Positions 1 through 64,000 are shown, counted from the stretch's first letter. The stretch is 64,000 nucleotides of DNA from Haliotis rubra (GCF_003918875.1 NW_025766956.1:558001-622000), one strand, 5' to 3'. Notes: generated from the sequence alone by a model not told the origin. Numbers and translations: made by a program.

Positions 1-84
1 CCTGATCATGAGAGACGCGTGTGGAAGCGGAGAGTGCTGAAGAAGGTGCACATGACCCGTAAAGATAAAGAGAGATTGTTATAG
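1..84 (+). CDS. possible 3' end of the last coding exon of an unidentified upstream gene
   Basis: Frame 1 is open from the window edge (PDHERRVWKRRVLKKVHMTRKDKERLL*), followed by AT-rich UTR-like sequence with AATAAA at 634-639. No homology recognised. Confidence 0.3.
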   Translation, partial: PDHERRVWKRRVLKKVHMTRKDKERLL

Positions 85-789
85 CATATACCAGCTGAAA
101 TTGTAGTCAGCTATAATTGTTTGGACTTTATAGTATTGTGTTTAAAGTATCAACTGTGTTAACAATAATGTCGAGAGTGTGGGCGGAGATTGTGACTACA
201 GGGATGTGATGTCTTTTATGGAAGTATTCCAGTGTTGAAATGTTCCAGCCAATATATGTGTGGAAATTATGTTTGTTATCATCATGAAGGTCTGATCAGT
301 TTAATTTCTTGTTAAATGTTTTCTCTTAGTCGCTATGCAAGAGAAATATAACAACATATTGTTGTCAGAATTAAAATAGGCTCATTTCTTCAAAGCAACA
401 TCTTTGAACAAAAGTTCAAAACTAGAAACAACTGATATATATTTACCGAAGTTACACTCAAAGTTTGTGCAACAGGAAAATGGCTTGACTTCCCAAGAAC
501 AGGTATGGGTACCTTGTGATGCTTATATAGTCAAGTTCTATTGTATGTGCTATCCTATGTGATTATTTATGTAGTTAAAGTAAGATATTAATAGGATGAT
601 ATACAATGTGCAAACTGTCGGCTGTTAGTGTGTAATAAAACAGTTATGTAGCATAAAGGGATATTCTTTTGTATTAACCTTCTAGCAGATGTGGTTGATG
701 ACTCTCGAGATACACCACTAAACACAACATACACTTTGGATTAGCTGTGAACCACTGTAGACTTTAATCATTATTGCAAATGGACACAT

Positions 790-1657
790 CATAACACAAC
801 ACACGGCATGTAGAGGATATACTGTGTACCACATATACACAACACATGACAATGTAGAGGATATACTGTGTAGCACAGACACAACACACGGCATGTAGAG
901 GATATACTGTGTACCACATATACACAACACATGGCAATGTAGAGGATATACTGTGTAGCACAGAGACACAACACACGGCAATGTAGAGGATATACTGTGT
1001 ACCACATAGACTGTAGAGGATATATACACCACATAAACACAATGTAGAGGATATACTGTGTACCACATAGACACAACACACACAATGTAGGATACTGTGT
1101 ACCACATAGACACAACACACAGCAATGTAGAGGATATACTGTGTACCACATAGACACAACACATGGCAATGTAGAGGATATACTGTGTACCACATAGACA
1201 CAACACACGGCAATGTAGAGGATATACTGTGTACCACATAGACACAACACACAGCAATGTAGAGGATATACTGTGTACCACATAGACACAACACATGGCA
1301 ATGTAGAGGATATACTGTGTACCACATAGACACAACACATGGCAATGTAGAACACATGGCAATGTAGACGGGATATACTGTGTACCACATAGACAACACA
1401 TGGCAATGTAGAGGATATATACTGTGTACCACCATATAGACACAACATGGCAATGTAGAGGATATACTGTGTACCACATAGACACAACACATGGCAATGT
1501 AGAGGATATACTGTGTACCACATAGACACAACACACGGCAATGTAGAGGATATACTGTGTACCACATAGACACAACACACGGCAATGTAGAGGATATACT
1601 GTGTACCACATAGCCACAACACACAGCAATGTAGTGGATATACTGTGACACATAGAC
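790..1657. repeat. 44-bp minisatellite, ~19 units
   Basis: Tandem unit CAATGTAGAGGATATACTGTGTACCACATAGACACAACAC(A/G)(T/C)GG; explains the repetitive ORFs at 718-1787. Confidence 0.95.
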
Positions 1658-1794
1658 AAGATACGCTATGCGAATACAATTTGGATTTGACAAAACACAA
1701 CAACAACAACACCAACAAAAGAAACGTTATGAAACCGTCGTGGAAATACTGCAACATTATGTTTGAGATATCCGTAGCAAGTAACATACCATAT

Positions 1795-1923
1795 CATGGG
1801 CGGATCCAGGAATTTTGAGGAAAAAAAATCTTCAGTGTGGTCTTGAGTCATTTTCAAAAGGGGAGTTCGAACCAAAACCCCACCCCCCACCCCCACCCCA
1901 CCCCCTTTCTGGATCCGCCAATG
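1795..1923. mobile_element. short MITE-like element
   Basis: Terminal inverted repeats CATGGGCGGATCCAG / CTGGATCCGCCAATG, flanked by a 6-bp direct repeat CCATAT (1789-1794, 1924-1929). Confidence 0.7.
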
Positions 1924-2364
1924 CCATATGATAACCGTTTCTTGTTGGTGTTACTTTAAACTGCTATCCAACATGGATGTGTAAAATATCTTTTGCGCGG
2001 TTTAGGATTGTTGTGTGATTTGATCCCAAGAAATATATTCCGTTCCGTTTTGCTTGTTCAATATGATACATGTTATGTTTAATACAGTGTAAGTAAGGAA
2101 CAGAAACCAACACTTCAATCTCGCAAGGGGACACCGGTGACCCAGGCGTCTGTCGAGTCATAAGTCGCGGTACAGAGTTGCGCCCCTTTGCAATTCGAGA
2201 AACCTGTGCATATGATTGTGGGTTCGAATCCCAGTTATGTTTTATGTCTATGCACCAAACCCGTGCTCGTATGTATCACCAGTGTCGTAGACGTCATCAC
2301 AATTGGCTTTCACCCCACACTGTTACTAGAGGCCATTCACCAAACCCACTCTCTATATCTCAGA

Positions 2365-2530
2365 GGGGCGGTGGGGTAGCCTAGTGGTTAAAGAGTTCGC
2401 TCGTCCCGCCGAAGACCCGCGTTCGATTCCCCACATGGGTACAATGTGTTAAGCCCATTTGTGGTGTCCCCGCCGTGATATTGCTGGAATATTACTAAAA
2501 GCGGCGTAAAACCAAACTCACTCACTCACT
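2365..2530 (+). mobile_element. tRNA-derived SINE, family A (~165 bp)
   Basis: A-box TAGCCTAGTGG, B-box GTTCGATTCC, (CACT)n tail. Other copies: ~4110-4270(-), 9809-9962(+), 12245-12305(+, 5'-truncated), 13650-13802(+), 13830-13997(-), 21840-21990(+), 53066-53200(-), 59125-59290(-), 60786-60941(-), 61031-61165(-). Confidence 0.85.
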
Positions 2531-5500
2531 CCGAACACAAGACCCATATAACGAGATGTCTGTTCTACCAGCGATTTGTGCAGACCTAAGTGTGGTAATT
2601 GGTTGATTGTGTGTCATCGTACCGGACATCTAGTCTGTCTCACAGTCCCTGAACCATTGTTTGTGGGAATATTGCTAAACCATACTCGCTTGCTCTATAC
2701 CTATATCGTAAAGTTTGAGTGTTTGTGAGGGGGGTAATGTTATCAAAGATTCAACACTATTTCTAATAATATTATCGGACATACATGTACATGTATTGAC
2801 TGCTCCGCGATCAGTGGTAGGATCTTGGTGAGAGATTTGAAGCCCACACTCGCAGCGGAAAAGTTAAGTCGGTATTATTTAATTATGTAACACACCGTCA
2901 TTGGTGTAACAGCGCGATAAGAAGGGTCATGATCGCAGCTCCAACAGCTTACAGGTATAATCCGTACAATCACAGGGTAAATCTGGCCCCTGTCCCCGGA
3001 GTCAATCACCGATCCCAGCCTGGCTGTCGCTGCCCTGCAGACTGGCGGCTATATGAGCGTTTTGGTGGCCACTGGCACAGCAGTCAAGTGAGACATCTAC
3101 CTCAGAACGTCTGTGACAACTGCTGGAGTGAAGAGTGTTGTAGGAAGACATCGCTTATCGTGGAGGCAACTGGTACGGTAAGAACAAGCTTGTGGTTCCT
3201 TATACCGTCAGTGATCGGTTTGTGATGAAAATATCACTGTAAATCAATCACTTACCACTAAGGTACCACCTACATACAATCCGAAACATACACACAATAA
3301 TGTTAATCAGTCAACTGGTGCTTAGATTGAACAGTAGAAATGAGCCATGTGGTTAATAGACTTAATATTTAGAAAAAATTGAATATTCCCAGTTATTCAG
3401 GAAATTACAATAAAATCGGCCTGACTCGACCAATACGCCTTCTTGTGAAAAGAACAAATGGATATACTGTTCCATGTTCAAGGAATCATTAAACAGTCAA
3501 AAAGATCTAAAAATTGTTTTCAGTTTCAATGAAAACATTATTTCTTAGAGAATATAGCTTACACCAAAGTACTATACAACTTAAAACGATTTTTTCTGAA
3601 TAGTTTCTCTTGAGAGCCAAATTTTGAAACGTGGTAAATCTTTCTAAGGTACCCTGGATATTTATACATGGAATGGTATGTATTGTGAAACGGTCTGTGC
3701 GGCCAAGCTAGCCCGCCCAGGCTGTAATCGGATATTGGCGGGATAGGTATGTGTACATGTACGTCATTGGGACTGGACTACAATTATGTCATTATAGAGT
3801 TTCCTTACATTCGCCATGTTCTCTCATGTGATGTTATCAGCGGTAGACCTCTTGCGTTCTGGGGAAAAAATCATTATGTTTTGTGAAAATACATGACTTA
3901 CTTCAGCCAGGTCCGTAGAAAGAAACACATCAGAGGGGAGTGGGGGACTAAATCCGGAGCTGCAAATGACCTATCTGTGGGGAGGAGTGAGGGTGTGTTG
4001 GGTGCCTGTTGGGGAGATGGATCATCGTTCGTGATGTGACCTGACCAAGTAATTACTTTCGTGATTTTATAGATACCGTAATGTCTACACACTTGAGTAT
4101 TATCAGTGAATGGGTGAGTTAGTTAAGTTTTACGCCGCTTTCAGCAATACACCAGCATTATCACTTTGGGGGACACCAGAAGTGGGTTTCACACATTTAA
4201 ACCATGGGGAATCGAAGTCGGGTCTTCGGCGTGACGAGCGAACGATAATATTAACCATATTGGCTACCCTTACTTCAGTTGTTTAATGTAAGTAATCATT
4301 TTAATTTATACTAGGAAATGTATACCTTCAAACACACGAGTAAGTGTGTTACACCAAAGGACGGTATCAAAATTTCATCTGAGCTTATTTCACAGGCATG
4401 CGTACTTACAAAACTGGCCATTAAATGACATATTGCTGGGAAAACAATTCTATGAGCGAAATTTTTCACTATTTTCCATTTAACAACAAAATTCCCTGAA
4501 ACGGAATACATGTTGTTTTGGAGATAAGCACATTTTGCCAATTAATTCAATTATAATTAACTCAGTTGAGATTTATAGTACATTAAGTATACATATTTGG
4601 TGAAATGGGTATTGGATTGTAGATTACTTGATGCGGATATCACAAGTGTAGTGCAGTAACACCTGGTATATTCATTGTATGTCATTCCCAGATATTCCAA
4701 ATAACTTCAGTGTATTTAACAACATATCGAGTGATGGTTTTAGCAAGCGATGGCGTACGACCTTAGGATAGCGATACCGACGCACCGAATGAATATCGAG
4801 CAACGGCTACTTTGTTAAACGGACGTGACTTCAGACGTTAACGTCATTTCTAACCTCATCTAAAGTTGTTTTGTATGGAGTGACTTTGTCGATCTGTACA
4901 AATAGCTGTACCCAGTCATTCCAAGAAAGGCTTATATAAGATACTAACGAAAGGGTAGTATTTGATTACAGTGATTAATTTCAACTGTAACTTTCCTGTA
5001 ACAAACGATGACGGTTGGTACAAGATAATTAAAGCTCAAAGGTATCATTTCACTGCACTTATACTTTCACACCTAGAGATCAAATAAAATACACGGGTCC
5101 TGACTTGTGTTCGTTTCCATGGTTATCGTGAGTTATAGAAAATACTGAAGAAGACTTAGTGTTTGATCTGACATGAAGTTAAGCCCCTTGAGAATAACAG
5201 TACAAATCCGACCAAACATTATTTTTAACATGGATTCAGGGACACGCACAAATACTACATGTTCTACACAACCTCTCGAGCCTTTATTACAGGATAAGAG
5301 AGGCATTCTTGGTCGATAGCGGGCTATAATTGAATGGCAAGCTGGTCTGTATCCTCGTATAACATGGCCACCTTTGTAGAAACAGACATGAGCTCAAAAT
5401 TGTGTACCGTATACCCTCATGCAGGGAACGATCAGATTGAACATTGTTGTACGCGCTAAGGGGAGCAGAAAACGGCTCACTGTAATCTGCAATGATTAAC

Positions 5501-5884
5501 TCGCTACACAGATGTATTTGATCGTTGACCAGTATAAGTAGTTTTTGCGTTTTAACATTAATGTTGAATTATTTTTCAAGATTAACAATGGCCATGGACA
5601 TGTTCCGTCCTTTCAAATTTGTTTTCGTCACTATGGCCTTTTTTCGAGACTGCTGACTCGATTTGTTTCATATTTATCAGTTAATAATGCCCTGTATTAC
5701 ATCGATCTATCTTACTTCACTTACTGCCACAATGAAACGTCAAGACACATACTGGAATAGACAACACACCAGGAAAAAATAGCTATTTGAAACCTGTATA
5801 CATGTACTCCATTTCCCTTCAATGATTGAGGAAGGAATGTAGATCCACAGAAACCCATGTTGTAAGAAGCCGGTCACTTGGTTG

Positions 5885-6118
5885 GTTGGTTGGTTGTTTA
5901 ACGCAATATTCCAACTATATGGCGGCGGTCTGTAAATAATCGAATCTGGACCAGGCAATCCAGTGGTCGACAGTAGGAGCATCGATCTACGTAATTGGGA
6001 TACGATGACATGGGTCAGTCTAGTCAATGAGCCTGACCATGACCCCGGTTTAATGAAGACCAATTCTTACCGACCCCTGTTTAATGAAGACCAATTCTAA
6101 CCCGGATCATCACGGGTC
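5885..6118 (-). mobile_element. non-autonomous retroposon, family B
   Basis: Reverse complement of the family B element; target-site duplication (TSD) CGGTCACTTGGTTG. Confidence 0.8.
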
Positions 6119-6640
6119 GGTCACTTGGTTGACTGTATGTAACCTGGCCTAACTGCGTGTGTTGATGCTTATGATGTCAATCACTAGACCTTATGTTCTT
6201 GACTCGATTATTTACATGCCGCCGTCCTGTCACTGGGCTATTAAAACAAAACTCAAAACCAAAACAATCACTAATTTTAACTAAACTCTTTACTAGAAAC
6301 TAAACATATAACCTGAGAAGGAATATTTGTGTTGAACAACGTGTATGTATTGTCATTTGTTCAAGATATCATCTATATAGGTTATTCGGGTGTACATAAG
6401 GACATTGTGCCAAACGACGGAGCAAATTTATTATTTTCCCACACTCCAGCACGTTAGAAAAGTGAGAAAAATACAGCGTATTCCTTCACTTTCACGCCAT
6501 ACATTAGAAATCAAACTGGATCCAAAAACAGCTTCTGTCACGATTAATGCCAGACTACTACTAATTATTCCTTTCGTTTAATTTGGGACAGAAATCGCCA
6601 TGACCGCGTGACGCCCAGAGATCATCTATCTTTTGTCGTC

Positions 6641-6922
6641 ATGCCTGTTATGTGGAAATGTCCGGGACAACCCACCTGCCGGAAGATATATCTCTACACA
6701 CGGGGTCTCAAAGCACACATACCAAGCTGTAAACATGCTCTCAGAAAAGAAGTCCAGAAAAAGCGCGAGGTGATGGAGACGATGTTGTCCATCATCCACT
6801 TCGTGGAGGACCAGCAGAAAGGGAACGTGACGGTATCCAGGCTAGGCGTGCCCTCCTTCAGGGTGGAGAGGCCGGTATTCTCGAGGGTGAGCAACACGGG
6901 GTCTGAGGGTGAACTGGGCTAG
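6641..6922 (+). CDS. orphan 93-aa ORF with one C2HC (C2H2-like) zinc finger
   Basis: ATG to TAG, intronless; WKCPGQPTCRKIYLYTRGLKAHIPSC fits C-x5-C-x3-Y-x5-L-x2-H-x3-C; followed by a basic helix; locally GC-richer than its flanks. Confidence 0.4.
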   Translation: MPVMWKCPGQPTCRKIYLYTRGLKAHIPSCKHALRKEVQKKREVMETMLSIIHFVEDQQKGNVTVSRLGVPSFRVERPVFSRVSNTGSEGELG

Positions 6923-6968
6923 AGGCCTGTGATCTATAAAGGGTGGGGTTTGCGTTGGGGAGGAAACC

Positions 6969-7080
6969 ACAGGGGCGTGTCACGCTTAGAAACAGCGTTA
7001 TCCTTATATACAGTACTAGGGTAGGGTCTATATACCTATATGTCTTTCTAACGCTGTTTCTAAGCGTGACACGCCCCTGT
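6969..7080. mobile_element. 112-bp MITE with 32-bp perfect terminal inverted repeats and 10-bp TSD (Mutator-like)
   Basis: ACAGGGGCGTGTCACGCTTAGAAACAGCGTTA / TAACGCTGTTTCTAAGCGTGACACGCCCCTGT; GGAGGAAACC duplicated at 6959-6968 and 7081-7090. Confidence 0.85.
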
Positions 7081-7574
7081 GGAGGAAACCGCAGTTGGCC
7101 CGTGTATGCTACTGCCCTCATTAACTGTTGAGATTCCGTGGTTTTCATATTATTTATGAAAAGTGCGTAATCACATAGTAAAAAACAGGGAGTAAGTATA
7201 AAAAGTGGAAATGAACTGAAACCAGTTTTATTCCTATTGTTTGAAATATGCCCGTGTTGATGAAACATTATGGCTGAATTGTTTTATATTGTACACTGAA
7301 ACAGTAATGAAGACTACAGAATACTGGATACCTTCCGCCATCTTCGAAAGACGCGAGTTTACTTGGGTTAGTGTAAGGTTTAGGGTGAAATGACACTAAA
7401 CAATATGGCTGGAAGGTATCAGGTATTCTATAGGTGTACCGACATGGCCTCAGAGGGTAATTGTTTTATCGGCATTGTAGAAGTTGGTGAGTCAATAGTA
7501 AAGCATACGACGTGGATAACGACTTTTTTTATTGCAGAGTGCGACCTTTCGGTGTAGGTTTTCGGTGTTGTAAC

Positions 7575-9625
7575 TCCTAAATGTATATATGTGTTGTCGA
7601 TGTGCTATGCAGGTAACAGGAATAAACAGTGTGAGCTCCAATAAAACTGGATTCAATCACTGCACTCCCCATGGAACCGCACCCGCGTTCTCTCTGAGCG
7701 TGTACTGCTAGCTACAAAGATGAATGTATGAATCGCGCGACCTTCATTACGATTCCGATATCATCACAGCCAATACAGGCTGGTTTAATGACGCAAATTA
7801 AGGCCCACTGTACATTTTTTAATAATCCTCCCCTGAAGACGATTTTGTTTCTGAAAAGTTGATTTGATCAGAGACCATATAATATATTATATGGTCTCTG
7901 ATTTGATACAAGACAAAACTTGGAAGACTCCATGTGTTCGGTTGTAGTTTGTTTACGGTCAAAGGGAAGTAATCATGTATGTATAAGAGTTAACTCCCTT
8001 GTCTTTATAACTCCGCACAGTGTTCCATTTACAACTTCGCACACGGCGTGTGCCCTTATTCAAAGGGAGCTAATCGCGAGCAACAAATTAAGAGTTGTGT
8101 CCCTTGTCCCAAAGGGAGGTAAGTATGTTTGTAAACGGGTAAACCAGATTATCAAGTTATTTCCCTTTGACCATAGATCAACGGCATGCCGCCTAAATCT
8201 AAATGTGTGTTATCGATGTGGTATGCAGGTAACAGGAATAAACATGATGGGCTCCGGGCTCCAATAAAGCTGAATTCAATCATTGCACTCCAGATGTAAC
8301 CGAACCCGTGTTCACTCGAAGCGTATAGATCTACCGCCAGCTTCAAAACACTGAAATGAATGTGTGAATCACTCAATCTTCGTGACACTTGCGATATCAT
8401 CACAGTCAATACAGGCTGGTTTAATGACACAAATTAAGACCCAAAGTACACGTTTTGAATACTCTTCCCCTCAAGGCGATTTTGTTTCTGAAAAGTTGAA
8501 TTGATACAAGACAAAACCTGCAAAAAACTCCATGGTGCTCTGTAGTTTGTTTGCGGTCAAAGGGAAGTAATCATGTATGGACAAGAGTTATCTCCCTTGT
8601 CTATAACTCCGCACAGTGTTCCATTTTAAAACTTCGCACAGGGCGTGTGCCCTCAATCAAAGGGAGCTAATCGCGACCAACACATTAAGAGTTGTGTCCC
8701 TTGTCCCAAAGGGAGGTAAGTACGCTTGTAAACGGGTTAACTATATCATCAACAGTTACTTCCCTTTGACCATTAACGACATAGCGTCAAAATTCAAATG
8801 CTACTTATCACTGTGATATATAGGTAACAGAATAGACCAGGTGGGCAGAATGGACAGTGTGCCCCCCCCAAACGAAAATAAAACAAGCACAAAAACCCAC
8901 TCCAGTGTCCAAATCAGTGCTTATTCCGCAACTTCCAAAATACGGCGATGAATGCATCCAACCGTCCATGGAGTTGTCTCCCTTCGACCAGTACCGGGTA
9001 TAACCTTCGCTATTCTTTCGATATTATCGCTGGAACAAGGCCGGTCTAATTACCTGAATTTAAAACCTATTAAGGTATCCTTTTCCTTTATGCGATTCCT
9101 TTTCTGATTAATTAATTTGGCGCTGACAAAAAAAATCAACGAAATTTCGACGTCGTGATCGGTCATAGCCGGGTTAACTATAATCATCAACAGTTACTTC
9201 CCTTTGACCATTAACGACATAGCGTCAAAATTCAAATGCTACTTATCACTGTGATATATAGGTAACAGAATAGACCAGGTGGGCAGAATGGACAATGTCC
9301 CCCACACACATAACACACATACACACACAACGAAAATAAAACAAGCAAAAAACCCCATTCCAGTGTCCAAATCAGCGCTTATTCCGCAACTTCCAAAATA
9401 CGGCGATGAATGCATCCAACCGTCCATGGAGTTGTCTCCCTTCGACCAGTACCGAGTATAACCTTCGCTATTCTTTCGATATTATCGCTGGAACAAGGCC
9501 GGTCTAATTACCTGAATTTAAAACCTATTAAGGTATTCTTTTCCTTTATGCGATTCCTTTTCTGATTAATTAATTTGGCGCTGACAAAAAATCAACGAAG
9601 TTTCGACGTCGTGATCGGTCATAGT
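7575..9625. repeat. two adjacent tandem duplications (~600 bp diverged; ~437 bp near-identical)
   Basis: ~7575-8175 aligns with ~8195-8775; ~8734-9170 aligns with ~9171-9625. Confidence 0.85.
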
Positions 9626-9808
9626 TTTGTATATGGTCAAGGGGAGATAATCGTGCCTGTTCAAGAGTTAACTACTTACTCCTTTACCTTAATTCCATAC
9701 AGTGTCTCCCTTAAAACAGTTGCGTGCATCATTTTGCATTTGCCACTGAGGGAGTTAAGTCTTCTTTGCAAATGGTTAAGATAATTAACAGTTACTTCCC
9801 TTTGACCA

Positions 9809-9962
9809 GGGGCGGTAAGTTGTTTAATCGTTCACTCGTCACGCCGAAGACCCGGGTTCGAATCCTCACATGGGGACAATGTGTGAAGCCAATTTCTGGT
9901 GTCTCCCGCCGTGATATTGCTGGAATATCGCTAAAAGCGGTGTAAAACTAAACTCACTCACT
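9809..9962 (+). mobile_element. SINE family A with TSD
   Basis: TCCCTTTGACCA flanks both ends. Confidence 0.85.
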
Positions 9963-12900
9963 CCCTTTGACCATCACCTACACGCATCTTCAAATGCAGA
10001 GTCATATGAGAATAAGCCGGTATGACACGAAATTCGAATGAAACGGACGCTGTTGGTGCGCGGACAATGAAACGACATCTATGCCCACTCACTCAGCCGG
10101 TATATTTCTACAAAACACTGTAAGGAGTGAAAGCCTGTATGGTGTTGTCTCACTTTGACCTGGGTACGAACCCAGTGTGTTACCTTCAATGCTGAGGACT
10201 CATCCCTGCCACCAGGGAGACTATTGTTGTAGAGTATCCCTGCTGCCACGTAGCCTGAAATAAATCTACCCGAGATAGAAATTAATATTGAGAAATGCTA
10301 CCAGACAGTGCTAACAACAGGTGCGCCCAACCCCCTTTGTGAAATCCGTATGAGTAACAATGTTCGTACGAATTTCCTTAGATAGATGGGTACCTCGCAC
10401 TCGATGATATTTGCGTCGATTCAGCTCAAACGTGAATGGATTTTAAGCAAAACAACCTCGATCTAAACAAAAAGAATAGCCCCAGAGTTCCCGAATGCAG
10501 AATTTCAGAGATCCCAATAGGTGGGGAGCGCCCAGAATACCTTTGTAGGCACCACATTTTGAGTGAGTGAGTTTAGTTTTACACCGCACTCAGAGCAATA
10601 TTCGAGCTATTTGAAGGCGGTCTGTAAATAATCGAATCTGGACCAGACAATCCAGTGAACAACATCATGATCTACCCAGTTTCAGCGAGACCGACGATTT
10701 GTGAACTAAAGATTGTGAAGAGTAAAACCCGATTCAGTAGACAATGAACGCTAACATGCGAAATCAATGCTCTTGAATTGGCACGCCGAAAACCCCTGGA
10801 CTAAGCTCTGCCTCCAGTGTGCTTGGGGCTTACATTTTACATATGATTACCTTCAAGCGAGGGGACAAAAGTTCAAGCTTGCCAATTTGACAATATACTT
10901 GGGCTGTAACGATGCATCGAACTATCGATGGATTGCAATTGAGTGTCCAATAGCAATTAATCGATGGCAGAACTGATGCACGATGCATTGATAATGTGTG
11001 TGACTATCGGTAGTTTAGTAATTCCGTTGATAAATTCGCAGCGCAAAATACAGGATATTTGGGTGCAGACTTGCAGCTTCATTGAGTTTATGTTTTAACA
11101 GTTTACTTGATCTGAGTTTCAAATTTCTTGTCAGTTATCCACAAACCTGTTAGGTTGTTTTGGGCATTCAAGTTTATAATGACATTGTGATTTTTAACAG
11201 CTGTTAGGGCATTGTATACAATTGAGGCAATTCCAAAACATTACATTGCAGCTCCCTCCGGAGGCGAAGAGGACGCGGTTGTCCCGGGAACAGATGGGAG
11301 GTTATCCAATACTGGAAGAAATACAGTCGGGTGGTACAGCTAACTCGTAAACCCGGGTGGTTCTATTTGGATAGTTTCTGTATGAGTAACTTCCCTTTGG
11401 ATTCTCTGTATGTGATAATATGAACACTCTAACGCCAAGTGAAATGTTTCGGCGTGGAATACTCAATAACACATACTTATTTGAAGAGGTGTTTACGTCC
11501 TAAATCAATCATGGTTTTAATTGTTGTCAAATATTCGTTAGCATTTTGAAGTTAATTGCAGTGAGTCGGTAGCCTCGATGTGTTTCCATAACATATGAAT
11601 GACTGTTACACTGTGTTGGTATTACCTAGTTTCGATCCATTTCACTGTGACGATAGTGGAGATAATACTGTAGTCTACATCAACGATTGCTTTACTGTTG
11701 CGCCTCTACAATTTAACAGTGTAGATTTACCTTAAGTATTGGACAAATAGCCTACGTTGTTAATTAATTCGTTCCATTAATTTATTTCTGTTAACACGTT
11801 TTTGAAAAATAAAAAAAAACGTTCTAAAGGACGTTTTCAGGGTCTTTGTATGTCTGCTATTTTACACAAATGAAATCTCCTCTTTGTGTTATGGTAATGT
11901 ATTGAACATTGAAACCCCCTTTTATCGGGAAACTAGCATGTACTTGGAAATGGGACTAGTACGTTTCTGGTTTAGAGATTCGTAAGGTCTCTTCATACAT
12001 GTAAACTCTCCTAACAGTAGTTGTCCTGAAGATCGTTTCCGGATTAGAGGGAACTTGACGAGAGGTGTTTCATGGAAAAGATTTTGTATCACTGTAAGCT
12101 TTACTTTGTTTTAGCTGTGTAACTTTATAGATTGTATGGACCCTTGGGAACTTTCCTGGTTCTTTTAATCAATGTTTTTTATGAAATAAACCTGCAGGAA
12201 TTGAACATGGCCCTAAATCGTTTTGAATGCTTCTTTGTATACACCCGCCGTGATGTTGCTGGAATATTGCTAAAAGCGGCGTAAAACCAAACTCAGTCAG
12301 TCAGTCTTTGTATACACCGGTATCAATGTTGTTTCTGTGTATTTTTATGGCATCAGGAACACTTGTTAGCAACAGTACGGCAGTTGGGTGAGAATATGGT
12401 AACTATTGTTCCAGAGAGGTGGTGGGATAGAACTGAAAGCCGACCGAGATGTATCAGAATCATCCGTATGACACATTACCAACCCAACTATACTCATACT
12501 AAGGAAATAGTGAAATAAGATGTCCTTACTGCTAGAAAAAGTACGTCATTTTCAGACTTCTGGATGGTGCAATCCAAAAACATTTTGGAACCAGGATAAG
12601 ACCAACAAAGACTGGGATCGTCTTAGACATCTTGTTCAAGGAAACCGCAGACTCTACAATGTCGTAACTACGTTCTGGGGAATGTAAGTTCGGACTCTAC
12701 TCTCACATGGTCTACCGAGGGCCGCTACGTCAAGGAGTGAGGGGTCAGACGACCTTGACTCCTAGCTGTCCACATCACATTCATGCACTGATTATCTCAA
12801 CACCAGGTTGTACACTCACGATATTCATCTCCAACTTTATAATATACAATATATGCATTAACATGCAATTTTGTAAAGTGTCACTTTGATTTGTTATTAG

Positions 12901-13265
12901 CACCATCGAATTTGTGCTAATGACGTTGTAAGTTTCCAAATATTTATATTTCGTCAGTATTGTTCGCATTACAAATGAACAGGAACTACTTGCTAATATC
13001 CGACAAGTTGGAAAGTTCACTCCACACAAGGGAGACTGAGCGATTACGGATTTACGCTTGAATACATCGAAAGGCTATAACATTAAAGCGTGTTCAATTA
13101 GGATGGATGGACAAACGGAAGTGCCGCTGTCAGCTAGCCAATGCTTGTCATGAAAAGCAAATATGGATTAGATGGTCCTGCTGCAGATATGGTTAATTCT
13201 GTGTCACCATACTCGTGGGTTGCTGGTACATGCCTATCCTGTACTATGGATCGACTGTAGGAAGT

Positions 13266-13499
13266 GACCCCTGAAGATCCGGGTTAGAATTGATCTTCAG
13301 TAACCCATACTTGTCGTGGGGACTAACGGGATTGGGTGGTCAGACTCGCTGACTTGGTTGACACATGTCGTCGTATCCCAACTACGTAGGTCGATGCTCA
13401 TTGCTCATACTGTTGATCACTCGATTATTTACAGACCGCCATAATAGCTGCAATATTGTTGAGTGTGGCGTAAAACTAAACTGACTGACTCACTCACTC
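13266..13499 (+). mobile_element. non-autonomous retroposon, family B (~240 bp)
   Basis: Starts GACCC, ends (CACT)n; TSD ACTGTAGGAAGT; shares a 3' tail motif (GCTGGAATATTGCT...GGCGTAAAACTAAACTCAC) with family A. Confidence 0.85.
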
Positions 13500-13649
13500 A
13501 CTGTAGGAAGTGATGCAGTTAGTTGACCTTGTCTCCTTGTCATAACAGGTAACTTACCGGATAAAGTGATACGCCTGCAGGTATGATCAGTTCTATGCCA
13601 TTAAACCCCTCGGGCTCGCTTGTAGATAGATGCACAATACACGACAAGA

Positions 13650-13997
13650 GGCGGCGGGGTAGCCGAGTGGTTAAAACGTTCGCCCTTCACGCCAGAGACC
13701 CGGGTTCGATTCTCCACATGGGTGCAATGTATGAAGCCGATTCTGGTGTCCCATGATATTGCTGGGGTATTGCTAAAAGTGGCGTAAAACTAACTCACTC
13801 ACACAGTATATGGATGGATATCATGAAATGAGTGACTGACTTAGTTTAGTTTTACGCCGCTTTTAGAAATATTCCAGCAACATCACGGCGGGGGACACCA
13901 GAAATGGGCTTCACACATTGTGCCCATGTGGGGAATCGAACCCGGGTCTTCGGCGTGACGAGCCAACACTTTAACCACTAGGCTACCCCACCGGCCC
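13650..13997. mobile_element. tail-to-tail inverted pair of family A SINEs
   Basis: + copy 13650-13802 and - copy 13830-13997 (TSD ATCATGAAATGA), about 30 bp apart. Confidence 0.85.
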
Positions 13998-14207
13998 ATC
14001 ATGAAATGAAACAGCACACCCCCGTGAAACCTACGCGCAACCCACGCCAAACCATCTGCCAAGGAATGTAAATGACAGACAAGCACTCGTTAAACAGTCA
14101 ACCTTTAGATAAGATAAACGCATTATTGACAGGACGATCCCTATGCGCGTGTAAAATGTGACACACCTTCGCCAACACATGAAACAAATGTTGAAGTTAA
14201 TAAACTA

Positions 14208-15936
14208 CACTCTTCAAAAAAAAAAAAAGAAAAAAAAAGAAACGCACAATCGCTTTCAGCAGTTCATTTCGATATATTTTGACAGCAACCGTCATTAAGA
14301 CAATTCCTATGTTTGAATCCTGTTAATCATATCGTGGTTGTTGTGTAGTGGGCGCAAACGCATCACAAAATGTGTTTGTAAACGTTTGTCATAATAAATT
14401 AAACAATGGATGAAAAGTGCATGCAGAAGAAGTTTTCGACTTCAAACATCGACTTCAAAAGGCCAAAATAAATTCATTACGAAATTTACGACGTAAACGA
14501 AGACAAAACAAATGCAAGATTGAATGCTACTGACCTAAATATCGCCAATGGACGTGTGGAAGCAGGGGAGTCCCAGTCTGCCGTTGCAAGACACTCGAAC
14601 GTTCATCACATCACCATATCTCAATTATGGCATCGATATACCAGCTTCAATTCGACCCAAGATCGTACCAGAAGTGGAAGACCAAAGAGTGACCACTCGT
14701 GCCTAGGACCGATTCATCCGGGTTTTTCACCTTCGTCACCGATTTGCTACAGCAACGGCCACTGCAGGACATGCAGGTGCCTGGTCTTCGAAGAATGTCC
14801 GACCAAACAATCGTCTGAGAGGAGTTGGAATTTGAGCATATCGGCCAAAAGTTGAACCTGTCCTGACACGACTACACTGACAACGACGTGGACAAATGAA
14901 TAGCGTTTACTCCTGCAACGACGGGGTGGGACACAACGTGTCTATCGTCGACACGAACGTCTTGCGCCAAACTGCGTTCGACAGGTGGACAGATTTGGTG
15001 AAGAGCGCGTCATGGTGTGGGGAGCCATGTCCTACAAGGGTAGATCAGAGCTAGTAGTGGTTCAAGGCAAACTTACAGCAAATAGCTACATCGACCAAAC
15101 CTGCGACCTCACCTCCTCCCAGAGGGAGCTGTTTTAACATGACATCGATCGACCCCACAAGGCTCGTGTAACAGGTGCCTATCTTGACAAACGTCAATGT
15201 CCTTCCCTGGCATTCCAAATCGCCTGATATGAGGTGAGTTGAATTGGGATTTAACGTGCATGTGTGTGTATGAGCAGCTGCTTGTACTAGCCCAGATTTA
15301 AGCCGGTTTTATAGTGCTAGCTCACTGAGAAACCAAGCGCAGTTAAGCATGAATACCCCACTCAGACACATTATACTGACCCCGAGCCGACCAGTCCTTG
15401 TTATACCCATTAATGCCAAGCGCCAGACAGAGACCAATAAGTACCATATTTTAACGTCTGTTGGTATGACGCGGCCGGGGATCGAACTCGCGACCTTTCG
15501 CTCTCCGGGCGGACGCTCTAACCACCACACCACGGAGGCGGTCCGCCTGATCTAAACTGATCGAGCATCTATGGGTGGACTTCATCGACGCGTCGGTAAA
15601 CGTCACCATCCTCCTAAGACACTTGCAGAACGGGTTGCAGGAGGAATGGCGAAGATTGCCCCAAGCAAAAATCCGACGACTTGTGCAATCCCTTCCTAGG
15701 CGGTGTCGTGCAGTCACGGGATGGTGTCACCAGGTACTGACCTGAATGCCCCCTAGTGTCCACACGTGCAGTAGTTAAGTGAACTGAATTAATGCTGACA
15801 ATGACAACAATTCATATGTTCATCCGTGCGTCGAATTCATGTCTTCATCTATGTTTAATCGAATTATGCACACGTAAAAACGTTTAATACATCTCCTTAT
15901 TTTTTACCTGTACGTTTCTTTTTTTCTTGAAGAGTT
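14208..15936 (+). mobile_element. decayed Tc1/mariner transposon
   Basis: TA-flanked terminal repeats CACTCTTCAAAAA..GAAACG / CGTTTC..TTGAAGAGT. Frameshifted transposase with HTH (NIANGRVEAGESQSAVAR..RSGRP), VMVWGA and W.SKSPDL..IEHLW; the last motif is split by a SINE. Confidence 0.85.
15231..15543 (-). mobile_element. tRNA-headed SINE, family C, nested in the Tc1 element
   Basis: Head GACCGCCTCCGTGGTG..GTTCGATCCC on the - strand; TSD CGCCTGAT. Confidence 0.85.
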
Positions 15937-16009
15937 TATTCTGGATAATGACATTCACAACAGGAGGAAAGATATCATTATTACAAAACTATGTTTCTCG
16001 ACTGTGACC

Positions 16010-16015
16010 TATAAA
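16010..16015 (+). promoter_or_regulatory. TATA box candidate for WAP-antistasin copy 1
   Basis: TATAAA 67 nt upstream of the ATG, at the position where the other copies carry AGATAAGATT. Confidence 0.5.
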
Positions 16016-16076
16016 GATTTGGAAACGAGCCTGTTAATCAGGACCAGATTGTGACACAAATCGACGAACAGGGAGA

Positions 16077-19000
16077 ATGTTGCAGCTTTTCGTAGCAGGT
16101 CTGGTGGCGGCAGCCGTTATTGTCGAGTCTGCCGGTAATTCGTTTATGTCGACTGTAGAGTCTGTTAGGGAAAACCAAGTTCTATGGATAGTCAACTTCT
16201 TTATTGCAATGAGTGCGACGTTTCGGTGCAGGTACTAACACCGTTATCATCACCGTTACCTACTATTAATTCCAGAGGTAGCAATACACCGTTCTGAACT
16301 GATGACCCTTGAGCAAATGAGATTACTAATTCTGTAAAGTTAAATGGATTCTTCAAACACTGACAATCACAATTCGTTATTATTTTTTGTTAACGATATG
16401 AACAGGAAAAATGTTGATATCAGCTCGGCGGGTTTTTGAGTTGTATATTCATGTTTACAAATGAACATTTGCTTTGTTTTATGGTATACTATTTTATTGG
16501 ACACTATAACTTGATGGATGGTTTACTGTTGATTTACATTCATGTTGACACGTTCTTAAGCGGGTTTTTTCAAGAACTGGTGACCTGTTATCAAACGTGA
16601 ACCAAGGTAAATAGAACGTCTTGACAGAACCGATTCCTAGGAAACGCTTATCATGTACCTCTGTATATAATGGCACCCAGAGACACCCATCATTGGACCT
16701 ACATTGGATTAACACGAAATCCCAATACATTTTATGATTGGATTGTTCCAACACAGTACTTCACTTCTTTCCAGATGTAGTTTGTCAAATATATATAAAT
16801 GTTTCATATTCTCCCTGCTACCAGATGTGTGCCCGACTGACCCCCCGGGCCTGGTGTATGCGTGTGCCAATAGGCCACAGTGTTTGGGGGACAGGTCCTG
16901 CGGGTCAGGTCACAAGTGTTGTCCCCACATCTGCGGCTCCCGATGTTTCCAGACAGGTAGGTGTATGTGTTCAGATGGGTAGGTGTGTGTGTTCAGGTGG
17001 GTAGGTGTATCTGTTCAGATGGGTAGGTGTATGTGTCCAGATGGGTAGATGTATGTGTTAAGATGAGTAGGTGTATGTGTCCAGATGTGCAGGTGTATGT
17101 GCTCAGATGGGTAGGTGTATGTGTCCAGATGGGTAGGTGCATGTCCAGATGGTTAGCTGCATGTGTTCAGGTGGGTAGGTGTATCTGTTCAGATGGGTAG
17201 GTGTATGTGTCCAGATGGTGTATGTGTGGTAGGTGTATGTCCAGATGGTGTATGTGTCCAGATGTAGGTGTGTCCAGATGGGTAGGTGTATGTGTCCAGA
17301 TGGGTAGGTGCATGTGTTCAGATGGGTAGGTGTATGTGTCCAGATGGGTAGGTGTATGTGTTCAGATGGGTAGGTGTATGTGTCCAGATGGGTAGGTGTA
17401 TGTGTTAAGATGGGTAAGTGTATGTGCTCAGATAGTAGGTGTATGTGTTCAGATGGGTGTGTGTATGTGTCCAGATGGGTAGGTGTATATGTCCAGATGG
17501 GTAGGTGTATGTGTCCAGATGGGTAGGTGTATGTGTCCAGATGGGTGTGTATGTGTCCAGATGGGTAGGTGTATGTGTCCAGATGGGTAGGTGTATGTGT
17601 CCAGATGGGTAGGTGTATGTGTCCAGATGGGTAGGTGTATGTGTCAGATGGGGGTGTATATGGTGTAGGTGTATGTGTTCAGATGGGTAGGTGTATGTGT
17701 TCAGATGGGTAGGTGTATGTGTCCAGATGGGTAGGTGTATGTGTCAGATGCAGGTGTATCAGATGGGGTGTGTATGTGTCCAGATGGGTAGGTGTATGTG
17801 TCCATACGTGTTCCAGACAGGTAGGTGTATGTGTCCAGATGGGTAGGTGTATGTGTCCAGATGGGTAGGTGTATGTGTCCAGATGGGTAGGTGTATGTGT
17901 CCAGATGGGTAGGTGTATGTGTTCAGATGGGTAGGTGTATGTGTCCAGATGTGTAGGTGTATATGTGTCCAGATGGGTAGGTGTATATGTCCAGATGGGT
18001 AGGTGTATATGTCCAGATGTGTAGGTGTATGTGTCCAGATGGGTAGGTGTATGTGTCCAGATGGGTAGGTGTATGTGTTCAGATGTTAGGTGTATGTGTC
18101 CAGATGGGTAGGTGTATGTGTTCAGATGGGTAGGTGTATGTGTCCAGATGGGTAGGTGTATGTGTTCAGATGGTTAGGTGTATGTGTCCAGATGGGTAGG
18201 TGTATGTGTCCAGATGTGTAGGTGTATATGTTCAGATGGGTAGGTATATGTGTTCAGATGTGTAGGTATATGTGTTCAGATGGGTAGGTGTATGTGTCCA
18301 GATGTGTAGATGTATGTGTCCAGATGGGTAGAAGTATGTGTTCAGATGGGTAGATTTATCAGCATACCATACCAATATGAGTATTGTGTATATGGGGATG
18401 GATTACTGTGTGTAACAACAAACGGGGTCATATATTGGTCTGAAACAGCAGTATGATTTCAGATTTAGAAATGAAACAGGAAGTCATCACTATCTGGTGT
18501 TAAGATTGTATTATGTACGCTTGTAACCAGATGATATAGTACACCCGTTCGTGTCTTTTCCAGTTCACTGCGACCCGATCGACTGCGGTTCTCTCACGTG
18601 TAACTACGGCTTCCAGCCAGACAGTCGAGGTTGCAAGTCGTGCACCTGCAGGACATGTACGTTACGTTCCACATGTGATGAGTGATTGATGGAGTTTTTT
18701 TAACGCCACAGCATTTAAGTTTTATAAAAGCTTGTCATGGTACATGCTTTCAGGGGAGGGTGATTTGTAGACGGAACGTGGCGCAGACTGACCACGGCTT
18801 ATCTGTGATTTGAACCCACGACTAACAGCTCTTGGCAGCTGTGGGGACCAAATATGTATGAAATAAACTTGAATCCCAAATTTCACCAAATCCCCTAAAT
18901 GGTTTCTCTCACATTTAACAGACCAACAAACAACAGACCCCAACTATAAGGGTCCAAGTTAGAGATGTTCCTCCCACTGAAGCACAGGAGCTGATTTAAG

Positions 19001-19526
19001 GTTATTTCCAGGGGAGACGATTAAATATATTTAACGAACATAACATGTGGGGTGATACAATGTGGTCTTTGCATCTTTCAGCAAAACCATGCACTACCGT
19101 AAGTACCCAGTATTTTCTTGTCTATTGTCTAAGGACTTTCATGTCGTGCAGTGTAATGTAAGAACACCGCTTTGAACAATATTTCCGTGTTATCATGAGT
19201 GAGAGATTAATGTCAGGGAAAGTTAGTGGTGCAAGTTATAGAAGTCATCACATTGGTGGAACTCAAGAACTCTCTATGGTGCCTACGAACGAAGGTCGTC
19301 ATCAGTACAAATGTAAGGTCAGAACCCATGATCAGATCAAATCCCGTTAGAGCTAAGGGACACAACTCTGTACGCCAATTGTGACATCAAGACCACAGAA
19401 AACATTTCTTTCATTACGTCATAAGCATGTTATATTTTGTTGTTGTGGGAAGGCATCGCATTCAGTCATGTTTCTTTCTGTTTCTCCCTTCAGTTGCTGT
19501 GTAGGCTGAGTGAAACTCTGGGATGA
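16077..19526 (+). CDS. secreted WAP + antistasin-domain protein, copy 1 (110 aa)
   Basis: Exons 16077-16134, 16825-16956, 18564-18656, 19082-19098, 19494-19526, all GT-AG with consistent phase. MLQLFVAGLVAAAVIVESA-DVCPTDPPGLVYACANRPQCLGDRSCGSGHKCCPHICGSRCFQT-VHCDPIDCGSLTCNYGFQPDSRGCKSCTCRT-SKPCTT-LLCRLSETLG*. AATAAA at 19563. Confidence 0.9.
16957..18355. repeat. 22-bp minisatellite in intron 2 of copy 1
   Basis: Unit CCAGATGGGTAGGTGTATGTGT, ~60 units, starting at the exon-2 donor. Confidence 0.95.
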
Positions 19527-20564
19527 GGTCATCGCTCACAGGACAAGACCATGTGAAAGATGAATAAATCGAGAACTATTTGTATTTGGTCATTTAGCAA
19601 AGGCCCCGTAGCCTCAGCTTGTCGTAAGACGGGAGTAAATCATCCAGATGAACTTCTGTGTCATCATACCCGACATTGTGGGTTATTGCTCAAATTGTTT
19701 ATCACTGGATCGTCTGGTCCAGTGTGATTTAACTACAGGCTTCTATGATATGGAACCGCGATATTAAGGAGTGTGTCGTCGTATATTAAATATTTTTAAA
19801 ATGGCGATGTAGTAGACTAGTTGTTAGCCAATTCAACGTTGATTTAACACAGGATATAAGGTAGTATTACAGTAGCATAGCTCTACACATAGGGAGCAGA
19901 CAGTCTCGTGCTGCACTTCAACATGTGTGTTTGTGCGTGATCTGGAGGAGTACCTGTATTAACTAGGAACTGGTGACAGACAGTATACAGGTATTGAGTA
20001 TGCATCGGTTTCGTCAACATAACAGACGGTGTTGGTTTCCTAGACAGCCTGAATTAAGGCGTTAGTCGACGTCAATCACGTCAGCGAAATCCACACTTAT
20101 TGTATTGGCGGTCATAATCAAGGGTCAGCTGTGATTCGAACAGGAACAGGAACAGGAACAGCCACCTAATGCATCTCTGCACCTCGAAATGGTGAGCGTT
20201 TGACTATTTCGCCCAGTCGTACTTGTGATGAGTGGGTTAGTTGACTTCTTGCGTACAGCGGACACGGTAATTAATATGAAGGCCTTTTGTGAATTCTGTT
20301 AATTCCAAGCGGTTGCCAGGATGATGTTGTGTGTCATCATCTCCTGACGCAATGGAGCGCACGTTAAGCGACTTGTTTGCCTTCTCCAGACTCGGCAGTC
20401 CCTAAACCCACACACTCTGGATTGGTCATAGCATGACAGAGTTCACACATTTTCATTTCACTTCAGTGTAACAACCCTTTTCGCCGGAACTGTTTCTATT
20501 TTCAGTCTGTTTTCTGAAAAGACGACAGTAAGAACATTCAAAACGAATAAAACACATACGTTGT

Positions 20565-21243
20565 CGTACCAATTTCAATGATAAGTCTCTGAACACAAGG
20601 TCAATCTTCATGGGCGACAATGCCATGCCAACTATGCAGTTGATGATTTCCTGCGTCAAGAGGCAGTAGACACACAACCTTGGCCCGCTGGGGAGTCCCA
20701 GATCTCAATCTCATTGAGCATGTTTGGGAATACGTCGGTGAGATCCGCAGTACAAAATCTTGATTTATTGGAACAAGCCTTCCATCAAGAATTGAACGCA
20801 ATACCTGAACGTCAAATTCAACGTCTGATACATTCAGCGAGGAGAAGGGTCAGACATGTTATAATACTTGGAGGAGGTTACACCGGATATTGACACTGTG
20901 CTCAGTTACTGAACATTATGTGATTTCTTGAGGATTGTACGCAAGAATCTTGAAAATTGTCGCACTTTTTAACGCCTTTCGACCATTATTATCAGCATTA
21001 CAAAGAGAGTAATTTTTGCAAAGTTTGCTTATTGAATAAACTACATTTTATTACTCACTGAGACTTTATGCAGAAGGTAAGCAAAATTGAGGTTTGGATA
21101 GTTGGTTAGCTGTTTTAACGCCCGCATTCAGCAATATTCCAGCTATATGGTGGTGAGGTTTAGATAAGTTCATTTGCTTTAGTTATTGGTAACATTTTGA
21201 TGCTATGAAAATATGTGGTGTTGCGATACTTTGTTCATGTGTA
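20565..21243 (+). mobile_element. Tc1/mariner 3' fragment
   Basis: IFMGDNA and PDLNLIEHVW motifs; absent from the paralogous flank after copy 3 (~42415). Confidence 0.7.
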
Positions 21244-21463
21244 TATCGTACATTTCTTGAAAATATCCAAATATATTTTAAGTCAACAAGCTATTTCTGT
21301 ATAGATAAGTCTTAAACTACAGGGCAGTGACAATCATTACTAGAATAATGTCAAGGTCAAATATTTGTATATTGTCTACTTCAGCTAAGATAAGATTGGA
21401 GACTTTTTGTCGACATTTAAGGTACCAACTGTATAAACCGAACACGCTGAAAAGACATTGAGG

Positions 21464-24400
21464 ATGTTGCATCTTCTGGTAGCAGGACTGGTTGCGACAG
21501 TCGTTATTGTCGAGTCAGCGGGTAATTATTTTTGACTTTTGTTTAATGTACTGTGTCTATTGTAATGTGTCTGTTGTACCGACTTCATTGTCAGAGGTGT
21601 GCTAAGGGAACTATCGCATCTATTGGGTAAACACGGCGAATGGCGAGGCATTTGCATACGTGTGGGTGACTACTTCCGGTGTAGATTTATGACTTCCTAT
21701 TTTAGGAATCATCTTTTTTCTGAACAACGGAACGGTTTTATCAGATTGGCATGTATTTATTGATATGGAACGAATAGTACTACATTTATCCATAAAGAAT
21801 GTCTATATTGAAAATATGTATCCTGTATCAATTCATGGACGGTTGGTGGTGGGGTAGCCGATTGGTTATAGCATTCGGTTTCGAATCCCCACATGGGTAC
21901 AATGTGTGAAGGCCATTTCTCGTGTTGCCCACCGTGATATTGCTGGAATATTGCGGACAGCGACGTACGACTAAAAAGTACTCACTTGACGAAATTTCTT
22001 TGTTTTGTTGTTGTTGTTGTTTGTGTTTGTTTTGTTGTTGTATTTTGGGTTTTTTTGTGATGTTTTTGGGGTGGGTGTGTGTGGGTGGGTTTGAACTCCG
22101 AGGTTATAGCTAGGTGTTCAGGTGAACTTTCGAATCACCCAGTCATCCCTTCTATATTATTGATATGAGTGAGCTAAACATTCAAACCTGCATATCTGAT
22201 TATTGTATTTCGAAAAGAAGTAACCCGGTTTGTTCCGTATGTAAAAGATAAATGTCATGCGATTGTATGTTTCATGACATTAACATTTGTTTCTATGTTA
22301 TTGGAGAATCTTTAATACAAACTGACTGGTGAACTTTTGATCGAGACTGTCACTCGGTGTTAGTCTGCATTCCTTCTCACATGTTCTGAAGGGTAATGTG
22401 GCCAAGAAACGTGAACTGTTATCACCGTGAAGGAAGGTAGGTTGGATGTCTCTTTAGAAATGCAGATTCCAAGAAAGGAGTAAAACGTAAAAGAAATATA
22501 AAGCGCACTCTTTAACACATAAGTTAATTCGGCATTCACACATGCGGCTCACTTGAAATGACTTTCTGGGTCAGATGATAACTTTCATAAGTCCAATTTA
22601 TCATCCCACTTAGCCTGGAACCACTAGCTGCTTAAGTTTCGTTAATGAAGTGACGTCACCATCTCAACCTCTCTCAACCGCACAAATCTTACCCCGCTCA
22701 TGAATGTAAGTTGATTCGACGGCTATTTATAGTGCCGTGGAAATTGGATAGTCCACAATACAAAGATATTGTACTGGCTTGTTATTTTACAACGGAAGAA
22801 CGATATATACCTAGGATAACAGACGACGAGGATCTATGCCTCCATCTGTAATATTCCCATTGTTCTCCCCATGAAACTCATTGAGTAATCGCCAACAGAC
22901 TAAATACTGAAGGATAATACAAAGTCCAACAGATGATGTATGTAGATCACCCGAAGCTTATTGAAATGGACATCTTCTGTCACTGATTGGAATGATAGGA
23001 GCCCTGTTGTCATATATAAACACCTGTAAACGTGTATATTAATCCCAGTCAAAATGGGTCTTGTTTGTCTGGTCAAAACCATGTTATATCAACGTTGCTC
23101 CTTCCAGACGTGTGTCCGACTGACCCACCAGGCACGGTGTATGCGTGTATTTACATGCCCAAGTGCTTCGCAGACGGGACCTGTGGAGCAGGGCAGAGGT
23201 GTTGTCCTCACATCTGCGGCGCCCACTGTGTGACAATTGGTAGGTACATGTGTTCAGATAATCAGGAACATGTATCCCGACAGGTAGGTGTCCAGGTAGG
23301 TGATACATGATCATGGCGCCTCGTACTGGCTTCGACCCGTGAAGGTCCGGGTTAGAATATTGATTTTCAGTAACCCATGCTTGTCGTAAGACGCGACTAA
23401 CGGGATCGGGTGGTCAGGCTCGCTGACTTGGTTGACAAATCTCACCGGTTCCCAGTTGCGCAGATCGATGCTCATGTTGTTGATCACAGGATTGTCTGGT
23501 CCGGACTCGATTATTTACAGACCGCCGCCATATAGCTGGAATACTGCTGAGTGCGGCGTGAAACTAAACTCACTCACTCACTCGTACTGGCTTAGAAAAC
23601 GTGGAACTACTTGGAGGAATTTATTAGTATGTTGCTATGAAACAGTTTCAGAACTAGTAAAGTTATCACTATCCTGTATTAAACATTTTTTATGTACGTT
23701 TGTAAACAGATGATATAGAACACCCCTTACTTGTCCTTTCCAGTTCACTGCGATCCGATCGACTGCGGTTCAGTCACGTGTACCTACGGCTTCCAGCCAG
23801 ACAGTCGAGGTTGCAAGACGTGCACCTGCAGGACATGTACGTTCCGAATGTGACGAGTGATTGGTGACGTTATTGTAATCCCGCCGCATTGCATTTATGC
23901 ATTAGCATATCAGGGTGAATGGTATAGGGGAAGGTGATTTGAAGACAGACCACGGCTTATCTGTGATTTGAACCCACGACTAACAGCTCTTGACAGCTGT
24001 GTGGACCCTACATATGTGCAATAATTTTGAACACTAAATTTCACAATTTCTCAAAAATGGCTTCTCTCACTTTTAACAGACCGCCTCCGAGGTGTAGTGG
24101 TTAGAGCGTCCGCCCGGAGAGCAGAAGGTCGCGGGTTCGATCCCCGACCGCGTCAAACCAAAAGACGTTAAAATATGGTACTTGTTGGTCCCTGTCTGGC
24201 ACTCGGCATTAATGGGTACATCAAGAACTGGTCGGCTCAGAGTCAGTATAATGTGTCTGAGTGGGGTATTCATGCTTCACTGCGGCATGGTATCTAAGTG
24301 GGCTAGCACTATAAAACCAGCTTAAGTCTGGGCTAGTACAAGCAGCCGCACATACACATACAGTCATACACATGCATGCACGTCGTCATATGAGCGAAAT

Positions 24401-25619
24401 TCTCAAGCACGACGTAAAACCCACTTTCACCTCGCCTTTTAACACCGATTGACAGAAACTACAACAGACCCTAACTATAAGGATCTACACTTGGGGCGTT
24501 CCTCCCGCAGAAGTTAATTTAAGGTTATTCCAAGGGGAGACGATTATATAATCATTTCATGAATATATCCATAAGGACTTGTACTGGGCAATTAAACTTT
24601 TGTTTTTTCCTTTTTCAGCAAAACCATGCACTACCGTAAGTACTTATTTCCCACTTGGTTCTGAACACTTCTAGTACAGTGTAATAACAGGAGGAAATTG
24701 ATTTAACGCCTCTTTGAACACTAATTTTGTTATATCAGAGGTGCCATCAGCAGAGCTACGCGACACAGCAAATTGTGGAACGAAGACCACAAGTGTCCCT
24801 TTGGAAGAAACAATTATCATAATTTACTCTGACGTATTGCATATTTCCTTTCATTAAGCCACACCCCGTGGAGATTCCGGCTCAGCATAGGCCCTCATCA
24901 ATGTGTGGGTCGTAAGAGGCGAATAACATGTCAGGTGGTCGGATGGATGCGATTATTTACAGGCCGCTGTCACAAAGCTGGACCATATCTTGTTTTGGTG
25001 TTAAACAACATTACATAAAAAACAAAACAACACCCCACCATACAAACACGCACAGTCACATGCACAGGCCTACCATAAAAACGGTTAACAAATCCTCAAA
25101 ACTGAACTCATATACACCAGAACAGAACAAAAGTCACCAAACTAGGAAAATAAACTTCCAAAACTGCAACAATTTCCTCTAAAACCGAAACAAACGCATC
25201 TGTAATGGAAACTAATCGTTGGAAATGGAAACAAAACTTGCGTATCAGGTACAAGAGCGCCCAAGAACGGTCGCCGAGCGTACAAAACGGCGGTCATAGC
25301 ATCCCAAAACGGCAGTCATAGCATCCCAAAACGGCATAAAAATCGTCAAAGATGGCGGCGCGTGGAGACGAACAGGTTTTGGTAAATAATGGGTCTAATC
25401 ACTATGGGTCTAATCTTGAAAATTTGATATCGGGATGATATAGCGCATCAACCCCCTATTAAAGTAAGCTTCAAACCTATGTCCATACTTCTCAGTGTCA
25501 GGCTTGCGATTCTGCACAATGTGGTCCCTTGTATGGTAAGCCTGATGCGTATATCTTTTATTCATCCTTCTGTCTGTTCCCTTCAGTTGCAGTGTCTCCT
25601 GAGTGGATCTCTGGGATAA
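21464..25619 (+). CDS. secreted WAP + antistasin-domain protein, copy 2 (110 aa)
   Basis: Exons 21464-21521, 23108-23239, 23744-23836, 24619-24635, 25587-25619. MLHLLVAGLVATVVIVESA-DVCPTDPPGTVYACIYMPKCFADGTCGAGQRCCPHICGAHCVTI-VHCDPIDCGSVTCTYGFQPDSRGCKTCTCRT-SKPCTT-LQCLLSGSLG*. AATAAA at 25696. Confidence 0.9.
23334..23580 (+). mobile_element. family B retroposon in intron 2 of copy 2
   Basis: Full length, GACCC start, TSD CTCGTACTGGCTT. Confidence 0.85.
24079..24436 (+). mobile_element. SINE family C in intron 3 of copy 2
   Basis: TSD CTTTTAACA; empty site visible in the paralogous introns of copies 1 and 4. Confidence 0.88.
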
Positions 25620-26927
25620 GGACGTCACTGGTGTAGACACGACCATCGAGCCTCTCTGTCATCTCGTTTTGCGACATTCCATGTTGTGAACTCGGAATAA
25701 ACAAAGAAATGTGTCCTCTTGTTCCCAGGTTAGAATAGGCACCGGTTTGCATGTCATAAGATGCAACTAAATGGGGCACGTGATCTACGTACACGCATGG
25801 TCTATTCTGTGTTGCCACACCAGACCATGTGTTTTAGCATATATGGCTGTATGTTGGTAGACAGTATACACAGCCCGCCGTGGTTGAAGCCTCGCGCCTG
25901 TATGTTGGTAGACAGTATACACAGCCCGTCGTGGTTGTACCTCGCGCCTGTATGTTGGTAAACAGTATACACAGCCCGTCGTGGTTGAAGCCTCGCGCCT
26001 GTATGTTGGTTGCCAGTGACATGGATCTTTGCTTGACATGTGAGAGTATACATCCCATGTTTTATGTTGGTTGAAACGAAACAAACAAGGAATAGTTCCT
26101 CGATGGTTACGTATTTCACAACAATTTCCTCTAAAACCGAAACAAACGCATCTGTAATGGAAACTAATCGTTGGAAATGGAAACAAAACTTGCGTATCAG
26201 GTACAAGAGCGCCCAAGAAAGGTCGCCGAGCGTACAAAACGGCGGTCATAGCATCCCAAAACGGCATAAAAATCGTCAAAGATGGCGGCGCGTGGAGACG
26301 AACAGGTTTTGGTAAATAATGGGTCTAATCACTATGGGTCTAATCTTGAAAATTTGATATCGGGATGATATAGCGCATCAACCCCCTATTATAGTAAGCT
26401 TCAAACCTATGTCCATACTTCTCAGTGTCAGGCTTGCGATTCTGCACGACCATCGAGCCTCTCTGTCATCTCGTTTTGCGACATTCCATGTTGTGAACTC
26501 GGAATAAACAAAGAAATGTGTCCTCTTGTTCCCAGGTTAGAATAGGTACCGGTTTGCATGTCATAAGATGCAACTACATGGGGCACGTGATCTACGTACA
26601 CGCATGGTCTATTCTGTGTTGCCACACCAGACCATGTGTTTTAGCATATATGGCTGTATGTTGGTAGACAGTATACACAGCCCGCCGTGGTTGAAGCCTC
26701 GCGCCTGTATGTTGGTAGACAGTATACACAGCCCGTCGTGGTTGTACCTCGCGCCTGTATGTTGGTAAACAGTATACACAGCCCGTCGTGGTTGAAGCCT
26801 CGCGCCTGTATGTTGGTTGCCAGTGACATGGATCTTTGCTTGACATGTGAGAGTATACATCCCATGTTTTATGTTGGTTGAAACGAAACAAACAAGGAAT
26901 AGTTCCTCGATGGTTACGTACTTCACA
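25168..26927. repeat. tandem duplication around the last exon of copy 2; each half has ~3 units of the 51-bp minisatellite
   Basis: 25168-25517 matches 26119-26447, and 25638-26119 matches 26446-26927; the second half lacks 25518-25637 (the exon-5 segment). Confidence 0.9.
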
Positions 26928-27857
26928 CGGGTATTAGTGTTGTAGTAAGAGTTTGAAGAGTTTCGTTGACTGATGAGAGCCTGATAGGGTTTTGTTAACG
27001 TTTGTCATTTTGGGGGGCAAGCTCAATTTCAACTGTACACGTTTCTTTTCCTCCTACTCCTTACAGAAAGCCGCAAAGAAACACATGTTGATTTCATCGA
27101 GTGACATGACAAAACAGATCTTTCGTGCGAGGAACAGCCATGAACGGACATGAACTGTCAATTTATAGATAAGCTAAACCTACCATTTCACAGGAAAACC
27201 TCTGTGCATTTTGGAAAGATGTGACAGACACAAATATTACATAGATTCTGTCCTACAGATAGCATCACATATCAAGTCGATGTTACGTTTGGTCTTGGAA
27301 ACGAGCGTTATTCTGATGAAAGATTGATGCCCCTTATTAACAATAGACATGAATATTTAATCAAATATAACGAATGTACAGATTCTAGTTCTTTTTGGGG
27401 AATTATTCCTGTTTGGCATCTCAATCAAGTACAGATTCTAGTTCTTTGGGGGTGGGGGTGGGGGTGGGGTGGTGATTCCTATTCGGCAACCCTAACCCTC
27501 TCACAGAATAATGCACCTAATTGCAAGCTCACAAAGACAGCAATCTTACCCACTCTGACACCGTGGCTTCCACATGGCCATCGATTATTTAAAGCAATAC
27601 ATTATTTACGTTCGTATATCGTATTCTTGACATGTATAGCTAATTGTTTGTTAATGTTTATAATGTATTTTATTGTTTGGAATAAATTTTGAAATTAATA
27701 TAAACTTTCATTAAATATGATTATTCTAAACTGAAGGAGTGAGACCAGTATTAGACAGCGTGAGGGTGACCATAGCCTAGTCCTATAGATAAGATTGGAC
27801 GAGTTTCCTAATCTGGAACCGGCTTGTGACGAGACAGACGTTTACAAGACTTGGAGA

Positions 27858-30800
27858 ATGTGGCAGCTTTTAGTAGCAGGTCTGGTGGCCACGGCCGTCA
27901 CTGTCGAGTCTGCCGGTATTTTTTTATGTCTATTGTAGAGTGTGTTGTTTAGGAGATAAACATACTGTGTTGGAAAATCAGAGGTGTATAACGAAATTAT
28001 AATAGCTCTAAATTTGATTTAATACCGAACGCGTAGCGTGAGGTTTTAAATAAAAAACATTTAGAGCTATTATAATTTCGTTATATACCTCTGATTTTCC
28101 AACACAGTACGTTTATCTCCATTCTACCATGACCGGGTTATTAAGATTTTGCAAAAATACATACTGTGTTGGAGAATCAGAGGTATATAACGTGATTATA
28201 TACCTCTGAATGACTTTGATTAACAAATCCCAATCCAGTATTTACTGAAGTCATGGTAGAATTATTCAATACAACTTCAGGTTGTAAATTGATACGGGAG
28301 TTGTCCACCTTTGTCCATGCACATGTCCACGTGTCTCGTGTTGCCCCATGTAGCGAAGTACGGAATGTTGGAAACTCTTCTGTTAAAGGTCACATAAACC
28401 CTAGGGGGTACAAATACATAAATCACTAACTGGCATCGTTATAAATGAAACCCCGTCATTAAAACTACTCATTTCGACCTTTAATTGACTTAAATCGACC
28501 TTTTTTGACAACAGTGCACAATTCTCACCCGCGAACGAAATTTCAACCAATCAGAGCGGCGCGCCTCTGTGACGTCATATGAGGAATAGCTTTGAGAGCC
28601 GATGCAGAATTCATCTACATTTTAGGGGGTAAATTATCGTGTTTACAGGCTTGAATAACCTGAAATCGTGACAATTGTTGTGGAAAATGAAAGCTATATG
28701 TTCTCACAATCTACTGTCATTTAATTTTGTCTCCTGCTTTGCCTAGTTTCCGAGTTACAACTTGTTTTCATAGACGATTCTGTCAAAATCGATTGGTGTC
28801 GTTAGGCCCTATTTGTATAATGACTGATCCAAATTGATCCCATTTCTGTGTTGTTTTACCTCGATATTTAATCATGTCATGTAAAAATCTGTTTGTATTC
28901 TCAAAACAGTGTCGGCCCATAAGTTTTCACATGCAATACAGCAATTAATACTCCCTTGTTGTAACCCGTGTTAGGTGGTATAAACCTACACATGTTATTT
29001 GTCATCATTCACTTGATGGTCAGTTAATGAATTATAACAGGTATAATTAGTGGTAACACACTTAGATTACCCGACAAAGGTTCCCATTTGGCATTTCTTG
29101 TGTCTGGAGTAAATATTCAACATTATAAACATCGATCAAAGGATTAACCGATAACACGCTGATTGATTAATTACTTTTATCTTACACAGCGGAATTGTCA
29201 AAAGGTAGTGTTTATGTATGTAGATTTACTAATCTATACTGAATACACTCTGTCGTGTCGGTGTCTGCGTAAAAACAACGTCCTTCTTTCAAAGGATTAA
29301 CCGGCAATACATTGATTGATTGCCCATTATTGGCTAACTAAATTACTGTTTTTAAAGAAAGGCGGACATTATGCAATTAGTTGCCAGGTGTGCTATCTTG
29401 GGTGACCAATGAGACTATACACCAATACCTGAAAAGATTGATCACTTTTTCGTATATTAAACTGTTAAAAGACACATCATTTGGAACAGTTTTGTGGATA
29501 TTGATGGATACATTCCTCGAACAAGGTAATGGCCTGATATTGTTCCTATAACTTTAATCTGTTTTAATTTTAATATTTGCATTTTGTTTTATTCATTTGT
29601 CGTAGCATTCAACAGAATCATTGTTTTCGCCGTGAAGTGTAATGAGACAGACAACATGCACTAGGTGTGTGTGTGCGAATTATGATTCACATTGGCAAAC
29701 TATAAAATGTCTAGATATTACAGTTCTGTTATAAATTCACTATAAGTATCAGCAGATCGTCTGCTTTTTATTTAGTTTCAAAATGCATACAAGTGTGATA
29801 ATAAACTAATTAGGATTATAAGACCAAATATAAAGACGCACATTGACTAGTATCTACATACTGGTGAGTGGACATTAACCATGGAATGTAGCAAGAAATT
29901 TATCGCGCAGTATTGTGACTTCGACCCCACCTCGCTTCCGTGGAAGAAATCGTTATGTTATAAGTTGTGTCATGCAAAATCCGTTTGGTTATGATTCCAA
30001 TACATATTTAACAACGAGTAGAAAGTAGTCTTGATTTTCTAACTTGATGAAAACAAACTATAATCTCATTAATTCTAACAGATTTTTATTTTTAAAAATG
30101 GCGGCGCACTTCTGTCGGGAACATCCGCCAGTCTGAGGATAAATGGTATTTAGGTTTGTTTTCACCGAGTTACAAAATCAAAACTACTTTCTACTGGTAG
30201 TAAAATATGTATTTTATTGATGGCCAATAGGATTTTGCATGACATAGCGTATATCATAACAATTTCTCTCGTGGCAGCGAGGTGGGTGTCAATATAATAC
30301 TACTTACAATATTATTATTACTTCGACCACAACCTCACTTCCGAGGAAGAAATCGTTATGTTACAAGTTGTGTCATAGAAAATCTTTATGGTCATCAATC
30401 ATATGCATATTTTACTACAACTAGTAAGTAGTTTTGATTCTTTAACTTCCGTGAAGCGATCTGAACACAAGTAAGATATCGTTTCAGGCTTCCACAACGC
30501 TCGCTTCGCACTCACAAACATAACCCATTTAGCACGAACTGCGGGTCCTGTGGAAATCTGTGCATGGGGACACCATCGCCCGACCCTAGGAGCAATTGAC
30601 GACAAAGCAACGATTCGGCATGTCGTCGTTGATGTCGAGAAATCATCAAAATGATGAGCGTGCTACACATTTTCTATACAACTAACTGAAAATCGTTCCT
30701 CATATGACGTCACTGCAGCGCTCTGGCGACAGAGTTACGTAACCTGTCTGTGGTTTCGTTGGCGGGCGAGAGGGAAGCAGGCGACTTTTTGGCCACTTTT

Positions 30801-33800
30801 AATCGCTCGGTATTAATTAACCACAAGTTTTTAAAGAATAAATTTGGTGTTCCGCATAAGACTAACCATAAGACTTTCATATGTAATGGTTAAAAGAGTA
30901 ACAAAAAACAAAGTTTAGTGGTTCTTTAATAGAACCAGAAATGTATGTGGTTTGTATTCTATTACTGTAAGTCCAATAGACCTTTCAGAATTCTGCTACA
31001 AATAGACCAGAAAACTACACTAATTCCAATTTTAATATTAAAAATTACAATGACATGAAAGTTATTATTCAATATGTTATACAATTATTCAATATGTTAC
31101 ATCGACACATTCCGAAGAAATGGCAGCTTGCAAGCGAGGTGCAGGCCAGGGAGCATTCCCCAGTACTCACTGTTTCAGTGTCTCCGTGTCATTATTGTGA
31201 CCAAATTTCAGAATTTAAACATTTTGTTAAAGTAATGTCCCTCAGCCCCATACATGTTAGAAAGAGAAGTAATGACGTTATTCAGAATGTGAACACAGAC
31301 ACATTAAGAAGATAAAAATAGTTCTATATATTTCACTATTGCATTGTTTCCTACAATTTCACTTTGTAAAATACAGAAATCTAAATATTGTAAAAATTTG
31401 GTATCTGTTCCAAAATCAAGATACAGAAATCATTACCGTGTGTATATACCACGGACTGTTACATATAAACCAATTTGTACATATCAGCTAGAATTGTGTA
31501 CAATGCATCCTTGATATATACTTGAGGCCTGTGACCACGTAAATGTTTGAGTAAAGTTGATTGACTGACTGAATCTCATGTCTGAACGAAATAATGTCAT
31601 TAGCCATTTGGAGGTTGGTGACTATTGGTCAGAAGTGAGAAGGCTACTGATCATCACAGGATGGCTTTGGCACAAGGAACAACTCATGACCAAACGGCCG
31701 TCAATCATTCCGTGTCACTTCTGACACTTCATCACCGTTAACTTCGAGGGTAAAGAAATGGATGGTGTCGACACCAGTGGAGGCCTGTTGTTGGAGGACT
31801 GAGAGGGTGATATAACATGGCTGCAGGGATATACAGGCGACGTAATGGATGTTTGGCAGATAGATTTGCTGGTGTTGCCAGTCATCTTTTGCAACAAACG
31901 CCCTTCTAAACGTGCCCGGCAACAGCGGTTGGTTACCGAAACGAAATCATTGGTCTATTTATGCATCAATGCCTGACTGCTATTGAATAAAACCTTGTTC
32001 TTGCTGTTCCTGCTTTTCAATGTCCATCCATATCACCAGAGTTTAAGTCAAAGAAGATGTGTAGAAGGAACTTGTACGACAACGTAACCCTGAGGACATT
32101 GCAGGACTTGTTTTCGGTTTTCGGAGGAAACGGTGAGAATATCACAGGATTTCACAGAACATACACGAATGGTGCAAAAGAAATTGAAACTTTGCATGGA
32201 CAGAGCAAGAACGGAAGATACGTTTGCGGTTTTAAAAATGACAAATTACAAATTGATAACGAGTTGTACCGTCTGAACGAATCTGGAACACACATCGAAC
32301 TTGTGAAAACTGCCTCTACATGCCTAAAGCCAACACCCGTGTTTACGCATCTATGGACGTTCCAGTAGTAAATAGTCAGTGTAGAAAGATAAACATCAAT
32401 ATGCTAACAGGAACTCAAGGGGCTTAATAATATTTATTAAGGAAATATTCGACAACATGTCACTGTACTTAAGAGTTCATCAGTTAACATCATGTGGTTA
32501 AGAATACAGTTGCGTGATGAGATCAAGTTGTATTTTGGACTTGTCTATTTCTCTCCTCTCAAATCTCCACACGCCAGTGAACCGTTACTCCAGATTTTAG
32601 AAGATGACCTAATCGCCTTTCGTAATGCAGATCCAAGGGTTTAGTCTCTATTCGCCTACATCCCATTTCGCATACAGAAATAATGTAGGGTAATTGGGAT
32701 GAGAAATTGCACCCCTACACTTCTAATGAACCTGACTCACTGATTGAAATAAAGATTGACTCACTGATCAGTGCCATACTACATCTTGATCGACTGTTGT
32801 TATAAGGATATGTGGTCGATTCCAACGAAAAGTGTACACAGCTAGGTATAAGTTGTCCAAAACAGAATTGCTTGCCTCTTTGTAATTCTTTTTACCAATG
32901 TAAAGTCAACATATTTGCCTCTTATGAAAATTAGTTGCCATCACTAATGTCTAAAAGTGACAAGTTGTTGGATCAGTGAAGTTGAAGGCTCATTTTCTGA
33001 ATTGCCTACAAATACCAACACCATACCTTGTATATCCTGTGATAAGATGGATTGTATGTTGCCTAACATCCAAATTCACTGTTGTTCTGCATGCACAATA
33101 TGTTAACGACTATAGAAAGTCTGAAGCCATATCATGGTTTCTTTCATGTTTTATAACCTCAAACTTTACGAAAATAGAACCAGTTTGGTACCTTTGTTTG
33201 GTGTAAGTGAGATAGCACCACTTAGAATTCTTTGCACAAACAAAACATTGTTACATATCTATCTTATTCATCTGGGAGACAATGGGTGGAACTTTCGGTA
33301 AGTACAAATAAATTTGAAAATGTATCAAAAACAAAATTTTGGGTGGAAGACCAAAAAAATGTCCTTCTAGGTATCAAATATCGCATAATTCCTTGTGTTT
33401 CATAAACGTTTATATATGTCAGACTAAATCATAGCTGGTTTATTAAAACATCGAACAGTTTGAAAATTGTTTATCTAAATGCATAGGACATGTTTACAAT
33501 AAAGACTGTTTACAATCACTCTAAGGCTTTCTCTTTGTTTTGTCTCAGTGTGTGTCATTTGTATTCAAAGAAAGCACATCACAAATGTTCAAAATGCTTG
33601 AACTATTTTGGTATTTTTATGTTTTCGTAGGTAACATAATACATTTGTTCTGAAGATCACCCCTTTAGGTCCTCGACGCGGCTGGTCACCGTATGAAGTG
33701 AGGTTCTACCATGCCTTCAGTAAATACTGGATTGTGATTGGTTAATCAAAGTAGGTATATAATCACGTTATATACCTCTGATTTTCCAATACAGTATGTA

Positions 33801-36800
33801 TTTTTTAAAATCTTAATAACACGGCTACGCGTTCGTTTTAATTCAAATTTAGAGCTGTTATAATTTCGTTATAAACCTCTAAATTTCCAACACGGTATGT
33901 TTATCTCCTAAATGGATATCTGCACAAGTTCACTTCCTTAACACTAAAGTGATATGTTGTGAATATCATTGCGATCGGAAAATGACAAATAACAGAATAA
34001 ATAAATAACAGACAAATAACAGAAATAAATTCTTTTTGTCCTTCAACTACTTCAAATAGAAGAGTCCACTTTTAGATCATAGGGGTGCCACTAGTTTACC
34101 GTTGCGTAATCAACAGTCAACAGACCATGAAATGTTGTTTTAAGACTGTAGGCGAATTGGGATGTAGGCGAAATGAGAACATGCCGATCCAAGCTGTCAC
34201 GTCATTATCCAAGGCGATTTTAACGCGCGGACGGGTGAAGACGCTGATTTCATCGAGAATGACAATGCACAGTATCTGCCTATAGATGATGACCTCAACT
34301 ATGCCGAAGATAACGGAATCTGTAAAAGACAATCACAGGACAAAGTTAAAAATAAACGTGGCTATGAATTCTTGGAATTTTGTAAATATACCGGTGTACG
34401 TATCTGTAATGGGAGACTGTTCTCTGATAAGAATCGAGGAAAAATTACATGTTTTGCTAATGATGGACAAAGTGTAGTGGATTAAGTGACCTGTCTAGAG
34501 AAATCCTTCGAACTTTTCACCAGTTTTGACGTCGCAGACGAAATAGAATCTAGTCACCAGCCTATCGTATATTAATTAAACCTCACAAAAAACCTAACAG
34601 AAAGTGTGCCAAAAGGGAAACTAATTACTAAAACAATATACAAATGGAATCCTTCGATTGCCGACGAATAATATACTATAACTATGGTAATAATCACTCA
34701 GTTAATGACCAAATAAATTGTGAACAGTTAGAACCGCGGCCAGGAAGCTTGAACGTGTGTTCAAATACGTGAGAAACTAACCGAGGTGATGATAGACGTC
34801 GATATATAGAAGCGTGGACTAAATACAAGCTATCTGTGTTTGCTCAACGAAAGCTGATGATCTAGTCGATCAGAGGAGCGTGGACTAAATACAAGCATCT
34901 GTGCTAGGAAGCATTGCATCAGAGGATGAAAGACACAAAAGACACTAAAGCTTTCTGGAAAATAGTCAAGGGACGTTCTACACAAAATTAATACAGTATT
35001 ACAGCATCTGCTTGGAACTTATATTTTGAGAAACATTTTCAGGGTATAAATAATTCATCTGTCAACGAAGAAGTTAAGGAATCCGTTCGGATTTTTGTTG
35101 ATTCAATAAGTGATAATCTTATTTGGACTACCTCTGATGAATTTGGACAGGAAATCGTCAACGTTATAAACAGCATGTCCGCTGGCAAAGCTCCAGGATA
35201 TAGTGACGTGTCTGTGGAATTCTTAAAAATTCAATTCTATCCAAAGGAATTTATCCACACGAATTGACGATAGACTGACAGAGTGGGCAGAACATGAACA
35301 CTTTATCACTCCAGAAGAAGCAGGATTTAGATCTGGCGTCCACACTGTAGATAGTATATTCATTTTAGATACAGTTATTAGAAAGTACATATCACTGCAT
35401 AAAGGAAGACGGTACTGTTGTTTTATTGACCTAAAATTTGCCTTTGACTCTGTTGATAGACAATGTTTAATGTCCAAATTTTGGCTTGGAAATATTAAAG
35501 GTAAACTGTACAGGCTCTCAAAAAATATGTACCAAAATGTGAAGTCTTGTGTCTCAACACAAAATGGTTATACACCAGCCTTTGATTGTTTGTATGGCGT
35601 AAGACAAGGTTGTCAACTTTCACCCTTCTTGTATTTTTTTATTAATGACATTGTTGATTTTATAGCAGCAGATAACCAGAGAAATATTAATCTTGACTTT
35701 TTAGAATTATTCATTCTTCTATTTGCAGATGATATTGTAATGTTTCATAGCACTGTTTTAGGGTTGCAAAAAAGATTAGATAAACTTTCTTTGTATTGTA
35801 AAGACTGGAAGCTTCAAATTAACATCAACAAGACTAAAGTTATTGTTTTTCTAAAAGCAGGACCTCTTAAAAAGTATGAACGTTTCTCTGTAAATGGTGT
35901 TTCTGTAGAAATTGTTCCTACCTATAAATATCTAGGTATCCATTTTTCAAGCTCTGGTTCTTTTTACTGTACTCAAAAAACGTTAGCACATCAAGCATGG
36001 AAGGCTCTCCTGTGTGTTAAAATGTCATTGAAAATGTTTCATAATCTTCCCTTATCTGTAACCCTACATATATTTGATGTTAAAATTTTACCTATCATGT
36101 TGTATGGTTGTGAAGTCTGGGGCTTTCATCCCTCACCTAATATAATTAATGTTTATGATAGATTTTGTAAGTCAGTATTACATTTATCAAGAGACACTCC
36201 CAATGTTGTTGCAAGGGGTGAACTTAGACGTTACTCGGTAAAAGTTAATCAGTTTGTAAAAATCATGAAATATTGGTTACCAAGAGAAAAATGTAATATT
36301 GAAACATGTTTATAATTATCAACGTAAGTTGGCTTCCAAAGGTATCAACTGTTGGGCTCTAGATGTAAAGAATTTATTATTTAGTTATGGATTTGGTCAA
36401 ATGTGGCTTGATCAGGGGGTTAGTGTTGTTGATTATTGTATAAGACAGTTTAAACAGAGATGCATTGATATTGATACTCAAGAATGGTTAGTTTTTTGAA
36501 AGTTTATTCTAAGCTAAAGTTGTTTAAAACTATCAAGTTGAGGATTAATTCTGAAGAGTATCTGTTACTGGTTAAGGTAAATGTTTTTCATTTTGCTTTG
36601 AGTAAGTTTCGTTGTTCAGACCATCCTTTAATGTTGGAATATGGGAGAAAAGTAAATATATAAAAACAAGAGCGATTCTGCCCTCTGTGCATTGTACTTG
36701 ATATTGAATCAGAGTACCACTTCTTTATTGAATGTGCATTTTACTGTGATCTGAGAAACAGTCTGCTCCCACAATACTACAAAAATATTCCATGTGAAAC

Positions 36801-39800
36801 TAAATTTATCAGCTTATTATTGTTTTGCAATTCTACAACTGATAACAAACTTGCCAAGTCTATATTTCTTGCATTGAAAAGATGAGCGAAGTTTTAGAAT
36901 ATAGAGTATAAAATTAAATTAGACATACAGCTTATATGGCGCTGAATTGTATTGTCATCTTTGAAATTGTATAACGGGTCGGTGGTCCCTGTACGAAATA
37001 AACGCTCTGTCTGTCTTGCAATAAAGTGGAAAAACATCCCCTGACTATTTTTGTGGAATCTTCTGGATTCGAAGGGTTGGCCAGTCATCACTTCCAGTGG
37101 AGGAATATTTGCAAAACGTTTATGCATGTTGGAAAGAAAATGAGCTGTTCGAATGTCGTTTAATCCAGCTACTGGTTTCCTTTTGGAGTGGAGTAAAACT
37201 TTGTTTCCATGATATCATGGTGATAATTTATTAGAAAATCGATCTTAATGATAACGAGTTAATAATGGGTAAGTTGTTTGACAAAATTCATCCGTGAAAG
37301 GACTGCTGGTTTAACCGAGACTAGTCCTGTAAAAGTGATAATCATAATAATCCGACTGTTTTTCAACCTGTTAGGGGTACAGCACAACTCATTGCGTGAC
37401 TGTCTGTTTCATCAGTACTGTTCATTCCAGGTGTGTGTCCGACTGATCCCCCGGGCATTGCATGGGCGTGTGCCTACAGGCCCAACTGCTTCGGGGATGG
37501 GACTTGTGGGGCAGGGCAGAGGTGTTGTCCTCACACGTGCGGTGCCCGCTGTGTTACTGTCGGTAGGTAAATGTGTTCAGATAGTCAGATACTTCCAGAC
37601 AGGTAGGTGCATGTGTTGAGATGAGAGGTACATGTGACCAGACAGGTAGGTACATGTGTTGAGATGAGAGGTACATGTGACCAGACAGATAGGTACATGT
37701 GTTGAGATGAGAGGTACATGTGACCAGACAGACAGATAGGTACGTGTGTTGAGATGAGAGGTACATGTGTCCAGACAGATAGGTGCATGTGTTGAGATGA
37801 GAGGTACATGTGTCCAGACAGATAGGTACATGTGTTGAGATGAGAGGTACATGTGTCCAGACAGATAGGTACATGTGTTGAGATGAGAGGTACATGTGTC
37901 CAGACAGATAGGTACATGTGTTGAGATGAGAGGTACATGTGACCAGACAGATAGGTACATGTGTTGAGATGAGAGGTACATGTGTCCAGACAGATAGGTA
38001 CATGTGTTGAGATGAGAGGTACATGTGACCAGACAGGTAGGTACATGTGTTGAGATGAGAGGTACATGTGATCAGACAGGTAGGTACATGTGTTGAGATG
38101 AGAGGTACATGTGACCAGACAGGTAGGTACATGTGTTGAGATGAGAGGTACATGTGACCAGTCAGATAGGTACATGTGTTGAGATGGGTGGTACATGTGT
38201 CTAGACAGATATGTACATGTGTTGAGATGAGAGGTACATGTGTCCAGACAGATAGGTACATGTGTTGAGATGGGTGGTACATGTGTCCAGACAGATAGGT
38301 ACATGTGTTGAGATGGGTGGTACATGTGTCCAGACAGGTAGGTACATGTGTTGAGATGGGTGGTACATGTGTCCAGACAGGTAGGTACATGTGTTGAGAT
38401 GAGATGTGGTACATGTGTCCAGACAGGTAGGTACATGTGTTGAGATGGGTGGTACATGTGTCCAGACAGATAGGTACATGTGTTGAGATGAGAGATGTGA
38501 CCAGACAGATAGGTACATGTGTTGAGATGGGTGGCACATGTGTCCAGACAGGTAGGTACATGTGTTCAGATGGGTGGTACATGTGTCCATAGAGATAGGT
38601 TCATGTGTTCAGATTGGCGGTACATGTGTCCAGACAGGTAGGTACATGTGTTGAGATGAGTGGTACATGTGTCAAGACAGGTAGGTACATGTGTTGAGAT
38701 GGGTGGTACATGTGTCCAGACAGATAGGTACATGTGTTGAGATGAGAGGTACATGTGTCCAGACAGGTAGGTACATGTGTTGAGATGAGTGGTACATGTG
38801 TCCAGACAGGTAGGTACATGTGTTGAGATGAGAGGTACATGTGACCAGACAGGTAGGTACATGTGTTGAGATGAGAGGTACATGTGACCAGACAGATAGG
38901 TACATGTGTTGAGATGGGTGGTACATGTGTCTAGACAGATAGGTACATGTGTTGAGATGAGTGGTACATGTGTCCAGACAGATAGGTACATGTGTTGAGA
39001 TGGGTGGTACATGTGTCAAAACAGGTAGGTACATGTGTTGAGATGGTTGGTACATGTGTCCAGATAGATAGGTGCATGTGTTGAGATAAGTGGTACATGT
39101 GTCCAGACAGGTGGGTACATGTGTTGAGATGGGTGGTACATGTGCCCAGACAGGTAGGTGCATGTGTTGAGATGAGTGGTACATGTGTCAAGACAGGTAG
39201 GTACATGTGTTGAGATGGGTGGTACATGTGTCCAGACAGATAGGTACATGTGTTGAGATGAGAGGTACATGTGACCAGACAGATAGGTTCATGTGTTCAG
39301 ATGGGTGGCACATGTGTCCAGACAGGTAGGTACATGTGTTCAGATGGGTGGTACATGTGTCCAGACAGATAGGTTCATGTGTTCAGATTGGCGGTACATG
39401 TGTCCAGACAGGTAGGTACATGTGTTGAGATTAGTGGTACATGTGTCAAGACAGGTAGGTGCATGTGTAGAGATGGGTGGTACATGTGTCCAGACAGATA
39501 GGTACATGTGTTGAGATGAGTGGTACATGTGTCCAGACAGATAGGTACATGTGTTGAGATGAGAGGTACATGTGTCCAGACAGATAGGTACATGTGTTGA
39601 GATGGGAGGTACATGTGTCCAGACAGGTAGGTACATGTGTTTAAATGGGGGTAACATATGTCCAGACAGGTAGGTACATGTGTTCAGTTTGGGGGGTACA
39701 TGTGTCCAGACAGTATGTGTATGTGTTGAGATGGGCGGTACATGTGTCCAGACAGGTAGGTACATGTGTTCAGTTTGGGGGGTACATGTGTCCAGACAGT

Positions 39801-41227
39801 ATGTGTATGTGTTGAGATGGGCGGTACATGTGTCCAGACAGGTAGGTACATGTGTTGAGATGGGTGGCACATGTGTCCAGACAGATATGTACATGTGTTG
39901 AGATGGGTGGCACATGTGTCCGTACAGGTAGGTCCGCGTGATGAGATGAGTGGTACTTGTGTTCAGACTTTAGTACTTTTACTGTAGTAGGTTCATGTGA
40001 TGAGATGGGTGGCGTTGATAGTTAGGCTGATGTTATATTTTGGATTACGTACGCTGTATTTAAGTATAAATACTAATATCAGCTGGATTTGAAACCATAC
40101 TCTCAGAGGCAGGCACCTAAACGCCAGCACTCAAAGGCACCGATCTAACCCACTCAACCACCACGACTTCCACAACATATAACACATGTTAAATCATCAC
40201 CAGCCTTTATTAAGCTTATGTTATGTACGCGTGTATAAAAGAGAATAAAAACACCTTTCTTGTCATTTCCAGTCCACTGCGACCCGATTGACTGCGGTTC
40301 ACTCACGTGTACCTTCGGCTTCCAGCCAGACAGTCGAGGTTGCAAGTCGTGCACCTGCAGGACAAGTACGTTACGTTCCACATGTGATTGGGCATTGGTG
40401 GCGTTATTCTAATCCAGCATCAGTTCAGTTCTGTAATGTGTGTCAGGGTACATCATATTAGGGATTTGTAGACGGAAAGTGGCGTAGACAGACCAAGGCT
40501 TATTTGGGATTTGAACCCACGTCTAACAGCTCTTGACAACCGTGGGGACCAAACATAAGCGGTATAAACGTGAATACCAAGTTTCATCATATGTCCAAAA
40601 TGGCTTATCTCATATTTAACGGATCAAGAAACAACAGAACTCATCTATAAGGATCCAAGTTAGAGATATTGCTCCCGGATTTAAGGTTATGTCCAGGGGA
40701 GACGAACGATTAAATAAATATTTAACGAACATAACATGTGGAGTTGTATTGGCTGATAAAATGTGGTCTTTGCATCTTTCAGCAAAACCATGCACAACCG
40801 TAAGTACCCAGTATTTTCTTGTCTATTGTCTAAGCACTTTCATGTCGTACAGTGTCATGAAAGAACACCCCTTTGAACAATATTTCCGTGTTATCATGAG
40901 TGAGAGATTGATGTCAGGGAAAGTTAGTGGTGCAAGTTATAGAAGTCATCACATTTGTTGAACTCAAGAACTCTCTATGGTGTCTACGAACCAAGGTGAT
41001 AATCAGTACAAATGTAGGGTCAGAACCCATGATCAGATCAAATCCTATTAGAGCTAAGGGACACAACTCTGTACGCCAACTGTGACATCAAAACCACAGA
41101 AAGCATTTCCTTCATTACGTCATAAGCATGTTATATTTTGTTGTTGTGGGAAGGCATCGCATTCAGTCATTTTTCTTTCTTTTTCTCCCTTCAGTTGCTG
41201 TGTAGGCTGAGTGAAACTCTGGGATAA
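27858..41227 (+). CDS. secreted WAP + antistasin-domain protein, copy 3 (110 aa; 9.5-kb intron 1)
   Basis: Exons 27858-27915, 37431-37562, 40273-40365, 40783-40799, 41195-41227. MWQLLVAGLVATAVTVESA-GVCPTDPPGIAWACAYRPNCFGDGTCGAGQRCCPHTCGARCVTV-VHCDPIDCGSLTCTFGFQPDSRGCKSCTCRT-TKPCTT-LLCRLSETLG*. AATAAA at 41264. Confidence 0.87.
27950..28262 (+). mobile_element. ~310-bp foldback element with an internal region complementary to both termini
   Basis: 62-bp inverted repeat 27952-28013 / 28059-28120; 13-bp inverted repeat 28121-28133 / 28250-28262. Relatives at 45489-45742(+) and 33704-33913(-). Confidence 0.75.
28387..30925 (-). mobile_element. decayed Kolobok-like DNA transposon with a THAP-domain remnant
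   Basis: TTAA on both sides; termini AGGTCACATAAAC / GTTTAGTGGTTCT; subterminal inverted GTGACGTCATATGAGGAA. Minus strand 30621-30445 gives MPNRCFVVNCS..MHRFPQDP..RAKW..KR..WKP...YLCSDRF with a stop and frameshifts. Confidence 0.7.
32123..37013 (+). mobile_element. decayed LINE (APE endonuclease + RT + C-terminal CCHC; RTE-X-like) in intron 1 of copy 3
   Basis: IIQGDFNARTG at ~34205; GVRQGCQLSP, LLFADD, YKYLG, LYGCEVWG in ORF 35470-36315; FCPLC..ESEYHFFIEC at ~36680; (CTGT)n tail. Boundaries set by the empty site in copy 4 intron 1 (~44325). Confidence 0.88.
32638..34185. mobile_element. non-autonomous TIR element (MULE-related ends) splitting the LINE endonuclease
   Basis: Inverted termini containing TTCGCCTACATCCCA(T/A)TTCGC; TSD GATCCAAG (32630-32637, 34186-34193). 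Removing it restores ..FRNADPSCHVIIQGDFNARTG. Confidence 0.85.
37593..39930. repeat. 43-bp (22+21 dimeric) minisatellite in intron 2 of copy 3
   Basis: Unit CCAGACAG(A/G)TAGGTACATGTGTTGAGATG(A/G)G(A/T)GGTACATGTGT, ~54 units. Confidence 0.95.
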
Positions 41228-42913
41228 GGTCATCGCTCACCGGACAAGACCATGTGAAAGATGAATAAATCGAGAACTATTTGTATTTGGTCATTTAGCA
41301 AAGGCCCCGTAGCCTCAGCTTGTCATAAGACGGGAGTAAATCATCCAGTTGAACTTCTGTGTCATCATACCTGACATTGTGGGTTATTGCTCAAATTGTT
41401 TATCACTGGATTGTCTGGTCCAGTGTGATTTAACTACAGGCTTCTATGATATGGAACCGCGATATTGAGGAGTGTGGCGTCGTATATTAAATATTTTAAA
41501 AATGGCGATGTGGTAGAGTAGTTGTTAGCCCAATTCAACGTTGATTTAACACAGGATATGACGTATGTATTACAGTAACATAGCTCTACACATAGGGAGC
41601 AGACAGTCTCGTGCTGCACTTCAGCATGTGTGTTTGTGCGTGATCTGGAGGAGTACCTGTATTAACTAGGAACTGGTGACAGACAGTATATAGGTACTGA
41701 GTATGCATCGATTTCGTCACCATAACAGATGACGTTGGTTACCTAGACAGCCTGAATTTCGTAGTTAGCTGATCCGTTTGATTGGCATTTAGAAGTTGAA
41801 TAATAATACTATAATAAAGAAGTTTTTATTGATAAAAGTATCGTACCTTTCTTACTATTCATCAACTTGAATAATAATTCAAAAATGCCAATCAAACAGA
41901 TTGCATGAAAATATAATAAAGCAGTTGTTATCCATCAAAGTATCGTACGGTCATAATCAAGGGTCAACTGTGATTCGAACAGGAACAGGAACAGCCACCT
42001 AATGCATCTCTGCACCTCGAAATGGTGAGCATTTGACTATTTGCCCAATCGTACTTGTGATGAGTGGGTGAGTTGACTTCTTGCGTACAGCGGACACGGT
42101 ATTTAATATGAAGGCCTTAATTCTGTTAATTCCAAGCTGTTGCCAGGATGATGTTGTGTGTCATCATCTCCTGACGCCATGGAGCGCACGTTAAGCGATT
42201 TGTGTGCCTTCTCCAGACTCGACAGTCCCTAAACCCACACATCGCTGAGGGAACACGTCTCTGGATTGGTCATAGCATGACATAGTTCAATCCTTACACA
42301 TTTTCATTTCACTTCAGTGTAACAACCCTTTTCGCCGGAACTGTTTATATTTCCAGTCCGTTTTCTGAAAAGACGACAGTAAGAACATTCAAAACGAATA
42401 AAACACATACGTTGTACAAAGTTATTTTGGAGAGGTAATAATTTTTCATAGTATTATGGTTGTAATAATCATAGGCGTGTTTGTATACAAAGCAAACATT
42501 ATTTTGTGACTATATTTCGTGAGGACATTTCCAAGCATAATTGCAAGTCTGCTCTGTGTTCAGGATATGAAAATGCTAAGCTCAAAAAAGTATGTTATAT
42601 GTCAGTGATGTATGAACTCACATGTAACAAGACAGTCCTGCTTTGAGTGGCCAAGAGTGTAGTTTACAGTTTTAATTTTACGGTTACTTTTATTAGAAAT
42701 GATGACTGTACCTTTTGCAGGATTGTAAGTTAAGCGCCGTTTATTGGCATATTGGCATGCACAATATCGACAGCCTTTGAAGTCCTTTTGGTGAAGTACT
42801 AACACGTGTTGTGTCGTCGGCGAGGGTGTAGTAGTTCTACAGATAAGATTAGAATAGGGTTTTCTAACCTTTAACCAGTTTGTGACGAGGCAGACGTTTA
42901 CAAGACAGGGAGA

Positions 42914-45900
42914 ATGTGGCAACTTTTAGTAGCAGGTCTGGTGGCGACGGCCGTTATTGTCGAGTCTGCCGGTAATTCTTTTATGTCTATTGTAGAGTCT
43001 GTTGTTTGTTATTGTCCGTGTGTAAATGTGTATCATGTGGCATCGACTGGGTAAAGTAAACACTTAATTTACAGGGCCATGCTTTCAATGTTGTTTCTTT
43101 TCAGAACTTCTTTACAAATGGACCGGGAAGTTACTTTGTTAATTTCAATTTAAATGTACTTGTACAACACATTCCGAGGCAAAAGTGTTTTGGTAGCAGC
43201 TTGTAGACGAGGTACAGGCCAATGACTGTTTCAGTGTCTCCGTCTCATCATTGTCACAAAATGTCTACCACGTTTTCAGAATTGGAACATCTTGATAAAA
43301 CTAAAAACTGGTACAATTAACAAAATAACGAAAATGTGTAAAATGTACATGTAACAAATCGCCAAAGATTGCCGACAAAATTAGCATTGCACGAGAATGT
43401 TTTCGTACAATAAAGCATAAACCCTGCCCTCTTAACCACATACGTAAGAAAAATAAAATGAATGAAGTTATTCAAAATGTTATGTGAACACAGACACATT
43501 TAGAAGAGAATGTGGCCTGTGGCCTCGTAAATGCTGATTGACTGATTGAATTTCATGTCTCAACGAAACAATGCCATTGGCCATTTGGAGGTTGGTGACT
43601 GTTTGTCAGAAGTCAGAAGGCCACTGAATCTCCCAGGAAGACTTTGGCACCTTCAGAGGTGAAGAAATGGATGTTGTCGCCATCAGTGGTTGTGAGTTAA
43701 GTTGGGCTTCACGTCACATCGGCATTATTCCAGCCATATAGTGACGAGATCAAGTCTGCATTCATAAACATTGTAGGTCCAAAGTCCAAATAAGTTTTAC
43801 TTTGAAACATATATATTCATTACATTATTATTTTAAAAAAGAAAGCACCAAATTCAAAAGCAGGCAATTCGTTATTCACATTACATAGTTACAATTTATG
43901 ATACAGGTCGACTTCCCTCAGGTAGTTACACCAGGAGAGGACTGTTGTTGGAGGACAGAGAGATTGACATGACATGACATGACATGACAAGACATGACAG
44001 GAGGGATATGGAGGCGACGTAATGAATGTTTGGCAGATAGATTTGAAGTGTTGTCAGTCATCTCTTACACTGGAAAAAGCCTTTCTACACGTCCCTGGCA
44101 AGTACCGTTGGTTACCGTAACGAAATCATTGGTCTATTTATGTATTAGTCACGTCCTTTTCAACCCTGCAATGCCTGACTGCTATTGAATGTCACCTGTT
44201 CGTGTTCTTGTTATTCCTGTTCTTCCATGACCATCCATATCACCTGATTTTAAGTCAAAGAAGATGTGTAAGAGGAACTTGTAAAACAACTTAAGCCTGA
44301 GGACATTGCATGACGTGTTTTCGGTCTTACAGTAGAATGGAAAAACACTCCCTGACTGTTTTTGTGGAATCTTATGGATTCGAAGGGTTGGCCAGTCATC
44401 ACTTCCTGTGCTTGTCATATGCGACATTGGAGGAGTATTTGCAAACTTTTGTGCATGTTGGAAAGGAAATGAGCTGCTCGAATGTCAATGAATTCAGCTA
44501 CTGGTTTCCTTTTGGAGTGAAGTAAAACTTTGTTTTCATGACAAAAGTGACCGCGTTAATTTATATACATGCTGTCGTGTTCTGAAGGATACGTTCTTTG
44601 AGAACTTGCCAGAACTGCATGGATTCATGGGGAATATGACACCTTTTCACTACTGGGGATGATGATATTCGCACCTCAACATGCAATTTTTTTGCCCTCT
44701 GGATTATAGTCATCATCTAGCAAATCAGTGACTGCTCACCTGGAAACAATCATAATAGCCCGACTGTTGTTAACGTGTTAGGGGTACAGCACAACAGCGT
44801 GTCTTACTTTGCCATCAGTATTGTTTATTCCAGATGTGTGTCCGACTGATCCCCCGGGAATGATATATGGGTGTGCCTACATGCCCAAGTGCTTCGGGAC
44901 CTGTGGGGCAGGACAGAGGTGTTGTCCTCACATATGCGGCGACCGTTGTGTGACAATTGGTAGGTAAATGTGTTCAGATACTTCCAGACAGTATGTGCAT
45001 GTGTTGCGATGGGTGGGGCTTGTGTTCGGACTTTAGTAGACCGCCTCCGTGGTGTAGTGGTTAGAGCCTCCGCCCGGAGAGCGGAAGGTCGCGGGTTCGA
45101 TCCCCGGCCGCGTCATACCAAAAGACGTTAACATATGGTACTTGTTGGTCCCTGCCTGGCGCTCGGCATTAATTGGTTCAACATGGACTGGTTGGCTCGG
45201 AGTCAGTATAATGTGTCTGAGTGGGGTATCCATGCTTCACTGCGGCGTGGTATCTCAATGGGCTAGCACTATAAAACCAGCTTAGGTCTGGGCTAGTACA
45301 AGCAGCCGCACATACACACGCACACGCATGCACGTCGTCATATGAGCGAAATATTCTCAAGCACGACGTTAAATCCAATTTCACCTCACCTCACCTCAGA
45401 CTCTAGTACTTTTTACTCTGGTAGGTACATGTGTTGTGATGGGTGGTACATGTGTCCAGATAGGTAGGTTATATTTATATGTTATATTTAGGAGATAAAC
45501 ATATAATGTTGGAAAATCGGAGGTATATAACGAAATTATAATAGTTCGTTATATACCTCTATTATACCTCTGATTTTCAATACAGCATGTTTATCTCCAT
45601 TCTACAATACCGCTTTATTAAGATTATTAAAAAAAAATACACACTGTGTTGGAATATCTGAGGTTTATAACGTGATTATATACCTCTCAATGACTTACAT
45701 GAACCAATCACAGTCCAGTATATACTGAAGTCATGGTAAAATTAGGGTTAGGTATGGTTTCTCATTGAACTACAAACTCTAATCTCAGCCGGATTTTAAC
45801 CCACACTCCCAGAGGCAGGCACCTAAAAGCCAGTACTCAAAGGCACCGATCAATCCCACTCAATCCCACGACTCCCACAAAATATATAATATGTTAAATC

Positions 45901-47182
45901 GCCACAAGCCTTTATTAAGCTTGTGTTATGTACGCTTGTAAAAAGAGAATAAAAAACATATTTCGTGTCATTTCCAGTCCACTGCGATCCGATCGACTGC
46001 GGTTCACTCACGTGTAACTTCGGCTTCCAGCCAGACAGTCGAGGCTGCAAGACGTGCACCTGCAGGACATGTACGTTACGTTTCAAATGTTATGAGCGAT
46101 TGATGGAGTTTATTTTAACGCCACAGCTTTTCAGTTCTGTAATGGCGTGTCATGGTACCTGGTAATAGGGGAAGGTAATTTGTGTGGAGCGTAGGCGGAA
46201 TGTGGCGCCGACAAACCAAGACTTTTCTGAGATTTGAACTCACAACTATCAGCTCTATGCTGTGGGGACGGCATAGAAGTCCAATAATGATGAACACCAA
46301 ATTTCACCATATCTCCAAAATGGCATTTCTCACTTTTAACACAGACCGAAAGAAACTACAACAGACCCCAACTATAAGGATGTAAGTTAGGGATGTTTCC
46401 CCAACGACAGTTGATGAATGGTTTCCAGAGGGGACGATTATATAATTATTTAATGAATATAACATGTGGCGTTGTTCTGGGTGATTATATTTTGTCTTTG
46501 TGTATCTTTCAGCGAAACCTTGCACTACCGTAAGTACCTATTTCATGTCTGGTACTCAACATACTCTAAACACTTCTTGTACTGTGTAATGAATGAAGGA
46601 AATTGATTTAACACCCCTTTGAGCAATATTTCAGTTTTATCAGAGGTGTCAGATAAAAGTCAAAGATCACCACATCTCAGGTGACACGACAAATTGTGGA
46701 ACGAAGACCACAAATGTCCCTTTTGAAGAAACAATTTGAAGAAACTCATTGCATATTTCCTTTCATTAAGCCCCATCTCATGGAGATTCCGGCTTGGAAT
46801 AGGTCAACATCATCCGAGGTCATCGCAAATACATGGGCCCAGATGCGATTATTTACAGGCCGCTGTCAGAAAGCTGGACCATATCTTGTTGCGGTGTAAA
46901 ACAACATTATTTTAAAAAAACAACTCACACACCAGCATGCAAACACGCACAGTCACAGGCAGATACCCTTTGATTATCATTCATCCTTCTGTCTTCTCCC
47001 TTTAGTTGCAGTGTCTCCTGAGTGGATCTCTGGGGAAGCCTCGCGCCTGTATGTTGGTAGACAGTATACACAGCCCGTCGTGGTTGAAGCCCCGCGCCTG
47101 TATGTTGGTAGACAGTATACACTGCCTCGCGCCTGTGTTGGTAGACAGATACACAGATATACACAGCCCGCGCCGTGGTTGA
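42914..47182 (+). CDS. WAP + antistasin protein, copy 4 (2-aa deletion in WAP; stop lost, reads into minisatellite; 156 aa as assembled)
   Basis: Exons 42914-42971, 44834-44959, 45978-46070, 46513-46529, 47006-47182. WAP exon DVCPTDPPGMIYGCAYMPKCFGTCGAGQRCCPHICGDRCVTI; last exon LQCLLSGSLG-KPRACMLVDSIHSPSWLKPRACMLVDSIHCLAPVLVDRYTDIHSPRRG*. Confidence 0.8.
45039..45396 (+). mobile_element. SINE family C in intron 2 of copy 4
   Basis: Full length; imperfect TSD GACT(T/C)TAGTA; empty site in copy 5 (~51567). Confidence 0.88.
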
Positions 47183-48309
47183 AGCCTCGCGCCTGTATGT
47201 TGGTAGACAGTATACACATATTACCGTCGTGGTTGAAGCCCCGCGCCTGTATGTTGGTAGACAGTATACACAGCCCGTCGTGGTTGCCTCGCGCCTGTCC
47301 TCGCGCCTGTATGTTGGTAGACAGTATACACAGCCCGTCGTGGTTGAAGCCTCGCGCCTGTATGTTGGTAGACAGTATACACAGCCCGTCGTGGTTGAAG
47401 CCTCGCGCCTGTATGTTGGTAGACAGTATACACAGCCCGTCGTGGTTGAAGCCTCGCGCCTGTATGTTGGTAGACAGTATACACAGCCCGTCGTGGTTGA
47501 AGCCTCGCGCCTGTATGTTGGTAGACAGTATACACAGCCCGTCGTGGTTGAAGCCTCGCGCCTGTATGTTGGTAGACAGTATACACAGCCCGTCGTGGGT
47601 TTGAAGCCTCGCGCCTGTATGTTGGTAGACAGTATACACAGCCCGTCGTGGTTGAAGCCTCGCGCCTGTATGTTGGTAGACAGTATACACAGCCCGTCGT
47701 GGTTGAAGCCTCGCGCCTGTATGTTGTTGGTAGACAGTATACACAGCCCGTCGTGGTTGAAGCCCCGCGCCTGTATGTTGGTAGACAGTATACACAGCCC
47801 GTCGTTGGTTGAAGCCCCGCGCCTGTATGTTGGTAGACAGTATACACAGCCCGTCGTGGTTGAAGCCTCGCGCCTGTATGTTGGTAGACAGTATACACAG
47901 CCCGTCGTGGTTGAAGCCCCGCGCCTGTAGGTTGGTAGACAGTATACACAGCCCGTCGTGGTTGAAGCCTCGCGCCTGTATGTTGGTAGACAGTATACAC
48001 AGCCCGTCGTGGTTGAAGCCTCGCGCCTGTATGTTGGTAGACAGTATACACAGCCCGTCGTGGTTGAAGCCCCGCGCCTGTATGTTGGTAGACAGTATAC
48101 ACAGCCCGTCGTCGTGGTTGAAGCCTCGCGCCTGTATGTTGGTAGACAGTATACACAGCCCGTCGTGGTTGAAGCCCCGCGCCTGTATGTTGGTAGACAG
48201 TATACACAGCCCGTCGTGGTTGAAGCCTCGCGCCTGTATGTTGGTAGACAGTATACACAGCCCGTCGTGGTTGAAGCCTCGCGCCTGTATGTTGGTAGAC
48301 AGTATACAC
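47035..48309. repeat. 51-bp minisatellite, ~25 units
   Basis: Unit GAAGCCTCGCGCCTGTATGTTGGTAGACAGTATACACAGCCCGTCGTGGTT; 17 codons long and stop-free in 5 of 6 frames. Confidence 0.97.
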
Positions 48310-48799
48310 TTATTAACAATAGACATGAATATTTAATCAAATATAACGCATGTGATATTTAGGATTTGGCATCTCAGTCAAGTACAGATTCTAGTTCTTT
48401 GGGGGGTTGATTCCTATTCGCATCCCCAACCCTCTCACAGAATAATGCACCTAATTGCAAGCTCACAAAGTCAGCAATCTTACCCACTCTGCCACCGTGG
48501 CTTCCACTTGGCCATCGATTATTAAAAGCAATACATTATTTACGTTCGTATATCGTATTCTTGACGTAAAAGGATGTTTGAAATTTCTTAATGTTTATAA
48601 TCTATTTTATTATTTGGAATAAACTTTGAAATGTTTGATGTTTGAAATGTTTGAACTATTTATAAATATGATAATTCTACACTCTGAAGAAGTGAGACCA
48701 GTATTAGATTGTGTGTGGGTGACCATAAGCTAGTTCTATAGATAAGATTGGAAACGAGTATTCTAGAACCACCTTGTGGCGAGACAGACGTGTACAAGA

Positions 48800-51700
48800 A
48801 TGTTGCAGCTTTTAGTAGCAGGTCTGGTGGCGACAGCCGTTATTGTCGAGTCTGCCGGTAATTCTTTTATGTCTGTTGTAGAGTCTGTTGTTTGTTATTG
48901 TCCGTGTGTCGATGTGTATCATGTGGCATTGACTGGGTAAAGTAAACACTGAATTTACAGGGCCATGCTTTCAATGTTGTTCTTTTCAGAACTCTTTTAC
49001 AAATAGACAAGTTACATTGTTAATTCAAATTTAAAAATAAATAATTACAATGACAAAAATTAATCATATGCAATTGTACATCATGTTACATCAACTCATT
49101 CCGATGAAAAATTGTTTTGGTGGCAGCTTGTTGCTGAGGTGAGGGCCAATGAATGTTTTCAGAATTTGAACATTTTGTTCAAACTAAAAACTGGACAAAT
49201 CACAACAAACTACATTGTTAATATCAATATTAATATTAAAAATTACATTGACGAAACAGTTATACAATTATTCAACATGCTATATCGACACATTCAGAAG
49301 AAACGCTGTTTTAGTGGCAGCTTGCAAGCGAGGTTGAGGCCAGGAAGCATTTATCAGTACTCACTTCTCCGTCCCACTTTTGTTACAAAATTTCAGAATT
49401 TAACATTTTTTTAATTTAAAGAAAAACTTGACTACTAAACCATAACAATAATGTGTAAAATGTACATGTAACAAATCGCCAAACATTGCCGACAAAATTA
49501 GAACTGCACGAGTGTTTTTGTACAATAACGCATAAACCCTCCCCTCTCAGCCACATACCTATTACAAATAAAATGAATGAAATTATTTCTGAATGTTATG
49601 TGAACACAGGCAAATTTAGAAGAAAATGAATACTCGTTTGAATGCAATATCAGTTCAATAGTTCCAATTACATATATTTCACTATTGTTTTGTATCGATT
49701 ACTACTTAACTGCTTGGTCCATTCATGTACCAATGTCACGTCCTTTTTCAACACTACAATGCATTACTACTGTCCTTGTTCTTCCTATTCCTGTTCTACA
49801 ATGGCCATCCATATCCCCAGATTTTAAGTCAAAAGAACATATCTAGGAGGAACTTGTACGATAACGTAAACCCGAGGCGCAGACACTGCAGGACTTGCAA
49901 TAGAGTGGAAAAACATCCCCTAACTGTTTTTGTGGATTCGAAGGGTTGGCCAGTCATCAATTCCTGAGCTTGTAAATGCGACATTGGAGGAATATTTGCG
50001 AAACTTTCATGTATTGGAAAGGAAATGAGCTGCTCGAATGTCGTTGAATTCAGCTACTGGTTTCGTTTTGGAGTGGAGTAAAACTTTGTTTTCATGACAT
50101 CATGGTGATCGTTTGGGATGTTCCAATTTCGCCTACATCCCATTTCGCCGAACGAAATTGAGGATGGCAACTCATCCGCCCCTCATTCAGTGAATGGGAT
50201 GGCCCACATTTCCTGCTCAGTGTCTCCAAAAGAATATGTTCACTGTTTTGTTTTGTTATTTTATTAATTAAAGTGGTTTGTTGCTTAATAATGCAAATTA
50301 CTGTAATAGGTTTGAGATCAAAGTCACTTTATATCTATGTTGATAAGATTTGTTGTTTTAATAAAGCCTTAATAAAGTGGCTACTCTCAGGCTTCCTGCT
50401 CAATGTGCAATGTTGTTATGTTCTCTTCCCCGTGTACTGTTGTTTGAATGTACAGTATGTAAGGGATGTGAAATGTTGGTTGTGATGTCAAAATGGCAAA
50501 CGCATTTCTTCAGAGAGTAGAATTTATTACGACACAGAGAGGCGGGCAGCAAGTTCTATATGATGGATATCGCTATCGACTAAATGTGAAACGTCAGTCT
50601 CGAGCTGAGGTTGATCTGCAAGAACCTTGGACTCAGACCCTAAATGGCGACCAGTTCCTGTGCATCGACGACGGTGTTGACGACAAGCTGCTCGTATTTG
50701 CTACAACTGATATGCTAGATATTCTGAGTGAGGCAGTGACCCTGTACATGGATGGTACTTTCTTCACATGTCCCAGTTTGTGGGCGCAGGTTTACATTGT
50801 GCATTGATTGTATGGTGGACGAGAAAATGTACCCTGTTTCATTTACTTTGCTGCCAAATAAAACCAAACAGACTTATGTGAGACTTTTTACTCTGTTGAA
50901 GAACACCACTGAGACCGTTACCGGTACGGTACCATCGCCAGAAGTAATCCAGACTGATTTTGAAGCTGCCGTCATTAGTGCCATTGCAGAAGTGTTCCCT
51001 GAGTCGTCACCCCTCTAGGGGTTGTGACAACACTGAAAGAGTCTGCACACAAAGTTGACTCCAAGCTTTTTACACCTGGTCACAGGTGGGCTCGATCTCA
51101 AGATCGCTGGATCACTAGCCTGGCGCTTTAGCCTGTTCGCCCACCACGCTCACGTGATAACCTTGCATTACTTGGGATGATGATATTCTCACCTCAATAT
51201 GCAATTTGTTTTTGCCCTCTTGATTAAAGTCATCACCAAGCAAACCAGTGAGTGATCACCTGTAGCAGTCATAATAGTCCGTCTGTTTCTCAACTTGTTA
51301 GGGATACAGCACAAACCATCTCGTGTCTTTCTGTTTCATCAGTACTGTTTATTCCAGATGTGTGTCCAACTGATCCCCCGGGAATGGTATATGGGTGTGC
51401 CTACATGCCCAGGTGCTTAGGGTCTGGGACCTGTGGGGCAGGGCAGAGGTGTTGTCCTCACATATGCGGCGACCGTTGTGTGACAATTGGTAGGTAAATG
51501 TGTTCAGATACATTGTACTTCCAGACAGTATGTGCATGTGTTGCAAATGGGTGGGGCTTGTGTTCAGACTCTAGTACTTTTTACTCTAATAGGTTCATGC
51601 GTTGAGATGGGTGGTGTATTTGTCCAGATAGGTAGGTTCTTGTGTTATATTTGGGGTTACGTACGCTTTCTCACTGAAGTACAAACTCTAATCTCAGCCG

Positions 51701-53333
51701 GATTTGAACCCATACGGTCAGAGGCAGGCACCTAATCTCCAGCACTCAAAGGCAGCGATCTTACCCACTCAACCACCACGACGTCCACAAAATATAACAT
51801 ATGTTAAGTCACCACAAGCCTTTATTTGGCTTGTGTTATGTACGCTTGTAAGAAGTGAATAAAAACACCTTTCTTGTCATTTCCAGTCCACTGCGATCCG
51901 ATCGACTGCGGTTCTCTCACGTGTAACTACGGCTTCCAGCCAGACAGTCGAGGCTGCAAGACGTGCACCTGCAGGACATGTACGTTATGTTTCAAATGTT
52001 ATGAGCGATTGATGGAGTTTATAATTACGCCACTGCATGCATTCCAGTTTTATAAAGGCTTGTCAGGGTACATGATATTAGGCATGGTGGTTTGTGTAGA
52101 GCGTACTCGGAACGTGGCTTATCTGAGATTCGAACTCACGACTATCAGCTCTTGGCATATATCAATAATCATGAACATCAAATGTCCCCCCTATCCCCGA
52201 AATGGCTTCTCTGACTTTCAACACAGAAACTACAACATACCGCATAAGGATCCAAGTTAGGACTGGGAATGTTTCTCCTGCGGTAGTTGATTTATGGTTT
52301 CAAGGAGAGACGACTATATCATTATTTACTGAAATTTATTGATTGATTGTTGCTTAACGCCGCACTTATTTAATGAATATATCCTTTAGGAGTTATACGG
52401 GGCAACTAAACTTTCGTCTTTCGTCATTTGTATCTTTCAGCAAAACCCTGCACTACTGTAAGTACCTATTCTGTATCTCGTAGGCAAAACACTCTAATGG
52501 ANNNNNNNNNNNNNNNNNNNNNNNNNNNNNNNNNNNNNNNNNNNNNNNNNNNNNNNNNNNNNNNNNNNNNNNNNNNNNNNNNNNNNNNNNNNNNNNNNNN
52601 NNNNNNNNNNNNNNNNNNNNNNNNNNNNNNNNNNNNNNNNNNNNNNNNNNNNNGCATAAATATACCCCCAAAAAAAAACACAAAAAAAACAAACAAAACA
52701 AACAAACAAACAAAAAACCACTTTAGTGACCCTGCCCTGCATGTCATGTACAAAATCAATTAAAATCATCGTCATCCCTCCAAGCCATAAATTATGAACG
52801 GTCGCTAAAGTTATACAGTACAGTGTAAAAAAAGAGTTAACCCAACACCCTTTGAACAATATCTCCGTTTTATCAAGGGTGAAAGATTGTCACCACTCGC
52901 CCCTTTCCGTAACGCTATTCGGCTTGTCCCGGAATAACACGAGTTGGTCACGAATGGTCAGAACTCATGATCATCATTTCCCGGCAGAGGGACACATCAC
53001 ACAGCAAATTGTGGCTCCAAGACTACAAAGGCACCCGTGTCCATTACGTGAAAAGCATGTTTTTGGAGTGAGTGAGTGAGTTTAGTTTTACGCCGATTTT
53101 AGCAATATTCCCGCAATATCACCAGAAATGGGCTAAACACATTGTAACCATGTGGGGAATCGAAACAGGGTCTTCGACGTGACGAGTGAACACTTTTAAA
53201 CACACACGCACACACGCACGCGCGCACACACACACACACACGCACACACGCACACACCCTGCTGTTGTTGATTTATCCTATTTTCTGTTTCTCCCTTCAG
53301 TTGCTATGTAGGATAAATGAAGCTGTGGGATAA
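48800..53333 (+). CDS. secreted WAP + antistasin-domain protein, copy 5 (110 aa; intron 4 spans the N gap)
   Basis: Exons 48800-48857, 51358-51489, 51887-51979, 52441-52457, 53301-53333. MLQLLVAGLVATAVIVESA-DVCPTDPPGMVYGCAYMPRCLGSGTCGAGQRCCPHICGDRCVTI-VHCDPIDCGSLTCNYGFQPDSRGCKTCTCRT-SKPCTT-LLCRINEAVG*. AATAAA at 53392. Confidence 0.87.
50115..51018 (+). mobile_element. truncated MULE/Mutator transposase (FLYWCH-like + MULE domain)
   Basis: Left terminus GGGATGTTCCAATTTCGCCTACATCCC; GGQQVLYDGYRY, YMDGTF, LLPNKTKQTY and TDFEAAVISAIAEVFP in two frameshifted ORFs. Confidence 0.85.
51019..51152 (-). mobile_element. 5' fragment of a further tRNA-like SINE
   Basis: Minus-strand head GAGCGTGGTGGGCGAACAGGCTAAAGCG..GAGATCGAGCCC resembles degenerate A/B boxes. 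Confidence 0.45.
52502..52653. other. assembly gap (152 N)
   Basis: Run of N. Confidence 1.
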
Positions 53334-53889
53334 GGACATCACTGACAGGACACAACCTGAAAGCCTCTCTTTCAAGACTATGTGAAAGATAAATAAATCA
53401 AGTACGTTTTGTTCTTTTGGTTAGAGTTTTGTTTGCTCTGTATCATCATACACGACGTTGTGGGTTATTGCGCATATACCAAGCGGGTTACACTATAATT
53501 CAAGCAAACGTTACAACTGGGTATAATTCTTAAGACATGAACCCCATTGAACATCTCTGGTATCATCTTGATCGTTACATGAGACAGCGTGTACCAGCGA
53601 AGCTCCCTGCCTCACTAAAGTGCTAAAGAAGTGTGGACAGATGGAAAAGTTGAAAGAGATTCCCGACTTCTGGAGATGTTGGTCAAACCAGCAATGTCAG
53701 TTCAATGTGTTTACCCTCTATAATCCGATCTCTGAACCTAAGGAATTCTAAACATGTTTCGTTTAGAACTGTCTAACCTTTATCATACTGCAGTGAAATT
53801 AAAATTATATCTCTGACTCATGTGTTAGCCAGTGATCGCACCACTCAGCAGATTAGGGTCCGATCGCCAACTTATCTTGAGATTTAAGT

Positions 53890-54239
53890 GGTGGTGGAAT
53901 TTGGTTTAACGTCATGCTTGAGAATATTTCGCTCATATGACAACGTGCATGCGTGTGTATGTGTATGTGCGGCTGCTTGTACTAGCCCAGACTTAAGCTG
54001 GTTTTATAGTGCTAGCCCACTGTGATACCATGCCGCGGTGAAGCATGAATACCCCACTCAGACACATTATACTGACGACGAGCCGACCAGTCCTTGTTGT
54101 ACCCATTAATACCGAGCGCCAGGCAGGGACCAACAAGTACCATATGTTAACGTCTTTTGGTATGACGCAGTCGGGGATCGAACCCGCGACCTTCCGCACT
54201 CCGGGCGGACGCTCTAACCACTACACCACGGAGGCGGTC
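53890..54239 (-). mobile_element. SINE family C
   Basis: TSD TGAGATTTAAGT. Confidence 0.88.
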
Positions 54240-54627
54240 CTGAGATTTAAGTACCACCAAATATAACATATGTTACATTTGATCACTTTCTAAAATGGCA
54301 TTGAGTATTTCACACCTCCAAAATCCCTATTACCGTCACTGATTTGGGGCAATAAATTCTGGTTGTTATTTGAAAGATGTACTCCAGTGGAGTGTGTGCG
54401 GCGTAATTAGTGAAATATCACAGGTGTACTGCTCTTACGCCCTGGACATATTAAGGAGGAAAGCTGTTCTGTTTTCTCTCCAAAATGTCGGAAGCATCAT
54501 TCATGGGCTGATATGCTAGCTCAGTTAATGCTGACAGTACAATGGACAATACTCTGGTAATGTGCGTGGTACTTTGACATCGTTCAGTGCAAATGGCCAT
54601 GGGACAATTTGATAATGGGTGGGTAGT

Positions 54628-54837
54628 AAGTGAGCGAGTTTAGTTTTACACCGCACTCAGCAATATTCCAGCGGCGGTCTGTAAATAATTGAGTCTGGAC
54701 CAGACAATCAGCAGTGATGAGCATCGATCTACGCAATTGCGATACAATGACATGTGTCAACCAAGTCAGGAAGCCTGACCACCCGATCCCGTTCGTCGCC
54801 TCTTACAAGCATTCTAACCCGGATCTTAACGGGTAGT
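54628..54837 (-). mobile_element. family B retroposon, internally deleted
   Basis: Aligns to the reverse complement of 23334-23580. Confidence 0.75.
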
Positions 54838-54927
54838 AAAACTAAGAAAGAGGCGATTTCAATGATGTCATGTCTGAAATTCCTGCCTTTTCTGAGATGG
54901 AGCAACAAATCAGCAACGATAGATATA

Positions 54928-57082
54928 TACTACTGGAATAAAGTAACTGTGCATTATTTGATGTTATGCCATTTTCAATACAAAAATATAACATGATTCC
55001 TTAATCACTGTTTAGCCGTTGACAAGGTAATATCGAAATCTGTTTGATTTGACACTAGGCATCGTGACACGCCCTTGAAGAGACGCGGTGTCAAAAGTCA
55101 GAATCTTGCGTGTCCACCATTGACGTTGATGCAGGCTTTACGACGACAACGCATAGACGACGCTGTGCGATTAAATGTTGTTCCATGTCTGAACCAACGC
55201 TTGTCCAAATTAAACTAACACCAATGGCAGATTCTGGGCTTGACGTTAACTTCGCTTCATTCCATCCCAAACGTGCTCGAGAGAGTACAGGTCCGGCGAA
55301 ACAGCTGGCCCGGGAGTAACGGCTTTTTCTGTTGTCTCAGGAAATCTTTCACAAAACGAGCGACATGTGAACGGGCATTATCTTGCTGAAGCGTGCAGTT
55401 ACGTCTCTGTCCATGAATGAACAGCTGCACATGATGCCCAATGATCTCATCCCTGTATCGCAGACCTGTCAGACTGCCATTGACAATGACAAGTTGTGTC
55501 CTATCATGAGATGTGATGGCTCCTCATACCATAACACTAACGGCACCAAACTGTCGACGGTGAACAACGCACGCTTTAGCATACCGTTCACCCTGTACAC
55601 CCTTGATATGCCGTCTGAGCTGTCCAGATGAAATCTCGACTCGTCAAAACACCACCCCCATCTTGTTTCCTGTCTTGTTTGACGCTGCCTGTACCAGGCA
55701 AGACGTACCTCGGTAACGTTGGAGCAAAATTGGACGTATTGCAGGACGTCGAGACCGGATGTTGTGCTCCCTCAGTCGGTTTCGTAGAGTCCTGGAACTG
55801 ATTGGAGTAAGCGAGGAATGGTCCAAGCAGTCACTGTCTGTCTGGATTCGATTCCTTAGATGGGTCAGCCGAATGTGGTTGTCTTGACGTGACGCGTGGA
55901 CGGCCGGTCCGAGGCAGATCTCTCGTGTTCTCATCGTTTTTCGATGGACACCAAACTGTATGACCACTTCATGTTGAGCCATTCCAGTCTCCAGCATACC
56001 CACGGCACGGAGACGCTGATTTTCTTCAAGCCATAGCATGACGTACGCGCAGCTGAGGTTGAAATTAATGCTTTCCACCACAATCAGAGGCTAAAGAATA
56101 ATCAATCGTTCTTCAATTTTCAATATCATAGTGTGAATGTAGGACCACTTCATGTTGAGCCATTCCAGTCTCCAGCATACCCAGGCACGGAGACGCTGAT
56201 TTTCTGCAAACCATAGCATGACGTACGCGCAGCTGAGGTTGAAATTAATGCTTTCCACCACAATCAGAGGCTAAAGAATAATCAATCGTTCTTCAATTTT
56301 CAATATCATAGTGTGAACTTCAGGTTGGATGCAAAAAGTAAGTTTATTGTGGACAAAGTACACGTGCCACGCGCGATACATAACATCAAATTTCATACAA
56401 AGTGCTTAGATACGGCTTTGGATTTGTTTGGCTATCCCAAACCCTGGGCGACGTTAATGCATTTATCAAACTCTTTCGTACCAGGGCTATTGATATCTTT
56501 AAACAAGACTGGCATTCATCTTTATATGAAAGTTCAAGATATGACTGCTATCGTGAGTTTAAATCTTTACTTGAACCTGAGTCGTATCTATACAACTTAC
56601 GTAGTAAAAGCTTCGTAGTGTTTTCATGCGCCTGAGACTTGGCCTAAATGATTTATATATCAATCAAGGAAGATATTTATCTATTATAAAATCACAAAGG
56701 TTCTGTCCATTTTGTAATACTGTAGAGAATGAATTACACTTTCTATTTCTTTGTCCTGCATATAATGATTTAAGGCAACTGTATTTTCCGCAATGGCTAC
56801 AATCAAATATTAATGCTACAAAACTGTATTCAATACTTTCATGTAAAGCATCCCTATTACAATATAAGGTAGCTCTATTTATTTATCACGGCTTATATTG
56901 AGAAGAGATTCAATGTAACGTGTGGTCGCATGTTGTATATGTTGTACATATCATACATATTTATTCTGTATATGGGCCTCTGGCTCTTCATGCAATAAAC
57001 TGATACAGTATACATGTTTATTTGGGATTATCTTTATGACTGTTTATGCAGTGTTATGCACAGTTACTTTTTTCCGTTAGTA
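54928..57082 (-). mobile_element. decayed Tc1/mariner element with an internal ~180-bp duplication and a nested LINE end
   Basis: TA-flanked termini TACTACTGGAATAAAGTAACTGTGCA / TGCACAGTTACTTTTTTCCGTTAGTA; ORF 55644-56081 has RLRAVGMLETG and ISSRTLRNRLRE (Tc1 HTH region). Confidence 0.82.
56405..57005 (+). mobile_element. 5'-truncated LINE 3' end, related to 32123-37013
   Basis: YGFGFVWLSQ and RFCPFCNTVENELHFLFLCPAYNDLR (CCHC); AATAAA near 56994. Confidence 0.8.
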
Positions 57083-57744
57083 TAGTTGTATCCATGTCTA
57101 GTAAGAACCTTTCCCTTCGCCTTTTTCTGCAAACACATGTTATCATTGATCTGCATACAATACGACATGAGTATTGGTTGATGACAACATCTGGCTTTGC
57201 ATCAATATGAAATAATGTTGATAAGCCTGTTTTGGTGTTTCATTTTTATCGAATATTCGATAGTGACCAGGCAACATGTTTTAGCAAAATATAAACTAAG
57301 GTGTTTTGAATATTATTAATTTCAGGAAACCATAGTTTAATATTAGTTACATGAACAGATAAATAACACGTTTTAATAACCAAAAATGTGAATCGTTAAG
57401 TTGCCTCTTACCAGTAGAATAGGTTGCTTTGGACAAATTGTAACCTCAATTCCCCTTGAGGTGAATCCCTATATCTTGAAGGGCAATAAGGTGGTTTTGA
57501 GGATATAATTCAACCTTGAAATAACTCAAAGCCACAGTTCAATACAGCATGAATTGAAGCATGATACCTTGTATCTTCTGATAAGATATTAATTTTTTTC
57601 TCAGCAGGGATATATTTTGTTTGATCCAGACCTTAAATATGATTCCTATTCAGGACAGATCCCTGCACTCTGTTGTTTGTCCTACCAGATGACTAAACCA
57701 ATCTGCTGGTCAGTGACTTGGTTGATAGTGTACAGTGTCAACAA

Positions 57745-58907
57745 TAGGGCTGTGCAATATTACCGGTAAACCGGTTATATACCGGTACAGTATCACGATA
57801 CGATTATGGCGATATGGTTCAGCTTCTGCACTATATTGGGTCATTCAGAGTTAGTTCCCTTTGAATAATCTGCCCTTGATTTTCATAGCAACAAAATGTG
57901 CTCTAAAAGTGCCAAATATACTTTAATTTCCGTTGGTTTCATGTCACATTTTACAAGTGGAAGTGTCTTTATAAGTGGCTCCAAATGTTCCCAATATTCT
58001 ACCAAATGCTTTGGGTGATGAAGTGGCCTCAATGGACCAATCTTTAAGGAAGATTTAAGGATGCCAGCTTGTTGTTGTGAATAACACGATGTATCTTTCA
58101 CTCCTTCATCAGGTCAGGAAGGAACAAGTATACACTCTGAAACGTCGTGTTATTCACAATAAAGAAGTTGACATCCATAAATCTTGCTTTTCCAATGCAT
58201 TCAACTTCTAAATGCCCCTCAAGATTTGACCAATCTTTTATTTGGATTTATTAGTAGAGTGTCTGGTCTGAGTGACTATTTTGTTTGTTTTATAATGGGA
58301 CATATGTTATCAATTTATCAAAAAGGCCAAAATCGTATATGTTTTGTAAGACTGTATAATGACATTCTTGTCAAGGATCTTAGTTATTGGAGATCACATG
58401 AGGTTTTAAGCTCAAGTAGTTCACCTAAATCATGTTTTTGTTTCATTTTGCAATAGTTTCAATTAACACAAGTTTATATTGGAGTTGAATCTGAATGAAT
58501 GGCTGACATACAGTAACAATGATTACATACTGCATTGAAGTGCATTCTGTTGAAGCAAACAACACTGATCATGAAAATCATGTTATACTGTCACTTTTAT
58601 CATTATGTTCACAAAACTTTGTTGCAATACCGTACTTCAATTAAACATTCTACATTAACGCTCTATATCATTTTATTTATCTGTAAACCATTGGCATACA
58701 GCCATGCACAATGAGAACGGGGGAGCCTGAAAGTATGGTGTAACAGCAACTCAGAAGATGATGTCGCACACAGAAAGATATTATGAATTTATGATGTACG
58801 CACTTGGACAGAAACCTTCAAGTCAATATATCACAATATGTATTGCAATATCTCTTAAATTATTGCAATATATCGCAATATGAGAATCAGGCCAATATCC
58901 AGCCCTA
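57745..58907. mobile_element. non-autonomous hAT-type element
   Basis: Termini TAGGGCTG / CAGCCCTA, 8-bp TSD GTCAACAA, subterminal CGATA/CAATA repeats. Confidence 0.8.
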
Positions 58908-61236
58908 GTCAACAACACACATTTTAACATACCTCATGGGCATTTCAGGTCCTCAGCAAACTATGTGCTTGGAAAGAAGAAAACAAAAATGGAGTGGGTG
59001 GTCAGGCTCAATGGCTTCATTGATTGCATGCCTTTTTGACCAAGCTGTTGGATAGATTGTCATGATATCAAGATTATCTGGTCCAGATTTGATTATTTAC
59101 ACATCACTGACATCTGCAGTTAGGAGTGACTGAGTATAGTTTTACGCAGCTTTGAGCAATATTCCAGAAATATCACAGCAATGGACAGAAGAAATGGGCT
59201 TCACACATTGTACCCATGAGGGGAATCGAACTCGGGACTCTGGCGTGACGAGTGAACGCTTTAACCACTAGGCTACCCCAGCACCCCCCTACAGGGATAC
59301 CACTGCAGAATTTCACTCATCACTCAGAAGTAGGTCTGTGTACATTTACATGATGTATTTGAGACCTTTTGCAGAGGTGAAGCAAGAACATTTATTGGAC
59401 ATAATTTATTTCATATAAATACAAAAAAGAGAGAATAGATTTAGATATGCAAGTTTTCGTAAGCATTAGATGAACTCCAGAATCATCAAAGAATTTAATC
59501 CTCATACACCAGGATGGTATATTTATTGAATCAGTTTCTTTGTTTTGAAGGTTCTCACAAATCAACATAAAAAGATACTGAAACAGAAATGTAATGTGAC
59601 CATCCGATATTTAAGCACAAGTAATATTCAGCATTCAGTCCATCTTTGATACAGTTTCACAAAACATTTTAATAATTTTTATATTGGGAAGATTCTTGGG
59701 AACTTACAACTTACTATGTACAATTTATGTTACACAAACACAAAACTACAAGCACATACAGGTCAAATTGACATTGCATTCAAGTTTCAAGTACATGTAC
59801 TTTACAGGTGAAATTGATACAGGTGAAATTGACATTGCATTCTTAAAGTGTTTCAAGTACATGTACTTTAAAGCAAACAATATGAACATCTCAACTAAAA
59901 TGAATTCATTAACATATGAATATGAACAGGGAAAAATACAGTAAAACCACAATTATCCATACAAAAACACATCATGTCTTCATTCTGCAAGGTGACTGTA
60001 GGGCTATGATAATCATAACTAAATCAAACTTGCGATAATCATAGCACTAAGGCTGCTCTGTGCAATGGTAGCAAGTAGGAGTAACTCTAGCCACTGGTCA
60101 AGTTGAGTAAAATTTGTGTTTGCCCAGTTAAGCCAATGACAGTCCACAGAGGGCCACCTGCATCAACAGCAAAAGATGCTGAATGTGATATTTAGGACAA
60201 TGACCCAAACAGTTTTCACACAAACATAGTCTGACTACCAAAAATGGCCACCATGCTTTCATTGTTTCACAACTGGAAAATACAATATAACAACAGTTAA
60301 CTAAACAATACACACACTTAAATAATGTGACTGCTACCAAATACCATGGATACTTTGTCCAACCAGGTGAGAACAAACTACTGGAATAGCAACAAAGGCA
60401 CACAAGGAATCCCACTTTGTTGAGAAAACACCCCTAGGCAATCAGATCAGGAAATCCATGCAGACAAAGTTACCCACAAAGCTGTGAAAACCCTACAGTT
60501 GATACACACTGGGAAACCTATTCAGACAGGGAAACCAAAGACATGGCAAAATCCTCTCAGGCAGAGAACCAACCAAGCTGGAGAAACCCACTCACCCTGA
60601 AACCAGTGGACTAGTGGCAACAGCAGCAGCAGCAGCAGCACACTACTGTTAACCCAAAGCAACAAGGAAATCCATCAGAAGCATAGGATGTGTTCACATT
60701 TGAGATACTCTTACTAAAATAATGACAAGCTGCCAGGTATAACAAAAGATCTTTAATAGTTGAATCAATGTCCTCTAGCCAAAGGAGTGAGTGAGTTTAG
60801 TTTTATGCAGTTTTATGCAATATTCCAGCAATATCACGGCGGGGGACACCAGAAATGGGCTTCACCCATTGTACCCATGTGGGGAATCAAACCCTGCGTG
60901 ACGAGCCAACACTGTAACCACTAGGCTACCCCACCACCCCTCTATCCAAAGGAATGTGCCACGTGGTAAGGATAATCATTTACTTTGAGCATTGACTGAT
61001 TCCTTTATGACCCTCTTGAAATCTTATATTGGAGTGAGTGAGTGAGTTTGCTTTTACGCCGCTTTTAGCAATATTCCAGCAACATCCTGGTGGGGGACAC
61101 CATAAATGGGCCTCACACGTACCCATGTGGGGAATTGAACCGGTCTTCCTTCGCGTGACGAGCTAATCTTATATTGGAGATTGTATCAAAACCTTCTCTG
61201 TAAATGTAATATTTATGATAAAATTGATATTTTATA

Positions 61237-62047
61237 CTTATCCTGAGTCATGCTTATTTGCTTTCTCATCCTCTCTTTTGAACGGTCAAGTGGAAACTTG
61301 AAGCCCTTCAATTCCCTTGAAGCGAACGTACAATCACTCACCTTGAATTACCTCTCTTTTCCTGCCAAAACTGGCACGTGACCTGCCATGCCTTGCTCCT
61401 CACTCTCTCCTCAATCGCCCACGGTTGGCGGTCACTTTAGGGTCCCTTTGCGGCTTATAACTTCAAATAATTTGGATATATAGCACAAATTCTGCCGTGA
61501 TTGTGTTTCTAAATATGTTGTTTATCATATTTATAACAAAATTTGTACATTGTTTGTCAAATTAATTCACAATTTCACTTCGTTCCAGGTGACTGTTTGT
61601 TCACATGTTTTCAATGTAAACAACAGTCCATCATGTCTCAACGCTTGATTTACACCCTGGGTGTTCTTCTTGGCTGGTTTACGGGTTGAATATGTCTTGA
61701 TGTTTGATTTTTGTGTATAATCATGTGTATATATTGAATTTATGACTTCATATATCTGTTGAATTGTGAAATATCTGACTTATAAAATTGTTCACATGTG
61801 ATTGAAAATTTGAGCCTTCAACAGATGTTGGGGCGCCTGGTGCTGAAGTAGTCCGTCCACTTGGGCTTATATCGGAGAGAGTGAGGAGCAAGGCATGGCA
61901 GGTCACGTGCCAGTTTTGGCGGGAAAAGGGAGGTAATTCAGGGTGAGTGATAGTACGTTCGCTTCAAGGGAATTGAAGGGATTCAAGTTTCCACTTGACC
62001 GTTCGGAAGAGAGGATGAGAAAGCAAATAAGCATGAGTCAGGATAAG
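61237..62047. mobile_element. MITE/foldback element with ~173-bp inverted arms
   Basis: 61237-61410 is the near-perfect reverse complement of 61874-62047. Confidence 0.88.
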
Positions 62048-62495
62048 GAAAAATATAAATAATTCATGAGGTGAATGTTTGGTGAATTCTATTGTCTGTA
62101 TTTGTTTAACACGTAAACAATCTGTATAACTGAAGCCATGACTGCAGTGTATTGTACACTATCTGACTATTTCATACATTCAGTACATACAGTATACACC
62201 CAGCTGTTCTGATGAAACAAAATTACACAACTGAGGTTCATGTTCAGCACAACAATGAGAACAGCCAATGTTCTGCACAACAATGAGAACAGCCAATGTG
62301 ATCTCGTGTTCTGCACAACAAGTGGAACACAGCCAATGTTCTCTGGTGTTTTATACAACAATGAGAGTGTAGAAATAGTCTCATGTTCTGCCTAATACAA
62401 CACCCGAACCCATGTCTCATGTAAGAACAATACGGATACATTGACAAGACTTGTATTGACAGCGCTTTTATAAAACAAGACGTTACATCTCCCTC

Positions 62496-63804
62496 TCAGT
62501 CAACTGTGTCATAGTATTCCTCTTCTTCCTCTTCCACTGATGTTCCGTTCTGGCCTTCAGCTGCATTTGCTGTGTTCTGGCCCTCTGGCAAGTCTGCTGC
62601 ATTGGGCACCCACAGTCCAGAGTCAACACATCGCTTCATGTGGTACTCTGCATCTTCTTTGGAGAGCTCAAGAATCGTTTTCTTTAACAATTCAATGTCT
62701 TTTGATTCAAAACATTTCTTCAAACTCTGAAAGAAAGAAAGAAAAGAAAACTGAAAGCATGTCCAAACAAACCATCCTATTAACATCAAACAAACAGCAT
62801 GCGGTTAAGGGGATGAGTGTGTTTGAGAGGGGATATATGTGTGAGTGGAAGGTGTGTTTGTGGAGGCAATGCATGTGTGAAAGAGGGAAAACTTTTGCCT
62901 AAAAGGAGAGCCTTGTGTTTGAGAGAAGGGATGTGTGCATGAGAGTGGATGCATGTGTGAAAGGAGATCCTTGTGTGTGAGAGTAGGGATGTGTGCATGA
63001 GAGTGGATGCATGTGTGAAAGGAGATCCTTGTGTGTGAGAGAACGGTTGTGTGCATGAGAGTGGATGCATGTGTGAAAGGAGATCCTTGTGTTTGAGAGA
63101 AGGAATGTGTGCATGAGAGTGGATGCATGTGTGAAAGGAGATCCTTGTGTGTGAGAGAACGGTTGTGTGCACGAGTGGGTTGTGTGCTTGTGTGTGAGAG
63201 TGGATGCATGTGTGAAAGGAGATCCTTGTGTTTGAGAGAAGGAATGTGTGCATGAGAGTGGATGCATGTGTGAAAGGAGATCCTTGTGTGAGAGTAGCTG
63301 TGTGCATGAGAGTGGATGCATGTGTGAAAGGAGATCCTTGTGTGTGAGAGTAGGGATGTGTGCATGAGAGTGGATGCATGTGTGAAAGGAGATCCTTGTG
63401 TGTGAGAGAACGGTTGTGTGTGTAAGAGGGGATGAATGTATGAAAGGAGATCCTTGTGTGTGAGAGAACGGTTGTGTGTGTAAGAGGGGATGAATGTATG
63501 AAAGGAGATCATTGTGTGTGAGAGAACGGTTGTGTGTGTAAGAGGGGATGAATGTATGAAAGAAGATCCTTGTGTTTGAGACAAGGAATGTGTGCGTGAG
63601 AGTGGATGCATGCATGAAAGGAGATCCTTGTGTTTGAGAGAAGGGCTGTGTGTGTATGAGTAAGTGTGTGGTTGTGAGTGAGGAGATGTAGCAGTTGGAA
63701 GAAATGGATACAGTTGTACAGGCAGGTGTACAGACCTCAGGCAGAGTCTCCAGCACTTCCAGTGGGTCAAGTCCAGCTGGTCCCAGGCGTTTCTGTCGCT
63801 CCTC
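62496..63804 (-). CDS. CDC37: Hsp90 co-chaperone Cdc37, last two coding exons (gene continues beyond the window)
   Basis: Exons 63804-63736 (EERQKRLGPAGLDPLEVLETLPE) and 62726-62496 (SLKKCFESKDIELL..AEYHMKRCVDSGLWVP..*), GT-AG, phase 0. Matches the Cdc37 C-terminal signature RLGPGGLDP.EV.E.LP / YHM.RC.DSGLWVP. Confidence 0.95.
62905..63645. repeat. ~58-bp minisatellite in the last CDC37 intron
   Basis: Unit GAGAGTGGATGCATGTGTGAAAGGAGATCCTTGTGTGTGAGAG..GTGTGCAT, ~12 units. Confidence 0.93.
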
Positions 63805-64000
63805 CTGAAAAACATGTGTAGCTTTGTCAATTAATGGAGACTACAATATATGCCAAACTGAACATGTCTTGTCCCTTCTGACTACTGATTCTGTTACTTG
63901 AACAGTATATGTGAGGCACATAGTTATTGTCCAGCGGAAATTAAACCCAAATCAAAAAAGCCTGGAAACTGATCTCAATCCTGTTCTCCTTGCTATTTCA

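What the first reader, a model, noticed from the sequence alone, without database searches (positions are those of the whole stretch)
16077..53333. Hidden tandem array of five micro-exon genes encoding secreted WAP-antistasin hybrid proteins
Seen: five co-oriented genes with the same exon plan (58/132/93/17/33 nt), intact splice sites and, in four, a nearby AATAAA. All 16 Cys are invariant while the introns have been heavily remodelled by TEs. Established: C-x10-C-x5-C-x5-C-x5-CC-x3-C-x3-C is the WAP four-disulfide core (elafin/SLPI, crustins, abalone perlwapin), and C-x4-C-x4-C..GF..D..GC-x2-C-x-C is the antistasin repeat. Each domain sits on its own phase 1-1 exon, the signature of exon shuffling. 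Inference: a lineage-expanded family of double-headed protease-inhibitor, antimicrobial or shell-matrix proteins. I do not recognise this compact 1 WAP + 1 antistasin family as a named gene.
Basis: partly seen in the sequence, partly recalled or inferred. Interest (0 to 1): 0.88.

Follow-up and report, generated by a model that had tools for sequence, protein, structure and literature searches.

The report
Abalone WAP-antistasin inhibitor gene cluster
Five neighbouring genes of the blacklip abalone each encode a small secreted, cysteine-rich protein with one WAP domain and one antistasin-like domain, probably protease inhibitors of mucosal defence; the genes are real but are already in the public annotation, so the finding is correct and fairly ordinary.

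Summary
The window is Haliotis rubra DNA. It carries five co-oriented genes with a 58/132/93/17/33-nt exon plan and canonical GT-AG at all 20 introns. Each encodes a hydrophobic N-terminal leader, one WAP domain, one antistasin-like domain and a tail with two Cys.

Copy 4 deviates. Its WAP exon is 126 nt and scores below the Pfam cut-off. Its stop codon is lost, so the ORF runs 47 codons into a minisatellite.

The assembly gap (52502-52653) lies inside intron 4 of copy 5, and its flanks are collinear with an uninterrupted H. rufescens intron.

The genes are not "hidden". All five models are letter-for-letter RefSeq proteins carrying misleading automatic names.

The same compact protein and exon plan, including the 17-23-nt micro-exon, occur in a chiton and a limpet; Lottia has the same protein architecture. 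H. rufescens has three tandem copies beside CDC37.

Pairwise dN/dS is 0.16-0.38. Variation is concentrated in the WAP loop that aligns with elafin's binding loop.

Three small RNA runs gave no exon coverage, so expression is untested. Larger WAP+antistasin proteins are already known from sea cucumber, sea star footprints and limpet shell and mucus. The scan's earlier notes on this same stretch (s1-320440, s1-320467) broadly agree with my checks.

Verdict: an uncharacterised member of a known kind, of modest interest.

The parts
16077..16134 (+). copy 1 exon 1 (ATG plus hydrophobic leader, 58 nt)
   Evidence: the whole model equals P0001 / XP_046573662.1
16825..16956 (+). copy 1 exon 2, WAP domain, phase 1-1
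   Evidence: Pfam WAP 29.8 bits; splice sites
18564..18656 (+). copy 1 exon 3, antistasin-like domain, phase 1-1
   Evidence: Pfam Antistasin 29.6 bits
19082..19098 (+). copy 1 exon 4, 17-nt micro-exon (carries Cys 15)
19494..19526 (+). copy 1 exon 5 coding part (Cys 16 and stop); AATAAA at 19563
21464..21521 (+). copy 2 exon 1
   Evidence: the model equals P0065 / XP_046573661.1
23108..23239 (+). copy 2 exon 2, WAP
   Evidence: Pfam WAP 30.4 bits
23744..23836 (+). copy 2 exon 3, antistasin-like
   Evidence: Pfam Antistasin 31 bits
24619..24635 (+). copy 2 exon 4, micro-exon
25587..25619 (+). copy 2 exon 5 coding part; AATAAA at 25696
27858..27915 (+). copy 3 exon 1, followed by a 9.5-kb intron holding an RT fragment at 35470-36312
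   Evidence: the model equals P0069 / XP_046573663.1
37431..37562 (+). copy 3 exon 2, WAP
   Evidence: Pfam WAP 30.5 bits
40273..40365 (+). copy 3 exon 3, antistasin-like
   Evidence: Pfam Antistasin 28.9 bits
40783..40799 (+). copy 3 exon 4, micro-exon
41195..41227 (+). copy 3 exon 5 coding part; AATAAA at 41264
42914..42971 (+). copy 4 exon 1
   Evidence: RefSeq model P0064 / XP_046573686.1 (156 aa)
44834..44959 (+). copy 4 exon 2, WAP with a two-codon deletion (126 nt)
   Evidence: Pfam WAP only 13.3 bits, cut-off 20.8
45978..46070 (+). copy 4 exon 3, antistasin-like
   Evidence: Pfam Antistasin 31.6 bits
46513..46529 (+). copy 4 exon 4, micro-exon
47006..47182 (+). copy 4 exon 5 without the ancestral stop; the ORF runs 47 extra codons into the 51-nt minisatellite (47035-48309) and stops at 47180-47182
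48800..48857 (+). copy 5 exon 1
   Evidence: the model equals P0002 / XP_046573664.1
51358..51489 (+). copy 5 exon 2, WAP
   Evidence: Pfam WAP 23.5 bits
51887..51979 (+). copy 5 exon 3, antistasin-like
   Evidence: Pfam Antistasin 32.4 bits
52441..52457 (+). copy 5 exon 4, micro-exon
52502..52653 (.). assembly gap, inside intron 4 of copy 5 (not coding)
   Evidence: flanks collinear with the H. rufescens orthologue intron and with c1 and c3
53301..53333 (+). copy 5 exon 5 coding part; AATAAA at 53392
16943..18353 (+). 22-nt minisatellite in copy 1 intron 2; it starts inside exon 2 and repeats the exon 2 donor (42 copies of GGTAGGT)
37594..39968 (+). 43-nt minisatellite in copy 3 intron 2, related to the copy 1 array (25 copies of CAGGTAGGT)

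Best explanation
This is a tandem array of five paralogous protein-coding genes of Haliotis rubra, lying next to CDC37.

Shown here:
- Each gene has five exons.
- Each encodes a 110-aa precursor made of a hydrophobic N-terminal leader, one WAP four-disulfide-core domain, one 6-Cys antistasin-like module and a 16-residue tail with a C-x4-C pair. The tail is encoded by a 17-nt micro-exon plus the last exon.
- The gene is ancient in molluscs. The same protein and the same exon plan occur in a chiton and a limpet; Lottia has the same protein architecture.
- In abalone it was amplified to 3-5 tandem copies that have exchanged segments. Copy 3 is a chimera of a c4/c5-like 5' half and a c1-like 3' half.
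- The coding sequence is under purifying selection, except for a hypervariable stretch of the WAP domain.

Inferred:
- The products are secreted, disulfide-rich, canonical-type serine-protease inhibitors acting in mucus or haemolymph defence.
- The WAP Cys2-Cys3 loop region is the diversified protease-binding 'warhead'. After duplication the copies diverged there, so the array covers several target proteases.
- The conserved antistasin module has Gly/Ser/Leu where leech inhibitors have the basic P1 residue. It is therefore not a factor Xa or trypsin-type head. It either targets proteases that prefer small or hydrophobic P1 residues, or serves as a stable scaffold.
- Copy 4 is probably decaying: WAP deletion, lost stop, no poly(A) signal.
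For: Gene models: 20 of 20 introns are GT-AG and all five models equal RefSeq proteins exactly.

Domains: Pfam WAP 23.5-30.5 bits in 4 of 5 copies and Antistasin 28.9-32.4 bits in 5 of 5, all above the cut-offs.

Selection: whole-CDS pairwise dN/dS is 0.16-0.38.

Conservation:
- Chiton 67/132/90/17/45 nt and limpet 58/129/93/23/45 nt share the exon plan.
- Three H. rufescens genes are 58/132/93/17/33 nt and sit beside CDC37.
- The Lottia protein has the same architecture, including the C-x4-C tail.

Hypervariable loop:
- Residues 29-44 have mean entropy 1.07, against 0.2-0.5 elsewhere.
- Their pN/pS is 0.85, against 0.30 for the rest of WAP and 0.34 for the antistasin exon, and exceeds 1 in the recent pairs c3-c4 and c3-c5 (0 synonymous and 3 nonsynonymous differences in c4-c5).
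- phmmer aligns Ala34 with elafin's residue directly after Cys2, which is P1 Ala24 from my own knowledge of elafin.

Antistasin loop: alignments to antistasin and bdellastasin place Gly72 opposite the Arg/Lys that follows the second Cys.

Chimera.

Context from the literature:
- They are also found in limpet pedal mucus (PMC7333891), sea-star footprints (PMC9382459) and Lottia shell matrix (PMC3374290).
Against: No transcript evidence was obtained. Contigs of three small RNA runs of the same species gave zero depth on c1 exons 3-4 and c2 exons 1-3 and showed no gene-model junctions.

No signal-peptide predictor was available, and residue -3 of the assumed cleavage site is Glu.

The AlphaFold model is poor (pLDDT 61). 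The Foldseek hits to SLPI, elafin and omwaprin are not significant (E >= 0.3).

The WAP loop is 3 residues shorter than elafin's, and the first loop is longer, so the P1 assignment is uncertain.

Elevated loop pN/pS could reflect relaxed constraint rather than diversifying selection. The loop window was chosen after looking at the data.

No inhibitory or antimicrobial activity has been shown for any member of the compact family.
Confidence: 0.6

Rival explanations
1. They are shell-matrix proteins. Secreted by the mantle and occluded in nacre or the prismatic layer, they would modulate CaCO3 growth or protect the matrix, like perlwapin and the Lottia WAP/antistasin matrix proteins.
For: Lottia shell matrix holds abundant proteins with WAP arrays interrupted by antistasin-like domains, and perlwapin is an abalone WAP nacre protein (PMC3374290).
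Against: Those proteins are large and multi-domain (85-103 kDa; perlwapin has several WAP domains). No shell-proteome hit for this family turned up: a search for the Lottia member's ID found no paper. The proteins here show no acidic or repetitive low-complexity region. Tissue of expression is unknown.
Confidence: 0.12
2. They are components of pedal or adhesive mucus whose main role is structural: stable disulfide-rich units that stabilise or cross-link mucus through the two tail cysteines, rather than inhibit enzymes.
For: A secreted WAP+antistasin protein (P-vulgata_12) occurs in limpet interfacial adhesive mucus. Sea-star footprint proteins Sfp3, Sfp8 and Sfp15 carry both domains. The tail C-x4-C pair is conserved from chiton to abalone and resembles the first two Cys of the next antistasin sub-domain in gigastasin, so these Cys might pair between molecules.
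Against: P-vulgata_12 is 219 aa and its sequence could not be compared, so its relationship is untested. Its authors themselves favour a protective inhibitor role. An even Cys count (16) allows fully intramolecular pairing.
Confidence: 0.13
3. They are antimicrobial peptides of the waprin/crustin type that act on bacterial membranes without inhibiting proteases.
For: The nearest language-model clusters are WAP families, and structural hits include omwaprin and nawaprin. RefSeq names one H. asinina member 'waprin-like'.
Against: These hits are weak: atlas scores are <= 0.83 and Foldseek E >= 0.3. The automatic names carry no experimental weight.
Confidence: 0.1
4. The array is not functional: annotation-pipeline models on decaying duplicates that are not expressed.
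For: No RNA coverage in three runs. Copy 4 has a WAP deletion, a lost stop and no poly(A) signal.
Against: dN/dS is 0.16-0.38 across all pairs. All 40 splice dinucleotides are intact. All 16 Cys are kept. Exon plan and protein are conserved from chiton to abalone. RefSeq lists alternative isoforms for the H. rufescens gene; as I understand the pipeline, that normally requires transcript support.
Confidence: 0.05

Closest known systems
Unnamed molluscan orthologues: Liolophura sinensis XP_064600597.1 'antistasin-like' (116 aa), Patella caerulea KAK6170237.1/KAK6170238.1, Lottia gigantea LOTGIDRAFT_232722, and Haliotis rufescens, H. cracherodii and H. asinina RefSeq models
   Same: Same length class and the same order of leader, WAP, antistasin and C-x4-C tail. 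The five-exon plan with a 17-23-nt micro-exon is shared by the chiton, Patella and H. rufescens genes; I did not check Lottia's exon plan. In H. rufescens the genes also neighbour CDC37.
   Different: Only one copy was seen within 24 kb in the chiton and the limpet. H. rufescens has 3 copies and H. rubra 5. Outside Haliotis, and in c4/c5, the WAP loop keeps a GCAY(M/Q)P-type motif; it has diverged in c1, c2 and c3. None of these proteins is characterised.
[quoted passage not shown] 2016, pmid 27989867), and echinoderm 'prestalk protein-like' proteins
   Same: Both Pfam domains occur in one secreted polypeptide. The family profile matches adjacent WAP-antistasin units as single stretches.
   Different: 516-1132 aa with 6-15 WAP and 4-10 antistasin repeats, against 1+1 in 110 aa here. 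They lack the C-x4-C tail and micro-exon plan as far as tested. The similarity is at domain level, not orthology.
Elafin / SLPI (WAP-type canonical inhibitors)
   Same: The 8-Cys WAP core and the KCC..CG..C motif. The variable residues here align with elafin's binding-loop region.
   Different: Cys1-Cys2 spacing is 10 rather than 6, and Cys2-Cys3 is 5 rather than 8. The PDB sequence match is weak (E 0.27). No cementoin or second WAP domain.
Leech antistasin-type inhibitors (antistasin 1SKZ, bdellastasin 1C9P, gigastasin 5UBM; MEROPS I15)
   Same: The 6-Cys module C-x4-C-x3/4-C-x10-C-x2-C-x-C with the GF..D..GC motif.
   Different: Only the 6-Cys sub-domain is present, without the preceding 4-Cys sub-domain. 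The loop between Cys2 and Cys3 is one residue longer and starts with Gly, where antistasin has Arg and bdellastasin has Lys.
Lottia gigantea shell-matrix WAP/antistasin proteins (Lotgi1|201804, |239125), Patella vulgata pedal-mucus P-vulgata_12, and sea-star Sfp3/8/15
   Same: Secreted marine-invertebrate proteins that combine WAP and antistasin-like domains.
   Different: They are much larger or of different length (219 aa for P-vulgata_12). I could not compare the sequences, so the relationship is untested.

Membership tests
WAP four-disulfide core domain (Pfam PF00095) | Eight Cys in the pattern C..C..C-x5-C-x5-CC-x3-C-x3-C | tested here: met
   The regex finds it in all five exon 2 translations. 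Copy 4 has x3 instead of x5 between Cys3 and Cys4.
WAP four-disulfide core domain (Pfam PF00095) | HMM score above the gathering cut-off (20.8 bits) | tested here: met
   c1 29.8, c2 30.4, c3 30.5 and c5 23.5 bits. Copy 4 alone fails at 13.3 bits.
WAP four-disulfide core domain (Pfam PF00095) | Elafin/SLPI-like fold | tested here: inconclusive
   AF2 pLDDT is 61. The top Foldseek hits are SLPI, elafin, omwaprin and nawaprin, but with E 0.3-4.
Antistasin-like domain (Pfam PF02822; MEROPS I15) | 6-Cys module scoring above the gathering cut-off (21.2 bits) | tested here: met
   28.9-32.4 bits over the full 26-position profile in all five copies.
Antistasin-type inhibitors (leech antistasin, hirustasin, bdellastasin) | Complete ~55-residue, 10-Cys inhibitor domain (4-Cys sub-domain followed by the 6-Cys sub-domain) | tested here: not met
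   Only six Cys lie between the WAP domain and the tail. The PDB alignments cover only the C-terminal sub-domain of bdellastasin and antistasin. The 10-Cys definition comes from my own knowledge.
Antistasin-type inhibitors (leech antistasin, hirustasin, bdellastasin) | Basic P1 residue directly after the second Cys of the module | tested here: not met
   Gly72 aligns with the Arg of antistasin and the Lys of bdellastasin, and the loop is one residue longer. That these residues are P1 comes from my own knowledge.
Antistasin/WAP-like serine protease inhibitors (StmAW-SPI type) | Both domains in one secreted chain | tested here: met
Antistasin/WAP-like serine protease inhibitors (StmAW-SPI type) | Multiple alternating repeats in a protein of about 500 aa or more | tested here: not met
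   One domain of each in 110 aa here, against 6+6 in 516 aa.
Antistasin/WAP-like serine protease inhibitors (StmAW-SPI type) | Demonstrated serine-protease inhibition | not testable with these tools
   Needs recombinant protein assays.
Compact molluscan WAP-antistasin-tail family (unnamed) | Precursor of about 110-116 aa: leader, one WAP, one antistasin module and a tail with C-x4-C | tested here: met
   Alignment with chiton, Patella and Lottia proteins.
Compact molluscan WAP-antistasin-tail family (unnamed) | Five-exon plan with phase 1-1 domain exons and a 17-23-nt micro-exon | tested here: met
   Exact splice mapping in chiton, Patella and three H. rufescens genes.
Shell-matrix WAP proteins (perlwapin type) | Presence in a shell proteome; several WAP domains | not tested
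   No proteome data were searchable by sequence. The architecture differs, with a single WAP domain.

The most novel reading that the evidence does not exclude
A single-copy, mollusc-wide two-domain secreted inhibitor has kept a 17-23-nt micro-exon and a conserved WAP loop since before chitons and gastropods diverged. In abalone it was amplified into an array whose WAP binding loop is diversifying under positive selection against pathogen or symbiont proteases. In-frame skipping of the antistasin cassette exon adds WAP-only isoforms, and minisatellites built from the exon 2 donor modulate splicing.
Probability: 0.25. Interest if true: 0.45.

Novelty: new member of a known kind. Interest (0 to 1): 0.3.

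Why it matters
The finding gives a correct description, in place of misleading automatic names such as 'keratin-associated protein 9-1-like' and 'CRIM1-like', for a small secreted protein family conserved across molluscs and expanded in abalone, an aquaculture animal that suffers from bacterial and protozoan disease. If the copies are protease inhibitors with diversified WAP loops, they are candidate innate-immunity or mucus-protection genes and possible resistance markers. It is also a clean example of domain-per-exon shuffling with a deeply conserved micro-exon. It does not open a new category of biology.

Tried and rejected
- RNA support. Laying X4-X6 and X1 on 18500-24499 showed only repeat-derived contigs and no exon coverage or model junctions in the RNA runs. 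This is a negative but weak result: contigs show presence, not absence; the runs hold 53-57 Mb of contigs; the tissue is unknown; and only c1 exons 3-5 and c2 exons 1-3 were examined.
- Structure. AlphaFold2 with a 16-sequence alignment gave pLDDT 61, and Foldseek against PDB gave no significant hit. I did not use this beyond noting that the top hits are WAP folds.
- Protein atlas. It returned only generic WAP clusters at scores <= 0.83.
- P-vulgata_12. The sequence is not in the held supplement, so orthology with the limpet mucus protein could not be tested.
- Yan 2016 is not held in the library. I cite it only through PMC11310086.
- Lottia shell proteome. A search for the Lottia member's ID found no paper.
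- 'Hidden' or unannotated genes: rejected.
- Factor Xa or trypsin-type antistasin head: rejected as unlikely, because the aligned P1 position is Gly.
- The sibling note says copy 4 is fused in frame to the whole minisatellite up to 48336. This is only partly right: the ORF stops after 47 extra codons, at 47180-47182.

Full report
**What is there.** The window is 64 kb with a single N run at 52502-52653. A six-frame scan for Cys-rich open stretches found five WAP-like and five antistasin-like pieces. They alternate and all lie on the + strand. Self-comparison and fuzzy searches then located exactly five copies each of a 58-nt first exon starting with ATG, a 17-nt exon and a 33-nt last coding exon.

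The five assembled models (coordinates in 'parts') have canonical GT donors and AG acceptors at all 20 introns. Their intron phases are 1,1,1,0, so each domain exon is a symmetric 1-1 exon. They translate to 110-aa precursors:
- a leader with 13 consecutive hydrophobic or small residues;
- an 8-Cys WAP domain;
- a 6-Cys antistasin-like module;
- a tail with two more Cys.

All 16 Cys are present in all five copies. AATAAA follows the stop within about 40-80 nt in c1, c2, c3 and c5, but not in c4. A TATA/GATA-like box is conserved about 55 nt upstream of the ATG (weak evidence).

**More than chance.**
- Pfam WAP scores 23.5-30.5 bits (cut-off 20.8) in c1, c2, c3 and c5.
- Pfam Antistasin scores 28.9-32.4 bits (cut-off 21.2) in all five copies.
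- Pairwise Nei-Gojobori dN/dS over the spliced CDS is 0.16-0.38 for all ten pairs.
- Meanwhile the introns differ in length from 395 nt to 9.5 kb. They contain a reverse-transcriptase fragment, very high-copy repeats and minisatellites.

**Exceptions.** Copy 4's WAP exon is 126 nt. A two-codon deletion shortens the Cys3-Cys4 loop, and the exon scores only 13.3 bits. Its last exon has lost the stop, so the ORF continues for 47 codons into a 51-nt minisatellite and stops at 47180-47182. There is no poly(A) signal within 600 nt. Copy 4 is therefore probably decaying.

**The gap.** N 52502-52653 lies in intron 4 of copy 5, 44 nt after the exon 4 donor and 647 nt before the exon 5 acceptor. No reading frame crosses it. 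The flanks align in the same order and orientation to the uninterrupted intron 4 of an H. rufescens orthologue: left block 52428-52496, then right blocks at 52844, 52958, 53001 and 53268. They also align to c1 and c3. The join is thus consistent, though not proven.

**Identity and annotation status.** A region-restricted protein search returned a 110-aa Haliotis rubra RefSeq protein identical to copy 1. All five of my models are letter-for-letter RefSeq proteins:
- c1: XP_046573662.1, 'keratin-associated protein 9-1-like isoform X1';
- c2: XP_046573661.1;
- c3: XP_046573663.1;
- c5: XP_046573664.1;
- c4: contained in XP_046573686.1 (156 aa).

The automatic names given to relatives are also uninformative: 'antileukoproteinase-like', 'WAP four-disulfide core domain protein 18-like', 'waprin-like' and 'CRIM1-like'.

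**Relatives.** An HMM search of 1.84 billion representatives gave only 57 hits. Full-length compact relatives are in:
- other abalones;
- the limpet Patella caerulea (110 and 115 aa);
- the chiton Liolophura sinensis (116 aa);
- Lottia gigantea (110 aa).

All have the same domain order and the C-x4-C tail. Scallop relatives keep the WAP domain but have a degenerate second half.

Exact splice mapping on fetched loci shows the same five-exon plan:
- chiton, 67/132/90/17/45 nt;
- Patella, 58/129/93/23/45 nt;
- three H. rufescens genes, 58/132/93/17/33 nt.

The micro-exon plan therefore predates the chiton-gastropod split. Only one copy is present within 24 kb in the chiton and the limpet. H. rufescens has three tandem copies followed by CDC37 on the opposite strand. 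The window has five copies followed by a CDC37 C-terminal exon at 62499-62804 on the minus strand.

**History of the array.** Block-wise identities conflict. c3 groups with c4 and c5 around exons 1-2 (83-84%), yet it is 96-97% identical to c1 around exons 4-5. A 2-kb block from exon 3 to beyond the poly(A) site is 89% identical between c1 and c3. c1 and c3 also share related intron 2 minisatellites, and c2 and c4 share the 51-nt minisatellite and the same tail type. Three tail types are also present in H. rufescens. The simplest reading (inference) is an ancestral array of at least three genes, duplication of a c1-c2-like pair in the H. rubra lineage, and gene conversion or unequal crossing-over among the copies.

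Synonymous divergence is much lower in the antistasin exon (dS 0.05-0.23) than in the WAP exon (dS 0.34-1.16). This fits conversion or nucleotide-level constraint.

**How it probably works.** Variation among 11 Haliotis proteins is concentrated in residues 29-44, from just before WAP Cys2 to Cys4. Mean entropy there is 1.07, against 0.2-0.5 elsewhere, and 13 of 16 sites vary, against 32 of 75 elsewhere (Fisher p = 0.006; the window was chosen post hoc).

Summed pN/pS is 0.85 there, against 0.30 for the rest of WAP and 0.34 for the antistasin exon. The values exceed 1 for the recent pairs c3-c4 and c3-c5, and c4-c5 shows 0 synonymous against 3 nonsynonymous differences. This is suggestive, not significant.

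phmmer aligns this stretch with the region of elafin that contains its protease-binding loop. Ala34 lies opposite the residue that follows elafin's second Cys, but the loop here is three residues shorter. That this residue is elafin's P1 comes from my own knowledge.

In the chiton, the limpets and copies c4 and c5, the loop keeps a GCAYMP(K/R/N)C-type motif. c1, c2, c3 and two H. rufescens genes have diverged from it. This points to a conserved ancestral target and divergence after duplication.

The antistasin module aligns with antistasin, bdellastasin and gigastasin. However, it has Gly where those inhibitors have Arg or Lys after the second Cys, plus one extra loop residue. It also lacks the 4-Cys sub-domain of complete leech inhibitor domains. 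I therefore infer a secreted canonical-type inhibitor whose WAP loop is the variable specificity element, and whose antistasin module is not a factor Xa or trypsin-type head. Nothing about activity is shown here.

**Expression.** The three small RNA runs gave zero depth on c1 exons 3-4 and c2 exons 1-3 and showed no junctions matching the models. Only repeat segments, and a low-depth stretch at 19100-19900, were covered. Run X1 behaves as a DNA run.

Indirect support comes from the H. rufescens RefSeq isoforms:
- 79 aa corresponds to in-frame skipping of the antistasin exon;
- 129 aa to skipping of the micro-exon, with a frameshift;
- 98 aa to skipping of both.

From my understanding of the NCBI pipeline, alternative isoforms need transcript alignments. 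I could not verify that here.

**Comparison with what is known.** WAP+antistasin combinations are published:
- Lottia shell-matrix proteins;
- a 219-aa secreted protein of Patella vulgata adhesive mucus, interpreted as a protective inhibitor;
- sea-star footprint proteins.

I found no paper describing the compact 1+1 family. It is thus an uncharacterised, poorly named but annotated family built from known inhibitor modules: a new member of a known kind.

**Earlier notes of this scan on the same stretch.**
- s1-320467 (variation around WAP Cys2-Cys4, frozen antistasin exon) agrees.
- s1-320440 (copy 4 lost its stop) is confirmed, with the correction that the ORF ends after 47 extra codons.

Noticed in passing
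window 16943-18353 and 37594-39968: The intron 2 minisatellites of c1 (22-mer, about 65 units) and c3 (43-mer, about 55 units) are built from the exon 2/intron 2 junction itself. The c1 array starts 14 nt inside exon 2. The arrays carry 42 and 25 copies of the true donor heptamer GGTAGGT, so they hold many decoy 5' splice sites directly downstream of the real one. c2, c4 and c5 have the unit only once.
   Followed up: partly
window 27858-41400 (copy 3) against copies 1, 4 and 5: Copy 3 is a chimera. The blocks around exons 1-2 are 83-84% identical to c4 and c5. The blocks around exons 4-5 are 96-97% identical to c1, and a 2-kb block (18500-20564 against 40210-42415) is 89% identical. This indicates gene conversion or unequal crossing-over.
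   Followed up: partly
window 47006-48309; also 25847-26017 and 26654-26824: Copy 4 lost its stop through a deletion that joins exon 5 to a 51-nt minisatellite of about 25 units. The ORF adds 47 residues, including 3 Cys, and stops at 47180-47182. The same 51-mer lies 228 nt downstream of copy 2's stop in two short arrays of 3.4 units each.
   Followed up: yes
window 62499-62804 (- strand): A CDC37 C-terminal domain exon (Pfam CDC37_C, 39.8 bits). H. rufescens shows the same synteny, with CDC37 on the opposite strand after the last family member.
   Followed up: partly
L003 and L004 (H. rufescens), proteins P0066, P0067, P0068 and P0008: The RefSeq isoforms of one H. rufescens gene correspond to in-frame skipping of the antistasin exon (79 aa, WAP only), skipping of the 17-nt micro-exon with a frameshift (129 aa), and skipping of both (98 aa).
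   Followed up: partly
window 35470-36312 (+); 14472-15134 (+); 55260-56090 (-): A reverse-transcriptase fragment sits inside the 9.5-kb intron 1 of copy 3. ORFs with weak, sub-threshold transposase-type HTH matches (HTH_38 at 14520-14852, Tc3 transposase HTH at 55647-56081) flank the array.
   Followed up: partly
window 18564-18656 and paralogous exons: Synonymous divergence in the antistasin exon (dS 0.05-0.23) is several-fold lower than in the WAP exon of the same gene pairs (0.34-1.16). This suggests homogenisation by conversion, or constraint at the nucleotide level such as splicing signals of a cassette exon.
   Followed up: no
window 19100-19900: Low-depth contigs from RNA runs X5 and X6 (and weakly X4) cover intron 4, exon 5 and the 3' flank of copy 1, but not exons 3-4. 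Their origin is unresolved: unspliced RNA, the 96%-identical copy 3, a repeat, or DNA carry-over.
   Followed up: no
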